A stretch of DNA of 64,000 nt from Rhizaria sp. SCN 62-66 (lineage: Eukaryota). Positions 1 through 64,000 of this stretch are shown here, one piece after another; within the stretch, counting starts at the first letter, position 1; every line of letters begins with the position of its first letter. The stretch covers positions 1 to 64,000 of the forward strand of contig MEDY01000048.1 of the NCBI GenBank assembly GCA_001724265.1, in the 5' to 3' direction. The notes below the pieces were generated by a model. The model was not told the origin of the DNA and searched no databases. It saw only the letters and a program-made list of their open reading frames with translations. The position numbers and the translations under genes are program-made.

Positions 1-2301
1 GCACTGGCGAAGGCCCGGTTCAAGGAGGCTGATGCCGAACACGAGGTGGCAGCGGCCAAGCTCAAAGTTGCTGATGCTGAAGTCGGCGTTTCTCTAGCCA
101 AATTAACCCCATCAAGCACTCATGACCGGCTGCAGTTAGCACAAAATGCTCTAGATAAGGCCGAGAGCAAGTTGTTGCGTCCGGAGGAGAAGCTGAATAG
201 GGCCGTTCGCGAACGTGAGAATGCTGAGAAAAATTTAAATGATACGGACAAGGAACTGAATGCAGCCAATGCAGTGCTGATAGAGAAGACAGAACAGGAG
301 CAGCAGACGCGTCTGGCTGAAGCCAAAGTCAACTTCGCAGCGTTCGCCCAGTGTAAGCCCAATATGAAGTGGGGTACTGTTAATGATGTTAGGGGTAATA
401 TCAAACTCCTCCATACCCTTGAGGTCCCGAAGATCCCGGATAGCATTGGCATCATGCCCCAATTTCCTTTCAGGGGCAAAGGTCACAATGAACCCGTTCG
501 TCTGTTGATGTTGCGCGTGTCACACTATCATCTTTACAAGACTATCTTGGTTCAGATGGCCGTGTCCAAGTTAATCCATGCGGGGACTAAGTATGAGTTT
601 TTTGGAACTGAAGACTTTGGGAGGAAGTATCTCGTGCGCGGCCCGCCTGGCACTGGAAAATCAGTTATGCTCAACCTTCTCTGGTATGTTGCGCTTTTCG
701 AGCTTGGGATGAACGTCATTTGTCACAAGGCAGGCAAATCCATCCATCTGTATCGTCACGGCAGTGGCACTGTGGAGCGCGTTGATCGAGACCGCGTAGC
801 AGACTTGTTAACCGACTGGAACATGGTGTATCTCTTTGATCCTGATGAGGGGGAAGTTCAGCCGGTTTTCGACGAGACCCATAGGGGGACCAGTATCATT
901 GCGACATCACCAAACGTCAAACACTACGCCAATATTCTTCCTCACCCTGACCGCCTGCCTAAAGACGTCTGCATCATCCCGATGTGGTCGTATGCCTGGA
1001 CAGACGAGGAGATCGCCGCGGGACTTAGGACTTTGGGTAAAGAAGTTTCACCCGAGGTGGAGAAAGCATGGGGCGCGGTCAAGGGCAACTTCCGCTATGC
1101 CTTAAACGCTGCATCGACTCCGCGGGTTTTTAATGAAGACTCCGCAACAACAGAGTTAACTAGCGCGATTAAAAATATGAATGTGGATGACCTCGGACAA
1201 TTGGCAACAGCCTCCTCTGTGGATGCGCTTGTAGATATGTTCGCCACTGGTGTGCTTCGAAGTGGCCTTCGGCTTTCTCATACCCTTGTGACGCAAGAGG
1301 CACCACAGTTTGCACGAAATGTGTCATCAAAAATAACCGATCTTCACGAGAAGCTCGAATCCGAAAAGGTGCAGGAACTTCCTGGGTTAATCGAAGTACT
1401 CAAGAATGCGGAGGATTCTAAGATCGTGAAAGGCTTTGCAGGTGGTCAGATGACAGCACGGCTCTACCACTCGCATTTTTCCCTAAAGATGGCAAATGAG
1501 AATGCTGCCATGCTCCTGTACAAGCATGCCGTAAGCAAAGGACTTGGTAGCGCCATTCTCGAGATGCTATCTCGGTTATCACCATCGGGCCTTGGATGCT
1601 TGTACGAGACTGTGTTTCTTTATGGGCACCACCCGTACCCGTACCGTATTTTTGACTACAAAGGCCTCCAGATGGCGGACACAATTGATTTGTCGGAGAT
1701 GTATCGCTCCGTGTCTGGAGATGAGCTCAAGAGCGTGACGCTCTTCTCTCTCGATGGCACTGTTTACGAGGCCGCTAAGACGGCCGCAGAGACAGTGAAT
1801 GCGGCCGATGCGTCGCCCAAAGAGCAGCGTGGCCAGCCGCCTTACCAGTTGCTCGCGGACAAAGTGGCCGAAAACATTAATGCGAAACGAAGTATTAACT
1901 GGCGTTTCGATCCTGTGAGCCTGAGTCACCGTAACTTCGACTTCTACGCCTCCGTCCGCCCGTCTAATTCCATGTACCTGGTCCGTGTCGTGATGTCTCA
2001 AATCACAATGTCTAAAGATCACACATACCGTCCTGGCGAAATGTACCAAATCGCTCAAAAGTTCAAGATCACCTTGGCACAGAAGCTGGGCTGTCACCAG
2101 GAACAAATTGAAGTCATTGTCCTAATTTTTTCTCTCAATAATCATGTTGTGATGAAGAAAACCGAGACCATTGTGACGCTGGAGGATCAAAAAAAGAACT
2201 ATGTGGGTGTGACGCAGGAAGACATCAATAATGGCAAAAAACTCATTTTCTTTGTTAACACTAACAACATGGACAAAACTGCAAAAACTGCGAAACAGTA
2301 A
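1..2301 (+). CDS. Crinkler/RHS (CR)-type protein: N-terminal coiled coil, P-loop NTPase and C-terminal restriction-endonuclease-like domain; 5' end lies outside the window
   Basis: Frame +1 is open from nt 1 with no introns. Walker A YLVRGPPGTGKS (~628-663), Walker B-like VYLFD, then IIATSPN..HY and PMWS..W..EE, as in CRN/RHS NTPases. C-terminal FDFY...SQITMSKDH (~1936-2022) resembles the D...QxTxxxxH REase motif of these families. Confidence 0.7.
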   Translation, partial: ALAKARFKEADAEHEVAAAKLKVADAEVGVSLAKLTPSSTHDRLQLAQNALDKAESKLLRPEEKLNRAVRERENAEKNLNDTDKELNAANAVLIEKTEQEQQTRLAEAKVNFAAFAQCKPNMKWGTVNDVRGNIKLLHTLEVPKIPDSIGIMPQFPFRGKGHNEPVRLLMLRVSHYHLYKTILVQMAVSKLIHAGTKYEFFGTEDFGRKYLVRGPPGTGKSVMLNLLWYVALFELGMNVICHKAGKSIHLYRHGSGTVERVDRDRVADLLTDWNMVYLFDPDEGEVQPVFDETHRGTSIIATSPNVKHYANILPHPDRLPKDVCIIPMWSYAWTDEEIAAGLRTLGKEVSPEVEKAWGAVKGNFRYALNAASTPRVFNEDSATTELTSAIKNMNVDDLGQLATASSVDALVDMFATGVLRSGLRLSHTLVTQEAPQFARNVSSKITDLHEKLESEKVQELPGLIEVLKNAEDSKIVKGFAGGQMTARLYHSHFSLKMANENAAMLLYKHAVSKGLGSAILEMLSRLSPSGLGCLYETVFLYGHHPYPYRIFDYKGLQMADTIDLSEMYRSVSGDELKSVTLFSLDGTVYEAAKTAAETVNAADASPKEQRGQPPYQLLADKVAENINAKRSINWRFDPVSLSHRNFDFYASVRPSNSMYLVRVVMSQITMSKDHTYRPGEMYQIAQKFKITLAQKLGCHQEQIEVIVLIFSLNNHVVMKKTETIVTLEDQKKNYVGVTQEDINNGKKLIFFVNTNNMDKTAKTAKQ

Positions 2302-3348
2302 ACACGGATGCTGCTGACAGCTCGTCCAGCAAGCGTCTGTTGGTGGTCTTTCGTGCCCAATCACTGCCTCCGACTTCGCCGCCGCAGTTGCCGCTGTCGC
2401 TGCTCTGCGCGCGCAGCTCCACGAGCGCTGCGACGCGAGGGCCGGTGCCACGACCGCGGCTACCACGGTCACAGTCACTCCGACCGGCTGTGGTGGACTG
2501 CGTCACGCTGCGACGTGCTGCCACTGCGGGCGGCAACAACGCTGCTCAGGCCACGATGGTCGCGCTGCGCGCGGCCCTGCGCGTTGAGGCCGCCGCCCGC
2601 GGTGAGCCCGCTCGCTTCCGCGACCGACTCCTCGGACTGGTCCTCAAAGTAACACTAACACACGAATTGGTAGACAGATGGTGTACATATAGACCTGATT
2701 GAAATTGTTATGTAACCAACGCAACAATGACATATACACGAATTACTTCACAAACGATTATTTTTATCTTTGATTTTACTGTCACACGAAGATCGGTGAC
2801 TGGACCAGCAATCCAAGTATCACAGTAACATAAATACGCTAATTAACGACATGTATGCACAAGTTAACCCAAGAACAAGCGGATGCTTTGAAATGGTGCG
2901 TTCGTTCAAGCCCTGTATTAATATAAAGTGGGTGACATAGCCAGAGAGCACATAGTCACCGGCTTCACCACAAGAACTGACGCTGCCTCAGCTGTGGCGG
3001 AACGAGAGCCGGAGCAGGTCACAAGTGTCCGCGCGCGCGTTGTCGCCTAACCTACTGCAGCCGTGCTGCCACTGGTAAGAGTGACGTCGCGGCGACGCGA
3101 GGGCGGTTGCGGCCACGACTCCCGTTGTTACTTTCGCTGTGGCAGGCTTTGCCGGTGGTGCCGCCGGGGTCAACAGCAAGTCATCATTGCCATATGCAAA
3201 CTTGAAGCGGTCGATTGCGGTCATAGCAGCAGCATTGCCTCTGGCGCCGTTGCTTATTTTATCCATAGCGTTGCTGCCAGCGCCGGCCTCGCCACTGTAG
3301 TCGGAGCTGTTCGTGGTCGTCGTGATCGGCGGAGGCATTCAAAACTCT

Positions 3349-4389
3349 TTAGTTAAAGCTCATGTGCATGTGTGCTACAAACCCATGATTAGCGTGCGCA
3401 TTCGCCATCATTATTTGTTGCCCGCGGAACTGACCTATCGCATCAACATCAAAGCCGTTGTTGTTGTTATTGGCGCCGTTAGAACGCATGAGTGTGAAAC
3501 CTGCGCCGTTGTTACGGTGGTTGTGATTGCTCGGGGCACTGAACGCAGCGACAACAGTGCCTGAACCCGCGTCAGCCCTGCCGCCGCTGGGCTGCGGCGG
3601 CAGAGCTGTGGGCACGTTGGCCGGCTCCGGAGGCGTGATCTGGATTGGTTGTGACTGTGAGGGCGAGACGCCGCCAGGACTGGATAGACGCGGGTCAAGG
3701 GGAATGTTCTGGATATTTCCTCCGTTAGCGCCTAAACAAGTAAAACGCATTGAAAGGATGAGTGTGCACTGTCAGCTTTTCATCACTGGATGTAATTAAG
3801 ACGACAAGTAGTTTATGTTAGTTGTTTGAGCAATATGCCATCACGACGTACCGTTGATATTGTTGCCAAGGATGCCAGTTCCTCCGATAAGACCTAAAAT
3901 CAAGTTAGAGTGTTATAAATGCATGTTGGAACACTATGTTCATGAGTTAACAGCACTGTAAAACTGCGTTCGTTAAGTTTCATTGATGTTTCATGTACTA
4001 ATAGATATGACGAAAGTTCACGTACCGACCAGTGGTTGAATTAGGCCTCCAATCAGGCCTGCGGGCCCGCCTTGGCCACCGCCAAGAATCCCACCTAAGG
4101 GACCACCAACGCCACCAGGTCCGCCGCCGCCGTTAAACCCACCGGGGCCGTTGTTAAAGCCACCTTGGGGACCAGCGCTGTTGAAGCCTGCCGGTCCGCC
4201 GAAGCCGCCGCCAGCGCCAGCGCCGCCAAAGCCTGCTGGACCGCCAGGAGGGCCGCCGGGGCCGCCAAAGCCGCCACCAGGAGGACCGAAAAGACCCGGC
4301 GGCGGGCCGGGTGGACCAAATTGAGCGTCAACCGTGTGGACAGTGAGAACAAGGACAATCGCAGAGAGCAGCGCAACTAGGCGTACCAT
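3349..4389 (-). CDS. Secreted Gly/Pro-rich low-complexity protein, 3 exons (4389-4026, 3893-3852, 3731-3349), ~262 aa
   Basis: Signal peptide MVRLVALLSAIVLVLTVHTVDA then QFGPPGPP and GGP/GGF repeats. Two phase-1 GTACGT...TAG introns (132 and 120 nt) join ORFs 4018..4389 and 3349..3750 in frame through a 42-nt exon (GLIGGTGILGNNING). Confidence 0.7.
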
Positions 4390-4928
4390 GTGTCTGCTGC
4401 AACCAACACAAGCGTAAGCAACATAATATTATGAGGGAATTAGATTGAAATAATATCACAGAGGAGCATATACACTGGGCAGCTTAGCCAGAAAATAACA
4501 CTTCTTTTCATCGTCTGCAAGACGTTGCATTCTGTCTTTTTGATCGGCTGCCGACTTGCTTCAAGTGATTTATTGTCGTTGTCATCAAGCGGAGTTGAGC
4601 ACCGGGTTACCACGCCACTTTGAAGAGTAGACACACGTTATGCAGTGCAACAGTGCACTGTGTTACATGATACTGATATCATTAAGTTTATAAGCTGACA
4701 AGTCTCATCGCATATATACTCATCAAAACAATGCAATGCAACACATAATATTTATTTAAGTTGAGCGATTTGAACTTCAAGTCTGTCTTCGTGTTAAACG
4801 CGCGCAAAATAAAAAGGGAACATAAAATCAAATGTCTACGCATTGTTTTGATTCATATCCGGATCGTAAAACCATCACACACGTGCGTCGTCATTGCTCA
4901 ATCTGCAAAGTCACTGTCACGAGCTGAG

Positions 4929-7476
4929 TCACGGCGTCGCAGTCGGAGTTTCCTCAGCGTGTGACGACAACTTTGCGGAAAACCCACCTGCAGCGCTGGT
5001 GACGTTGGAACTCGTGTCCGCCTGCGCAATACTGCTAGCAGGGACGAAAGTGCGGCGCTTTGCACCGGCGCTGTGCGTGTTGTTGACGCCGGCCGCAGCC
5101 GAGTTAGCCACGGGCGTGATGTAGCTCGACGGCGACATCGGACACATAAACGGCTCGATCGTCGGCGACACCGCCGCCCCATACCCCGCGGAACACGTGG
5201 CACCCGTGTTGCCCGCGACTGCGGCGCCATTGTTGTTGTCGGTGTTACGATAGCAGTGCACGTGCGCGTACCCGCTGTTGCTGTTGTCGGACCGCGCAGG
5301 GTGCGGCCGCCGCTGCTCGCGCCGGTCCTGCTCAAGCCGCAGCGCACGCAACCCGGCGCTAATGCTGAAGTCTGCCGCGAAGGGCGTCAGCGCAGATAGC
5401 GTGGACGTGGCGGCCCAGGCGAGCCCGCGCGCCCACCGAGTCAGCGTGTAGCGGTCAGGATCGCTTGCCTGCAGCTGCTGCAGCTCGGTGACCGCAGTCA
5501 TCAGCGTGGTGTGCGTGAGGTCGCGCAGCTCGGTGCAGGCACGTTCGCTCTCCTCTTGACCAGCCCATGCTGAGGCGTCGATCGGCTGAGGGAAGAGAGA
5601 AAACAATAAGGATAGATTTGACAGCATAAAGTAAGACATGCACAACAATTTAGCAAATAAAACAGGTTCGTCACATGTTTATGACTTATAATGCAAAAAT
5701 CGCAATCAAAAGATGAAATTTGTGTTGTTTTTCGACGTACCTCGCCGATCTTGAAGTACCAGCGCTGCCAGTGCTGAGGCCACGGGATAGCAATCGGCAC
5801 AGACACTGGCGTTGAGCCGTCCGTGTGCTTGTTCCTTACACCGGAAACAATCTTGCTTCCTGCGGCTGGTACTTTGCTGGAGCTGAGAGAGCTCGACACT
5901 GCCCCTTGAGCAGTCGCAGCGTTCTCAGTGCCCGCAGCGAGAGTACCAGAACTCGTGCTGCCAATGACGCCGGCGTTAGCGTTGGCAGCACTGTGCAAAG
6001 TGGCGGCAGCAGTGCTCGACCGCATCGTCCGCGGGTTATGCGGTGGAGAGAGTATGTCCTGGTCACTAGCTCCGCCCTCACCGTCACCCAGCGCAGTCGC
6101 TGCAGCTCCCGCAGTCACCGCTACCGCAGTCTCTGCCCCTCCATTAGTCACACTGTCACTCACACGGGCACTGGCAGCGGCGGAGACGGCATCGGCGGCG
6201 ACCTCGGCGGCAGTGACGACGGTCAGGTCCTTGTTGCGGCCCCACAGCCACTCGAGCGACACGTCGGCCGCGACAGGAAACGTCTCGCTCGCGCCGACTG
6301 ACGCGACCGGCACAACGACGGCGCCTGTGGCGATGGCGAGCTTCGCGAAGCCGAGGCGGCTGCCCCAGTAGAGCTTGTAGGGCGGGTCATCGGCGCGGCG
6401 CATCACCTCGCGGCCCCCGCCAGGGTACAGCAGCAGAGACCAGCTGACCAGTGTTGCACATGCGCATATAGCACAGACCAAGCAATTCAAGTTTGAAGAT
6501 ATATGAGTACAGATTTGAAATGTGAAAAAGACATGCAACAAGGCGGTGTAAACCGGTTTTGTGACTATCAATTCAAAACACACATGTTCAAGTGAGATAA
6601 ACACAATTTAGCTGAGTATGAAAAGTGTCGTACCCGCGGTTGAGGAGCTCCTCGCACGTCTCACGAGTGCCAGGGAAGCCGCCAATAAAGCGGATAGCGT
6701 CGCTCCAGAGTGGGAAGTTAAAATGTCCTAAGCAACAAACAGACACAGACGAGGGAAATAAGTTATGAAACAGTGCATGAGCGAATAGACGTCTATGATT
6801 CCAGTTTGCACTTTAGTAGTCACACATGGCGACTTAACTTTTGACTCGAGAGCGGGAATATAAGTACCTTTGTGCGCGACGCCGCGCATGAACATGTCGA
6901 GCTTGGTGCAGAGACACCACTGCAGCAGCAGCATGTCCACGCCGAGTGTTGCGTGGTTGCCGATGAAGATCAGCGGACGCCGCTTCGTGTGCACGTTCGT
7001 GTGGTCGCGCTCTAAGTGCGGTCTAAGGGGATACTTAGACAGCGCGGAGCGGAAAGTGGTTGACGCAAGTGGAGTCCGGGCTAAGGGAGACACAAGCGGC
7101 ACAATGCTTGTGGTAGAGCTGACCTTGGTGTCGGTGTTACCGCTGTTCACAGGAGCTGAGGTACTGATGTCGCTGATGTGTGTGCTGTTATACTCACACT
7201 CTTTGCTGTCAGATGCACTGCCATCGTGGTTTACGCTGGCGTCACCGTGGGCATCAGTGCCAGCGATCGTCCTCGCACTCTTGAAGCTGTTGTTGTTGTT
7301 GTTATTATTATTAGTGTGACTTTCAGTGTTGATGCTGCACATTGGCGAGAAGGCTTTGAACTGATCGTTGCCCTTCAAGCCAGAACCAGTGCCAGCAGAG
7401 TAGGCATTCGCGTTATGAGCGCCATCAGTCGCGGTGGAAACGGTATCCGTGTTCACCGTTAGACCATTGCCAGCAT

Positions 7477-7523
<47 letters not shown>

Positions 7524-8766
7524 ACAGCAGAGCTGCTTACGCTAGCGCCGGTCTTGTTGTAAAAACTGCCGCTAATGCTTGCGTCACCAGCAGTAGGCGT
7601 GGTCGCAACCGAGCCCTTCGCCTTGCTGCGAGATGTAAGGGGTGGGATCAACGGAATCGGCTTGTGTAAGGGTGTGTGCGCCGTGTTGCTCAACAAGTCA
7701 AGCCGCACCTCCTCGGCACTCGGCCCTAGCGCCAGACGATCGCTCACGCTCACATAGCTCCCATTAATGGCAGCAGCAACAGCAGCGCCCGTCTCACCAG
7801 TTGCATTGCTATTGCTAACGTTTGCGAGCCCGTTGTGGTTGTAGGAAGGTGTGTTGCTGTAGCGGTCAGCCGCTTGTTGGAGTGCGTATGCTGAGGGAAA
7901 CGCCCCGTCGGCCTCCCTCTCGCTGCCGCCCCTAGCTGCGGCCGCCGACACCAGTTCCCGCCACGGGTACGGCCTGTTGTTGCGAGCGCTGATCACCGCG
8001 ACGCCGGTCACCGGCACGGCGTCCGCCGCAGAGGGCAGCTGGCCCAGCCAGCCCGTGTAGGGGGCCAGCCGCTCGAGTCCGACAACAACGGGGTTGAAGA
8101 GGAAGCTCTCGAGGTGCATCAGCGGGGCGAACAGCCCGCGCCACGGCAGGCGGTAGCTCAGCACGTCGCGAAGGTAAGCCGCGTGGTCGGCGCTTAGATA
8201 GGCCGCGGCGTTGTGGCGCAGCCGCCAGAGGAACGAGGAGCACGCGCGGGCGAGGGCAAACGCAAGGGCGGCGAAGATGAACTGACGGCGCGGGCGGGGT
8301 GAGATGATGGTGTTGAGGAGGAAGCGGCGCCATACTGGGAGGCTGGGGTCCGCGTTGGAGGCGGTGGAGACGAGGCCATGGAAGAGACCGCCGTTGTCGC
8401 GCAAGAGAGCCACAGTCGTGGCAGCAAGCACGGCGAAGGAGAAAGGTTGCGCGAGCTACGTAAGGAAAACAATAGGAGAGCAACAACAAGAGAGATATAG
8501 GCAAGAAGGTTTGTGAGACTGGCGTGGTGATGTGGCAGCGGATCAGAGCGAGTACCTTGACGAAAAAGGCAAATACAGGTGTGGTATAGTGAGTGACAGT
8601 GACGTACGTAGACCTGAGCGCGGTGAATCCATTTAAGTCCTTCCCAGCGCGAAAGCAGCTTGATATAGGCGGCGCGCCAGGTTGTGTCGACTGGCACCTC
8701 GTCCAGTAGCAGCACGGCAGCGCTGACCGCGGCAGAGGCGGCCAACACGCGGCGCGTCGTTGCCAT
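4929..8766 (-). CDS. TMEM68/DGAT2-like (PlsC superfamily) acyltransferase, 5 exons (8766-8608, 8455-6868, 6727-6634, 6443-5741, 5585-4929)
   Basis: Spliced product has PLIFIGNHATLGVD (HxxxxD), RGVAHKGHFNFPLWSDAIRFIGGFPGTRETCEELLNRG, LLYPGGGREV, WGSRLGFAKLAI, VVPVASVG and YFKIGEPID. All four introns are GTAC...AG and keep the frame. Confidence 0.85.
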
Positions 8767-9807
8767 GCCGGAACGCGACTGCAGAAACGCACAATAAACT
8801 TAGAGATTAGCTCAGTGTGTGTTCTTTGTTATATTTAAGCGGGTTTCCTTAGGGCACGAACGGGAAGTGGCAAGATCGAGAGGCAAAAAGAGGTTGGTTT
8901 GTTCAAGTCAGATCTGACCACAAACGGCTCAGTCGCGGGTGATGTCTGCTGCCCACAGTCAGTCCACACAGTCGCTTCAAGTTGGCTTTGCGTTTGATAT
9001 AGGTGCCCGTTTCGTTTTCAAAGTGTATACTTTAGCTTTACGCTTAGTTAGACTGATTTACGCTCTTCAAGTGGTTGCTCAGCTCTGGCGAGAGCATTCG
9101 TGGTGGGGGTGGGTGTTGTACGGGACTCAGTTATGATTGCCAAAGGACAAGATCGGAGGTTCCGGTAATGATATTCCGCCGCAGGTCGTAAGTGCAAGGA
9201 ATATATATGACGCCGCCGCGCTATTTGCAAGCGACTTCATATGTGCGAGTTACAGAGGTTTTGCATTGGATCTACACATTGCGGAGTTCGAGTGGGCAAG
9301 TTGACGTTAGCCAAATAATCCGTGAAGACAACCAGCAGGCACAAAACGACAGATAGACAAATCGTTCCCACAAAGAAATACATTGATAAACGTTGTCTAT
9401 TCTTAAGACACCAACGAAATTCCCTACTTTATACTCATTTTTGAAGTGCAACTCCACGGCGGTACCAACCGCGTGTGGCGGGCGGTGGGGGACTGGACCG
9501 ATAGTTGTTTCTGTCAACCTTCGCATCTCTGCATGTCCTCTGTCAATGCCTCTGACAATCACAGTTAGTGTATATACGACACTCAGATATGCAGTCTATT
9601 TATTGTGTTGCTTTCAGTCGTTAGTATCCCTCCGTTTCGCACCACAACCGTACTGACCTTCTTTCTCTCTTCGCTCTCCCGTCATCTCACTCCCTCCTTC
9701 TCTCACGCTTCATACATGCTCTTACTCATCCTACCACACCACTCACCGGATATTCCCTGCACGCGTATACAGCAAGGCGTTGCCTGCTCTGTCTTTGCAG
9801 CAGTCCA

Positions 9808-11632
9808 ATGCGCTTTGCGCCCCTAACCTTCATGGCCGCGCTCGGCGCCGCCCTTCTCCTCGCCACTCTCGCCAACGCTGCTGCCGCTGAGCCCGCCGTC
9901 GCCGCCGCCGGCACCGCGACTGCCGTCAACGGCAAGACCGTGCTGCTGAAGCGCCCGCAGGCGAACCTGATCCCGGAGCTCTACCCCGAGAAGTACCCCG
10001 GTCTCAAGGCGCGTCCCACCCCTGCTCTGGCACTGGACCAGTTGCCCAGCGAGTTCAACTGGTGCGCGCAGGGCTCCGGCTGCGTGTCTAACTGGCAGCA
10101 GCACCTGCCCAAGTACTTCCCGCTCTGCTACCTGCACGCCACGCTCACGATGGTGGCGGACCGCATCCGCCACGCGCTGCACGGCTCCGGTGTCCCCGAC
10201 GTCGTTCTTTCTCGCCAGGTACGCTCTCCTCCACCAACAAAAATCGAGTTATCTCAACAATATGTGCGCTTAGAAATGTATAACTTAACTTTTCAACTGA
10301 ATAGTAGTTTCACATTGTATATTTTGATTTTACTTCTAAATTCGAACCTCGATTTTCGTTGACTCTCTCTCACCCTTATACTATTCGCGAATGTGCGCGC
10401 GTCCCTCTCCAGGACGTCCTCGACTGCGCCGGCGCGGCGGGCTACGGCCAGGACGCCGGCGGCGGCGGCGAGGGCGTGGACGTGCTCGAGTACCTTCGTC
10501 AGCACGGCGTTCCCGACGAGACCTGCAATCCTTTCACCGGCAAGCTCGACAACAAGTGCAACGCGGAGCAGCGCTGCCGCAACTGCATGATGCTGCAGAA
10601 CGACAACCTGCCACACTGCTTCGACGTGCCCAACTTCGTCCGTTACCGTGTCACTGACTATGGCTTCCTCTCTGGCGAGGCCGCCATGATGACCGAGATC
10701 CAGGCTCGCGGGTACGTCAAAACTGAAAATTACACTAAAATGCATTAATCTCACAGCTATTAACATATACGAATCCAAATCCGAGATGTATTTATATTCC
10801 AGCGTTCCATAATCTAAATCAACTTCTATCTTTTTATTTCACGCCCATTATATATAGTCCTATCACGTGCGGTATCGCCGTCGACGACGACTTCTGCTTT
10901 AACTACCGCGGCGGCATCTACCGGGACCCGAACAACGCGACCGAGGTTGACCACGACGTTGAGGTCGTCGGCTGGGGCGAGCAAGCACAGATCAACGGCT
11001 CGGTGCTCAAGTTCTGGGTCATCCGCAACTCATGGGGCTCGTACTGGGGCCACAACGGGTTCTTCCTGCTTGAGCGCGGTGTCAACGCCATGCGGCTTGA
11101 GGAGAAGTGTCTTTTCGCGAACCCCGATGTGTCGGAGCTTAACGCGCACCTGGCGGGCAACTCTGTGGGCAGCATGTTCGGGCTCATCCCGCCCAGCGCT
11201 GCCCCGCGCATGCTTCCGCCGGGGTGGAAGCGCGCCAAGCACGACTTCATGACGGCCAAGGAGGTCGCGGCGGGGAAGAAGGAGGGCGAGGACGTCGACG
11301 CGTGGATCGAGGCCAACCTGCCTAACGGCCGTCCGGTGTCTTACGCCATGTACCCTCCTCTTGATGCTGCCGTGAAGCCCGCTGCTGAGGGCTCCGAGAC
11401 TGCTGGCGGTGTGGCGCTGCTGGCGACCGGCGCCCCCGTCACCACCGCCGCTGCCCCCGCTGCCGAGGGCACTGAGACAGCGAACAAGCCGTCTAGCAGC
11501 ATCTTCGAGACGGCGTGGTTTTGGGTCACCATTGGCTTCGCGGTCATCGCTGTGTGCACCTACTATTGCCTCATTCGCACTGGGCAGAGCCGCGGCTACG
11601 AGCCCATCAGCGACCGCTCTGCCACCGTCTAA
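9808..11632 (+). CDS. Cathepsin Z/X-like papain-family (C1A) cysteine protease with C-terminal TM anchor, 3 exons (9808-10218, 10413-10711, 10858-11632)
   Basis: Signal peptide; LPSEFNW; QHLPKYFPLCYLH (cathepsin Z QHIPQYCGSCWAH equivalent); LSRQDVLDC; GVPDETC; EIQARGPITCGI; DHDVEVVGWG (His); WVIRNSWGSYWG (Asn); TM segment FWVTIGFAVIAVCTYYCLI; tail GYEPI. Confidence 0.9.
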
Positions 11633-12089
11633 GTACCTCCAGCACTGAGTACGTGCACGCAATGACTTTGAGCTGTTGCGTACAAAAACAACAACAACAA
11701 AGAGCTACAAAGAGCGATCTGTCTTATTTCTTCAAGTTGATTTTCTATGAGTTGATTTTAGTAAATGAGTGAAATAGTATGATTTTTAGCAAACATATCC
11801 TCAGATGCTTGCTGGTCTAAATGAAATTAAATACAAAGACCGCAATATTATGATCTATTCCTTCGCTATCGAGTCGCAGTGACACAGCCGCAGTCAGGCC
11901 TCACGTCAGCTTGACGCTGGCATCGATTTATTTTTCATGTTACGCACCGACTTAGTGGGGGCGCAGTGCGGGTCTTGAATCGAGCATAACGAAAGATATG
12001 ATTGACGACGGTGACTCAATCTAATCTTAATAACTATTTTGAATCACTTTTTACTTCCGCCTAAACAACTAGAGCAAGCTAGGGGCGAT

Positions 12090-14724
12090 ATGTCTTCTTG
12101 CAGGCCTTACATACAGCGCACTGCGTCGGCTGTCGGAAACACGTTCAAGAGTTGAAATCTTACATGTGCGCAGTCCCCCAACTTAAATATATTGATATAT
12201 CGCATTCATGATTTTATTAACGTGCTCACATCTTTCACTTGTCTGAATGATTTGCTACAGCAACGCCGCCGTGATCACGAGCCAGAGTCAGACTGCTCTT
12301 GCTGCTGCCAGCAAGAACGTTCGTCTCAATTTGGGCCAAGACACCAGCACAGTGAGCACCAACATGCTTAGCTTGCCTCAACCAATCACTTCGCGCCGCG
12401 CTAAGCGTGCCTTATCTGCATTCAATAACGCGCCGCAAGATGAACTGGTGTCAAGCTCTCGTGACCCCTTCGACTTTGCCGCCGCCACCCCAGTCAGCTT
12501 ACCCAAGGCTCCTGTGCCCTCTACTGCAACAGTAGCTGCGCAGCTCCAGTCAAAGTCTCTGCTTGTTGCACCTCCAAGCTCCCAGTCACCTGGCGCCACC
12601 CATAGTACAAGTGTAAGTGTCCGTGGCGATGTAAGTGGGAATGTGTCACCACTAACGGGCGCAGTCAAGCGGACCCCTGGCCGCGAAGCGCTGGCGGCGG
12701 CAGCGCGCGCAGCGGCTGCTTGGGCCCGCGAACAACGCTATCTGCCCCTCTACACATACACCGCAAGTAACAACAACGACAACAACAACAACAGCGTCCG
12801 CAGCAGTCTGGACGGTTACAACGCGAGGACGCGTGAGGCTGCAGTGGCGGCGACTGCGGTACTCATGGGTTCCCTCGACAAGGCGAAGACTGTGGAGCGG
12901 AGGGCTGTGCAGCAGACGTGGTTGCTGCAGAGCGCGGGGGCGGCTGCCGCGCCGTCGAAGCTCCTGCTCTCTCCACCAAACATCAACAACAACAACAAGA
13001 ACAACAACAGTAACACTAGAAGCGGTGGTGCACACGCCAAGCGTCGCAAGGTAGTCAGTCACGGTGTCCGTAACAGTGCTGTAAACAAGACTCCCAGCTC
13101 ACACGCCACAAGCGTTGCGAACAGCAGTGATATTGTCGTTAACAAGAGTCGCCATGCTGCCGATGCTGGTGCAGTTGCTGAGTCTGCCGCGACTGAGACT
13201 GTGACGCCGGAGTGCTCTCCCCGGGCAGTCGCAGCTCTTTCTCTGAGTGACTACAGCTTCATCGACTACAACAACAACAACAGCGATGTTGACGACGGCA
13301 ATGGCAGCGGCGACGACGGGCGCTACGACTATTACAACAACAGCGCCCATGTCAAGACGTGTCACACCCGTGACAACAACAAAAACAACAACCATAACGA
13401 CAACAACAACAACGTGTCTGTGGATACGTTTTCAACCCCTGAGCCTGCTCTCACAGTCACTGTTGTCCATCGCCCCTGGTACCAAGCCCACCACGCGTGA
13501 CCGTAACATTGACTTTGACTGCAACTTAGACGATGACCGGGACCGAGACCGTGTGACCACCACCAGTGACATCGGCGCCACTGACCGTGGGCATGACCGT
13601 GAGAACGACCGTGAGCAGGGATGGAAGTCCGTTCTCGGCTTGGACGCGATGTTACGCCGTTCCCACCTCATGTTCCGCTCACCCGACACTGTCGCTGGTA
13701 CGAGTGCACCGGCTATTGCAGCAGCGACATCAGTAACGGATGCTATAATGGCTACTGGCAACTCTGCCCACAGTTACTCTACAGCCCACAGCCACACAGC
13801 CTCCCGTCACTCAACAGTCTCTGCGGCCCATGCAGACTCTTTAGCACACTCCGTAGCACACTCCACGGCAGCCTCAGCCGCGGCAGTCTCAGCCGCAGCA
13901 GACTCGGCCGCGTCTTTGCGCCTGCGCGCGCTGGATCTCGAGATTGCTTCCCTGTCCGCGGCCGAGATGCGGCTCTGGTCTGCGCTCACGGCGCAGGCCT
14001 CGGACGCGCAGCGGCGGCTGCGGCGGCAGCGCGCGCTGGCGCGGCAGAGGGAGGAGGAGTTCGCGGCCGTAGGCCGCCGCGCAGCCAGTGTGATACGCGA
14101 GACGGAGAGGGCGCTTGAGGCGGCCAACAGCAAGATGCAGCTCCAACAGCAACAGCAACAGCAACAGCAACAACAAAGGAACGCATCAGCTCGCGCACAG
14201 AGTGTCACGAGTAACGCGCACAACCCGAGCACCACGAGTACCGCGGATACTACTTGCAGCACAGGTACCGCGAGCAGTAGCACGAGCAACCCACCACGTG
14301 TTACACCACGGGCGACTGCGACTGCAACTGTGAGCTGGGGCCTCGACTCTAATGGCGACATCGCCAGCAGCCAGCACGGCTCCGCAGAGACTGAGAACGC
14401 AAGCGGGATCTCGCATAGCAACAGCCGCGGTTTGAGCGGTGCGAGCCAAAGCGACGGCGGTGGGGGCGGCGTGCGCAACTTGGAGCTGAAGCTGAAGCTG
14501 TGGCAAGTGCTAGGGCCCGATACCACGCATCTGTTCACGTACGTTTAAACATTGAATCACCAACATATATCACGATATTGCGTGTATTTCTGCTCGTAAC
14601 TCTTTTTGAATCTATGTTCACCTGCTTATGTCTTGTTTTGTCTTGCTTTTGTAGGGAGGAGCAACGGAGGCGTGCTCTGGCAGCGGCAGAATGGCTGCAG
14701 CAGAGTGAGGAGAACAACGAGTAA
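12090..14724 (+). CDS. Unknown low-complexity/coiled-coil protein; exons 12090-12142, 12261-14538 (with a frame switch near 13414-13500), 14655-14724
   Basis: Introns 12143-12260 (GTTCAA..CAG) and 14539-14654 (GTACGT..TAG) fit in phase. Coiled-coil segment LRLRALDLEIASL...EAANSKM. Joining ORFs 12247..13500 and 13247..14548 needs a 43-nt intron or a frameshift. Confidence 0.55.
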
Positions 14725-14853
14725 TGGAGAGGCCGACACATATGTAATGATAAGCCATGGGATATTGAGCCAACGAAGATTTATGGAATAATACAAATGT
14801 AGAATGAATGAATGCATTTATTAAATCCATGACGACGACTTCGAGTTGACTTT

Positions 14854-14939
14854 TTCGGTCCACGACCCGACCGAAGCGAGAGGGAGAGACGTCGAGACAG
14901 ACCGAAGGTCGATGAACTTTGAAGCATTGGTTTTCGGTC
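14854..14939. promoter_or_regulatory. Four copies of TTCGGTC/GACCGAA as two inverted pairs immediately upstream of LAMTOR4
   Basis: TTCGGTC 14854-14860, GACCGAA 14869-14875, GACCGAA 14900-14906, TTCGGTC 14933-14939; ATG at 14962. Confidence 0.4.
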
Positions 14940-14961
14940 CTTGATCCGTCAAACTGTACAC

Positions 14962-15315
14962 ATGCAAGCTCAACACGGTGGAGTCGACCCGATCTACCTC
15001 GACGATGGATTATTCCAGCAACTGCAGAACTCGCCAGACCTCTACGGCGCGTTCGCGATGACCCCTGATGGGACGGTCGTGCTCGCTTGCGGCGAGTACC
15101 TCGATGGCTATGCTGAGCTCCACGGTCCCGTAATTATGAACATTCTTTACGACGTCCGCGCAGTACTCAACACGAACCCGTCGGGCACCAAGTCCGCACT
15201 CGTGCGCGCCCCGTCTGAGCCCCTCAAGCGCATCACAATCTCCTACAACGACCACACGCTTGTCATCGCTCGCACGGAGAACCTCGTCTACGTCTCCAAG
15301 CTCAAGCTCCAGTGA
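14962..15315 (+). CDS. LAMTOR4: Ragulator complex subunit LAMTOR4-like (roadblock fold), 117 aa, intronless
   Basis: LQNSPDLYGAFAMTPDGTVVLACGE and EPLKRITISYNDHTLVIARTENLVYVSK align by eye with the recalled human LAMTOR4 segments [24 protein letters not shown] and [28 protein letters not shown]. Confidence 0.75.
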   Translation: MQAQHGGVDPIYLDDGLFQQLQNSPDLYGAFAMTPDGTVVLACGEYLDGYAELHGPVIMNILYDVRAVLNTNPSGTKSALVRAPSEPLKRITISYNDHTLVIARTENLVYVSKLKLQ

Positions 15316-16194
15316 TTTCTCTCTGCGACTAAGCATAATTAAAGTACGTATTTTTTTTTATTGTAATATGTTGGCTTTGTCTCTTAGTGTGTTTATTGTA
15401 TGACGCTATGGCTGAGTTTGTTCTCGTCTGCTCACTTTTTTTTCTAAGGTCTGCCTGTGTGATACACTGACTCACAAACTGTGTCTTTATCTTGCGTTCA
15501 TTGTTTGCGCGTGCTTCTATAGATACGAGCATCACATAATTAGCCCGGCCCGTTACTTAGCCACCTTTACAACGCCTTCTTGTCACCTTAATCAATCATT
15601 GTTGCAAGCCTACACTTACGCTCAGCAGTAAAGCTCTCTTAACTCGACTCGACATGGTCTCAAGCATCAGTTTCATGGCTTTAACTTAAGCATATGAATC
15701 GCGTACTGTTTGTTTCTCGCGACACATATTATGTTAACATGGCTCACCAACGTCAGTTCGTCTTGATGAGTTTATGCATACACATGTCGTCGAGCTTGCA
15801 ACGCAAAGCGAGACGACGAGAGCAACATAGCGAGAGATTTAGAGAGAATACCTACAGACGACAAGCAAGAGAACGATAAGCGAGAGCAACAACTAAAACA
15901 AAATATGACAGAACGACAGCAACATCGAATACAAAAACATATTAACTCTATTACAAAGTTCCACAAATTTAAACCAAATCGTTCGCATACTTCAACGAAA
16001 ACAAGGAGTATCCGCACATCTTTTGAAATCATCATACTTATTATATAGACTATACATGTACAGTTACAATATAAAACCATCTCTAGCACCGACAAATACC
16101 GCATCAAGCCAACTCAACAATGCTGCTCTCGACAATTAGAACAACAACCAAGTGATACGCTTCAGCTAAGCTTCGCACAATCGTGAATCAGTGC

Positions 16195-17523
16195 TTACTT
16201 TTTGTTGGCATTGACGCGGCCGCTCTCAAGCATCATCGCCAGCGTCTCGTTATCCACATCAATATCACTGAACACATCGCTCCACTCCTCATGCGTCAGC
16301 AGCAAACTCTCCGTGATCTGCGAAAGCGCATCTTCGTAGCAGTCCTTGATCCGGTCCCACTGGTCCTGGTCGATCTTCAGCACCCTGACACTCGCGGCAG
16401 CGGCAGCGGCTAAGGGGGTACTTACACTCGCCGCACCGGCCGCTGCAGTCGCAGTTGAAGTCGCGGCGTCTGCGTTGCCCTCATTGCTGTCATTGTCGCT
16501 GGTGCTGTTGTTGTTGTTAGTGACACTGGAGGTACTTTGAGGCGGTAAGGGCTCGACGCGCGCGTGCCCGCACTTGAGCAGATGCTTCCACGCCTCATCC
16601 TTGCTCACCTTGCCGTCCTTATCCTTGTCCAATTCCGCAAACACGGTGAACATTTCCTCCACCAGCTCGTCCGTCCGCACGCGTCCCAGCGCACGGCCCT
16701 TGGCCCCGCGGGGCTTGCGCCGAGCCACCGCCACCGCCGCGGCCTTGGTGTTGGGGGCCGAGGCAAGTGGCGGCAAGGGGTCGAAGAAATCGGCGACCTT
16801 GTCGAAGAGAGAGTCGAAGAAACTGGTCTTGGCGGCAGCAGGCTTCGCCTCGGTACTCGTGGTACCCGTGGGGTTGCTGTGGTTGCGCATGGGGCGGGGT
16901 TGGGGCTTCTCACCGACGGCGGCCGCGGCGGCGGCGGAGGGCAGAACGCCGGACAGCGCAGCGGCCGAGACGATGTGCTGGCGCGGTGTCGCTGCAGATG
17001 CAGACGCAGAGACAGAGCTAGAGCTAGAGTTCGCGTGCGCGCCGTTCGCGGCGTCAGGGTCAAAAGAAGCAGAAGCAGTAGCAATGGACTCAGGCTTGGC
17101 GCCATCGTCGCCGTTGTTCTTGGCAGATCCCTCGGCGCCATCTGTTGCGCTGCTGGCGTCTGTGTGGTTGTTTGCAGACGAAGGAGATGCGATTGACACG
17201 AGCTCAGACGCAGTGGCGGCAGCAGACACAGTCTCACGTGCGAGCGGTTTAGCAGCGGTCACGCCGGACGGGTAAACAACCTGGGCCTGGATCGGGGCAG
17301 AGCCTGAGAAGAGGAAATCATCGTCGTCGTCCACGGTCGACTTACTGAAGAGGCTGTCGCCGCTGTCGGTGCCGTTGCTGCTGTTGTTGGCGGCGTTGGA
17401 AGGGCTGGTTTCGAGCAGGGAGTTGAGAATCTCGCGACGACGGGACTCCTTGGCGTCGGCCTCGACAAAAGAGTCAACAACGGCGTCGAGCAGCTCGGCG
17501 CGGCCCTTGTGAGCAGCAGACAT
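16195..17523 (-). CDS. EF-hand calcium-binding protein with long Ala/Ser low-complexity N-terminal half, 442 aa, intronless
   Basis: Canonical EF loop VFAELDKDKDGKVSKDEAW; GC-rich ORF with ATG and TAA flanked by AT-rich DNA. Confidence 0.75.
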   Translation of the reverse strand: MSAAHKGRAELLDAVVDSFVEADAKESRRREILNSLLETSPSNAANNSSNGTDSGDSLFSKSTVDDDDDFLFSGSAPIQAQVVYPSGVTAAKPLARETVSAAATASELVSIASPSSANNHTDASSATDGAEGSAKNNGDDGAKPESIATASASFDPDAANGAHANSSSSSVSASASAATPRQHIVSAAALSGVLPSAAAAAAVGEKPQPRPMRNHSNPTGTTSTEAKPAAAKTSFFDSLFDKVADFFDPLPPLASAPNTKAAAVAVARRKPRGAKGRALGRVRTDELVEEMFTVFAELDKDKDGKVSKDEAWKHLLKCGHARVEPLPPQSTSSVTNNNNSTSDNDSNEGNADAATSTATAAAGAASVSTPLAAAAAASVRVLKIDQDQWDRIKDCYEDALSQITESLLLTHEEWSDVFSDIDVDNETLAMMLESGRVNANKK

Positions 17524-18324
17524 CAGCGGAAAAAAGTACTCTTGTAGTGCTGAGAGCTTGCGAGGTTGGGTGCAGTGGTCCTCGACGTGAGACCTGGTCT
17601 ATGTGTCACAAAAGTAGATACAGAGATAGACAAACAAGTTTTAGCGAGATATTATAAACGACTGAAATATATTATGGTATGTTCAGTCATGGGCACAATT
17701 TCACGACGTCAATGACGGTCGATAGACATCGTATCTGAGTCTTGAAGATTCCAAGCCAGTCGTGACCTCGAAGCCCATCGCCACCCGTTCCAGCCATAAA
17801 CCGCACGCAGAATAGTAAAATCATTGGTTTGGAGCTTAATACGACTAGATATGAAGTTAATGACGCTTTCGGTTGTAATTTTAGTTGTATTTTGACAGCT
17901 ACGTAAAAAAATCATTCGCACCGTAGTGCATTTTCTCAACAATTGTTTCCTCCAACATACCCACAACAACAGCGCCAAGTCGCTTCGCTCTCACCGATAG
18001 CGCATAAACAAACAGCTGCGTCAGTCAATACAAGCAACACTAGCTTGCTAACGCCACAATTCGCACACTATCTCTTCCGTAAAGCCTCCGAAGCAAAATC
18101 AAACATGACATTGATGCTCAACCTAGACTCACCCCTGCCGACAAACAAACGCAACACCAACTCGAACGCTTACACGAACATCACATGTTCACAAGGTATC
18201 ACTACACGCTCGCATTGCTATCACGCTCATCATCATCCATCAAGCGCATTAAAGTGCATTTTCTCACTCGTTTCACTGTGGCAGCAAGTAAAACACACTT
18301 ACCGAGCATTCACTTACAGCGCAC

Positions 18325-20767
18325 TCAGTGGCGGACAACGCCAGCGCCGCCGAAGATGATCATGAAGCGGTTGTCGTTCCACGTCTTGCGATAGCGCGGG
18401 TTCCACCGGTAGTTGGGCTTGGTGCCGGCGTTGAGCGTGTTTCTGTCGTACTTGGGCCGGCCAGGGGTCTTGGCCACGGGCGGGTTGACGACGGCGGCCG
18501 AGGCGCCACCGCGGGCGAAGGGGAACTCGCCCATGGGGAGCGCCTCGGACCAGGTGTTGGTGAGGACATCGAAGGTGTGGAGGTCCTCGAACGCGATGTT
18601 GTTCGCGATACCACCAAACACGTGGAGGCTAAGCAAGAGAACAAAGCAAAGATACAATATTGGATATATAGAGATGAGATGAAGGTCATTCAGAACAAAA
18701 CAAAGTAAAATACACAATGATCAAACAAATATGATTGAATAACTCAGTGTGGATGTAATTATCGCGAGATATCCTCGTAGACGTACCGAGAGCCCATGAA
18801 GACCATGTTTGCGAGCATGCGGGGGAAGGGCGGGATCGAGGCGCCGGCGATCGGCGCGGCCCAGCCACCCCGGGACATGTCAAACACCTGGAAATCGTTC
18901 ATAGGGACGTAGTCCGCGCCGACGCCGCCAAAGACGTAGAACATCATGTTCTCCTCCTTGCCAGTCGCGGAGAATGCAGCGCAGGAGTGCAGCCAACGCG
19001 GGGCCGGGGCGCGCATGGGCTGGTTCGGACTGATCTCAGTCCAGGTGTTCTCGATCGTGTTGTACGCCCAGAGGTCGTTGAAGGGCTGAAAGCCGATGGA
19101 GATGCCGCCGAAGACGTAGACGGTGTCACCGATGACAGCGGAGCAGTGGCCCTCGCGCGGCAGAGGACGAGTGCCGTTGGGGCGCGCCTCTGCCCACGCC
19201 GACGTCAGCGGGTTGAAGGTCCAGGTGTCGCCGAGCACCTTGCCCTCGTGGGACGCGCCGCCGAAGACGACCATGCGGTTGCTGACGGTAACAGCCGAGT
19301 GCAGCAGACGCGGCTCGGGCATGGGCGCCGGGTAGACGCCGTTCTCAGACTGGGCAAGGACGCACTTCCAGATCTTGGTGTCGAGGTCATACTCCCAGAG
19401 GTCGGTCGGCACGGCGGGCCAGTCGCGCAGGCCGTCGGACTCGGGGCGCAGGCCGATGAGGCCGCGCCAGTCAAGGCTCGCGGGGTTCGCGGTGCCAGAG
19501 CCCTACAGAGAGAAGAGACACAGCGAAAACGAAGCATAAAAGAGGGTTGTCAACGTGAGAATCGTACAGCATACAGCAGATACTAATTAAAACAGTGATG
19601 ACATTTTGTGACATTTTGTGTAGAGAGATGTTTAGAAACATACCTGGAGGAAGCGCTCGGGCTCAGAGGCGCGCGCGGCGGCGATGCGCTGCGACTCGCG
19701 CTCCGACGCAGCGTAAATGTCGCGGAAGCGGCGCTGCTGAGCGGCGTTGTTGGGCTGGCGCGGGAACGTGTTGGGGAAAATGTCAGACACGGTGGGCTGC
19801 ATCATCGCGCCAGACTCGCCGCCCATGTAGCCAGCGCTGGCCGTGATGGTCGAGCCGAGCTCCATGAACACGCCGGGCTTCGCCGCGCCAGCTCTCGGAG
19901 CACCACCAGCGCCGCCCTTAGCAGCACCGCCCTTAGCGCCGCCCTGGCGGTTGGCACCGGCAGCGCCAGCGCCGACGTTGGCGGCGGGCTCGGTGGCAGC
20001 GAACCCGACGCCAGAGATGATGCCACGGTACTCGGGCTGGATCACCGGCACGGGCGCCTTCGGCAGCGCGAACTCGCTGGGCATGCCCTTAAACGCGGGC
20101 CCCGTGGGGACGTCGTCGGGTCGGCCAGTGCCGGGCGGCATGGGGGGGATGTACGAGCGCTGGAACTGGTTCCAACGGGACTGCTGGTAGTTGAACAGCC
20201 AGACATCGTTCATGAGCTTGTCCGTGTAAGTCGAGATGCCGCCGTAGACGTACATCTTGTTGTTGGCGATCACGGCCGAGTGGAGCCAGCGGCCGGCCGA
20301 CGACATGGGCGCATCGGTGAAAGACTCGGCGGGATCGAACGTACGCGGACCGGACGGGAAGTCGCGCGGGTCAATGTCGGGCACGGCCGCGTAGCCGGGG
20401 TCCAGAGCCTCGGGCGGGTCCATGCCGCGCAGGGGAGGCTGCTCCACCGCGGGCTCAGGCACGGTCTGGCGTACCAGCGGGAGGAGGTTCGGCAGCGGAT
20501 TGCTGTCGGCCGTCTCGCCCACGAAGGGGTCGTTCGACCCGGCTAAAAAGGGCAAAGGTAGATACAAATTAGGGGTACGTATGCGTTAGTCGTATGGCTT
20601 CAGTGTAGCGCAAGATGGTGAGGCTGGGGAAAGCGGGGTGGAGAGGGGCAACAACTGGACATGGAGAAGAAGGGGAAGGGAAGCAAGGGTAACGAAAGGG
20701 GTTTGTACGGACCATAAGCCGAGCCGACCACAGCGAGGAGCAAGCAGAAGAGAGTTGTCTTCCGCAT
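18325..20767 (-). CDS. Secreted kelch-repeat (beta-propeller) protein, 4 exons (20767-20713, 20542-19644, 19502-18787, 18628-18325)
   Basis: Signal peptide MRKTTLFCLLLAVVGSAYA. Kelch repeats GRWLHSAV..MYVYGG..NDVW, PRLLHSAV..VVFGG, PREGHCSA..VYVFGG, PRWLHSCA..YVFGG, LHVFGG, MIIFGG. Three in-phase GT-AG introns. Confidence 0.88.
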
Positions 20768-22504
20768 GATCCTATGGGGCAAGCAGCAAAAGCAAAGAAG
20801 CAACGTAGGAGCAGAGCAGGGAGGTGGGGATGAGCAAAGAGAGGAGTCAACCAAGGGGGAGTTGGGACAGGGTCAAACGAATGTATACGGCAGGTTACCG
20901 CGGTATTGGTGCAAAACCAGTCGCAAATACAAATACCATAACACTTAACAGTAAGTATAACTAAGCTAGAAAACCAAAGTCGGACGGCTTGGTCCTCTAG
21001 AGGCATTCTCAGAAAATGCCAGAGGGGCCACACTGGGCAGAAAGAGTGACTGTGGGTGAGCGAGTCCAACTGGCTCCTCTGACCGGAGCGAAGTTAAGCC
21101 GCCAGCCCTACAAAAGTGGTTCAGGAACACATCCAGTTCACGCTCCGCAATCGTAATGAAGAAATGCTAATGATTGTTGTACGCTATAAATGAGTAGACC
21201 TGCTATCCGCTTCATTTATATTTTCAGAAAATACGATTTAGACCTCTAACTGAGAACATTAAGTTGACCTCCAATCACTGTGTGTTCAGACTTGGTGGAA
21301 AATGAGCTATCTCGACGGATTAATCGGAGTAAACAGAAGTCTGAAGCGATACACGCAGCGTTTTCATGATGGCCTTGGTTGGTATTTTATTTTGAAAATT
21401 TGTTTATGATTAGGGCTCCTTGTCTTTGAACTGCTGAAGTCACTTGTTCGCTTTTACCCCAAGGTGGTCAACCTGCATCATTATGCTCGCTGCCGGGTGA
21501 TAGGGGGATATTTGTTGCGTCGAAGGAATAATATGCTTGGTTGCGGATGTGTCCGTAAGTTTTGTTTGTATATCATGAGGTTTTGTGTTATCTGTCGATA
21601 GTTCTGCTGTGTTGAACTCTCATTAGTCCACCTGAGACCCGTTGGTCCACCGACCTTGTAAACGTTATCCAAGAAGACTACGACATGAGGACAAAACTAC
21701 GTTGATAGATGACACGTGTCTTCGGCGGTGGCATGTATTACTATGCTGCATATATAACGAAAAAGTATATCTTCAACATTATAACCGTGCAATACCGAAT
21801 TTAGTATGAAGCTTCTAGAATGTAGCCGTTTGTACACAGACTCGAAAAGACTGATTACAAGTTGCTATACAACTCGTCACAGCACCGCAGTTTCTATTAG
21901 TAGATGTGTTCTAATGCTTATGACACTCGCATGCTAGCCTTAGTTGTTCATATCTTGATCTTAAAGAGAGCGACCTTAGTCACACCCTCTGACTATTGCC
22001 ATCGATCTACAATCGAAACTAACAAAAACATGTTTAATTTACTCTTTATTACGAGAATTCAAATAAAACTAAGTTGACATGACTGTATAAACGTGGACTA
22101 CGTGATTTAATCTTAGTTATATGCACTAACTCGACTACTAAGATCGTATTTTGACTTGAAAATTAACATTTTGTGCATTTAGCATCGGGCAAATCTGGTT
22201 TGGGGCAGACCTGTGGGGTCAAGAAGCTCACGTTCAAATACCTCTGAAGCTCTCTCTATCTACCGCCATATGCGTCCCCGTTTAAAGGACATATATTTAA
22301 TTGCAGCAAAAAATACTATATTAGAAAGATGATTGTATTCAACGATGTCTTGATGCTTTATTCTCACTTCAAAGTCACCCTCCAACCACACCGACCGGCC
22401 GGACCCCACAGTCGAGCCTTTTGACTTACGTCATCTTCTAACAAGCCACTCAGAGCTTCGCACCGACACAGCACAGACCCCTCTTTGGGGCGCATACGCT
22501 AACC

Positions 22505-25500
22505 ATGCGTCCTGGCCGCAAAGCGCGCACGTTGCCGTCGCAATTTCGCGTTGACAAGAACGTCATCGACAGGTCCGTCGTCGTCAAAGCCCACCCTCAC
22601 TAAACTCGTATCTAGCGTCCTAGAACAATTGCCGCTGCAAGCACCACCTTTATTTTTCTCTTATTCGTGCTGTATTCCGTTTGTATGTTTTGTTTATTTT
22701 TTGTTTGCGCAGGCAGCAACGCTTCCAGGAGCAGCTCGAAGACAGCGGCCATTACCTGCTCCTGTCGCCCCTCTGCCCCGACGACGCGACGCGCCTCGCC
22801 GGCACGCAGCCTCCGCCGCTCGACGCGCTCTACGCATTCCCGCAGTGCAACGCGCAGCCCGTGCTGGCAAGCGATGGCAACGGCATCGTGCCCGACTCCC
22901 GCGTCACGAACCCGCTCGGCCTGCCTTCGTACGCGCCGCCGCTGCCGCCACACTTGCTCCCCTCTGCTCACAGCAGCGCAAACACAAACACAAGCGCGAG
23001 CGCGGGCGCGGTTGCCACGGACACGGCGGTGAGCTCGCGCGACGCGTTGCTGCCCGCCTGGCCGTTCCCCCCGTCAGACTCCGAGGCCTCAGACTCAGAC
23101 TCAGACTCCGGCTCCGACACTGACGACGACGACGATGACGGCGATGATCATGACGCTGTTGGTCGCCGCCGCCGCAGCAGCAAGGCCCGCCGCGCCGGCT
23201 GTCGACAGCGGCGCCCAGCCTGCCTCCCCGCCAAGGGCGCCCCCTCGTGGCTGCTGCGGGCGTCGCGCGAACGACGTCAGTCGCGGCGCTTCACAGCCTC
23301 CGCCGTCACGGCCACCGCGCTCGCGGGCCCGGTGCTGGTGTCGGCGCCGGCGGTGACCGTGAGCAAAGGGGCCTCGCTCGTCGTGGTCGCGCAGCACAAC
23401 CACAAGTTACTCACGGGTACCTACGTCAACACCACAAGCAGCAGTAAGAACAACAACGCCAACGACACGAATGCAGCGAACCGTAACTCCACGGCAACAG
23501 GGAAGCCGAAGTTTGCTTCGATCACCGAGGAGGACTGCATTCCACAGCAGCAATGCGAGCATCTCGACAGCGATGCCACTGCTGACCGTGAGCGGCAACC
23601 TCAGAGGGGCGGCTCAAGTGACTGTGAGAAGGGGCAAGATCACGACGACGACGACGAGGAGCCGAGTGACTGCGAGCAGATTCCGGCCCATCTGCCCTTC
23701 GCAGCCGCAGTGCCCTGGCAACGGCCGCTGTCTGCGCCGCCGCCGCTGCTGGCGCTGGCCGCCGCCGTCGCCGCATGCTCCCGCCTCCCGAGTACCGCGG
23801 GCACCACCAGGGTGTCGAGTGCGAGAGACTGTCTCATTGCCTCTCTGACGGCCCCTGCTGCTGCGATGACTGCCCTCCACAGCTACCAACTGACTGTAGG
23901 CCGCAGTAGTAGCAGCAGCAGCAGCAGCGGCGGCAGCAGCAACGCTGACAGTGAGCACGACGGCCACAAGGCGGCTTCCCTTCTCGCCAACCCCGGTTCA
24001 GCGGCCGAGACGGCTGAGAGTGAGACTCCTCGTAGCTCGGTGTTGCCCCGGGTGGCGGCTTTACTGTCTGCTGCCGACTCAGCAATGGCGGCGAGGTACG
24101 CCGCCCTGTGGGCCGCCGCCGAAGCCTCCACGACCACCACAAACACCGCAAACAGTGCTAGCGCAAACACTGCGAATGTGAACAGTGTGAGCGGCAGTCT
24201 GATGCACAGCGGCAGCGATGTCACAGTGAACGTGGTCAACAGCGGGAGTCTGGTCGGCATGCGAAGCCGTGCACCGACCGAGATGCGTGTGTGTGTCGTG
24301 CATACGAATGCGCCAGTGCCGTCGACGATTAACACTCTCAATGCGAACAACACTGCTTATAACAAGAACAAGGCACAGATCAGCAGTCGCACGGTTTCAG
24401 TTCGGAACGCTAACGGTGTGCGGAGTAGTCTGAATGACTCTGATGAGAACGTGGACACGAGCAACGCTCCCGCCAGTCTAAGTACCCCTCAAAATGTAAG
24501 TAGCAATGTCAGTACCGCTTGGCCGCTGTCTTCATCGTCAGAGGCCGTGACCGTGCCGTCATTCCGCATCGACTACATCAGACCGGTTTCAGTCGCCGCC
24601 AACGTCGTTGCGTGCGCACCGCTGCCCATCAATCCCCCTCACTGCAACAGCAGGAACAACAACTACTACTACAACAATCATAATAACAGCGCTATCAGTT
24701 CCTCGGCGTGTAACAATGAGGCTGAGCCTAAGGCAGGTGATATCAGCGCCGATCCCGCCAGTGACAATGACTGCGCCGGCGTCGCTGCCGTCGCGAGCTG
24801 GCTGGCCACCCTCGCCGCGGCCGGCAGCAACCCTCTCCCGGGCATTGTCATGCCGTCGCCACTGTCCAGAACCGCTAGGGGTACCTCTGGGGGTACTGGT
24901 GACGCCCACGGTCACCCCCCGGAGATGACCCGCGCGACCTCACTCACGAGCTCCAACTCTGGCTCTGGTTTGGGCTCTGGCTCTGGCTCTGGGTCTGTGG
25001 TGCCGTCACGTCGTGCCTCCATCGCTGCCACCTCGGCCAACAATCACACTAATAACAACAACAACAACAACCACAATCATAACTCTAACAGCACGAACGC
25101 TGGCAAGACGAAAGCGAGCGCTCAGGCGGCGGCGGCGTCCAAGGGCAAGGGTACTTACACTGACACCGGCGGCGTCGGCGCGTGGCCGGCCGCCCTGCCG
25201 ACCCCCTTAGTCACCACCGACGCCTACTTACACGCCGCCGCAGCCGCCACCGCGCTGCCGACCGCGGCCGCCGCCGCCTCCGCCGCCACGGCCCACAGCA
25301 GCTCAAGCGCTGCCAGTGCGGCAGCCAGCGCTGCAGCTGTGGCGGCCGTGCCCTGGAGGCATTACTCGGGGCCCAGCGGGTTCTGGCTGAGGCCGCTCGC
25401 CGGCGCCGGCCCCGCGCCCGCGAGTACCGGCACCAGCGCACCCACGCGTACCCTCTCGAGTACCGCGGGTTCCGGTAGCCGCAGCAGCAGCAGCCACCTG

Positions 25501-28500
25501 GGCTTCGGCGCCGGCGGCGGCGGCGTCTGGGTGCAGCGCACGCGCTCGCAGCACCGCCAGGGCTACGATCTGCACACCGCGGCGGTCGTGGCGCCGGGGC
25601 TGGCCTGGGTGCAGGCGGCCGTCGTCGCGGACGCAAAGCGGCTTCAGGCACAAGCGCTGTCGCAGTCGCTGTCGAGCGCCAAGATTGCAAAGTTGCCCTT
25701 GCTGGCGTTGAGGCCACGGCCACCGCGCATTCCGCTGCAGTTGCCGTTCATCTCGTGCCCGCTGCAGCCAGCGACGTCGGTGCTCGTGGGCCACTGCCAC
25801 ATCTTTGTCCTCGGCACGCAACCCCTTACGCCCAGTTCAAGTGCCCCGTCCGGTCTAAGTACCTCCTCAGCCGGGGTTGCGCTGGCGCTGTGGGTGCGCG
25901 ACTCCCGGTCCCCCTGGTCCCACGGTCGTCTGCTCACGGTCAGCGTCCCTGCCGCGGCGGCTAACCTTCCGTGTCTGACCCACCCGCACTGGGCTGGGCG
26001 CGGGGTGGCGTGTCTCTGCGACCGGGTGGCCACGGTGTTGCCTTCGCAGCCGCACAGCAGCGCGTTCAGCGAGCAGACGACCAACGTGCCTGCGCCGCCG
26101 GTGACCGTGGGCCCGGTCGGCAACCGCGGACTGCGGCGGCTGCGCGGCGGATGGCGCCACTGCCCCGTCCACTGCTTCGACGCCGCGGCCACGGTCACGG
26201 GCGCCACCCCCGCTCTGGCGGCCAAGCTGCTGGCTGAGACGTTTCCAACCCTTGGCACGCATGGCGGCTGCGACGTCAGGCTGCCGGCTGCGTCTGCTTA
26301 TCTCGACCACAGTCAAACCAACAACAACAACGACAATAAGGGACAGCTTGACAGTGACACTCCGAGTGCGAATGCGAGCGTGAACGATGTGAATGCATTG
26401 CCGGATGACTATGTCACCGGTTTCTTTGACATGTGTGACGGCATCGTCTACCTTAACATCCGCGCCTTGCGCCACAGCAACAACAAAACTCGCACTATCA
26501 CATCTACAAAGCACGCATCGGACTCCAAGACCAGTGACGCCTCTGCTCATCGTAACGCCGACGCTGCCGCTGATGTTGATGTCGATGCCGATGTCGATGT
26601 TGATAGCTGTGCGGTGGGCGACAGCGACGACGACGCGGACTACGAGAACTGCGCTCCTTTGGAGCTCATCGAGTCCGTGTACCAACGTACCTGTGCCGAC
26701 GACGTCGCGGCTGTCACGCATGCTCTCCTCGCGAAGCTCCCTCACAACACCATCAGCAACAGCCGCTGCAGCACCGCTTCCTCTGCCGCTCTCACCAGCA
26801 GCAGTGTTTGCAACACGAGCTCTGACAAGAGTGCGTTGTGTTTGGCTGCGGCTGCGGCCGCTTTGGCAGGAGCGTACGCCCGCGCCCAGTGCGCCTCAGT
26901 CACTTTATCCAGCAACAACACCCACAGCACGAACGCCTCCGAGAGCGACACCGCGGCCGGTCGCGGCTCGGCGCAAGTGACAGTGAGCGGCGGCGGCGAC
27001 CGCACTACCACCAGTGTTATCAGTTGCAGCAGCAGCAGCAGCAGCGGCAGCAGCGGCGGTGAGGCTGCCGGCTGGGGACGGGTTTGGGCCACGGCTGCGG
27101 CGGTGCTTGGCTGCCCTCAAAACGAGCTTAACAACCTCTACAACAACACGATTGAGGCCAATGGCACTGCGAAGGATGCTGATGTCAAGTCAAAGCGCCG
27201 TGGCTCCAGCAAAGCGAACAAGAACAGCAATAATCCCAACAGCAGGAGCAAGAGCAGCTCAAAGACCAGCAGCGTCATCAGCACGGATGTCAACGACAGC
27301 AGCGACGCCAGTGATGAGAGCGGCGACGACAGCGACAGCCGCAGCCACAGCCTCAGCGACAGCTACAGCGACTACGACGCCGAGAACAACGCTAAGACGG
27401 CGAAACTACGTCGGTCTCGGTTCGAGTTCAGTGGCGACGCGGTCGTCGACGGCTCTCATCTCGACGCGCTGAACGACGACGAGGACGAGAGCTGTGTCTG
27501 CGCCTGCGCCTGCGGTGTCCCAGCTCAGCCTAATGACCGTGAGCTCCAACAGCAACAGCGGCTGGGGCAGCTCAAGGGTGACCGTGGGCTCCTCGGCGTC
27601 ACTGCTGTGACCGTCTCTGCGTGGACTGATGCCGCCCTCGCCACCGCCGCCGCCAGCCTGACTCTCTCCGCCCCCGCGGCCGCAATGTCTGTGCATCTCC
27701 GTGACTGTGCGGTGATTCCAGAGGGGCAGTACTCGCGTTCACGGTCAGACTCCAACAGCATCGTGGTTTTAACCCCCGGAGCGCATGGGTCCTCTTCAAT
27801 GGCCACGGGTCCCGCAGGCGTTCCCAGTGCTCTGGCCCCCCTCGCATCCGCTGCAGCAGCAGCGACCGGAGTGACCGTGGGCGCCACGCGTTCCCCGCCC
27901 CGCGGCGACACGGTCACAGGTACCGGTCTTGGCATGGGCTTCGCTAGAGCCGGGTCCGGCTCTGGCGCCAACAGCCCAAGCACGTTCATCAGTATGAGCG
28001 TTGCCAGTAGCGTCCGCGACGTGACGTCGCCGGTGTTCACCGCGGCCACGCAGGCCTCGGCAGCCGAAGCCACGGCGGCGCGGCGGGCGCGGGCGCCGCT
28101 TGCCGACTCGTCGATGCTCCCTCCTCCTGCGTCACTGACCGCCGCCGCCGCCTCAGCCGTCTCTGCCTCCGCCGCTGCTGCCGTCGTCGCCGCTGCGGCT
28201 GCCGCCGCGGCGTCTGCGGGGGCGTCACCGGAGGCCTCGCCCTCTCTCACCGGCTTCGCAGCCGTCTCGGCTGCGAAGAAGGCGAGCGACGACACCGCAG
28301 TGCCTGGCATCAGCTACAACAGCCTCTCGACCAGCCACATGAACCTGCCCATGAACAACACCGCTGGCGGTGGCGGCCGTTTTACCCACTCTCTGATGCC
28401 CCCGCTAGAACTCGAGGGCGGCGACGGCGGAAACGGCGGCAGCGGCGCGGGCGAGTCGAACTATGCGACCCCCCGGTCTGTCCCCACAGTGCCGCCTACC

Positions 28501-31500
28501 GCCACTGCCGCGGCCGGCCGAGCAGTGGCCGCGGCGGCTGCGGGCGCGGCGGGCGGGCAGGCGAGCAAGATGCCCAGCGCGGACTCGTCACCCACGAGTA
28601 CCGTCACGGGTACCTTCGCGGGCACCGGGCTTCAGAGTGCGGATAACAGCAATCAGGGCAGTCCCAGCGGCACTGTGACCACAAACGCAAACGTGGCCAA
28701 CGCCGGCATCTCTGCTCAGGCGAGGCCTGCTGCGGGGCTGAGCGTGACTGTGGGCACCACGGGTTCCCTCACGGGTTCTGCGCCGCCGCCGCTGGTGTCC
28801 ACTCGGCACCGGCGCGCCCCCAGCGCTGTTCTGCCGTCGGAGACGGGCTCCGTGTCACCGCAGGCTGCCGCGGCCGCCGCTATGGCTGCTTTGTCGCTCC
28901 AAAGCAAGGGCGCCGACACCGCCAACGCCTCAGCGAACGCTGCTGGTGTCCGTATCCCGAACAACGCTGAGGTCAACGCCGAAGCTGCTCACCGTGATGC
29001 CGATGTGGCGGCTGTGAACGATGACGACGCTGTTTTGAATGGGTTTGTAACGCCGCTGCCTTCCTTCGCAATCGCGCCCGCCGCTGGCGACGCCGATACT
29101 GGCACTGCAAACGTCAACACTGGCGCTGCCCCTGCTATTGCAGACAGCGCCGCGCAGTCGCAGTCTCAGTCTCAGCTGCAGTCCAAGCTGCAGTCTCAGT
29201 CAGGGCTCGTGCCGAGGTCGGGGCTAGTTAGGAGGGGACAGAAGAGCATCAAGCCCACCTCTGCTGCCGCCGCTGCTGGCGCTGCTGCTGGCACAACTGT
29301 GGTCACGGCGACTCCGGCGTACACGAGCTCCACAGTCGCGTTCAGCACTAATAACAACAACAGCAACAGCAACAGCGTTGCGCCATCAGTGACCGTCACG
29401 TCAAGCTCGAGCTCGAGCTCTAATGCTACTACGACTGCGACCGTGAGCAGCAGTATCAACCCTGCGAGTGTAAGTACCCTCGGTCTGAGCCGTCTAAGTA
29501 GCCACTACAGCCGCACCATCGACCCGGCTGCGCTCGCGGCGGCCCTCGCAGCTGAGTCCGCGAATCACACCGTCAGCAACGCCAACGGCAACGGCGCTGC
29601 CAACGCTCCTCTGGACAGAAATGTGAGTAGTTCGAACGCCGGCACTCTTGTGAGCGGAAACTTGCAGCATTCGCAGTCGCACACACTTCAGCAGCCCTCT
29701 CTGCAACAGCAACAGCAACAGCAACAGCAGGGACAGGGGCAAGTCGGTGCTGCGGCGACGGCCAACACCAACATCCCCGACGGCTCGGATAGCGGGGTTA
29801 CGAATACCTCGCAGTCGCTGAGCTCGGTGCCGGGGGCCACGAGTACCGGCGCAGGTGTCACGCCTAAGGTCACCTTCACCGACTCGGTGCTCGCGACCGC
29901 TGCCGCGCACGGCAACGCGGTCAAGTGGAGTCCTCTCAGCAACCTCAACACCAGCAGCAGCAACAACAGTATCCCGAGTCATGGCCTCGGGGTGTCTGCC
30001 TTTGGCGCTGCGACAATCACCCCCACAGCCTTCGCCGCTGCGATCAGTAACAACCACAACGCGAATGCGGCGGGCGCTGGCCCGAGCAACCTGAACAGTC
30101 TCTTGTCTCTCACCACAGGCGGTAACAAGAACAGCAATATTGTGGCGGGCAGCGGGAGCAGCAGCAGCAACAGCAACTCCGGGTTCGTATCGACGACGAC
30201 AGCTGCCACCAGTGTCGCGACCACCAGCGTCGGCGTCAGCGTCACACGCACATCTTCTGTTGCAAGGACGAATCTCTCTCACACTGACACTACGGCCGCA
30301 GCTGTCGCTGAGCCTGTTCTGCGCCGTAAATGCCGCTCTTGCAACCGCGTCTTCACGTTGCCCCAGTCGCACTCGACTGCGCTGGTCTCGGCCTCCGCAG
30401 CCTCCGCCGCAGCCGCAGCCTCCGCCGCCGCCGCCGCCTCCTCAACCTCTTCCCACTCGCACTCGCATGCTGCGAAGAAACGGACAACTGCATCTGGTCG
30501 TCGCGCCGTGCCCACAGTCACCGAGTCCACCGCGAACCTGGCCGCCGTGCTCGCCCGCGCGTCCCCCGCCGGCGCCTTGCCTCTCCGTCAGGGCGACGTT
30601 GTGCTCGCCGCCGGCCGGTCGCTACGCGTCGACGTGCGGTCCTTGGCGGACTCGGCGCGCGCCGCCGCGTCCGTGGCCGGCGCGGGAGGCGGCCTGGCGC
30701 TGGCGCGGCCCAAACCGCCGTGTATCGCCAGTGCGGACGCGAACGCGCCGATGCCGCCCGGCGTGGCAGAGGCGCTGCGCGTGATCGCGCGTAAACAGCG
30801 CAGGGACAAACGATCCGTCTCCGACTCCGACTCCGACACTGACTCTAATATCAGCGGTGGGAGTGGCGGTGACGGGACGGAGTGTAACAGCGATTGCGAA
30901 TGCGGGGCCAAGTTTGACGACGCCATCGACGCCAGTGACAGCGACTCGACTCGCGCGAGCGACACCTCTGCTGATGGCTGTGATCAGCAGTCTAAGGGGG
31001 TACTTACATTCACGGCCGACGAGTCCAAGTCCGGCGGCAAGTGCAGCAATAAGAGCAAGGTTATCCTCACGTTCCCGTACGTCCTGCCCCTCGCCGCAGT
31101 GCCCGACACGACTGCGCACGCCAACTATAACCTCGGTAGCAACGGCGCCGCTAGCTTCAGCTCCAGTAGCTCTGCGCTCGGCTACAGTGGCCACATCGGC
31201 CACAGCGCACACAGCGCCAGCGGTCTCGGACTCGGGCTCGGTGGCCATGCCGCCAGTGCGGGCAGCGGCAACAGCAGTGATAATCTTGGTCTGTTCCCGG
31301 TCAATCTGCTCGCAACGCCGCGTCCGAGCATCAATCTCGCCAACAGGACCCTTAGCGCGAACAAACTCCCCGTTAGCAACAACAACGCTGCTGCCAACAA
31401 CAACACCGCCCGCAAGCACTGCCGTCGTCATTGCAACAACAAGATGTCTAGCAACAACAACTGCGTGTCAAAGGTTAGGTCCCGCCCTAAGTGCCCCAAG

Positions 31501-34500
31501 TCTAAGCGCGGCCTAACTTACCTCGCCGACGCCGACTCTGACCGGGCTTCACAACAACAGCAGCTTTGCGTGCGCGGCGCCGGCCCCGGCACGTGGGCCA
31601 GTCTCGACTTGGGCGCGGCGGCCGAGCCCAACTTCACCGTGGCCGATATCGCGCAGATGGAGGACCGGCTGTCGTGCATCGACGCCCTGGGTGGCCGCAC
31701 GAACATGGCGTTGTACTCTGTGTTAGACGGTCACGGTGGGGATCCCACTGTCGCTGACTTCGCCTCGGCAGCGCTGCACGCGAATCTGACTGAGGCGCTC
31801 GTGTGGTCCCGCATGGCCGTCATCACGGACGCGCTGGCGCGCGCCGCCCTGGCCGCCGCCGCGCACAGTGCCTCACAATCGTCCCAAGCACAACTGCAGC
31901 AGCAGCAGCAGCAGCAGCAGCAGTCTGAGTTGGCTGTGAGTGATAAGCCCGAGTCTCACGGCGACACGCTCACGTCCTTTTTTGCGAGCAATCAGACGCA
32001 CGAAAGTCCGATGAACGTGATTTTTTCGGAACCGGTGCTGTCTGCCGAGTCGATCTGCCTGACCCTGCGCCGCGCAGTGTTGCGCACAGTCGCCCAGGTC
32101 GAGGGGCTCGGCGAGTCCGCCCGCTTCGCCGGCGCCACGCTGGCCGTGACGCTCCTGTGCGCTGACCCGCACTCGCGGGCACCAATGGTGTACTCGGCCA
32201 ATCTGGGCGACTCGCGCGCCGTGCTGTGCTTTGACGGCGCGATCGAGACCCTGACTCGCGACCACCGCGGCTCGGCGCCCTTGGAGCGCGCGCGGCTGCG
32301 GCTGGAGGGCGTCGCGGCGACGGCGACGAATGACCGCATCATGGGTGCGCTGTCTGTCTCACGCGCGCTCGGCGACACGGCGCTCTGGCACCAGGGCCTG
32401 AGCTTCGAGCCCTACATCTGCGCGCGGCGCCTCACGCCGCTGCACTCGCACCTCGTCGTCATGTCCGACGGCGTTTCTGACGCCGTGCCGGAGTCCGACC
32501 TCGCCGACGCGCTGCTCTGCGGGGACATCGACGCCGCGAAGCGGGAGGCCGCGGTCGCCGCCGCGGCCGCTGAGGCCCACAGCATCAGCAGCGCCGCTAA
32601 CAGCGCGCACAACACCCTCTCGGGCGCCGCTGCGACGGCGACTGCGAGCGGCCTCGCCGCAGCCAGCGGCGGTGGCAGCGGCGTCGGCGTTGTGCGGAGG
32701 GGCATGCATAGGCGCAGCAGCTCGATTGGCGGCACCACCGGCGCGGCTGCGGTGCTGCTGCCGTCGGTGACCGCGCCCTATTGGGGTGTGTCGGCTCTGG
32801 CGCGCGCACTGCTCAGTCCTCTCTTCCCCGCTCCCGCCGCAGTCAACAACCACAACAACAGCGCTAGCCTCACTGCAAAGCGCGCCAGCGTTTCTAAGGC
32901 AGATCATGCTGATATCGATGCGGAGACTGCTGCTTCGCTGGCAGCACCTGTGTATAAGCCGTTAATGCGGCTAGCCATTACCGCTGCCAAACGCATCCGC
33001 CGTGCCCTGCTCAAAAGTCAAGCCGCCTCTGCGAAACAAAGTCAAGCCGCGGCCTCTGACATCAGAAGCAACACTGAAGGCCAGCCCGACATTGATGTAA
33101 GTACCGCAGATCTTAGTACCGTGTTCCTCGCATCGCCAGCCTGTGCTTGCCCGCACTGCGGCCTCTGTCGCCACCCGCACTTCGCCAACAGCAATTATAA
33201 CCCTAATAACCCTAATAACGCCAGTGCGAGTGCTAGTGTGATTGCGAAGGCCGTGAGCGCGAGCGAGCTCTCCGTGTTCGGCTTGGACGAGCTGCGTGCG
33301 CTGCCGCACTGGGGCGAGGTCTACTCTGTCATCCGCGAAACGTCGTCCATGCTGGCGGCGGCCGCCGCCGCACTCGCCGCCGCGCCCGCGCCACCCCCGC
33401 TTGGCTCAGCAGCCGCCGCCGCCGCCGCTGCGGGCGCCGGGGCCGTGACCGGCGATGCCTGGCCCTGGTGGCGCGCGCCGCCGCCCGAGCTGCCGGCCTG
33501 CCCCGTCTCGCAGTCGGCCGGGGACATTGCTGAGCGGCTGGTCTCGCTGGCGCTGTCGCGTGACACGCGTGATAACGCCACGGCTGTCGTCGTCAGGCTC
33601 AACCCAGTGCGATTCCCGTTCTTGCGGGAGGCGGTGGCCATGCAGCTGCTGCCGCCGCCGCCGCAGCTGCCCACGCACCACCCCAACGCCAACGCTATCT
33701 CAAGCACTAGCTCTTACATCAATAATCTCCTCGTGAACACTGGTGCTGCTGGTGGTAATAGCGGCATTGGCGGGGCGTGTGTGAGCGTGCGCTGCGAGTG
33801 CGCGTGCCACTGCAAGTGCGCTGTGTCGGGACCGGTACCCGTGTCCATGGGTGCTGGACGGGCTTTCGCGAGTGGCGCCGACGGTGGTCTAAGTGGGTAC
33901 TTAGATGCCTCGGGTGACTGTGGGTGCGCGTGCCCGCGCAAATGCTGCAGTCATGACGATGTTGCTGCTGCTGCTGTTGCTGTAAACTCCAACACGCTAC
34001 TCAGTACCAGTAATCTGACAAGCAACACCAACGCCTTGATTATGCAACAGTCGCAGCCGGTTATGTTCCCTCAAATGCCATTGCTGCCTACGTTTAACTC
34101 GATGAACACGCAGTTTAACGCCGTCCCGATTGCTTTGCATACTGGCGTCAATGCCGGAAATGTCGCCTTCACGAGCCCCGTTGGCAAGAACAGCAATAGT
34201 GGTGGCAACAACGATGACGGCGACGACGGCGACGTTGTGACGACCCCAGTGTCGACTCATCATTACCAGCATCACCAGCAGCAGCTCCTCAGCACTGCGA
34301 ACGTCACTGGCGCTAACGCTGTTGCTGGTGGTGGTGCTGCTGCTGGTGGTGCGAATGTTGGCGCTGCGTGGACTGTGGCCGCTGGAGCGAAGGTCTTCCC
34401 CCGTCGCACTCATCTCTCACTGCAAACCAACTCTGGCGGCGCCGGTGCAAACGCCGCGAGCGTGACGCAGAGCAATGACGTGATGATGCTGTCACCGCAA

Positions 34501-35581
34501 CAGCAACAACAACAACAGCAAGGTTCACAGTCGCAGTCGCAGAGCTCGGTGCATTTGACGCCCGTTCTGACACCTGCTCCCCCTCTGAGCGCACGGCTGC
34601 TCTCGCACTCCAGCTCAGGTGGCAACGCGCCCAACGCCAACGGAGCGAGCAGGGTCACCACCGGCGACGACACTGACGCTGCGGCCGCCGTCAGCTCGGG
34701 CGTTGGGCAATACGAGCAGCGCAGCAACAACAGCAGCAACAGCAACAGCAACAGCGTTGTCGGCGTCAGCGACGCAAACACCGCCGCCGCGTCGCCGCTG
34801 CAGCCGCGGCCGCAGCCGCTGACTCTGCTGCAATCGTCCCCCTCGGCGGCCTCCGTGGCGTCGTCGATCGAGATGGCCAGTGTGCCGCTGCACTCGCCGG
34901 GCTCTCAGTCACTCTTCGCACGCAATGTGGACAGCGGCGGCGGCAGTGGCACTCAAGCGCTGCCGCCGCCGCAGTCGCTGACGCATCCCCAGTCCCAGTC
35001 GCAGTCTGTGTCGGCCGCGGACGGCGCGTCCTCCGTCGCAGGGACCGTGAGCACCGGCACGAGCACCGGCACGAGTACTTCTGGTACTCATGGTGTTGCC
35101 GGCGGAACGCGTGGGTTGGGGACACGTGGAGCGAGTCTGAGCGTCAGCGACGGCGTCGGCGACGGCGGCTTCAGCAGTCCTGTGCGGGCTGATGCGCCTG
35201 TGTTGCTGTCCGCGGCGGGCGCGGCGGCGGGCGTCGCGGTCACGCCGGTGTGCCCTTACACCAGTCTAAGTACCAGCGGCAGCTCGGGTGCCAGTCAAAC
35301 CCAGAGCCAGAGCCAGAGCCAGAGTCAGGTTCAGGCTCAGCAAGGGCTGTCTCAGAGTCACCACTACATTCCTGCTGCTCCCGCCAACGCCACCGCCATC
35401 ACGAGCTTCAATGCGATGAATACGAGCGGTATCAGCCCTGCCCACGGTCACACCCGCAGCAACAGCGGCTTCTTCGTCTCGACCTCCAGCTCCAGCAGCT
35501 CCAGCCCTGGCACCAACAACGCCAACGCCAACAGCCGCAGCGTTGCTCCTACAGCTGCATTCGCCAACGTTGGCATCAGTC

Positions 35582-35621
<40 letters not shown>

Positions 35622-38600
35622 GCAGCAGCAGCAGCAGCAGAGTAGTGTCGCCGGCGTCGTCGGCGTCGCCGCAAGCCCCAAGAGCGTTGCCAGCGTGCTG
35701 ACAAACTCCAGCAACGGCATTGCCAGCAGCAGCGGCAGCAGCAGCGGCAGCAGCAACACCGGCAACATCTACAGCGGCAACGTGAGCAGCGTCGTCTTCG
35801 CCACGTCGCCGAACACCCGCAGCCATCTCCGCGGCGGCGTGCCCGCGACTGGTTTGCACAGCAACAACAACAGTCAGCTGCCGCCGCTGGCGTCGGCGTC
35901 GCCCACACACGGCAACAGCTACAGCAACGTACACGTGAACAATAGCGTCGTTGTCGGCAACAACATCACCGCTGTGCCGATGTCGCCGTCGCCCGCGTTG
36001 ACGTCAACGCAGCAGCTTCAGCAGCAACAGCAGCAGCTGCAACAGCTACAACAGCAACAACAGCAGCAACAGCAGCAGTTGATGCTGCTCACCAATCGCA
36101 AACCACCCATGCCGCTGGTCTTCCCTCACGCTCAGACGCCGCCGCCGCCGCCGCTGCCCGCGGTCATCACCCCAAGCACCACCCCAACCCCAACCTCAAG
36201 CAACGGCTACGGCTACGGCTACGGCTACAACGTGATCGGTATGAACAATAGAAACAGCAACAGCAACAACGCGGCGGCCGGTCTCTCGCTCGTCACCGCA
36301 GCTGCCCACGGTCACACCACGAGTACCGCTGGAACAGGTGGCGCCCACGGTCACAACGGCGGAGCGACCGTGGGCGCGGGCCCTGGTACCCCCGACCGCG
36401 GGCTGAGTCGCCGCGCCGCCGCCGCGGCCGCCGTGGCCACAGCGCTGGCCGCGGGCGCGGGCGCGAGCGCCGGCGCCCGCGGCGGGGCGGGGGTGACTGA
36501 GTATGTGTACGGCGACGACGCTGGCGTTGCGCAGAACCAGCAGCGGAGCCAGCAGCAAAACCAGCAGCAGCAACAAGTGAAGCAGGGTCAACAGCAGCAG
36601 CAGCAGCAGCTTGAGCTGAAGCGGCAAAAAGAGCAGGTTTTGATGCAGCTGCAGCAAGGGCTGCAGCAGCAGAACCAGCAGCAGCAGCAGCTGCAGCAGC
36701 TACTCTGCCAACAGCAGCAACAGCAGCAGCAGTTTGGCGGTGGCTTCACACCTGGCAACGCGTTGGTGCCCGCCGCCGCTGTCGGTGGCAATATGTACAG
36801 CAACATCGCTCTCAGCTCGCTCTTCGGGGACAGCTCTACCGCCGTCCCCGGCAGCGGCGGCGGCGGTGGCGTCAATGCCAGCGCCAGCGCTATGAGTCGG
36901 CATGCCCGTGCTTTAAGCGGGTCGGCCGGTGCTTTGGCAGTCGTGCCCACGGTCACTCAGCTGCAGCAGCCCACGGTCACTCAGCTAGGATCACCGTCTC
37001 AGCTGCAGTTCTTGCAGTCGCCGTCTCAACTTCAGCAGCTGCAGCTCCCATCTTGGCAGCAGCAGCAGCAGCAGCAGCAGTTGCCTGTGGTGTCGCCGTC
37101 ATTCGCGCCGGTGCCCACCGTGGCGACTGCGATGTTGAGGCTCAACAACAGCTCGGTGTCGCCCGCTTTATCCTCGTCCTCGTCAGCCTCCGCCTCAGCC
37201 TCAGCTTCAGCCTCCGCATCGGCGTCAGACCAGATTGCCAAGCAAGCGACTGCGGCGGCGGATGCTACGACTGGCTCCAGTGCGAGTAGTGCGAGCATGC
37301 CCCTGAACCTTAGCTCCAGCCTCCACCAGTCACTGTTGCAGCTTCAAGCCCCGCCCGTGACAGGCTCCACCAACGCCCCGCCGCCGCCGGCGCTGCTTGT
37401 CCCGGCTCCCGTCAGCGCCGGCGTCGGCGTCAGCATCGACGCAGCTGCGGCGGCCACTAGCAACGGCAGCGGCGGCGTCCCTACCAGTCTAAACCTGAGC
37501 GGCGGTCAAAATGGCGGTGTGAATGTGCCGTCACCGCGGTCGGCGTCGCCGAAGCTCGCTTCACCGCGGTTGTACCACGGCCTGCCGACGCACGCCTCGC
37601 TGCCGCTGCCTCTGTCTCTGTCGCTGCTGCAGCAACAGCAGCAACAGCAGCAGCAGCAGCAGCCGCTGCTTACGACAACGGCGGCCGACGTGGGTACGCC
37701 CATGACAGTCATGAGTACCGACAGCAACAGCAACAGCAACAGCAGTACAAGCAGCAACGCGGACGCTGCTGTCAAGGACCTCTCGAGCAGCGGCGGCGCT
37801 GACGCCAACGCCGGCGCCAGCGCTACGAGTGCACTGGCGAGTGCCACTGCCAGTGCCAATGCCAGAGCCAGTGCAACTCCGAGTGCGAATGCGAATGTGC
37901 AGAGTGCTGGCATGACGTCACAACAGCTACACTTGCAACAACAGCTGCAGCAGTTGCAGATGCAGCTCTCGAGCACCGCCGCCTCAGCCTCCGTCGCCTC
38001 CGCCAACGCGGGTGCTGCAGCTGGGCTTGGCTATGGTCACGGTGTGAACATGGTGAGTGCGAGTGCGTTGATGCCCCGCGGGTCGCTGAACGCGATCTTC
38101 CCATCCACTTCCAGCACTGCCGCTGCGAATGGAGGGGTCGACCTCTCCAGTTTCGGCGCCGGCGTTGCCCGTGTGTCGTCAATGCCGCACACGTACATTC
38201 CCCCCATTGCGCCTGCAAACAATGCTAATGTGAACGTGAACATGATGCAAACCAATATGAACATGAACATGTTGTTCCCCGGCACAACCACCCCGTTCGC
38301 GAACCATCCTGCAATCAACATCAGCGCCCTTACGCAGGGTGTACTTACCCCGTCGCTCACCCCAGCGCCCCCGCTGGCCTTTACCCAGACGCAGACGCCC
38401 GGGTTGGCCCTTACACCGGCCCTTACACCGACTCTCGCGCCGGCGCCGTCGCTGCCTGTGTCATTCCTTTCGCCCTCGCCGTCGCCCATGCCGATGCCGC
38501 TGCCTCTGCCTTACTTCGGCAACAACGGCACTGGCGCTGGCGCTGGCGCAGGCACTGGCGCGGGCGCTGGTAATGGTGCGGTTGCTGCTGGTGTCGCATC

Positions 38601-39318
38601 GCCGGTACCGCTGAGCAACGCCTGCACCGAGGGCTCCGCGCCAACGGTCCCTAATGCCGCTACCGGCTCTCTTGTCAACGGCAGCGCCAGCGCCAGTGCT
38701 GCGTCTGCTGCGTCAGCGTTGGCTTCGTTGCAGGCGCAAATGGCCCAGTTGTCGCAGCTGCAGCAGCAGCTGAAGCAGCAGCATCAACAGCTTTCCAACC
38801 CCAGCGTCGCCGCTGCCGGCAAGAGCGCCAGCGTGACGTCTGCCGTGAGAGCGCTCAACGCGCAGCAGGCGGGCCAAGACCAGAGCCACGGGCTGCCGCC
38901 GTCATTCCTGCCCTCGATGTCTCTGCCGCTCACTCTGCCGTTGACAACGCCGCTGCTGGCGACGACGGCGCAGCAGCTGCCACAGTTCATGCCGACGACG
39001 ACGATGTCGACAACAACGCCTATGCCGTCGTTTGTCGGCGCGTCAACGACGCCGCTGCCGTTCAGCTCTGCGACGCCGACACCGACGCCTATGCCGCTGT
39101 TCTTGACTTCGACGACGCCGCTGCCGTTCGTCGGCGCGGCGACGCCCACTGCCCTGACGCCTTTTCTCCCCGGCCTCGGCGCCAGCGCTGGTGTCCCTGG
39201 CATTGCCGGCGCTGGTGTGAACGCTAGCGCTGGCTCCGGTGCTGCAACTGGGGCAACACCGACGCCGACGCCGCTGTCGTATGGCAACGTCAACAGCTTG
39301 CTTCAGCAGCAATCCCAG

Positions 39319-39367
<49 letters not shown>

Positions 39368-40482
39368 TGCTGTTGTTGCCGCTTCAGCAGCAGCAGCTGC
39401 AGCTACAGCAGCAGCTGCAGCAGCAACAGCAACTGTTACAGCAGCAGCAACAGCTCCGGCAGCAACTTGAGCTGTCTTCTGCTGGCGGGACCACGACGAG
39501 TCTGGGCGACGTCGGAATACCTGCAGTTGATTTGAGCAATCCTAACGGTAACAGCAACAATAACAATAACAACGGCAACGGCAACGGTAGTAGCGCGTCC
39601 GGCAGCGGTGGCGGCGGCGGCATCACAGGCGTCGGCGGCGTCGCTATCTTTTTCACCCCCGCAGCTAACAACATCAACAACAGCACAACTCCCGTGAACG
39701 CCAGCAGCGTGGGCGTGACTACGAATGTGAACGCCGCGATGCACGCGTTAGCGACGCCGCAGCAGTCGCCCAGTCATCCTGGCTCCGGCGACCACCCGCT
39801 CACCCCGAGCACGGGGGTCACGGGTACCCTGGGGACTCCTGGTACCTCTGCGGGGCATCAGCAGCACCACCACCACCCGATGCTGCAGGCGGCGCAGCGG
39901 ACACTCACCAGCCCCGCGGGCGCCAGCAGCTACAGCATTTATCGGTCCGGCTACACCGTGTACAAAGGCAGGCTTACCAAGGTGACCGCTGCGACGCCTG
40001 CGCTCGACCAGCTCTACACCCAATCGCAGGCGCAGGCGCAGGCGCAGGCGCAGACACCGGCGGCAGCGGCAGCGGCAGCGGCCGTCACGACCGGAGCCCT
40101 CGCAGGCCCGTTGTCGGCTGGGGTGGGGAGCGCGCAACCCGACGGCAGCACCGCCCACGGCCACGCCGCCGCCCACGGTCACTTTGCAGCCGGTTTGCCG
40201 CCCATCGCCGCCGCCTCGGCAGCGAACGCACACCACTTCGGCGGGCAACACGCAGGCGCAGCCGGTGGTGTGTTTGGTTATCCGGCCGGCGGCGGCTACG
40301 TCGTGGGCTCCAACTCCAACGCGGTCGCGCGCGGCACCGCCGGAACCACCGCCGCTGGCACGGGCACGGGCGCTGGCGCTGGTGCGAGTGGCACTGGCAC
40401 GAGCACTGGGAGGGGCCGGGCGAGCAGTATGCTGATGTCGCTGTTTGATGTGCCGGAGCCTAGCGGGGACGAATCTCCCTGA
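22505..40482 (+). CDS. Giant (~5945 aa) protein with a central PP2C/PPM Ser/Thr phosphatase domain; exons 22505-22572 and 22713-40482
   Basis: 17.8-kb stop-free exon. PP2C motifs MEDR (31657), VLDGHGG, GATLAV, ANLGDSRAVL, LTRDH...ERAR, LSVSRALGD, VVMSDGVSD (32461) and DNATAVVVRL (33571-33600). Intron 22573-22712 (GTCCGT..CAG) is in phase 2. Confidence 0.85.
35581..35640 (+). repeat. Coding trinucleotide repeat (CAA)13(CAG)7 = Q20; one of many polyQ/N/A tracts
   Basis: Read directly from the sequence. Confidence 0.95.
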
Positions 40483-40991
40483 AGTATGACTACGAGCATG
40501 CGAAAATACGAGTAATATTATGGTTATATAGCTGATGAATGATTTATTATTACCAGAGTACAAAAGCAAGGCTTGTCATAACGCCATTTTTTGTATCTTT
40601 GCTTCGTGTGGCTGATGGTTTGACTGTCGGTCTTGAATTTAACCACCGAATTTAACAAGCCTACCTTGAAAAATACATTGAATTACCTATTTCATAGTAT
40701 GTCGGATGTAATTGTTGATGTGCTCACTCGAGTATTAACTGTTTAGGAGTTGAAAAGTCACGAAATATGTTCTGACCACAAACACCTTCGAGATGCACAC
40801 GAGGCAAACGGGTCGTCGACAACTTCCGAATCAACATGTGTACAGCCTCGCACTGACCGTGAAACGCAAATGCCGCAACACACGGGGTATTCAACTTAAT
40901 GTTTAACCCTGCTCTTTTCAAGAAACTCTCTCACGCGAATATTATCCCTGAAATATCCTCCCTGCTTTGTCTGACTTCGAGACACAGCTTG

Positions 40992-43900
40992 ATGAAACCC
41001 GTCCGCTACGTAGCTCTATCAAGCTCCCTCGACGTCGGGTTCTGGACTGCGTTCGTCAAGCGCAAGATCGAAGTTGACAAGCTTGACGAGCGCTCGCTGA
41101 ACCTGCTGGGGCTCTACACCACCACGTCTCGCCCGCAAATCCCCCCGCGTCTCACCCTCTCTGGAGACTTCTCCTACTCGCTCACATCATCGTACGTATC
41201 TCACTCGAAACAAAGCTAAACAAACGCATACCATACGAAAGAGACGCTCGTCTTACCAAATACGCGTGGTATGTACTCATATACTCTGTTTTTACTCTTT
41301 TTCTGCGTTTCCTCTCCCGCTTCAGTCCTGGCGCGATCAATGTGCCCGTGCCCGTGACCCTGCGCAACTACAACACGCGCGAGGGCTTCCTCGCCGCCCC
41401 GTTCTCCGCCTGGGACGCCGACCTCACCGCGCGCGCGTGGGCCGCCGTGCTCTCCGGCCGCGCCTTCCTCGCCCCGCACGTGCTGACGCAGCTGGGCGTG
41501 TTTGTGTTCGCCAACCTCAAGACGAACAAGTTCCTCTACCGCGTCAGCATGCCGTCTCTGCGCCCGTCGCACCTCGCAGTCTCCTACTGCGGCACGGACG
41601 CTGCCAGTGGCGACGCGGCGGCTGATAACGCGGGCATGGTGCCGATCAGCCAGGTTTTGACCGACAAGCAGTACAACGAGCTACTGAACGGTATCGCCTC
41701 ACTCTATAACAATACCACTGGCAACGCTACCGGTGACAGCTCGAACGTCAGCGCTACCGCGAGCGCCCCCGCTGCATTCATTGTGCACACCGACAACACT
41801 GGCGCCCTCTCCGTCTCCCCCTTTGCCACGCTCGCAATGCTCTCTGACATCACCCGCCACTACAACGCCGACGCCGCCGCGGCCGACGCAGGCGTTGCCG
41901 CAGTCGTCTGTGTGCCTGACTGGGCCAAGCCCGCCGCGCTCGCCCTCGCCGCCTCTCTCGCCAGCCGCAGCAACAACAACTGTGGCAGCGGCGGTCCCAA
42001 CAGCAGTAGGTTCATGCTCGGCTTCACGGACCCCGCGCTGCTAACCGACGGACCCGGTGCCCCGCTGCGCGCTCTCCTCGCAGCGGCCGCACTCGTGCTG
42101 CCCGCCGAGGCGCTCGCGGCGCTCACGGTCGTCTGCTTCAGGGACATCGTCAGCGCGGCGCAACACCGCGGCGTTATTGCAGCAACAACCAGCCCCGTGA
42201 GCAGTTGCAGCGAGGCAGCGGACGCTGCTGTGTCCGCCGTTGCCGAGGCCAAGTCGACCGTGTTCACAGCCTGCATCAGCGCCAGCTACCCCGCCGAGCT
42301 GGTCGCATACGCCCGCGCCTCCGCGCTCGCAGTTGTCTACGCCGTCTCTGAGGGCGCCAGTACAGCGGCTGAGGCATCCCGCATCATCAACAGTGCGGTG
42401 GCTGCCGCCATCAGCATCAGCGCCGGTAGCGCAGATGGCGCGGCGAACGCTGCCGTTCCGTCCCGCCGTGACGCGCCTGCGAGCTCCGACGACGTCGCCG
42501 TTGACGAGTCACGCGCTGTCGCGACCACGTTGCGTGGGTTCTGTTTAAACACCCCGATAAGCTCCCCCTTAGCCGGCCTGAACCTGTCCTCGGCGCTGGC
42601 CAAGTGGCCTGCAGAGGGCGTTTCGTACTGGGAAAGCGACGAGTCCGGACGCGCGCGGCCGCGGGTTGTGGACCTCAGTGCGCAGCTTGATAAGTACAAG
42701 ATTATGGAGACGAGTGTGGACCTCAATCTGAAGCTTATGAAGTGGAGGTTGCTACCTAATCTCAACCTTGACACCATTGCAAGCACAAAGTACGTCAAGC
42801 GCTGCATAAATCGTCTACGATATCAGGTCCTCTTATTTCAAAACTACATGCAATGCTCTTAAAACAAAATATAAATGTCAATTTCTAACAGTTGTGATTG
42901 TTGTTGTGAATAATATTGCACTGAACAGGGTTTTGCTGGTCGGCTCTGGCACACTGGGCTGTAACGTGGCGCGTGCACTGCTCGCCTGGGGCGTCCGCGA
43001 CTTCACCTTTATTGACAACGGCCGCGTCTCGGCCTCGAACCCGGTGCGCCAGTCGCTTTTCACCGCGCTGGACTGCGCAGACGGCGGCCGCCACAAAGCG
43101 CTCGCGGCGGCCATGGGGCTAAAGGCAATCTTTCCGGGGGTCCGCGCTAAGGCCGTGTCGCTCAGCATCCCGATGCCGGGCCACGGCGCCGGTACTGCCG
43201 CTGCCGCTGCTGCTGCTGCTTCGACCACTGCCACTGCCAGTGCTGGCGCGTCGACCGCGCAGCCGAAGCCGACCCGCGTCCCCGTCCCGATCCTCTGTCC
43301 CAACAACAGCACGAGTACCCCCACGGGCTCCGTCGCGGGTACCGTCGCGGGTACAGGTGGCGGCGGTGCGCAGGAGGCCGCGTGCGACGAGTACAACAGC
43401 GTCGAGTTCACTGTGTACCCGGACGTCGCCGCTGTGGCCGCCGACGCACTGTCCGCGCTCATCGCCGAGGCTGACGCGGTGTTCCTGCTCACCGACTCGC
43501 GCGAGTCGCGCTGGCTGCCGACGGTGCTCTGCCAGGCGCACGACAAGCTGTGCGTCAACGCGGCGATGGGCTTCGACAGCTTTGTGGTGATGCGCCACGG
43601 TGCGCGTCCGCTGGTCAAGGAGGAGAAGAAGAAAAAGATGTCCTCTCAGGGCGCCGATGATGCCGCCGCCAGCAGTAGTACCCGTGACGCCCACAGTCAC
43701 TTCACGAGCGACTTGGGCGTGGACTGGTCGCGGCGGCCTAACTTCGGGTGCTACTTCTGCGCCGACATCGTCACCCCGGCCAACTCGCTCAAGGACCGGA
43801 GCCTGGATCAGCAGTGCACGGTGACGCGGCCGGGGCTGTCGCTGGTGACGTCTGCGCTCGCGGCCGAGCTCGCGATTGCGGTGACGCAGCACCGGAAGCG

Positions 43901-44471
43901 TCACCGCGCCGCGCCTATCTCCACCGACACTAGCGGCCACCAGCACACCAACAGCAGCAGCAGCAGCAGTCGTAACGGCGGCTGTGCGAACAAGCGTGGC
44001 AACGGCAGCGGCAGTGGGCTGAATAGCAATGATGACGACGATAATGACGACGAGGACGACGACGATGACGAGGGCAATGACGACGGCGAGGCGACGGCGG
44101 GGCTGGGCGCGTTGCCGCAGCAGCTGCGCGGCTCGCTGTACACCCTGGCGCAGACTGCTATGCGTGGCGAGGCCCACGACGCGTGCTGCGGCTGCGGTGG
44201 CGCCGTCGTGCGCGCGGTGCGCGAACAGGGCGGTGCCGAGTTCATCGGCAAAGTGCTCCAGAACGCGAGCTTTCTGGACGAGTTCAGCGGGCTAGCCGAG
44301 ATCAGGCGGAAGGCGGAGGAGGCCGCGGCTGCCTGGGACCCCAGCGACTTTAGCGATGATGATGACGGCGAGAGTGATGGCAACGATGACGGTGATGGTG
44401 CCGGTGTCGGGAAGGACAAGAAGAAGGGCAAGGGCAAGAGGAGTGAGAGCGATGATTTCGATTTTGAGTAA
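40992..44471 (+). CDS. ATG7: ATG7, E1-like autophagy enzyme; 3 exons (40992-41191, 41326-42789, 42929-44471)
   Basis: SSLDVGFW..FVKRKIEVDKLDE; LRNYNTREGF; SVDLNLKLMKWRLLPNL; KVLLVGSGTLGC; VSASNPVRQSLF; SIPMPGH; FLLTDSRESRWLP; GFDSFVVMRHG; GCYFCAD; DRSLDQQCTVTRPG with the catalytic Cys. Confidence 0.97.
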
Positions 44472-44829
44472 CAACGAGGTTTATTGATCTCCGAGATGTG
44501 AGGGGAAGAACGAAATGTCCTCTGCTTCACTCCCTGGAAGGATGTTTAAGAAAAATCGAAATTTGTCTGCATGATATTGGAATTAAGAAACAATATTTTG
44601 TTGTTACGATAATATTTCCTGAATACAATTATTACAGTTGTTTAATTATTAGAATTCGTGTGATTGTATGTATTTAAGGTCCCAATGCATCCTCCCAAAC
44701 CAACTACTCCCACGTCGGCAGTTGTCTACTGAAAAGGCATCGTAAAGAAAGCTTTTAGTGAATAATGAGAGAATTTGGAAACTAGTAGTTTTTTATCTTG
44801 TCAAATAAAAAGAGATCTTGGTTGTATTA

Positions 44830-45042
44830 ATTGACCCACGTTGAAGATCAGGCAACACGAGCTTGAACTCTTCATGCGTCGTTTCAAGATGTTGTCAGCC
44901 TATGTTGTCAGCCTGTTTCAGTCGAGCCTTTGCAGATGTCAACGTGTCCTCACCATGGTCAGCCGCCGCAAGTTCTTCTTTAACCACTGTTAGCTACCCT
45001 ATAGTCTTAGACGCAGCGCCTACTAATTTCGCTTGAGCTGCA
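44830..45042 (-). pseudogene. Possible decayed coiled-coil coding relic resembling the N-terminus of the CRN/RHS gene
   Basis: Minus strand reads AAQAKLVGAASKTIG*LTVVKEELAAADHGEDTLTSAKARLKQADNIG*; compare ALAKARFKEADAE..AAAKL at nt 1-63. Contains stops and a 13-bp tandem duplication at 44889-44914. Confidence 0.3.
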
Positions 45043-45651
45043 GGACAACAGCTCGTGTACATAATAGATATACAGCTGTACGAGTAAAACAACCACGTAT
45101 GTTAGTCGTAAATAGATTGTTAAACCCGCACGAACATGACTGAGATATCGCCATTGGCCCGGGACTGTGTGAGAGACGGAGGGCCCTCTCAGGCCAGGAC
45201 ATGCGGGGACTATCCAGGCAAAAATGTACGATTTGTACTGTTACTTAGTACTAAAAGTACGAGTAACAGTGAAATAGGATGCTTGACGAACAGTGTTTAG
45301 TGACCTGACTCACACCACCGGCGATTATTAATATTATTTATACCAGTGTTTTCCAGGGATTTGCCTACTAGTCTACTTATACTTAGTACTTGTTGTACTT
45401 TTTTACAATACTAGTACTCATTGACATATTAATAGCATCTCATTGTACACGTACACTCATAGACTATTTTATCGGTCCAGCTGCTGCCTTGGCGGTTCTT
45501 CAACATAGCCATCAGCGGTCAAGTCGGGCATACGGAGACGACGAAATGCGCGACCATCTTATCGTCAAATATTGATATAGCAGTTAATTTAGAATGATTT
45601 TTCAAACTATATGTTCATTCTTTTATAACGTGCGTTGGTTCTTTTTCTAGA

Positions 45652-48556
45652 ATGTGGTCTCGTCGCGCAAACCTCGCCGACGAAGACGACAACTTCTCTG
45701 GTAATCCCCCCACCAGCACCCCGCCCGTGCCTGGCTCGGCCGTACCACCCGGTCGTCACCAAGGCGCCCCCGGCGACGATGACGAGGACACAGGCGGCGA
45801 TGGCGCCCCGTTTATGCAGTTCATGCCCCCAATGAACCGCAAGACGCTTTTCTCCAGCAACGACGCTGACATGTTGGCACAGCAAGACCAGTTTATGCGC
45901 TCGCGTGCGGCCCCCTCTGCGCACCTCGCGCGCCGGCCTGGCCCCCGGCTTGACCCCTCGTCAACAGCGCACTCCGCAGCGGGTATTACCGCATCGTCGC
46001 TTGCTGGGGATCCACTGGGCCAGCGCAGTGCCCCACATGTCACAGCGAGCCTCCCTCATGGCGCCTCTGCTGCGACCGCTGCGACTGCGAGTCAGTCTGC
46101 TGCTGCTGCAATGCGGCCGGCGCTGACTGACGCGACGCCAATGCTTGCTGCCACTGGCCCGATTAAGGAGAGGGTCCGGCCGCCCCGTTCCTCCAACATC
46201 AACGCTTCCTACAATAACAATACCGCCAATAGCATCGCTCAAAGCAACGGCCCTACCGACGACACAATGTTCACAGCTACCGCTGCTTCTGCTGCTGTTG
46301 CTGCTGCGGATGCCACCGCTCCGCAGACCGAGACAGATGCTCTGGTGCGCGTCCCGGTGACCGCGGCCGCCATCGCCGCCGCCGGTCTGAGCTCCCGTGT
46401 CAACCCGAGTCTGGGTCTGTCACACGCTCTAGGCGCAGGTGCCAACGCCGCCAGTGATAGCTCCAGCAGTCCGTCCTCGCGCGGGGCAGCTGTTGCGGGC
46501 GCCGCCGGCGGCTGCAACCCTGCCCGCTCGCTTCCCCGCGCGAGCCAGTCCCGCCCCGGCCGCAGCAGCAACCTCGGTCTTGACGACGATGCCGATTACG
46601 ACGAGGATGACTACGGCGAAGACGGCGCTGACCTCTGGCATAGCAGCGCGCCTTTCGCTCGCACAGCTGCTGCCTCTGCCGCTGGCGCTAGCGCTGCTGC
46701 TGCCGCTGCTGCCGCTGCTGCTGCTGCTGCTACTTCTGCTGATGCTGCTGCTGAGACTGCGGCTGCTGTGCCTGCGGGCCGGATGGCGCCGTCGGCAGTG
46801 CTGGTGCGGGCGCAGCGGCCGGCCGGAGGCGGCATTGTTGGCCTCAGCCGCGCTGCGCTTGACGCCGCGATTGTCGGACAGGTTTCGAAAAAAGACACGC
46901 CCTCCGAGGAGGAGCAGAGCGACACCACCGCCGCCGCCGCCGCTGCTGCCGCTACTGCTGCTGCTGCTGCTGCTTCTCAGACTAGCAGGCATGCGACTGT
47001 CGCAGCGAAGCGCGTTACATTCAGCGGCGACAACAACAACAACTGTGGTGATGGCAAGAGCGTGACTACCAACAACGCCGTGCTTGCAACGGCGAGTGAC
47101 CCTGCGCGGGAGGGCAGTGACACCGAGCAAGAGAGCGACGCGGAGGAGGCTGACATGCGCAAGCCCTTAGGCGGCCTTATCCCTCACTTCACTGGCGGTG
47201 GTAGCACGCGTACCGGAGGTACTGGCTCTGGCGGGGGCGCGAATACGCACTCTGAGGCGATTATGGCGCCCAACGGTGCAGTCACTGAGCGCACGCGTCC
47301 CGCCCGTGGCGCAAGCAAAGCCGGTCTAAGTACCGCTCTAAGCACCCCCCAGGCTCAGAGTCACACTCAGATTCCAACGCAGACCCAGAGTCAGGTCCAG
47401 AGTCATAGCCAGAGCCCCCCAAGTGCTACCAGTGGTGGGTCTATTCTCAGCGCCGCTACCAGGAAGCCGCGCGTGAAGGATCTTGTTGCACCTATCACAC
47501 AGCACCTCGAACATGAAGTTAAGCCGCGTGGAGTGGCTGCGCAGGAAGTAAAGCTGCTGTCGCAGGAAGTCAAGCCGCAGCCTCCGCATGGGTATGGTTT
47601 CCCAGTCGCTGAGTCGGTTTCTGCCGCAGTCAATAATCGCAACATCCGCAATGTGAAGAGCTCCACAAGTGCTGTTGCTGCTGCTGCTTCTGTTGCCGCG
47701 AGTGTTAATGCAGGTTTTACATCTGCTGCCAGTGCGACTGTCGGCGAGCGCACCCGTCCTGCCCGCAACAACAGCAACAGCAACAATAATATCAACAACG
47801 ACAACAACAACAACAATAACAGCAATAGTAGCAATAATAAGACGACGAGCGCGGTGACGCCTGCTATCCAGAGCTCTAACACTAACTCTAGCTCCACTAC
47901 GAGTGCAGGTGCGGGTGACAAGCCTCTGTCGGTCTTTGCGCAACAACGGCTTGCCCAACGCGCCAGCAGCAGCGACACCGCAGATGCAAGCAGTCTGAAT
48001 GTGAGTCGTATGATTCACCAGAGCTCTGCTTCTGTGCATGCACCCGCGAAGCAGCAGCGCTCGTTTGTGTCCCAACTGACCGCGACCGCATCGACCGTGC
48101 CGGTGGCCGAGATTGCTGCGTTCTCGCGCGAAAACGACGCCGCGCTGGCCCGCATGTCTGCTGCAGAGCTTGCGGCAGAGCAGGAGGAGCTGATGGCCTC
48201 GCTGTCGCCCGCTGTAATCGCGATGCTGCGGGCTCGTCGGGCGCCCAATCAGAGCAATATCGCTAACGCCATCGCTAACAATAACAATAACAACTCTGAC
48301 TCGACGACTACCAACGCCGGTGTCAATGCTAGTTCTAGCAGTGCGACCGAGTCGACTCCCGAGGATGCTGACGTTGATGACGGCGACGACGATGACGATA
48401 AGGGCGGCGGTGACATTGACGGCCACCGCGACGCCACTGCTGCCGCCGACGCTGCAGAGGCGTCTAAGTACCCCCTTACATCCTCTGGCGAAGTTGACTG
48501 GTACGCCGACCCGTACACTCTCGCAACCACTGCCCCTGAGGCACTTAAGCACACTT

Positions 48557-48588
<32 letters not shown>

Positions 48589-51500
48589 AGCACTCATGCA
48601 ACTGGCTTTGGTCCGAGTTCAATTGGCGATGCCACTGCCGCTGCCACCGCTGCTGCTGCGGCCGCCCGCGCCGCCGCTGCTTCGTGGATGCGGCCTGTCA
48701 CTGCCGAGGACGCCCGCTTGCTTGGCGACACCACCGCACCCTTAGCCGGTGTAAGTACCCCCTCAGACGGTGTAAGTTCCGGCGCGTCGGGAGGCATGCG
48801 TGTGCCCTTAGGCGGCGACATCTCGACACTGCCCACTGTCGCCGTCGCGAACTCCAACACACCCAACACTGGCCTTATGAACGCTAACGGTGGCGGTGTA
48901 CTTAGCGGCAGTGCGAGCGCGAGTGTCTCGGCTACGGAGGCGCGGATCGCTGCCGCTGTTGCTGCTGCTTCGGGTCTCACGTCGTCAGAAGCAGCGGCTT
49001 CCCGCGGTTTCACGCTCGCTGAGTTTAGCTACAGCCACAACATGATTAACCCTAACTCCGGGACACATATCAACTCTAACGCAAATGGCAGCACTATTAG
49101 TACGGCTGCTATCGCATCCTCCACTCGTTCTGACCCGTCTCAGCTCTCCCTCTCTGCCGCGGCCGCCGCCGTTTCCGCCGCCTACGGTCACACAGGCGGC
49201 GGCGGCGGTGTGTCAGAGCGCACTTTGCTCAGCGAGACCGGCCTCCCGGCTTCGCTGAGTCTCGACTGGGCCAACTGGCGCGTTGATCTGTCTGGCCTGC
49301 CTTTCGACGGGCTGGACCCTGCGACGGGCCTCCCGCTGCCGCCCGCCGCCGCCGCCGCCGCTGAGGCCGCCGCGGCCGCCGGCGCCCGCGAGCTGCTGCA
49401 CCACAGCGCTCAGGCGGCGCGGCCCGGCTACACGCTCAGCGAGCTGACTGACTTGGCCCGCAGCGCAGTCGCGGGGCAGAGGGCCCTGGCGCTGGCGGCG
49501 CTGACCGCCGTCGTAGCACGCGCGCGCAGGCACTTGTACCGCTATCCGATCATCGCCGCCGCGCAGCAGAAAGGGGAGGGGTCGCCCACCTCGCCTGTTT
49601 CAGCGTCCTCTTCAGTCCCCGCCGTCGTCGCCAGCGAGGTCGACTACTCGCACTTGGTGCTCAGCTACATGTTCTTGCGCGCGCGTGTGCCAACTCTGCT
49701 CCGCACGAGTCTCGATGACGTTTCGCCGACTGTGCGCGCGTCTGCGCTGTCGCTGCTGCGGGGGTGTTTGGACGCGGCACCCGGGGCTGACCCAACTGCG
49801 CCCGCCGCGGCCGCGGTCGCCAGCCTTAGTCGCCGGCTCCCGCAACCACCCCAGTCCTCACCCTCACCATCGCGATCGCAACCCCAGGCAGATGCACGGT
49901 CGCAGTTGCTGTTGCAGACGCAGTGGAGGCTTGACTCCGCAGCCGCCAGTGTCGCCGACACTGCGGCCTGGCATTCCCGGTGCACAAAGGACGGCGCCGG
50001 CGCTTTGTGGGGCGCGAGTGCTCTGTCACAGCAGAGTCTTGTCTACGCCAATGCAGCGTCGAACTTCGCTGCTGCTTATAACGCGAGCGTCAGCGACGAA
50101 GTGCGCACAGAGAACGATGCGAGTACGAATGCGGAGTCTACTGAGACTGAAACCGCAACCGCGAGCAGTGACCGTGAGCAGCTGCAGCAGCAGAAGGCAA
50201 CAATTGCATCGATGCTCTCTGTTGCTAACAACACGTGGCGCGGAGCATTAGCCCATGACTCCCTCCCTTGCCCTTTGCTCCCGTCGCCGACGCCGCAACT
50301 TGCTCTCTCTCTCACCTCGACCGCGACTGTGACTCACAACGCGCCTGCGACTACGAGCGGTGTGAGTAGTTTGAGCAATGTAGCCTTGCCGGTCCCCGCC
50401 CCTAGCTCCGTCGCGTTCGACCTCTGGGCCGGCCACCTGCTTCCCGCGGCCCGCCCCGCCGCCGCCGCCGCCGTCACCGCCCGTGCCCTCGCCCAATGCG
50501 CCGCGGACGAAGACGTTCCGGCCCGCTCCCGCGCGCTGCGCCGTCAGTTCGCCACGCTGGGAGGCGACGCAGAGGCGCAACTGCAGCGCCGGCTGCGTCG
50601 CGCGCGCGCCGCCACCGCGTCCAACCCGAACAATCCCGCCGCTTGCTCTAGCGCGAGTCAGGCTGCGAGCGAGACTGAGGCCGCTGCAGTGTCCGCTTCC
50701 GTCGCTTTGCTTCGCGAGACCCCTGAGGAGGTCGAGGCCGCCGGCGAAGCCGAGGCCGCCGCCGAGGCAGACGCTGCGCTGGGTGCGGTCGCCGGCGGCG
50801 AAGCGGCGTTGTCGCAGGACCAGTTAGCAACGTTTGACCTCGTAGCTTGCCTCTGCAATGAAGCGCTGCTGCCGCGGCTTCGGTACCTCGTCCAGTCAGC
50901 CGGCTCCACCGCCGCTGCCGCCATCGGCTCTAGCTCTAGTTCCGTGTCATCCTCAGTCAACGCGATGGCTTCAGCCGCGCTCGCGGAGCAAACCTCCGCG
51001 CTGCTGGCGCTAGACGCGGTCGCAGCGCACTCTGCGCGCGCGTGCGAGCTTGTATGGCATACGCCGCACTTGATTGACGCGCTCTGCTCCGCTCTCGCCG
51101 CGCCCGTCACGGCGAACAGCAGCACCACAACCAGCCCTGATACAGCCGCCACGCCAGTGCCTGCGAGTGCAGCTACGTTGGCGTCGCTGCCACTGTTGCG
51201 CCGTGACTTGGCTGCCCTGGGCTTGGCGACTCGGCTGTGCTCCTGGGAGCCCGCCGCTGCCGCCGAGCTCGCCGGCCGCCGCGGCGCTCTCGCACACGCG
51301 CTGCGCCACGTCGCCAACGCCGCCGCCGCAGTGGCGTCCCACTCCACGGCCCCTACAGCCGCTTTGACCGCGGACAACGCCGGCGCGGCGAGTGCGGTGG
51401 CGCGTGCGGCGGCGCTGTCGGCGGCATGCGCGTGCGGCGTCGCAGCGCTGCGGCTGTGGCGCGTGTGTCTGACCGCGGGCTCGGGCACGGCGCAGCTGCT

Positions 51501-54500
51501 GGCTGCGTTTCCGGCGCTTGTCGACATCACGCGTCGCCGCCCGCCGGCTGTGCTCTCGCCTGCGCTTATGCAACCTCTCTTCTCGAACACCGCCAACACT
51601 GACGCGGGCGCGAGCAGTAATAATATGCGCGCGAGTGTCCACGCCAGCGCTGTGTCGGTGCCGACGATGGCGCAAGCGCAGGCCCACGCCGCCACCGCGG
51701 CCGCGCGCCGGAGCGTCCGTCACCTCCAGCGCGCAGCTTGGGCCGTGCTGGAAGCCGCTCTGGCCCGGTCCACAGTCACTCTGCTGACGCAGGTCTCCTC
51801 GGCCGCAGGCGCAGACAGCGAGGCCGCCGCGGCGGTCGCAGCGGGCGGCGGCGACGGGCTCACGTTGTCGCATCTGGCACGCGTCTCTGAGCACGCATGG
51901 GACGCGTTGGCTGCGGAGCACGCCGCGGCCCCGCCGGTCTCCGTTCCTCTGTACGCGCGCTCGACACCTGGGAACAACAACACCACGAGCGAGGCTGACA
52001 CTGCGACTGCAACTGCGACGCAGATTGACTGCGGCACGGTGGGTTGGAGCGCAAGCGTCGCAGCCGTCGGATGGACTGGCGCCGATACACTCGCGCTCGC
52101 GGGACCCTTACATTTCCTGGCTACTTACATGACCACAGTCGCCGCGCACCCGCAGTTCGGCGCCCCCGCCCTCTCACTACCTGGAAATCGCAGCCCCGCC
52201 GCCGCCGCCGCCGCCACCAGTCAAAGCGAGGGCTCTAAGAAGATGACTGAAGACGCAACTCCTGACTCTGCGGCTATCGGCGGTGCCGCCGCTGGCGACA
52301 CGACTGAGGGCTTTTTGACCGCACTCGCAGCGCAGGCCGCGCGGGTCGAGAACGAGTACTTAGCACTTACATCAAGTTCCTCTTCGGAGCAACATGTAAA
52401 TACCCCCTTAGACGTGGTCAAGGTGCCGCTGTTGGCGCGCTTTGTTCTCACGCAAATTGCGGCGACGCACTCGAACTCGGATTCAGACTGCGCGAGCAGC
52501 AGCAACGGTGCCCTTGCGACATCTGTCATTGACGCCGTCACTAAGAACATTGCCTCAAACAAGAACACCACTGCGGTTACTGTTAGCGCTGCTCAGGTGA
52601 CGGAGACTAGGATCAGCGCGAATACGGCGTTGGTCCTGACTCCGGCCCCCGCGGCCCCTGCTCCTGAGTCTTCGCTTCCCTACCCTTCTTTGCCGTGCTC
52701 TGAGCCAACGCCCGCCGCCGTCGCCGCCGCCGCGCCCGCCGCCGCCGCCGCCTCCGCCGCCGCCGCCGAGTTGCTGCTGGCGGCCACGGAAAGCACTGCT
52801 ACTGCAAAGACGCGTGTCCGCGCGGCGCTTGCGGTGGCTGCGGCGCAGTCGCCTGTGCTGACGGATCTGAGGCTCGCGATCGCACGGTTGCTGCGGGCGC
52901 GGCGAGCACTTGCCTCTGCTGCCACCGCGGCTGCTTCTGTTTCTGCATCTACAACGCCAGCGACTGCAATTGCGCCGGAGACTTCTCAGAGCGGCGGGGC
53001 CACGAGCAGCAGCGCCTCTAGTTCGAGTGGCAACTCGCGCAGCAGTAACGCCACGCTGCTTTCGCCTGCTCTGTTCACGTCTTTGCTCGCAACTGCGCTC
53101 GGTGGCGGCTACGATGCGTGTGGCAAGTTAAGCCGCCTCCCGGCAGCTGCCAGTAGCGTCGACCGTAATAGTGCCTTGTTAGTCGCTGAATGCGCTCTGT
53201 CACTCAAGGAAAGTGCAATCACTGCGGAATGCATTCATTCGTCGAACGCGTGCAGTGCGAGTGCGAGCGCTTTGTTTGATGCAGTGAGTCGTTTGCAGTT
53301 AGCTTGCGCCGGCGCCGCTGCTGCTGTACCTGTTCTGTTCTCAGAAGGTCTGCCTGTCTCTGCGCTGTCGCTGGCGCTACGGATCACCCTCGACCCCACA
53401 GTCACGCGTCTCATGCGCACGCTCTGCAATCGCAACAGCACTCGCAACAACTACAGCGACCGCATCAGTGACAAGAACGCTAGCTGCCATCTCTCGGTGA
53501 ATGTTGACTCTGTTGCTGCTGGTTTAGCGAATGCTCCAGTGCCGACTGAGTGTGTGCGCACTCTCATCCCTGCGTCCCTGGCGCTGCTGGCTCTCGTCTC
53601 GGCGCACACTGGCACCGACTCCGGTGTCGGCGCCCGCGGGCCCCGCGCGCTGCGAGCGCTCATCACCGTGTGCGAGCGTGCGTTCGTCGCGGCGTCCGCA
53701 GTTGCGCTCAATCTCCACAACACGCACCACAGTCACGACGACAACAACAGGAACAATGTGAGTGGCATCGAGACTGAGAGCACTGAGGCTGAGAACGCGA
53801 GTGCGAGCGCGAGTGTGATTTGGGTGCCGCTGCGTCCGACACCACAATCACTGCTGCTGCCAGCGCTGCTGGACTCGGTCTCGCCAGGTGGCGGCCTATT
53901 AGCCGTCATCACGGCCGCCGCCGCCGCCCCCTCAGCGGGCCTCACCCCGGTACCCCTGGGCCGCAGCCGCAGTCACGGCGCAAACCGCACCGCTGCAGCT
54001 GCCGCAAGCCAACTTAGCGAGCGTAACAACGCCAAGACCGCGACTCCCATCGCCAGAGCGTTGATCGCGGCCGCGCACCTGCCTCTGTCCCCCGCCTTCG
54101 ACGTTCTCCTGCTGCCTTCGCTGCCCATCACGCCGCCGCCGCTGTCGGGCGCCGGCAACCTGGGGTGGGCGTTAACGCCGGTCGCCGCCACCGTCGCCGT
54201 CTGCGTCCGCGAGGCCGCCGAGGCCGAGGCGCGATCCGCGCGCGCCGCCGCCGCCGGGGCCCGGGCCGTCGCCGAGGTCGCGGCCGAGTTGTCCCGCGCC
54301 GCAAACGCTGTCGTGCTGGATGCCCGCGTTGTGGCGGCGCTTGAGGCTGAGCTTGCAGAGACCAAGGCGGCCGTGGCCAAGAGTGCCGCCGCGATGCGCG
54401 CCCGGGCCGAGGCCGGCCGCACGGCGAATCAGGCCGCGCTGAGGCTGCTGCTCGATGGCGTTGTTGTTGCGACGGCGCCTTTGGTCGCAGCTGCGAGGCG

Positions 54501-55803
54501 CGGGTTTGATTCTGGAGTAGTTACGACTGCCGAATCCAGTGTGGATACAGCTATGGTTGTCGTGAATGTTCCCGGGACTGACTTCACGCTCGCGATTTCG
54601 AACAACTCTCGCAAGATCAGTCAGACTGCGGAAAACGCGGCTTATGTCGCCGCGGGTAACACATGGCCTTCACGGTCCTTCGGCGCCCTGCTGGCGTCGC
54701 ACGCACATCGGGCTGTGATCGAGATCACACGCGCTCCTGGGCGTCTCGCTGCCGCTACAGTCACCCCCAACAACAGCAATACCGACAACAACCCTATCGC
54801 AAGCACCGAGACGAAGAAGGATGAAGGTGTGTTGTTGCGTTCATTAGTGGAGCAATTGCTGTTTGGTGTCGCTCTGGCTGGCCCTATCGCCACCGCCACC
54901 CGTCTAAGTACCCCCTTAGACACGGCGGTTTGTCTAAGTAGAACCTCACCGCGCTACTTAGTTGCAGACCTGGAGGCCCCGCGCCACACTGATGCCCCCT
55001 CTGTGCAACGCGTTTGGGGCTCCGTCTCGGCTAATCCCACCGCAAACAACAGTAACAACAACACTAGCGGTAATAATGCGGGCAACGCCAACAGCACACA
55101 GACCGCAGCCGGAGCGTCTTCACTGCAGCCCGCTGCCGCGGCCGCGGCGCTGCACTCGCGCGCGTACCAGCTCTTCGGTGACGCGCTTGAGAGCTTCCTT
55201 TCTGAAGGCGGTGGCGATACACTGGCGTCCGCGGCGCTGGCACCGCTGCTCTCATCGCTGTGCAGGGCCAGGGACTTCCGACGCCGCGTGTGGCGCGAGC
55301 TGATGCTGCCAGCTGCGCGGTCAGTGGTGCTGCCTACGGTCACTTCCGCGCGCGGCCACTCTGCCGGCGCCGATGCTGAGGCTGATGCTGAGGCTGATGC
55401 TGGCTGTGGGACTGCAGCGGCGACCGCTCACTGTCACTCTGGTTGCCGCAGTGTGATTCGCAGTCAGACGCCGAGGGCCACGCCGATCGCGTGGTACCTG
55501 GGCGCTGCTGGTGCGACCGCGATCTACGCGCCCGCCAGTGAAGTGATCGGCGTGAAAGCGCCGTTGGACGCCCCTGATGTCGTCGACCTGTGCTTGACTG
55601 CACTTAAGGGCGACGCCAACCGTGGCGTGTCGCTTCTCAAGCCCGCGACACAGCCACTGACGTACGCCGTGGCTGTTGCGCAGGCCGCGGCGAAGCTGTC
55701 GCTGCAGGGTGGCGTCGGTATGACTGTGGGGCAACTGGGGCTGGGGGAGAAGGCGAGGGTCGATGTCGAGGCGGCGGCCGAATCGAAGCTATATACGCTC
55801 TGA
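45652..55803 (+). CDS. RPAP1: RNA polymerase II-associated protein 1 (RPAP1/Rba50/IYO) homologue, 3383 aa, single long exon
   Basis: RPAP1_N-type EIAAFSRENDAALARMSAAELAAEQEELMASLSPAVIAMLR (~48109-48235); RPAP1_C-type RVDLSG...LLHHSAQAARPGYTLSELTDLARSAVAGQRALAL (~49280-49500); later LLPRLRYL and AAHSARACELVW..P.L helical segments. Confidence 0.85.
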
Positions 55804-56143
55804 ATTGAGAAATTATATAACTATACGAGAAGTACTGTACGGATACTTAATTTTAATTTATTACTTAAATACACACACACATGCACTTTATTCTTCCATA
55901 CGATTGTGTCCGTGAAAGTAATTTCGCCTCAAGAGTTACTGTGACTGCTGGCGGCAACCCTGAACGGACCGGACGAGAGAAGTGATGAAATGCCGGTAAC
56001 TTTGAAGGAGCAAAAGTCATCCTATATTCCGATAACTAAAGTCCGCAACGAAAACCAGAAATCAAAACTAACAACATATTCTAAATATTTAACAAATTCT
56101 CTATTGCTGTCTTGCTTGTTTCCCTTTACGTGCAGGACCGAAG

Positions 56144-56839
56144 ATGAACCTCGTGACGGCCACGACCCCCTACTCCCAAGCCGTGAAATCGTTCTTAGAG
56201 AACCCGCGTGAAGTGTACGCGGTGCGGTTCATCCGTCCCGACGTCGGCAAGGAGCGCAGCCCCGTGCTGAAGCACGTCTACAAGGTCGCCTCGGTCACCC
56301 AGCAGGTCACCATGGGCGCCCTCGTCTCCGGTGTCATGTTCGGTGGCTTCTCCACCCTCATGGGCCTTTTCGCTGCCAGCGCCATGGCGTCTGACCCTAC
56401 TAAGACTGTCACCATGACTGACAGCTTTAAGGACATGATGCAGACCCTGCGCCGCCGTGCGCGCTCGGGCTTCCGCAGTGGCGCCATGATCGGCGCCGCA
56501 TTCGCCTTCACAGACCCCATCTCCGACACCGTACGCACACTTACCGTTCTCATATATTTATCACGTCAACAACTACCTCTTGTCTTAGGAACGTCACATG
56601 TTAATATACAATCTATTGTGCGTCTTTTCTCACACTGTTTCTCTTTATGTGCCTTGCTTTGCGCGCGACATGCTGTTGCGTAGTATTTCGGCCACTCGCC
56701 TTTCATGCAGGGCTTCTCCGCAGGCCTCCTCGTCGGCCTCCGCGGCGGACCCATGATGACGCTCGGCTCTGGCATCGGTTTCGGCATGTTCGGCTACGTT
56801 ATTGAAGCCTCTGGTATCCGCGAGAAGATGGGCTTCTGA
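56144..56839 (+). CDS. Tim17/Tim22/Tim23-family mitochondrial translocase, Tim22-like; exons 56144-56530 and 56684-56839
   Basis: GxxxG-rich TM helices: GALVSGVMFGGFSTLMGLFAAS, SGFRSGAMIGAAF, GFSAGLLVGLRGGPMMTLGSGIGFGMFGYVIE. Intron GTACGC..TAG of 153 nt, phase 0. Confidence 0.8.
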
Positions 56840-57702
56840 GAAGCTCGTCAGGCACGACATGAATCGGGTGAGTCACAGTAAGTGACTCGGGTACGTGCCT
56901 CGTGTGTGGTGGCAATGCTCTCTCTCTTTCTCTCTCGATTTTTCATAAGCGGGGGTTGACTTTGTCAAGGCGTTGACACTTTGCATCCGGAGTGAGATAC
57001 TCACGATTTAATTTCGTACTGAGCAACGACATCAAGCCCCTCCTCGTCAGAAAGCGCGCATCCGTCCCCACTCGTGTTGAGTAGTATTATTATTTGTAAC
57101 ATGTAGCCCATTTTTGAACGCGACTTTGCGCAGTAGTCACCAGAACTTGCTGTGCATATTAAGTTGTCGTGGTTGATTTCGCTCGCTCAGGTCAACTAAT
57201 GGGGCCAGTTGGTAAGCTTTGCGACGCTCGCTACTTGTACATATAATACACTTCAAGACAACTGCAAGGATAGATTGTGCTTCCAGGGTTCACAGTTTGG
57301 GGCAAAGACCGATTTTTTATGGTATTCTGTTGAATTTAATCGCTGAACTGTCTACCCCTATTAACTTAAGTCATTCTTCTCGTCACACGTGATCATTCTT
57401 TTTCACATGAATGAAGGAGGGAGTAATCCTTTCAGTCTATCAAAATTAGACTTGACCGATACGCCGATCACATCTTGTTGCGCCTCTGATACAAGCAAAT
57501 ACGTGATAAAATAGAACACCGGCGTGTTAATTCGCAAATTTCGATACTGTTGTACATGTCAATTGAATGGTATTTTCTGAAATATTGTTTTGGATGCACT
57601 TATCTCGAAAATGCAAAACAACACAACCCTCTAACACAACCCTCTCAAATGCGCCCTAAATGTGGCTTCCACCTCACTTGACACATCACAGACAGTCTCA
57701 AC

Positions 57703-58077
57703 ATGGGCAACTGTCGTACGTAATCATTTTCTACGACTAAATCTATCCTGATTATCACAAATTCACATCATTTACGCATATGTTTCGCCATTTTTTCATC
57801 CCTCGAGCAGCCACTCACCTTCTCCTCGTTCTCGTATCTGTGTCCGTTTCTGTTAGATGGCCACCACAACGGTGTCGCCCACGGCCACGGCCACCCCCCG
57901 GGCCACCGTCCCGGAAGCCCCAGGGGCGGGCACGGCCACGGCGGCCACGGCTCCGGCCACGGCCACGGCCACGGCCATGGCGGCGGCCACGGTGGTCCCG
58001 GCGGCCCCGGCGGCCCCGGCGGCCACGGCGGCCACGGCTCCGGTCACGGCCACGGCGGTCCTGGTGGCCGGCATTAA
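57703..58077 (+). CDS. 77-aa His/Gly-rich peptide with N-terminal MGNC; exons 57703-57715 and 57857-58077
   Basis: ATGGGCAACTGTC|GTACGT...TTAG|ATGGCCAC gives MGNCHGHHNGVAHGHGHPPGHRPGSPRGGHGHGGHGSGHGHGHGHGGGHGGPGGPGGPGGHGGHGSGHGHGGPGGRH*. The 141-nt intron has the typical donor. This frame is not in the supplied ORF track. Confidence 0.85.
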
Positions 58078-59091
58078 GTAACTCAGTAGACTGCCGCAAC
58101 AAGGTCTGCGTGAACGCGCTCTGAAGGAGAGCTTCGCAACGCAACGGTTGTTGTCTCTGAAATACGTGGTTGTCTCTGATGACACGTATCAACGACAGCC
58201 ACAGCCAACACTTGAAACAAAATCGGCACAATATGCGCTACATGTCAAATACTCGTCTGTGCGTATTAGCCGTCGTTCCTGTGAGTGGTTGTCACCACCG
58301 AGAATAAGATTGAACTGACTTGATAACTGATTCGTGAAAAACAAGCAAGATGACTCATTTGCACCGACTCGAGTTTATTGATTGATTTCCCAGTGACACA
58401 GAATAGCCGCAACTCAGAACGTGCGACAGTCTGCTATTCTGTTGTTGCGTAAAACTTGTAATGTAACAGAGCGGTGCGTTGACACGTTAGAAGATCGCAT
58501 GAGCGGACTACGTGGATATGAAGCTTCTCTCTTGCATCTGTGCTCCTATATTGAAGAAATATGGATGACAAAAGTGTTTATAGACTAGATTCGTCTTTAT
58601 GAATACAAAAATATCCGTCTTTCTCACTCAGAAGTTTGGAACATCTCAGTGTAACGTTTACTTAAAGCTGTTTTATGCGTCGTAGAAATAACGACACAAG
58701 TACAAAGCGGATATTTCTGACTTGGATAAGTCTGCAGTTACGTCAGTCAAGTTGTTTCGGATGTGAAACACTCGTTTGTTCAGTGCTCGACTATGTTTAA
58801 GGGAATGTGGTGAAACGCGGACTTGGCTGGCGGCACGGCGCCAGTGGCGAGAAGACGAGGGGTCACCCGAGGCCGGTTTCAGAACGAATTAGGCTCGATA
58901 TCTGATCTGTCGAATGACAATAACATAGCGTTGTTGCTATCATACATCTTGTTTTGTTTCTTATTTGTTTATTTTGAGTCACTTTCCCCCGATATTGGCT
59001 GCTGCATCCCGACTCACGCACACGCCTTTCTGACCGCTCCTCCCCTCTCGCCTTCTTCTTTTCCTTGCTCCTGCAGAGCAACTAGTTTCCC

Positions 59092-61087
59092 ATGGGCAAC
59101 GAGATGAGCGGTCGTACGTACAAAGCACTGTTTTAATGCTATTCTTTAAGTTCAAATCCTCTCAACGTCATGTTATATCTTAGATATCTCTGGCGGAAAC
59201 CTTGGCTTTCTGCACTGTTGACTCCGAACCCCAACTCTTCTTCCCGAACGTTTCCACACCAAGCGATCCTGATACAATCATTACCAACCCGCTCACATCC
59301 ACGCTCCCTACATCCCTCTCTACTCGTCCCTAGACGGCGGCGACGACCACGGTCATTCACATGGCGGTGTTCCTTGCGACGGCAACCATGGTGCCCCGGC
59401 GCCGGCCCCGGCCTCCCACGGCCACAGCCACGGCCCCGGCCAGCCGCCGTGCCACGGCCACGGCCCTGCGCCCGCCCCCGCGCCCGCCGCGACCCACTCA
59501 CACGGCGGCAAGGCCTGCAACCACAACCACGGCGGGCCCGCGCCCGCGGCCTCGCATGGCCACTCCCACGGAGGGAGCGGCGGCGGCGCCGGCCACGGTC
59601 ACTCGCATGGCGGCAACGATGGCGGCCACGGGCACTCGCACAACGGTGTCCCTTGCCACGGACACGGCGGCGCTGGCGAAGGCATGGATCCCCACATGGC
59701 CCGCAAGCTCCGCGCGGTCGAGCTCTTCATGAAGACTATGATGCTCCCTAAGTACGAGAAAATACTATTGACGACTCAATTCTTATCGAATTATTTATTA
59801 GATATAATATGGTTAATCTTGTATTATATACGCACGCTTATTTTTATTTCGTGATTCACTCATATATGTCTTCATTTCTCCTGTTATATCCCAGGCTCCC
59901 CGTTGTGTTCGCTCACTTCCACAAGACGGACAAGACGGCCGAGCAGCTCGCCGCCGCGGGCTCCACCGTCTCCGGCGGCGTCACCGTGCCCAACAATGCC
60001 GACGAGAGTATGACCCGTGACGAGTTCCGCGAGGTTGTCTACGCTATCAACTCCGCCACGGCGCGCGCCGACCGCCACGGGGTGGTGCGCCCCAGTGAGG
60101 TCGCTGACATGGAGAAGATGTTCCTGGGTATGATGGGCATCAAGCCGGCGTCGGATGATGACGACACGGTTAAGATCCCGCAGCCGCTGTTCTTGCGCTT
60201 TGCCGGGATGATCATGCAGCGCATTGCGCTCCAGCGCTACGACGCCATCCCCTATCTCCTCGAGGTTCGTTTACTAACTCTTTAACAAGGATATCTCGCA
60301 TCTCGTTAAACAAGCCGCTATTCCCTAGATTTGAATGAGCTATACTATACGTCTTAAAAGATTTAACATTGTATTAATCTTGTGATGCTTTTTTGTTTTT
60401 TTCTTCTCAACAGGAGTGGGGCCTGCCACCTAAGTGCCCCAAGATCCCCCTGACTCCCTCGGACGACATGCGCGAGCGCATCACTGCCTACGTCTATGAC
60501 CAGGTCGTCCCTTTCCTCACCACGTTCATCCTCGCTGCCGTCGAGGAGAACAAGGACTCCGAGTCCGCCGCCGCCCGCTGCGGCCTTACGGCCGTCGTCG
60601 ACAGCATTCTCGCTGGGCTGGAGGAGGCCGACACCGAGTTCAGCAAGCAGGCCGCTGCTGTCGTCAAGCGCATCCCTCAGGAGGAGGTGGTCAAGGCGCT
60701 CAAGGTCGACGAGAGCGATAAGGACGCGCACCCGCGTCTCGTCGTCTTCCACGTCGTCACTCAGGTACGCACGACTATATATATTCACTACATGTCGTTT
60801 TTGGCATTCTTCAGAATCCTAAAGCTAAAGGAAACTGTTTTAGCAACAGAACCACCTGGTAAACCCTGATTTTATGTTTAATTCTACGTGATTGTGACAT
60901 CATGTAATCGCTCACCGATGTCTCTCTCACCCCCTTGTATTGCTTCTGCGACTGACTGTAGATGCTGACGATGCTGCTGGGCATGGAGCCGGAGACGGCG
61001 AAGTTTGTCTTCAAGCGCTGGGGCATCGAGTTTGTGGTGCGCTTCTTCGATGACGCCATCCACGCTGACGGCACGGCGCAGCAGTAA
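59092..61087 (+). CDS. ~428-aa protein: MGN start, HGHSHGG/PCHGH repeat region, then an unknown helical domain; 5 exons (59092-59113, 59334-59751, 59895-60264, 60414-60764, 60962-61087)
   Basis: Four GT-AG introns join in frame (1287 nt in total): MGNEMSGHGGDDHGHSHGGVPCDGNHG...HGHSHNGVPCHGHGG...FMKTMMLPKLPVVF...YLLEEWGLP...VVTQMLTMLLG...GTAQQ*. Confidence 0.82.
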
Positions 61088-61437
61088 GCGACACCATGAC
61101 TCTATATCACCGGACCATCTGTCGCTCATGTAAGACGTCGTCGGAAATGTTGATGACGTCGATGATAAAGCTTAAGTAAACTAATACATCAATTTACAAT
61201 AGGTTCTCTCCCTACATACACATGACGCGGGTAAAAATAAGAGTTGTATTGATTGGCGGAGCATTAAAAATGATATATCATACGCACGCTGCTCGACTGA
61301 AGCATGTCGCTTTGACAATAATAACTGGGTTTCATCTCTGTTTTTAAAAATCGTAATAGGTCTTTCAAAAAAAAAGTATTGATTGGAGAACAACAACAAA
61401 CTGTAATTGACGTTGTCCTCGCTACTTGTTGTTGAGC

Positions 61438-64000
61438 TTACTCGTTTGCGATGCTGCCGTCCTCGTCAACAACGCCTCCACCGGCGACACCCTGACTCGG
61501 ACTCGGCAGTCCGCTCTGCACGAAGATCTTATTCCCCGCCGCATCCTCCTCCTCCTCCTCTTCCTCCTCGATGTCGTCGTCGCTGCCAGCCCACGCCGCA
61601 GAGCGCATAGCGCGCCACCGCCGCTGCCGCCGCTGCGCCCCTGCAGTCGCGCCCGCACCGGCCGCCCCCGCCCCCGCCCCTGCAGCCCCCGCAGCGCCAG
61701 CGGCGCCGCTGGCCGTGCTGGCGGCGGCGACGGCGGCGGCGGCGCGGCGGCTGAGCGCGGTGACAGCCGACGACGGCGCGCTCGCGGAACTCCTGCTCGC
61801 GTTCGGACCACTCACAGTACTACCGCCGGCCGCGGTCGCGGTCGCACTGGCACTGGCGCTCGCACTGCCAGTGGTGGCCGGAGCAGTCTCGCCGCTCTTC
61901 AAACCATTCGCATTCGCAACAGCGCTCGCACTCATGCTCGAACTAGAGCTAGAGCTCGCAGAGCTAGAGCTCACAGTGGAAGTCGCAGCGGTGGGAGAAC
62001 CGTCGGCGGCGCTGGGGGTGAATGTTGGCGCCGCCGCGTCAAACGGCGACGTCTCCACGCTCGCTTCCAGCACGTCGAGCCGGGGGTCGACGACGACGGT
62101 GCCGTGGCCGCTGAGGCGCCGCTTGATGTCCCACTCCAGCATCCCCAGCCGCCGCCACCGGCCGAGCCACGCGCGCGCCGACTCGGCGGGCGGCAGCGCG
62201 GCGGCCGCGGCGGCGGCGCGCGCGGCGAGGGCGTCGGCCGAGTCGTCGCTTGGGTCGGGGTCGCTGCGGACCACAGCGGCGCTCACCACGAAAGCACTGC
62301 TTGCGCTGCTGCTATCAGCCGTACCGCCTAGGAGATTCCCGCTCGTGCTGCTGGTGATGCTGTTGTTATTGGGGTTGGTGGGGATTGCGGAGAGGTCGGT
62401 TGCGAAGAGATCGGCCTCACTGTCGCTCGCATCTGTTCCGGACACAGGATCCCAGTCATAGCCGCAGCCGTCGCCGCCGTTGTCGACGTCGCCGCCAGCA
62501 GCAGCGCCCACGCTCTTGCCTCCCCACAGAGCGAGATGGCCGCCGCCGCCGCTCTTGCTGTTGCGGGAGCTGTTCTGCTGTGGGACGGGCGGCAATGTGC
62601 GGGGGTAAAAGCCCTGTGTGTGCGTGTTGACGATCTCGGTCACCGCGGCCGGGGTTAAGAACAGCGGGCCGCTAGCGCTCGCAGTCGCGCTCGCACTCGC
62701 AGCGGGGGAGTTCGACGACTCAGCGGCACTACTGCTACCACCCTTACCCGCGCCCGCAGTGGCAGCATTAGAACTAGAGCTCGAGCTAGAACTAGAGCTC
62801 GAATTAGAGTTGTTGTTGTTGTTGTTGTTGTTGTTGTTGCTGTTGGCGGGTGTGTAGGATTCGATTATGGTGAGCATCGACCGCATGTCGCCGTCACCGC
62901 CTTCACCGGGACCCAGAACCACCGCGCCCGCGCCCGCGCCGGGGCCAGCGTCCACATTCGCACTCGCCGTTGCAGTCTTAGCTGTGGAGCTACCGGTGCT
63001 GTTTGGAGTGGGAAGGACTGTGAGGATGGGCGAGCGGCTCGGGCTGCGACTAAGAGCGGCAATAGCGCTGTTACTCGCACTTCCACTAGAGCTAGAGCCA
63101 GTGCTAGAGCCAGGGGGATTGAAGCTGAAGCTGCTCAGAGTCGTCGTTGTCGTAGTGGCACTGTTCCCGTTGCTGAGTGTGATAGGGCTAGGACTGGGGA
63201 TGTCCGAGGGTTTCGGCGTCGGCAGCGTAAACGCGTCGCTTACACCGCGATTAGCATCACTGGCAGCGTTTGCGCGGTCAGACTTCGCGCTCGCGCTCGC
63301 GCTCGCGCTCACGCTGTTGCTCTCATCGCCGTTGTTGTTCTCGCTGTTGCTGCTGCTAGATATGGCCGTGGTAAGCGCGGCAGCGCTGCTCCTGTCGACT
63401 TCGTAGGGGGACTGGGGCGAGGTGGGGCCGCTGGTGAGACCGCAGGAAGCAGCGGAAGACAGTGCAAGCGCTATGGCGTCGGGGCCGTTGTCCGCGTCGT
63501 CGTCGCCGCTGCCACCCGCCCTGCCAGTCTTGGCCTCCGTCTTCGGAGTCGCCCTCGCAATCTCAGCGCTCGCACTCGCGGTCGCGGTCGCGGCGTCGGG
63601 CGGCGTCGTTACGTCGACAGTCTCTGGCGTGGTCACGGTGTCGGTGTCGGTCTCGGCCACAGTCACTGAGGGCGACTGCTGGGTCACAGCATCACTCAGC
63701 GCCGTCGCGGTTGCAGTCGCGGTCGCCGTCTCAGTGGTGGCAGGTGACTGTGCGTCGTCGGCGATGACAGTAACGGCCGCAGTCTCAGTCGCAACGTCAT
63801 TGGCTGAGACGTCGGCATCGCCACTCGACGCAGAATCAGCTGTCTTGTTGCCAGCATCAGCGCTCGAAGCCGTCTTGTTTGACTCACTGTCGGCAGCTGC
63901 AGTCGCTGGGGCACGAACATCCTTGCTCGCCTCAGTTGCGGTCTCAGTCTCAGTCGCTCTAGCGGCCTCGGCATTGCTGTCAACAGCAGCCGCATCCCTA
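61438..64000 (-). CDS. 3' part of a large unknown low-complexity protein; the start lies beyond the window end
   Basis: The frame of ORF 61438..63687 stays open to nt 63999. It has short ordered-looking islands (LFLTPAAVTEIVNTHTQGFYP; ARAWLGRWRRLGMLEWDIKRRL) and an acidic tail. Confidence 0.65.
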   Translation of the reverse strand, partial: RDAAAVDSNAEAARATETETATEASKDVRAPATAAADSESNKTASSADAGNKTADSASSGDADVSANDVATETAAVTVIADDAQSPATTETATATATATALSDAVTQQSPSVTVAETDTDTVTTPETVDVTTPPDAATATASASAEIARATPKTEAKTGRAGGSGDDDADNGPDAIALALSSAASCGLTSGPTSPQSPYEVDRSSAAALTTAISSSSNSENNNGDESNSVSASASASAKSDRANAASDANRGVSDAFTLPTPKPSDIPSPSPITLSNGNSATTTTTTLSSFSFNPPGSSTGSSSSGSASNSAIAALSRSPSRSPILTVLPTPNSTGSSTAKTATASANVDAGPGAGAGAVVLGPGEGGDGDMRSMLTIIESYTPANSNNNNNNNNNNSNSSSSSSSSSSSNAATAGAGKGGSSSAAESSNSPAASASATASASGPLFLTPAAVTEIVNTHTQGFYPRTLPPVPQQNSSRNSKSGGGGHLALWGGKSVGAAAGGDVDNGGDGCGYDWDPVSGTDASDSEADLFATDLSAIPTNPNNNSITSSTSGNLLGGTADSSSASSAFVVSAAVVRSDPDPSDDSADALAARAAAAAAALPPAESARAWLGRWRRLGMLEWDIKRRLSGHGTVVVDPRLDVLEASVETSPFDAAAPTFTPSAADGSPTAATSTVSSSSASSSSSSSMSASAVANANGLKSGETAPATTGSASASASATATAAGGSTVSGPNASRSSASAPSSAVTALSRRAAAAVAAASTASGAAGAAGAAGAGAGAAGAGATAGAQRRQRRWRAMRSAAWAGSDDDIEEEEEEEEDAAGNKIFVQSGLPSPSQGVAGGGVVDEDGSIANE

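Follow-up and report, generated by a model that had tools for sequence, protein, structure and literature searches.

A 20-base near-palindrome is conserved in the coding parts of many unrelated genes of an uncultured eukaryote from wastewater reactors, with a GC-rich and intron-poor genome, and its occurrence is genuine and far above chance. The material examined was one stretch of DNA of 64 kb (the window) and about 26 kb more, all from a single lineage. The consensus is [GA]T[CG]TAAGTACCCCCTTAGAC, the core being conserved too. The 20-mer is composed of a left word, GT[CG]TAAGTACC, which was found solo as well, and a right word, CCCTTA[CG]AC. The cores of the two words are reverse complements of each other, and the near-palindrome is their tightest arrangement. 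The sequence is tentatively read here as a lineage-specific cis-word on the mRNA-sense strand, possibly written by codon choice and read by a putative factor.

Recovery and enrichment of the word

The preliminary description had listed ten copies, each with two arms around an asymmetric 6-bp core, in five unrelated host genes. The window was searched for GTCTAAG-N6-CTTAGAC with up to 3 mismatches, and nine of the listed copies were recovered with the sequences as quoted (7021, 16408, 25853, 30990, 33887, 48462, 48749, 52394 and 54902; Table 1). The copy at 42555 (4 mismatches) was missed. Ten matches were obtained, against a mean of 1.27 (sd 1.24, max 7) in 100 dinucleotide shuffles, none of which reached 10; the tenth match, at 1762 (3 mismatches, unrelated core), is probably due to chance. 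Solid copies were present in four genes only, and a weak copy in a fifth. All five half-sites listed (11627, 24476, 35264, 47324 and 54932) carry an exact GTCTAAG, which continues as GTCTAAGTACC at four and as GTCTAAGTAG at one. A free core was not borne out: the spacer is as conserved as the arms, and the unit is therefore one 20-mer and not two arms around a free core.

A lack of enrichment over codon-aware shuffles had been named beforehand as a refuting result, and the observation survived this test. Arm-pair matches in 41,637 coding nt numbered 3, 8 and 10 at 1, 2 and 3 mismatches; the corresponding means were 0.01, 0.10 and 0.98 in synonymous-codon shuffles and 0.00, 0.04 and 0.56 in codon-order shuffles, and the observed counts were matched in 0 of 200 shuffles. 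The preference for 6-bp spacing also held, with 8 pairs (up to 2 mismatches) having the 6-base spacer, whereas each other spacer between 0 and 30 gave 0 to 2. Trinucleotide repeats aside, the top 6- to 8-mers in coding DNA are fragments of the 20-mer (observed versus expected: GTCTAAGT, 10 versus 0.22; TAAGTACC, 10 versus 0.52; TAAGTA, 16 versus 1.68). When assessed as an over-represented oligomer of coding DNA, the word showed both a codon-aware excess and a peptide-compatible frame bias.

Copies 52394 and 54902 showed no difference in DNA contigs of a separate sample and study (X2 records 6 and 8) and are therefore not assembly artefacts. The same 20-mer was found in ORFs on eight further eukaryote-like contigs of one metagenome. 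The host genes are unrelated; in the window they encode an RPAP1-like protein, a PP2C-containing giant, an EF-hand protein, an acyltransferase-like ORF and a papain-like protease, and on the other contigs PRMT5, Thg1 and a CwfJ/zinc-knuckle protein.

Table 1. Full copies of the 20-mer, left words and left word variants located in the window
Feature	Positions	Strand	Description
Full copy	7021..7040	-	Exact arms, core TATCCC; sense, minus-strand ORF 6731-8455, register SKYPLR
Lone left word GTCTAAGTACC	11627..11637	+	The last papain-like protease ORF (10739-11629) stops at its TAA
Full copy, GTG variant	16408..16427	-	Sense, minus-strand EF-hand ORF 16198-17598, register VSTPLA
Lone left word GTCTAAGTACC	24476..24486	+	Sense, register LST; second TGTAAGTAG 18 nt downstream
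Full copy	25853..25872	+	2 arm and 1 core mismatch; sense, PP2C-containing giant ORF (22624-40479), register LSTSSA
Lone left word GTGTAAGTACC	29468..29478	+	Sense, register VST
Left word variant GTCTAAGTAG	29492..29501	+	Sense, register LSS
Full copy	30990..31009	-	TACCCC form on the minus strand, antisense to the gene; read SKGVLT
Left word variant ATGTAAGTACC	33095..33105	+	Sense
Full copy	33887..33906	-	Core antisense (+ strand TGGGTA); read LSGYLD
Lone left word GTCTAAGTACC	35264..35274	+	Sense, register LST; right word CCCTTAC 4 nt upstream
Doubtful copy	42555..42574	+	4 arm mismatches; within the ATG7 N-terminal exon
Lone left word GTCTAAGTACC	47324..47334	+	Sense, register LST; followed by CTCTAAGCACCCC
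Full copy	48462..48481	+	2 mismatches (right arm CTTACAT); sense, register SKYPL
Full copy, GTG variant	48749..48768	+	2 mismatches; sense, register VSTPSD; right word CCCTTAG before, GTGTAAGTTCC after
Full copy	52394..52413	+	3 mismatches (ATGTAAATAC...); sense, register VNTPLD
Full copy	54902..54921	+	Exact consensus GTCTAAGTACCCCCTTAGAC; sense, RPAP1-like giant ORF (45598-55800), register R-LSTPLD
Left word variant GTCTAAGTAG and exact inverted partner CTACTTAG	54932..54961	+	12 nt between

Strand, codon and register bias

Frames and orientations do vary among the copies, as had been described, but they are strongly skewed. The left 10-mer GT[CG]TAAGTAC was found 9 times in sense (0.06 expected) and once in antisense (0.05 expected), and the right word CCCTTA[CG] 21 times in sense (4.5 expected) and 4 times in antisense (3.2 expected). 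Copies 7021 and 16408, in minus-strand genes, are likewise sense, so that the asymmetry tracks transcription and not the contig strand. Sites synonymously compatible with the left 10-mer held it in 9 of 11 cases in sense and in 1 of 12 in antisense (Fisher p 0.0006). On the other contigs, after masking of the ascertained copies, the left core was counted 9 times in sense and 2 in antisense, and the right word 8 and 3 times. With both strands counted, the arm GT[CG]TAAG was found 31 times across 46,395 coding nt and twice across 17,602 non-coding nt (p 0.002). None of the nine full copies of the window lies in its 17.6 kb of non-coding DNA. The small number of untranslated regions available yielded no copy, which speaks against a word read on mRNA.

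The short core is enriched in antisense too, TACTTA[CG] being found 9 times against 1.7 expected (the maximum of 300 shuffles was 9), and in 3 of 17 full copies the core runs antisense; both observations count against a word read on mRNA. A purely RNA-level reading must class these cores either as variants that preserve the arms or as partners of copies in sense. That the word is nearly palindromic counts against such a reading as well, this form being as expected of a site on double-stranded DNA or of a hairpin.

The enrichment of the short core on both strands would suit a double-strand DNA site, that is, inverted arms around an asymmetric core bound by a dimeric DNA-binding protein or a tyrosine recombinase. 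The 7-base inverted arms at a strict 6-base spacing point the same way, as does the similar occupancy of the 7-base arm in the two orientations (20 of 163 versus 11 of 140 compatible sites). Such a site is quite improbable nonetheless. The 10-/11-base left word and the right word are sense-specific, the core has the same orientation in 14 of 17 copies, and the word is almost missing from non-coding DNA, although nothing would keep a regulatory or recombination site from lying there. No recombinase gene was found in the window, and among the contig joints listed no well-supported joint fell at any copy. Tyrosine-recombinase sites usually have arms of 11 to 13 bases and an asymmetric crossover region of 6 to 8 bases. 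The layout of inverted arms with a fixed, asymmetric 6-base spacer is shared with these and with dimeric transcription-factor sites, but the arms here, of 7 bases, are short for a recombinase site, the core is conserved like the arms, and the word is strand-biased and confined to coding DNA.

Positions 3 and 18 pair in 8 of the 19 copies, where 9.1 would be expected (hand tally; an Asp/His constraint at position 18 could mask covariation); position 3 varies independently in each arm, in the manner of half-sites, which is consistent with a DNA site. A structured RNA hairpin was not supported, as neither pairing covariation nor excess flank complementarity was detected (mean -6.09 kcal/mol, versus -5.89 kcal/mol with permuted flanks, p 0.34). 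A complete 7-base stem was present in 5 of the 12 copies folded.

The codons of the word were confirmed to be rare: Leu is encoded by CTA in 4% and by TTA in 5% of cases, Val by GTA in 6% and Ser by AGT in 16%. CCC precedes 24% of TTA codons, and AGT follows 16% of CTA and 16% of GTA. Of 21 [CG]TAAGT cores, 16 are read in the codon phase NTA-AGT. The stop-containing register is used by none of the 17 placed copies, and every copy is read through. Counts in the four stop-free registers were 12, 2, 2 and 1; they agree with what multiplied amino-acid frequencies predict (p 0.24), and equal use was rejected (p 0.0003). This pattern fits an origin at compatible sites, and for the full 20-mer a strand-symmetric DNA word, filtered by what the protein tolerates, explains it equally well. 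At 20 to 22 bases the conserved length is no multiple of three, yet all reading frames continue.

That the constraint acts on DNA and not on protein, as proposed earlier, agrees with the peptide counts. [LV]ST was counted 23 times as a peptide (18.5 expected), with the rare codons of the motif in 9 of the 23, and all five instances of [LV]STP use these codons, none the common ones. At 11627 an exact left word is formed by a stop codon and untranslated bases, and the word is therefore retained even where no peptide is encoded. A short linear protein motif, [LV]-S-T-P-L-D, would be encoded by 12 of the 17 copies, but the peptide is not enriched and the same DNA also yields SKYPL and SKGVL; this reading is highly implausible and is in practice refuted by the invariance of the codons.

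A signal acting in translation would suit the sense specificity of the word, its restriction to coding DNA and its preference for one register, seen in the NTA-AGT phase. It could be a slow cluster of rare codons (CTA/GTA, AGT, TTA), to which the association of TTA with CCC and of CTA and GTA with AGT lends some weight, or a set of hidden +1 or antisense stops in GC-rich giant genes, which would curtail frameshifted or antisense translation; in the NTA-AGT register TAA and TAG do fall in the +1 frame. We regard such a signal as very unlikely. Countless sequences could serve the same purpose and a 20-base consensus is unneeded, 5 of the 17 copies (those in the second register or antisense) are at odds with it, and a purine follows TTA in 37 of 50 cases (hand count), only modestly above the expectation for GC-rich first positions.

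Tiny in-frame introns of 18 bases (GT...AG) are scarcely credible. Most copies have a GT start and an AG at bases 17-18, and part of the word is similar to a generic splice donor. It is, however, unlike the organism's own donor, GTACGT: of the six introns read in the window, that of ATG7 confirmed by spliced contigs and the other five deduced from ORF breaks and sequence, five start GTACGA/T and one GTATGT, and none starts with the word. GT or AG is missing in some copies (52394, 48462 and 30990), and avoidance of the stop register in all 17 copies would have a probability of 0.001 were registers free. A contig of library X7, which may include DNA, reads through copy 54902 unspliced, yet the ATG7 junction is spliced in X7.

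Possible insertion or spread among genes

The preliminary description had also suggested a recombination site, a dimeric site on double-stranded DNA or a transposon footprint. These proposals are not supported, in view of the strand asymmetry, the depletion from non-coding DNA, the conserved length and the two negative searches that follow. No target-site duplication was detected, as direct repeats of 2 to 7 bases at offsets -3 to +3, in 19 copies (the best case was a 2-mer in 5 of the 19), and no recombinase, integrase or transposase domain was found with Pfam in 31 window ORFs and 9 locus ORFs. A longer element with the same termini was not noticed in the window or the loci (arm-pair scan, spacers 0-30).

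A very short selfish palindromic element, or the remnant of one, surviving only where it lies in frame without stops, is unlikely; it would have several of the observations on its side. Identical, sharp-edged 20- to 22-mers occur in unrelated genes and flanks, and their composition is foreign to their hosts, with rare codons in GC-rich genes. Partial or duplicated arms adjoin full copies at 7010/7021, 48739-48781, 54902-54961 and at loci L004 and L009. Copies differ at 0 to 3 scattered positions, resembling a decaying family, and there is sub-family structure, in that a CA prefix accompanies GTG; of the seven GTG copies on the other contigs, five are identical 22-mers with this prefix. These look like copies of one master sequence and count against a word written on mRNA. 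The empty stop register is also what a purifying filter predicts.

Against such an element, target-site duplication is absent at every boundary and length tested, and the unit is not a multiple of three while the frames all continue. Non-coding DNA, which would best tolerate insertions, is depleted (2 versus 31), the stop-free registers are far from equally used (p 0.0003), the lone left word is found 9 times in sense and once in antisense, and the scanned ORFs hold no transposase domain. In the PRMT5 homologue (L005) the copy lies within a variable loop that is aligned as 5 residues shorter than in human PRMT5, and no added length is seen in this sole alignable case, a very distant comparison; no close orthologues were found. 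If selfish, the element would be far shorter than any in-frame mobile palindrome of nuclear genomes known to us.

The low-complexity setting described earlier stands: copies lie mostly in low-complexity or variable stretches. It is improbable that the word is a neutral by-product, a short and unique passenger that ectopic gene conversion or template switching has carried between coding tracts of low complexity, within a repeat vocabulary of fixed codons that these tracts have in common. GCC/GGC/CAG tracts lie near many copies, and in-frame conversion of repeats would preserve strand and register. Other words with fixed codons also recur across genes (AGTGCGAG-type, Ser-Ala, 15 versus 2.9; TGCGAATG-type, Ala-Asn, 10 versus 1.2), and a 15-mer, CCTAAGTGCCCCAAG, is common to 31486 and 60428. 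Several copies (7021, 52394), however, are flanked by ordinary complex sequence and not by repeats, similarity among copies ends at the unit edges, the unit forms no tandem arrays, and a 20-mer at such frequency is not expected from unbiased conversion.

A possible reading on mRNA and similar known elements

In the favoured explanation, a word on the mRNA-sense strand would arise by codon choice and point substitution wherever the protein tolerates L/V-S-T-P-L-D or a similar peptide, such sites being mostly low-complexity or loop segments; it would not be block-pasted into genes. The word is retained in the mRNA and translated. We infer that a sequence-specific trans-acting factor most likely reads it as RNA. 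The candidate reader is a protein or a guide RNA, the latter presumably of about 20 to 22 bases because the conserved stretch spans 20 to 22 bases, and a plausible role would be the marking or handling of long, nearly intron-free messages. In the material examined no trans-acting factor or small-RNA source locus was found, and Rfam 15 gave no gathering-score match in the window and 9 loci (91,803 bases).

More speculatively, a large share of the genes might carry a 20 to 22 base address, spelled in codons that are otherwise avoided and read on mRNA by a guide RNA or a dedicated RNA-binding protein, which would license, export, localise or co-regulate long intron-free messages. An address of this kind could conceivably amount to a genome-wide cis-code laid over the genetic code, an RNA-level analogue in a eukaryote of uptake and Chi words. 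DNA uptake sequences of Haemophilus and Neisseria and Chi-type oligomers are bacterial, 8 to 12 bases long and common intergenically too, and rely on known uptake or RecBCD machinery. The likeness is one of pattern and not of membership: a short over-represented word at weakly constrained coding positions, with a frame bias explained by the peptide and sometimes in inverted pairs. The word described here differs in following the transcribed strand and avoiding non-coding DNA.

Coding-region RNA elements would be the functional model for the favoured reading. Examples are the export-promoting elements of naturally intronless human mRNAs and, in fission yeast, the hexamer clusters to which the YTH protein Mmi1 binds; both are sense-strand, present in several copies per message and affect mRNA fate. 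They are 6 to 10 bases long and non-palindromic and have known binding factors, whereas the word here has 11 to 22 bases, is near-palindromic and has a putative reader.

Rickettsia palindromic elements are bacterial, span about 100 to 150 bases and are plainly insertions when compared with orthologues. A palindrome in many unrelated ORFs, read through in frame in tolerant parts of proteins, is common to them and to the word, and a selfish insert would be their eukaryotic counterpart; the word, however, is eukaryotic and nuclear, spans only 20 to 22 bases, favours the sense strand and seldom occurs outside coding DNA. REP elements (PMC3733652) are palindromic repeats of 20 to 40 bases in many copies, bacterial, extragenic and linked to a dedicated transposase. 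The likeness is that of a high-copy palindromic repeat, and the word differs in being intragenic and eukaryotic.

Should the word prove functional, it would show that a signal at the nucleotide level, common to many unrelated genes, can reside in the rare codons of low-complexity segments of eukaryotic proteins, and a 20-base bait would offer a handle on the reading factor of this uncultured lineage. A selfish insert would be a candidate contributor to the growth of protein inserts. Either way it is relevant to gene prediction and to codon-usage models of such genomes, because the words hold a quarter of the TTA codons and a sixth of the CTA and GTA codons.

Definition and excess of the word in coding DNA

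Copies of the 20-base near-palindrome (the word; 7-base arms GTCTAAG and CTTAGAC, 6-base core TACCCC) were aligned with the core as TACCCC, giving the consensus [GA]T[CG]TAAGTACCCCCTTAGAC. Since the spacer is conserved as strongly as the arms, the element is treated as one 20-base word. The left part, GT[CG]TAAGTACC, is also solitary, in perfect sequence and with unrelated bases adjoining, and the right part, CCCTTA[CG]A, recurs alone too. The commonest variant combines a GTG left end with a GAC right end, which sets G opposite G; the flanks of different copies are unrelated.

The arms, with a 6-base gap and at most 3 mismatches, gave 10 matches in the window as opposed to 1.27 in shuffled sequence, and none of 100 shuffles reached 10. 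Nine of the ten copies listed in the preliminary description were recovered among these matches; the remaining one, at 42555, is doubtful, with 4 mismatches in its arms. The match at 1762 looks like a chance occurrence. All five half-sites of that description carry exact GTCTAAG. Within 41,637 nt of coding DNA, 3, 8 and 10 matches were counted at 1, 2 and 3 mismatches, respectively. Synonymous shuffling within genes gave 0.01, 0.10 and 0.98, and 0 of 200 shuffles reached the observed values, so that the expected enrichment over codon shuffles is present and the motif is not explicable by amino-acid sequence and codon usage. The preference for a 6-bp spacing was likewise borne out, with 8 pairs at spacer 6 (at most 2 mismatches) against 0 to 2 at each other spacer from 0 to 30; everted arm pairs had no peak of spacing. 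Trinucleotide repeats aside, the most over-represented 6- to 8-mers of coding DNA, relative to synonymous shuffles, are pieces of the word. The copies at 52394 and 54902 were found with zero differences in DNA contigs from another sample and study. A tandem-repeat search returned no array with the word as its unit.

Features of the window with their positions
Feature	Position	Remarks
PP2C-domain protein	22624-40479	giant uninterrupted ORF, about 5933-5952 codons
RPAP1 homologue	45598-55800	giant uninterrupted ORF, about 3383-3401 codons
ATG7 intron	42790-42928	139 bases, AT-rich, GTACGT ... CTAAC ... CAG; between N-terminal ORF and ThiF ORF
Introns other than that of ATG7	5600-5750, 6560-6800, 10680-10800, 18660-18820, 19450-19700	regions read
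Lone left word	11627, 24476, 29468, 35264, 47324	perfect
Left word, close variants	29492, 33095, 54932	
AGTGCGAG and TGCGAATG type words	26365, 37279-37295, 37882-37897, 53254-53266, 61848-61932	examples

Host genes, introns and translation of the word

The window is eukaryotic nuclear DNA, with GC-rich coding stretches and AT-richer DNA between genes. The sequencing runs containing its contig, 11 rows from 7 studies, are metagenomes of bioreactors, wastewater, activated sludge and fuel cells, and one of them may represent the source sample. The two giant ORFs encode hugely swollen conserved proteins, each rich in low-complexity runs of Ala, Ser, Asn and Gln. Further genes include those for an EF-hand protein, a papain-like protease and a Kelch protein. 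A search with ATG7 gave no close relative (best non-self matches, 71% identity over 16% of the query and 47% over 90%), and in protein-cluster look-ups for the window and for L005, a metagenome contig encoding a PRMT5 homologue, every own cluster had a single member, with no variants.

Introns are sparse in the window, AT-rich and 100 to 200 bases long. Six were read, of which that of ATG7 alone is confirmed by spliced contigs, 42789 being joined directly to 42929 in contigs of two cDNA-type libraries (X5 record 10 and X7 record 25); the other five were deduced from the sequence and from interrupted ORFs. The ATG7 intron is retained in a contig of a poly(A) library, whose strain differs slightly (6 differences and 1 gap over 375 bases). 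The splice donors are unusually uniform: five of the six introns begin GTACGA/T (four of them GTACGTC) and one begins GTATGT, so none begins with the word.

Seventeen copies were placed, nine in the window and eight on other contigs; the copy on contig L009 was ambiguous and that on contig L004 was excluded. None of the 17 lies in the register containing the stops TAA and TAG (P 0.001 if registers were free), and some copies lack GT or lack AG. The word is translated, not spliced. A tiny intron is nearly excluded by the missing stop-register copies, the ends without GT or AG and the different donors. A splice-donor or U1-type reading was dropped, as the window's own introns differ and the core is enriched in both orientations. 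Contig-level RNA cover of the copies is thin, namely one short contig of library X7 that passes through the 54902 copy; it is weak evidence of read-through because this library may also hold DNA. A high-depth X5 contig matching only 48739-48766, flanked by two further short pieces (joints 48660>48739 and 48766>50168, sides 26 to 28), was left unused, such joints often being repeat-derived or from other organisms.

The word had been described as constrained as DNA rather than as protein, and as using rare codons. CTA, TTA and GTA do make up only 4 to 6% of their codon families. The peptide [LV]ST occurs 23 times against 18.5 expected, yet the motif's rare codons spell 9 of these 23 and all five [LV]STP; a protein motif is thus nearly excluded. 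The same DNA word also encodes the peptides SKYPL and SKGVL, and one exact left word provides the stop codon of the papain-like protease gene. The rare-codon spelling, the several peptides and the stop codon uphold constraint on the DNA. A role at the level of translation is considered highly improbable.

Strand bias and possible readings

Among the 17 placed copies, 12 are sense (TACCCC on the mRNA strand) in the LSTPLD register, two are sense in the SKYPL register and three have the core antisense, in keeping with the earlier remark that frames and orientations differ. Equal use of the four stop-free registers was rejected (p 0.0003). The counts fit the product of the amino-acid frequencies of the encoded peptides (p 0.24); judged by the full copies alone, then, this might be a DNA word without strand preference, filtered by protein tolerance. 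A dimeric protein or recombinase that binds the word as duplex DNA is judged very unlikely. The strand question was settled by the longer half-words, as sense. GT[CG]TAAGTAC was found 9 times sense and once antisense (expected 0.06 and 0.05), and CCCTTA[CG] 21 times sense and 4 times antisense (expected 4.5 and 3.2). At synonymous-compatible positions, the left 10-mer fills 9 of 11 sense sites against 1 of 12 antisense sites (Fisher p 0.0006). Copies in both minus-strand genes are also sense, so the bias follows transcription, and it was repeated on other contigs with the ascertained copies masked (9 vs 2 and 8 vs 3). The short core is enriched antisense as well (9 against 1.7 expected), which counts against a purely sense-strand reading; the antisense core is often the inverted partner near a sense copy, as at 54932 and 54954.

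With both strands counted, there are 31 arms in the 46.4 kb of coding DNA against two in the 17.6 kb of non-coding DNA (p 0.002). A very short selfish palindrome inserting in frame would account for identical copies with sharp edges and for the sub-family structure. It is disfavoured by its scarcity in non-coding DNA, the strand bias, a unit length that is not a multiple of three and the missing target-site duplication (none of 2 to 7 bases at any boundary offset tested), and is held to be possible at best, on the unlikely side.

Folded as RNA in a 30-base context, copies with two perfect arms form a stem of 7 base pairs capped by a 6-base loop, at -8.7 to -11.4 kcal/mol; only 5 of the 12 copies folded reach the full stem. 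By a hand tally, pairing between positions 3 and 18 occurs in 8 of 19 copies, where 9.1 would be expected; flank complementarity is no better than in permuted flanks (p 0.34), and Rfam gave no match. One copy is placed within the TIM-barrel domain of the PRMT5 homologue, in a variable loop that is, in a weak alignment (E 0.26), shorter by 5 residues than its human counterpart. The PRMT5 search returned the query alone, low-complexity words having swamped the candidates, and solved-structure searches with the whole ORF and with a C-terminal piece gave no match.

The best fit, held tentatively and at less than even confidence, is a word on the mRNA strand that would be built by codon choice and substitution where proteins tolerate it, would stay in the message, and might there be read as RNA by a sequence-specific factor. 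At 20 to 22 bases, its length points to a guide RNA no less than to a protein. The data behind these readings comprise about 90 kb from one uncultured lineage. In pattern, the word is akin to bacterial uptake or Chi words and to the palindromic elements that Rickettsia carries in frame. Under the favoured mechanism, its counterparts would be the RNA elements in coding regions of human intronless messages and the hexamer clusters that Mmi1 binds in fission yeast. The word falls outside the definition of each.

Occurrence beyond the window and related words

Screening JGI metagenome contigs with the 20-mer gave ten copies on nine contigs, nine of these copies being on eight GC-rich contigs of a single metagenome. 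Among the products of those eight are PRMT5, Thg1 and a CwfJ/zinc-knuckle protein, and their only matches to the window are of low complexity. Neutral dispersal of the word among low-complexity tracts is considered rather improbable. Prokaryote genomes (596 billion bases) contained one match, in a Clostridia MAG, where about four were expected by chance (hand arithmetic), and the viral contigs scanned contained none. From these scans, the word is lineage-specific and scattered across the genome. Those parts of the literature searched contained no description of a comparable element from a eukaryote, which is not proof of absence.

Contig L004 has an exact copy at 132-151, followed by a second CTTAGAC, and encodes a phage-type DUF4224 protein; given that domain, the copy was set aside as a probable coincidence on a contig from a bacterium or phage. 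It does, however, lie in a type of neighbourhood in which integrase attachment sites occur.

Other near-perfect palindromes have the same arms with different self-complementary middles, namely GTCTAAGGGGC/GCCCCTTACAC on contig L003 (about 3000-5300) and TCTAAGTG-GA-CACTTAGA on L005 (4790-4809). The 15-mer CCTAAGTGCCCCAAG is common to two different genes (31486-31500 and 60428-60442) and looks like a left-word variant with G for A and a different tail; CAAGTGCCCC at 25837 is similar to it. A second over-represented family of coding words comprises the AGTGCGAG type (15 against 2.9 expected) and the TGCGAATG type (10 against 1.2 expected), which are Ser-Ala and Ala-Asn dipeptide repeats in fixed rarer codons (AGT, AAT) and turn up on both strands in several unrelated genes. 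Inside a giant ORF, at 33197-33219, lies a short tandem repeat (ATAACCCTA x 2.6) that is telomere-repeat-like in composition.

What the first reader, a model, noticed from the sequence alone, without database searches (positions are those of the whole stretch)
57703..58077. Hidden 77-aa lipid-anchored His/Gly peptide gene (MGNC plus 20 His and ~37 Gly)
Seen: a 13-nt first coding exon (MGNC plus one base) spliced to an exon made almost entirely of GGC/CAC codons. The product is about 26% His and about 48% Gly with no folded domain. The ORF track shows only the wrong frames here. Established: Gly2 is the N-myristoylation site and a nearby Cys is a common palmitoylation site. Dictyostelium hisactophilin is a myristoylated, MGN-starting His-rich pH sensor, and HG repeats bind Zn/Ni/Cu. 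Inference: this is a minimal membrane-tethered pH or metal sensor/chelator, or a shepherin-like Gly/His antimicrobial peptide that unusually lacks a signal peptide.
Basis: partly seen in the sequence, partly recalled or inferred. Interest (0 to 1): 0.78.

Follow-up and report, generated by a model that had tools for sequence, protein, structure and literature searches.

The report
Probable lipid-anchored histidine-glycine microprotein gene
A tiny two-exon gene in an unidentified microbial eukaryote probably encodes a 77-residue, fat-anchored chain of histidines and glycines that could hold metal ions or sense acidity at a membrane, but its splice has not been seen directly.

Summary
The sequence is as described. 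A 13-nt coding exon (57703-57715) is followed by a 141-nt GTACGT...TTAG intron. Exon 2 (57857-58077) is a degenerate GGC/CAC repeat. Joined, they give 77 aa with 37 Gly and 20 His.

The splice 57715^57857 was not observed. Contigs of spliced RNA from one wastewater sample cover only 58020-58518.

The strongest support is the next gene downstream, 'gene B' (59092-61087, + strand). It starts with the same ATGGGCAAC in a 22-nt exon that ends in the same GTCGTACGT, and it also has a phase-1 intron that splits a His codon. That junction is RNA-confirmed. Its next exon is His/Gly-rich, and its frame is fixed by a conserved C-terminal domain. Both 9-mers occur twice in 64 kb, only at these two starts. 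Synonymous codon use favours the His/Gly frame.

No homologue, Pfam family or solved structure matches the peptide.

Best reading: a real microprotein, lipid-anchored through Gly2 and Cys4, with a disordered HxH-rich tail that binds metals and changes charge with pH. The gene model is likely (about 0.7). The function is inferred. Kinship with hisactophilin or shepherin is not supported.

The parts
57661..57702 (+). ATG-free stretch before the start codon; inferred short 5' UTR. The transcription start must lie here for MGNC to be the first AUG.
   Evidence: upstream ATGs at 57649 (10-codon uORF) and 57660 (would read into the Pro/Arg frame). No RNA evidence.
57703..57715 (+). Coding exon 1: ATG GGC AAC TGT C (MGNC plus the first base of His5)
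   Evidence: ATGGGCAAC occurs only here and at 59092. The splice is not observed.
57716..57856 (+). Putative phase-1 intron, 141 nt, GTACGT...polypyrimidine...TTAG
   Evidence: The donor and length match the RNA-confirmed neighbouring introns (GTACGC 153 nt, GTACGT 220 nt, GTTCGT 149 nt, GTACGC 197 nt). It holds the only GTACG on the + strand between 56891 and 59114.
57857..58077 (+). Coding exon 2: His/Gly-rich tail (72 codons plus the split His codon) and TAA stop
   Evidence: RNA contigs cover 58020-58077.
57927..58058 (+). Degenerate tandem repeat core (periods 6, 9 and 27; CGGCCA-type units)
58078..58518 (+). 3' UTR (at least this long)
   Evidence: X1 records 2 and 3 and X2 records 9 and 10 cover 58020-58374 and 58368-58518. 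The strand is not shown by contigs.
59092..59113 (+). Gene B coding exon 1 (MGNEMSG plus one base), the look-alike mini-exon
   Evidence: (joint 59113^59334, X1, side 39)
59114..59333 (+). Gene B intron 1, 220 nt, phase 1, RNA-confirmed
59334..59751 (+). Gene B exon 2: His/Gly/Pro/Ala-rich region (26 His and 14 HxH in the first 150 aa), then the start of the conserved domain
59895..61087 (+). Gene B exons 3-5 (59895-60264, 60414-60764, 60962-61087): conserved helical domain
   Evidence: joints 60262^60412 and 60762^60960, cut +2; 429 aa, one terminal stop

Best explanation
This is a real, very small protein-coding gene on the + strand. Transcription starts within about 40 nt upstream of 57703. 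A 141-nt phase-1 intron is removed, which creates the His5 codon. The mRNA encodes a 77-residue protein that starts MGNC.

The following steps are inferred. Met1 is removed and N-myristoyltransferase acylates Gly2. A palmitoyl-transferase then acylates Cys4. The peptide is thereby fixed to the cytosolic face of a membrane, as in SH4-type dual-acylated proteins.

The remaining ~72 residues are a disordered Gly/His chain with no acidic residues, 8 HGH motifs and 2 HGGH motifs. That chain would chelate Zn, Ni or Cu at neutral pH. It would turn from about +3 at pH 7.4 to about +13 at pH 6, making it a membrane-proximal metal buffer or pH-dependent polycation.

It resembles a free-standing version of the N-terminal module of the neighbouring gene B. 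Gene B has an MGN start and a His-rich region, followed by a possibly EF-hand-like helical domain.

Shown: the sequence anatomy, transcription of the 3' part, the parallel with gene B, and the codon bias. Inferred: the splice, translation, both acylations, and the metal and pH behaviour.
For: Anatomy and composition are exact.

Runs X1 and X2 hold spliced RNA of this organism. Their contigs skip four GT..AG introns of the neighbouring genes. They also cover 58020-58518, the end of the ORF plus the 3' UTR, as a unit separate from both neighbours.

Gene B, 1.0 kb downstream on the same strand, has the same start ATGGGCAAC and the same exon end and donor GTCGTACGT. It also has a phase-1 intron that splits a His codon (C|AC there, C|AT here) and a His/Gly-rich second exon. 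Its junction 59113^59334 is seen in RNA. Its frame is fixed by a conserved domain found in 8 other proteins.

Each 9-mer occurs twice in 64 kb, only at these two starts. The expected count is 0.45, and 9 of 100 shuffles reach 2 for one motif alone.

The chance of an ATG-Gly start with a phase-1 GTACG donor upstream of the acceptor was 3 in 5000 shuffles.

Synonymous codon fit (mean ln RSCU, against 4700 reference codons of the window) is +0.416 for His/Gly. It is +0.190 for Ala/Thr and -0.179 for Pro/Arg. The three frames of gene B's His-rich exon rank the same way, at 0.269, 0.178 and -0.096. The Pro/Arg frame would need the rare CCA for 16 of 23 Pro and CGG for 29 of 30 Arg.

Unspliced, the ATG gives only MGNCRT and a stop.

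The computed net charge is +3.0 at pH 7.4, +12.7 at pH 6.0 and +21 at pH 5.0. There are 0 acidic and 3 hydrophobic residues.

Tandem HxH tracts with a small middle residue are zinc-binding in ZIP and ZnT transporters (PMC13027442, passages). Dual N-terminal acylation alone targets Leishmania HASPB to the plasma membrane (PMC3491706, passages).
Against: The splice 57715^57857 and the exon-1 region were not seen in any RNA contig.

All six frames are open over the repeat, so openness means nothing.

Upstream ATGs at 57649 and 57660 restrict the permissible transcription start to a 42-nt stretch. Gene B has no ATG in the 150 nt or more before its start.

Ala/Thr-rich low complexity is typical of this organism's proteins (21% Ala and 8% Thr in the reference set). 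The Ala/Thr frame begins with an ATG exactly at 57857.

The minus-strand Arg/Gly frame scores nearly as well on codon use (0.362), though it has no ATG.

No homologue was found: 0 of 5299 candidates of near length and 0 of 8000 longer candidates.

BLASTP against gene B's His-rich exon is not significant (E 0.066). No other similarity to gene B was found outside the repeats.

The RNA evidence comes from one sample of one study, and contigs do not show the strand.

Position 6 is Gly rather than the Ser or Thr preferred for myristoylation (recalled rule).
Confidence: 0.5

Rival explanations
1. The locus is transcribed but is not a functional His/Gly gene. It is either an expressed GC-rich microsatellite (a non-coding RNA) or a decayed partial duplicate of gene B's 5' end. 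The duplicate would comprise the promoter, the MGN mini-exon, the intron and the His-rich exon. Its frame stays open only because the repeat has no stops in any frame.
For: All six frames are open. The region is a degenerate tandem repeat. No homologues exist. The 5' architecture is copied from or shared with gene B, but the rest of gene B is absent. The junction is unobserved.
Against: The gene has its own stop at the end of the repeat and a transcribed 3' UTR of at least 440 nt. The codon bias equals or exceeds that of gene B's true frame. The start, donor, phase and acceptor are all intact although the introns and UTRs share no detectable similarity. That argues for old divergence with the coding features preserved.
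Confidence: 0.25
2. The gene model and frame are right, but the product is not a cytosolic metal or pH device. Instead it is exported by the non-classical route used by dual-acylated HASPB. It then acts outside the cell as a Gly/His-rich, metal-activated antimicrobial or surface-coat peptide (shepherin-like).
For: The Gly/His composition resembles shepherin I, whose antifungal activity is induced by Zn(II) (PMC10698721, abstract as listed). HASPB reaches the cell surface without a signal peptide and needs dual acylation for trafficking (PMC3491706, passages).
Against: There is no signal peptide or propeptide. No evidence of export exists. The neighbour with the same N-terminal design carries an intracellular-type helical domain that weakly resembles EF-hand proteins.
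Confidence: 0.15
3. The translated product is the 74-aa Ala/Thr-rich frame that starts at ATG 57857. This would come from a transcript starting inside the supposed intron, or from leaky scanning.
For: An ATG sits exactly at 57857, and the frame runs to 58081. Ala/Thr-rich low complexity is abundant in this organism's proteins.
Against: The codon fit is lower (0.190 against 0.416). The same offset frame in gene B, known to be non-coding, scores 0.178. This reading does not explain the MGN mini-exon, donor and phase shared with gene B.
Confidence: 0.07
4. An unspliced transcript is translated from ATG ~57780 in the Pro/Arg frame (within the open frame 57741-58124). This would give a hydrophobic leader followed by a Pro/Arg-rich peptide, like secreted PR-rich antimicrobial peptides.
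For: The frame is open and contains an ATG followed by a hydrophobic stretch.
Against: It has the worst codon fit (-0.179). It uses the rare CCA for 16 of 23 Pro and CGG for 29 of 30 Arg. The 'leader' is simply the intron's polypyrimidine tract read as codons.
Confidence: 0.03

Closest known systems
Gene B of this window and its family (P0002, P0004-P0009): His-rich region plus a conserved ~300-aa helical domain; no Pfam family
   Same: Same strand, 1.0 kb away. Identical ATGGGCAAC start, identical GTCGTACGT exon end and donor, a phase-1 intron that splits a His codon, and a His/Gly-rich second exon read with the same codons.
   Different: The peptide has no helical domain (tblastn best E 4.3). 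It lacks the family's HGHSHGGKPCHGHG-type Cys-containing motif. Its introns and UTRs do not align with gene B's.
Hisactophilin (Dictyostelium), a myristoylated His-rich pH switch
   Same: An N-terminal Met-Gly for myristoylation and a very high His content that titrates near pH 6-7. Hisactophilin has 31 His and a pH-regulated myristoyl switch (preprint 10.64898/2026.07.16.738941, passages).
   Different: Hisactophilin is a folded protein whose hydrophobic core sequesters the myristoyl group. This peptide has 3 hydrophobic residues in 77, is 48% Gly and has no acidic residues. It also has an extra Cys4. No sequence match to any solved structure was found. The resemblance is in function only, not in family.
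Leishmania HASPB and other SH4-type dual-acylated hydrophilic repeat proteins
   Same: An N-terminal Met-Gly with a nearby Cys, followed by a hydrophilic, repetitive, non-globular body. In HASPB dual acylation of the first 18 residues suffices for plasma-membrane targeting (PMC3491706, passages).
   Different: The repeat chemistry is unrelated (His/Gly here). No sequence relation was tested or expected. The organism differs, since cis-spliced introns are used here.
Tandem HxH tracts of ZIP and ZnT zinc transporters (METTL9 'ANGST HxH' motifs)
   Same: Alternating His with a small middle residue (8 HGH here). Such tracts bind zinc and lie in disordered regions (PMC13027442, passages).
   Different: In the transporters they are loops or tails of multi-pass membrane proteins. 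Here the tract would be the whole protein, held on the membrane by lipids.
Shepherin I (Capsella), a Gly/His-rich antimicrobial peptide
   Same: Gly- and His-rich, and Zn(II)-responsive (PMC10698721, abstract as listed).
   Different: As I recall, shepherins are cut from a secreted precursor. This ORF has no signal peptide and starts with an acylation motif.

Membership tests
N-myristoylated, dual-acylated (SH4-type) proteins | Initiator Met followed by Gly2 | tested here: met
   ATG GGC at 57703
N-myristoylated, dual-acylated (SH4-type) proteins | Residues 3-7 compatible with N-myristoyltransferase (PROSITE PS00008 pattern, recalled from memory) | tested here: met
   G-N-C-H-G-H fits the recalled pattern by eye. 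Position 6 is Gly, allowed but weaker than Ser or Thr. No predictor was run.
N-myristoylated, dual-acylated (SH4-type) proteins | Cys within the first few residues as a palmitoylation site | tested here: met
   Cys4, the only Cys in the peptide
N-myristoylated, dual-acylated (SH4-type) proteins | This ATG is the one used (first AUG of a spliced mRNA) | tested here: inconclusive
   The junction and 5' end were not seen in RNA contigs. Upstream ATGs lie at 57649 and 57660.
N-myristoylated, dual-acylated (SH4-type) proteins | Lipids actually attached | not testable with these tools
   Needs metabolic labelling or mass spectrometry
Hisactophilin | Folded domain with a hydrophobic core that sequesters the myristoyl group | tested here: not met
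   3 hydrophobic residues in 77, and 48% Gly. 0 matches to solved-structure sequences at E up to 10.
Hisactophilin | Met-Gly start and a high His content | tested here: met
   MGN start and 20 His in 77 residues
Shepherin-like Gly/His antimicrobial peptides | Secretory precursor with a signal peptide (recalled) | tested here: not met
   The N-terminus is MGNC followed by His/Gly, with no hydrophobic stretch
Gene B family (His-rich region plus conserved helical domain) | Conserved ~300-aa helical domain | tested here: not met
   tblastn of gene B against the rest of the window gave a best E of 4.3, with nothing near 57703-59000
Gene B family (His-rich region plus conserved helical domain) | Repeats of the HGHSHGGKPCHGHG type | tested here: not met
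   BLASTP against gene B exon 2 gave a best E of 0.066 over 15 residues. There is no Cys after Cys4.
Gene B family (His-rich region plus conserved helical domain) | MGN mini-exon, phase-1 intron, His/Gly-rich exon (seen in gene B of this window only) | tested here: met
Zinc-binding tandem HxH tracts | Adjoining HxH motifs with a small middle residue in a disordered region | tested here: met
   8 HGH and 2 HGGH. Motif definition from PMC13027442.
Zinc-binding tandem HxH tracts | Measured metal binding | not testable with these tools
   Needs ITC, IMAC or ICP-MS

The most novel reading that the evidence does not exclude
The peptide is a minimal, free-standing lipid-anchored poly-His/Gly device. 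It would have two lipids at residues 2 and 4 and a 72-residue HxH chain with no fold. Together with the neighbouring myristoylated His-rich, possibly EF-hand-like protein, it would form a two-gene module for buffering or handing over zinc (or for sensing pH) at a membrane surface in a protist. No such microprotein class turned up in my searches. The homologue, Pfam and solved-structure searches were empty. The paper searches listed nothing comparable.
Probability: 0.3. Interest if true: 0.65.

Novelty: new variant of a known kind. Interest (0 to 1): 0.5.

Why it matters
If real, this would be an unusually pure case of a functional microprotein. It would be a dual-lipid anchor followed only by a metal-binding, pH-titratable His/Gly chain. 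Gene callers would miss it because its first coding exon is 13 nt and the repeat is open in all six frames.

It would give a simple natural model for how membrane-tethered HxH tracts handle zinc or respond to pH. Otherwise such tracts are known as loops of zinc transporters.

It also points to an uncharacterised eukaryotic family, gene B and its relatives, that couples such tracts to a conserved helical domain.

If it is only a transcribed repeat or a relic of duplication, the finding is ordinary.

Tried and rejected
**RNA test of the junction**
- No RNA holder is on record for this stretch.
- I laid the contigs of X1, X2 (one sample) and X3 on 56000-61000.
- X1 and X2 proved to hold spliced RNA, but no contig lies on 57002-57836 and no joint 57715^57857 is listed.
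- The repeat breaks the contigs at 58020, and 128 pieces and 62 loose ends were not shown. This is neither support nor refutation.
- The X2 joints 57894->57957 and 58023->59470 have sides of only 20-21 nt inside repeats. I set them aside as cross-joins between repeats.

**Polymorphism test on the peptide gene**
- X3 record 14 (56000-57935) has 21 differences, of which only 14 are listed. None of those 14 lies after 57564.
- The other 7 are not shown, so no conclusion is possible.

**Homologues of the peptide**
- 0 of 5299 candidates of near length scored, and 0 of 8000 longer candidates.
- Composition correction may hide true relatives.
- There was no Pfam family and no match to solved-structure sequences at E up to 10.

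**Related loci**
- The metagenome scan returned only L001, which is identical to window 58499-60327 and does not reach the peptide gene.
- The scans of genome contigs and viral contigs found none.
- The first attempt, with the 9-sequence alignment, had no conserved stretch to search with.

- No whole genome is held for this window.
- Earlier findings of the scan: nothing, by place, by relatives or by words.

**Similarity between the two loci**
- The DNA alignment of the two 5' regions is uninformative outside the start and donor.
- blastn finds only the His/Gly repeats.

**Fold of the gene B domain**
- Foldseek found nothing at E <= 0.001.
- VIA-align's best Z was 6.6, mostly to EF-hand proteins. 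That is below the level the tool advises trusting, so it is a lead only.
- The Atlas search by features gave scores of 0.89-0.91, which are uninformative.
- The profile against PDB sequences gave nothing below E 0.4.

**Other**
- Rfam over 56800-59100 gave only a chance-level CRISPR-DR22 match (21.6 bits against a gathering score of 50).
- The organism was not identified.

Full report
**1. What is in the sequence**

The window is eukaryotic. Coding stretches have 60-69% G+C and are separated by spacers of about 50% G+C. RNA-derived contigs skip short GT..AG introns.

- ATGGGCAACTGTC lies at 57703-57715.
- A 141-nt interval follows, starting GTACGT and ending in a pyrimidine-rich tract and TTAG (57716-57856).
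- An exon runs from 57857 to the TAA at 58075-58077.

Joined in a script, the CDS is 234 nt and encodes 77 aa. The composition is 37 Gly, 20 His, 8 Pro, 3 Arg, 3 Ser and 2 Asn, with one each of Met, Cys, Val and Ala. The main codons are GGC (29) and CAC (17). Unspliced, the ATG would give six codons and a stop.

The exon is a degenerate tandem repeat with periods of 6, 9 and 27. All six frames are open across it, so an open frame here proves nothing.

The His/Gly frame has no ATG of its own. The Ala/Thr frame starts with an ATG exactly at 57857. The Pro/Arg frame is reachable from an ATG at 57660 after splicing, or from about 57780 without splicing.

**2. Transcription**

No run on record as RNA holds the stretch. 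Even so, the contigs of X1 and X2 are clearly from spliced RNA of this organism or a strain about 1% different. X1 and X2 are two runs of one wastewater sample, from a library labelled RNA-Seq.

These contigs join:
- 56530^56684 (X1 only)
- 59113^59334 (X1 only)
- 60262^60412 (X1 and X2)
- 60762^60960 (X1 and X2)

All four joints are GT..AG. X3 contigs carry the introns and are DNA.

The RNA contigs cover 58020-58374 and 58368-58518. That is the last 58 nt of the ORF plus at least 440 nt of 3' UTR. They form a block of their own between the upstream gene (covered 56244-56880) and gene B (covered from about 59075).

The contigs break at 58020, inside the repeat. Nothing lies on the exon-1 and intron region. 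The decisive junction 57715^57857 is therefore neither seen nor excluded. Contigs do not give the strand.

**3. The neighbour gene is the key evidence**

Junction 59113^59334 belongs to the next gene downstream on the same strand, which I call gene B. Its first coding exon is 22 nt (59092-59113, reading MGNEMSG plus one base). It ends ...GGTC|GTACGT.

The 220-nt intron is in phase 1 and splits a His codon (C|AC). The second exon is His/Gly/Pro/Ala-rich, with 26 His and 14 HxH in the first 150 residues.

This is the same design as the reported gene: MGN, an exon ending ...TGTC|GTACGT, a phase-1 intron, a split His codon (C|AT), and a His/Gly-rich exon.

ATGGGCAAC and GTCGTACGT each occur exactly twice in the 64-kb window, on either strand, and only at these two gene starts. 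The expected count is 0.45, and 9 of 100 shuffles give two or more copies of one motif anywhere.

Gene B's frame is not in doubt. It runs on into a conserved domain, and with the junctions used the CDS gives 429 aa and a single terminal stop. An exhaustive search with exon 3 found 9 proteins. One is the window's own ORF, one is 68% identical, and seven are 32-45% identical. The relatives align across the inferred exon 2/3 junction.

So 1.0 kb away there is a verified precedent in this genome for three things: a coding mini-exon starting MGN, this donor and phase, and CAC/GGC repeats read as His-Gly.

**4. Frame tests**

I built a reference of 4700 codons from the window's other coding regions and scored synonymous codon fit.

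| Frame | Peptide gene, mean ln RSCU | Same offset in gene B's His-rich exon |
|---|---|---|
| His/Gly (+) | +0.416 | 0.269 (true frame) |
| Ala/Thr (+) | +0.190 | 0.178 |
| Pro/Arg (+) | -0.179 | -0.096 |
| Arg/Gly (-) | +0.362 | not scored |

The Arg/Gly minus frame has no ATG in its 140-aa open stretch.

The Pro/Arg frame would need CCA for 16 of 23 Pro and CGG for 29 of 30 Arg. The reference shares of those codons are 0.11 and 0.19.

The only GTACG on the + strand between 56891 and 59114 is the proposed donor.

In 5000 dinucleotide shuffles of the 500 nt before the acceptor, an ATG with up to 11 sense codons and a phase-1 GTACG donor appeared in 160. One with Gly2 as well appeared in 3.

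**5. Points against**

- Upstream ATGs at 57649 and 57660 mean the transcription start must fall in a 42-nt stretch for MGNC to be the first AUG. Gene B has no ATG in the 150 nt or more before its start.
- Ala/Thr-rich low complexity is common in this organism's proteins.
- No homologue of the peptide was found among 5299 candidates of near length or 8000 longer ones. Composition correction makes such searches weak.
- The peptide is not significantly similar to gene B's His-rich exon (E 0.066).
- There is no relic of gene B's domain downstream of it.
- The two 5' regions do not align outside the start and donor. If the two genes share an origin, it is old.

**6. What it most likely does**

The N-terminus MGNCHGH fits the recalled myristoylation pattern (PROSITE PS00008, from memory; no predictor was run). 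It carries the peptide's only Cys at position 4. This is the arrangement of SH4-type dual-acylated proteins. In Leishmania HASPB, dual acylation of the first 18 residues suffices for plasma-membrane targeting (PMC3491706, passages).

The remaining 72 residues have no acidic residues and 3 hydrophobic ones, so no fold is expected. They contain 8 HGH and 2 HGGH motifs. The computed net charge rises from +3.0 at pH 7.4 to +12.7 at pH 6.0 and +21 at pH 5.0.

Tandem HxH tracts with a small middle residue are the zinc-binding, disordered tracts of ZIP and ZnT transporters (PMC13027442, passages).

I therefore propose a lipid-anchored, disordered metal-binding or pH-titratable chain on the cytosolic face of a membrane. 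It would be functionally akin to the N-terminal module of gene B. All steps after transcription are inferred.

**7. Comparison with known systems**

- **Hisactophilin** shares the MG start, the His richness and the pH range. It is a folded protein that hides its myristate in a hydrophobic core (preprint 10.64898/2026.07.16.738941, passages). This peptide cannot do that, so it is an analogue and not a family member.
- **Shepherin I** shares the Gly/His composition and the response to Zn (PMC10698721, abstract as listed). As I recall it is secreted, and this ORF has no signal peptide.
- **HASP-type proteins** share the architecture of a dual acyl anchor plus hydrophilic repeats, but not the chemistry.
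- **Gene B's family** shares the 5' design, but its defining domain is absent here.

I file the peptide as a new variant of known kinds: dual-acylated low-complexity proteins and HxH metal-binding tracts.

**8. Gene B in passing**

Gene B and its relatives have no Pfam family. Most relatives carry HGHSHGGKPCHGHG-type repeats at the N-terminus, and two carry them at the C-terminus as well or instead.

An AlphaFold model of P0008 is confident, with mean pLDDT 88.6 and pTM 0.84. Foldseek finds nothing at E <= 0.001. VIA-align's best rows are mostly EF-hand proteins over model residues about 14-145. They include AtCBL2, secretagogin, centrin, calaxin, CIB2, GCAP3 and S100A8/A9. The best Z is 6.6, below the level the tool advises trusting. 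An EF-hand-like fold is a lead only.

**9. Verdict**

The gene model is likely (about 0.7), mainly because of the RNA-verified look-alike next door. The function is inferred, which brings the whole explanation to 0.5. Direct reads across 57715^57857 would settle the model.

Noticed in passing
window 59092-61087 (+); proteins P0002-P0009: Gene B belongs to a small eukaryotic family with no Pfam match. Members combine repeats of the HGHSHGGKPCHGHG type (mostly N-terminal, in two members C-terminal) with a conserved ~300-aa helical domain. The N-terminal half of that domain weakly resembles EF-hand pairs (best Z 6.6). Gene B itself starts MGNEMSG, which looks like a myristoylation start.
   Followed up: partly
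window 59114-60961: Between the window and the DNA contigs of run X3, all 17 listed substitutions and one 2-nt insertion within gene B fall in its four introns (709 nt). None falls in about 1150 covered exon bases. This is a clean sign of purifying selection and of strain-level diversity in the environment.
   Followed up: partly
window 56141-56839 (+): A small two-exon gene (56141-56530 and 56684-56839) encodes a Gly/Ala-rich protein that is probably membrane-bound. Its 153-nt intron is RNA-confirmed (joint 56530^56684). It has no Pfam family at E <= 0.01.
   Followed up: partly
window 22624-40482 (+) and 45598-55803 (+): Two giant intron-free open frames. One is 5952 aa and contains a PP2C domain. 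The other is 3401 aa and contains RPAP1 N- and C-terminal domains. Both are swollen by Ala, Ser, Thr and Asn low-complexity runs. ATG7 (41087-44471), a papain-type protease and an EF-hand ORF are also in the window.
   Followed up: partly
window 57620-57645: A perfect 13-nt direct repeat (AACACAACCCTCT, two copies) lies 58 nt upstream of the start codon. It may be a promoter element or chance. The weak CRISPR-DR22 Rfam match over it (21.6 bits, E 0.22) is noise.
   Followed up: no
L001 (= window 58499-60327): A public metagenome contig is 100% identical to this part of the window over 1829 bases. RNA of the same organism or a near strain occurs in a wastewater sample. The organism itself was not identified.
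   Followed up: partly
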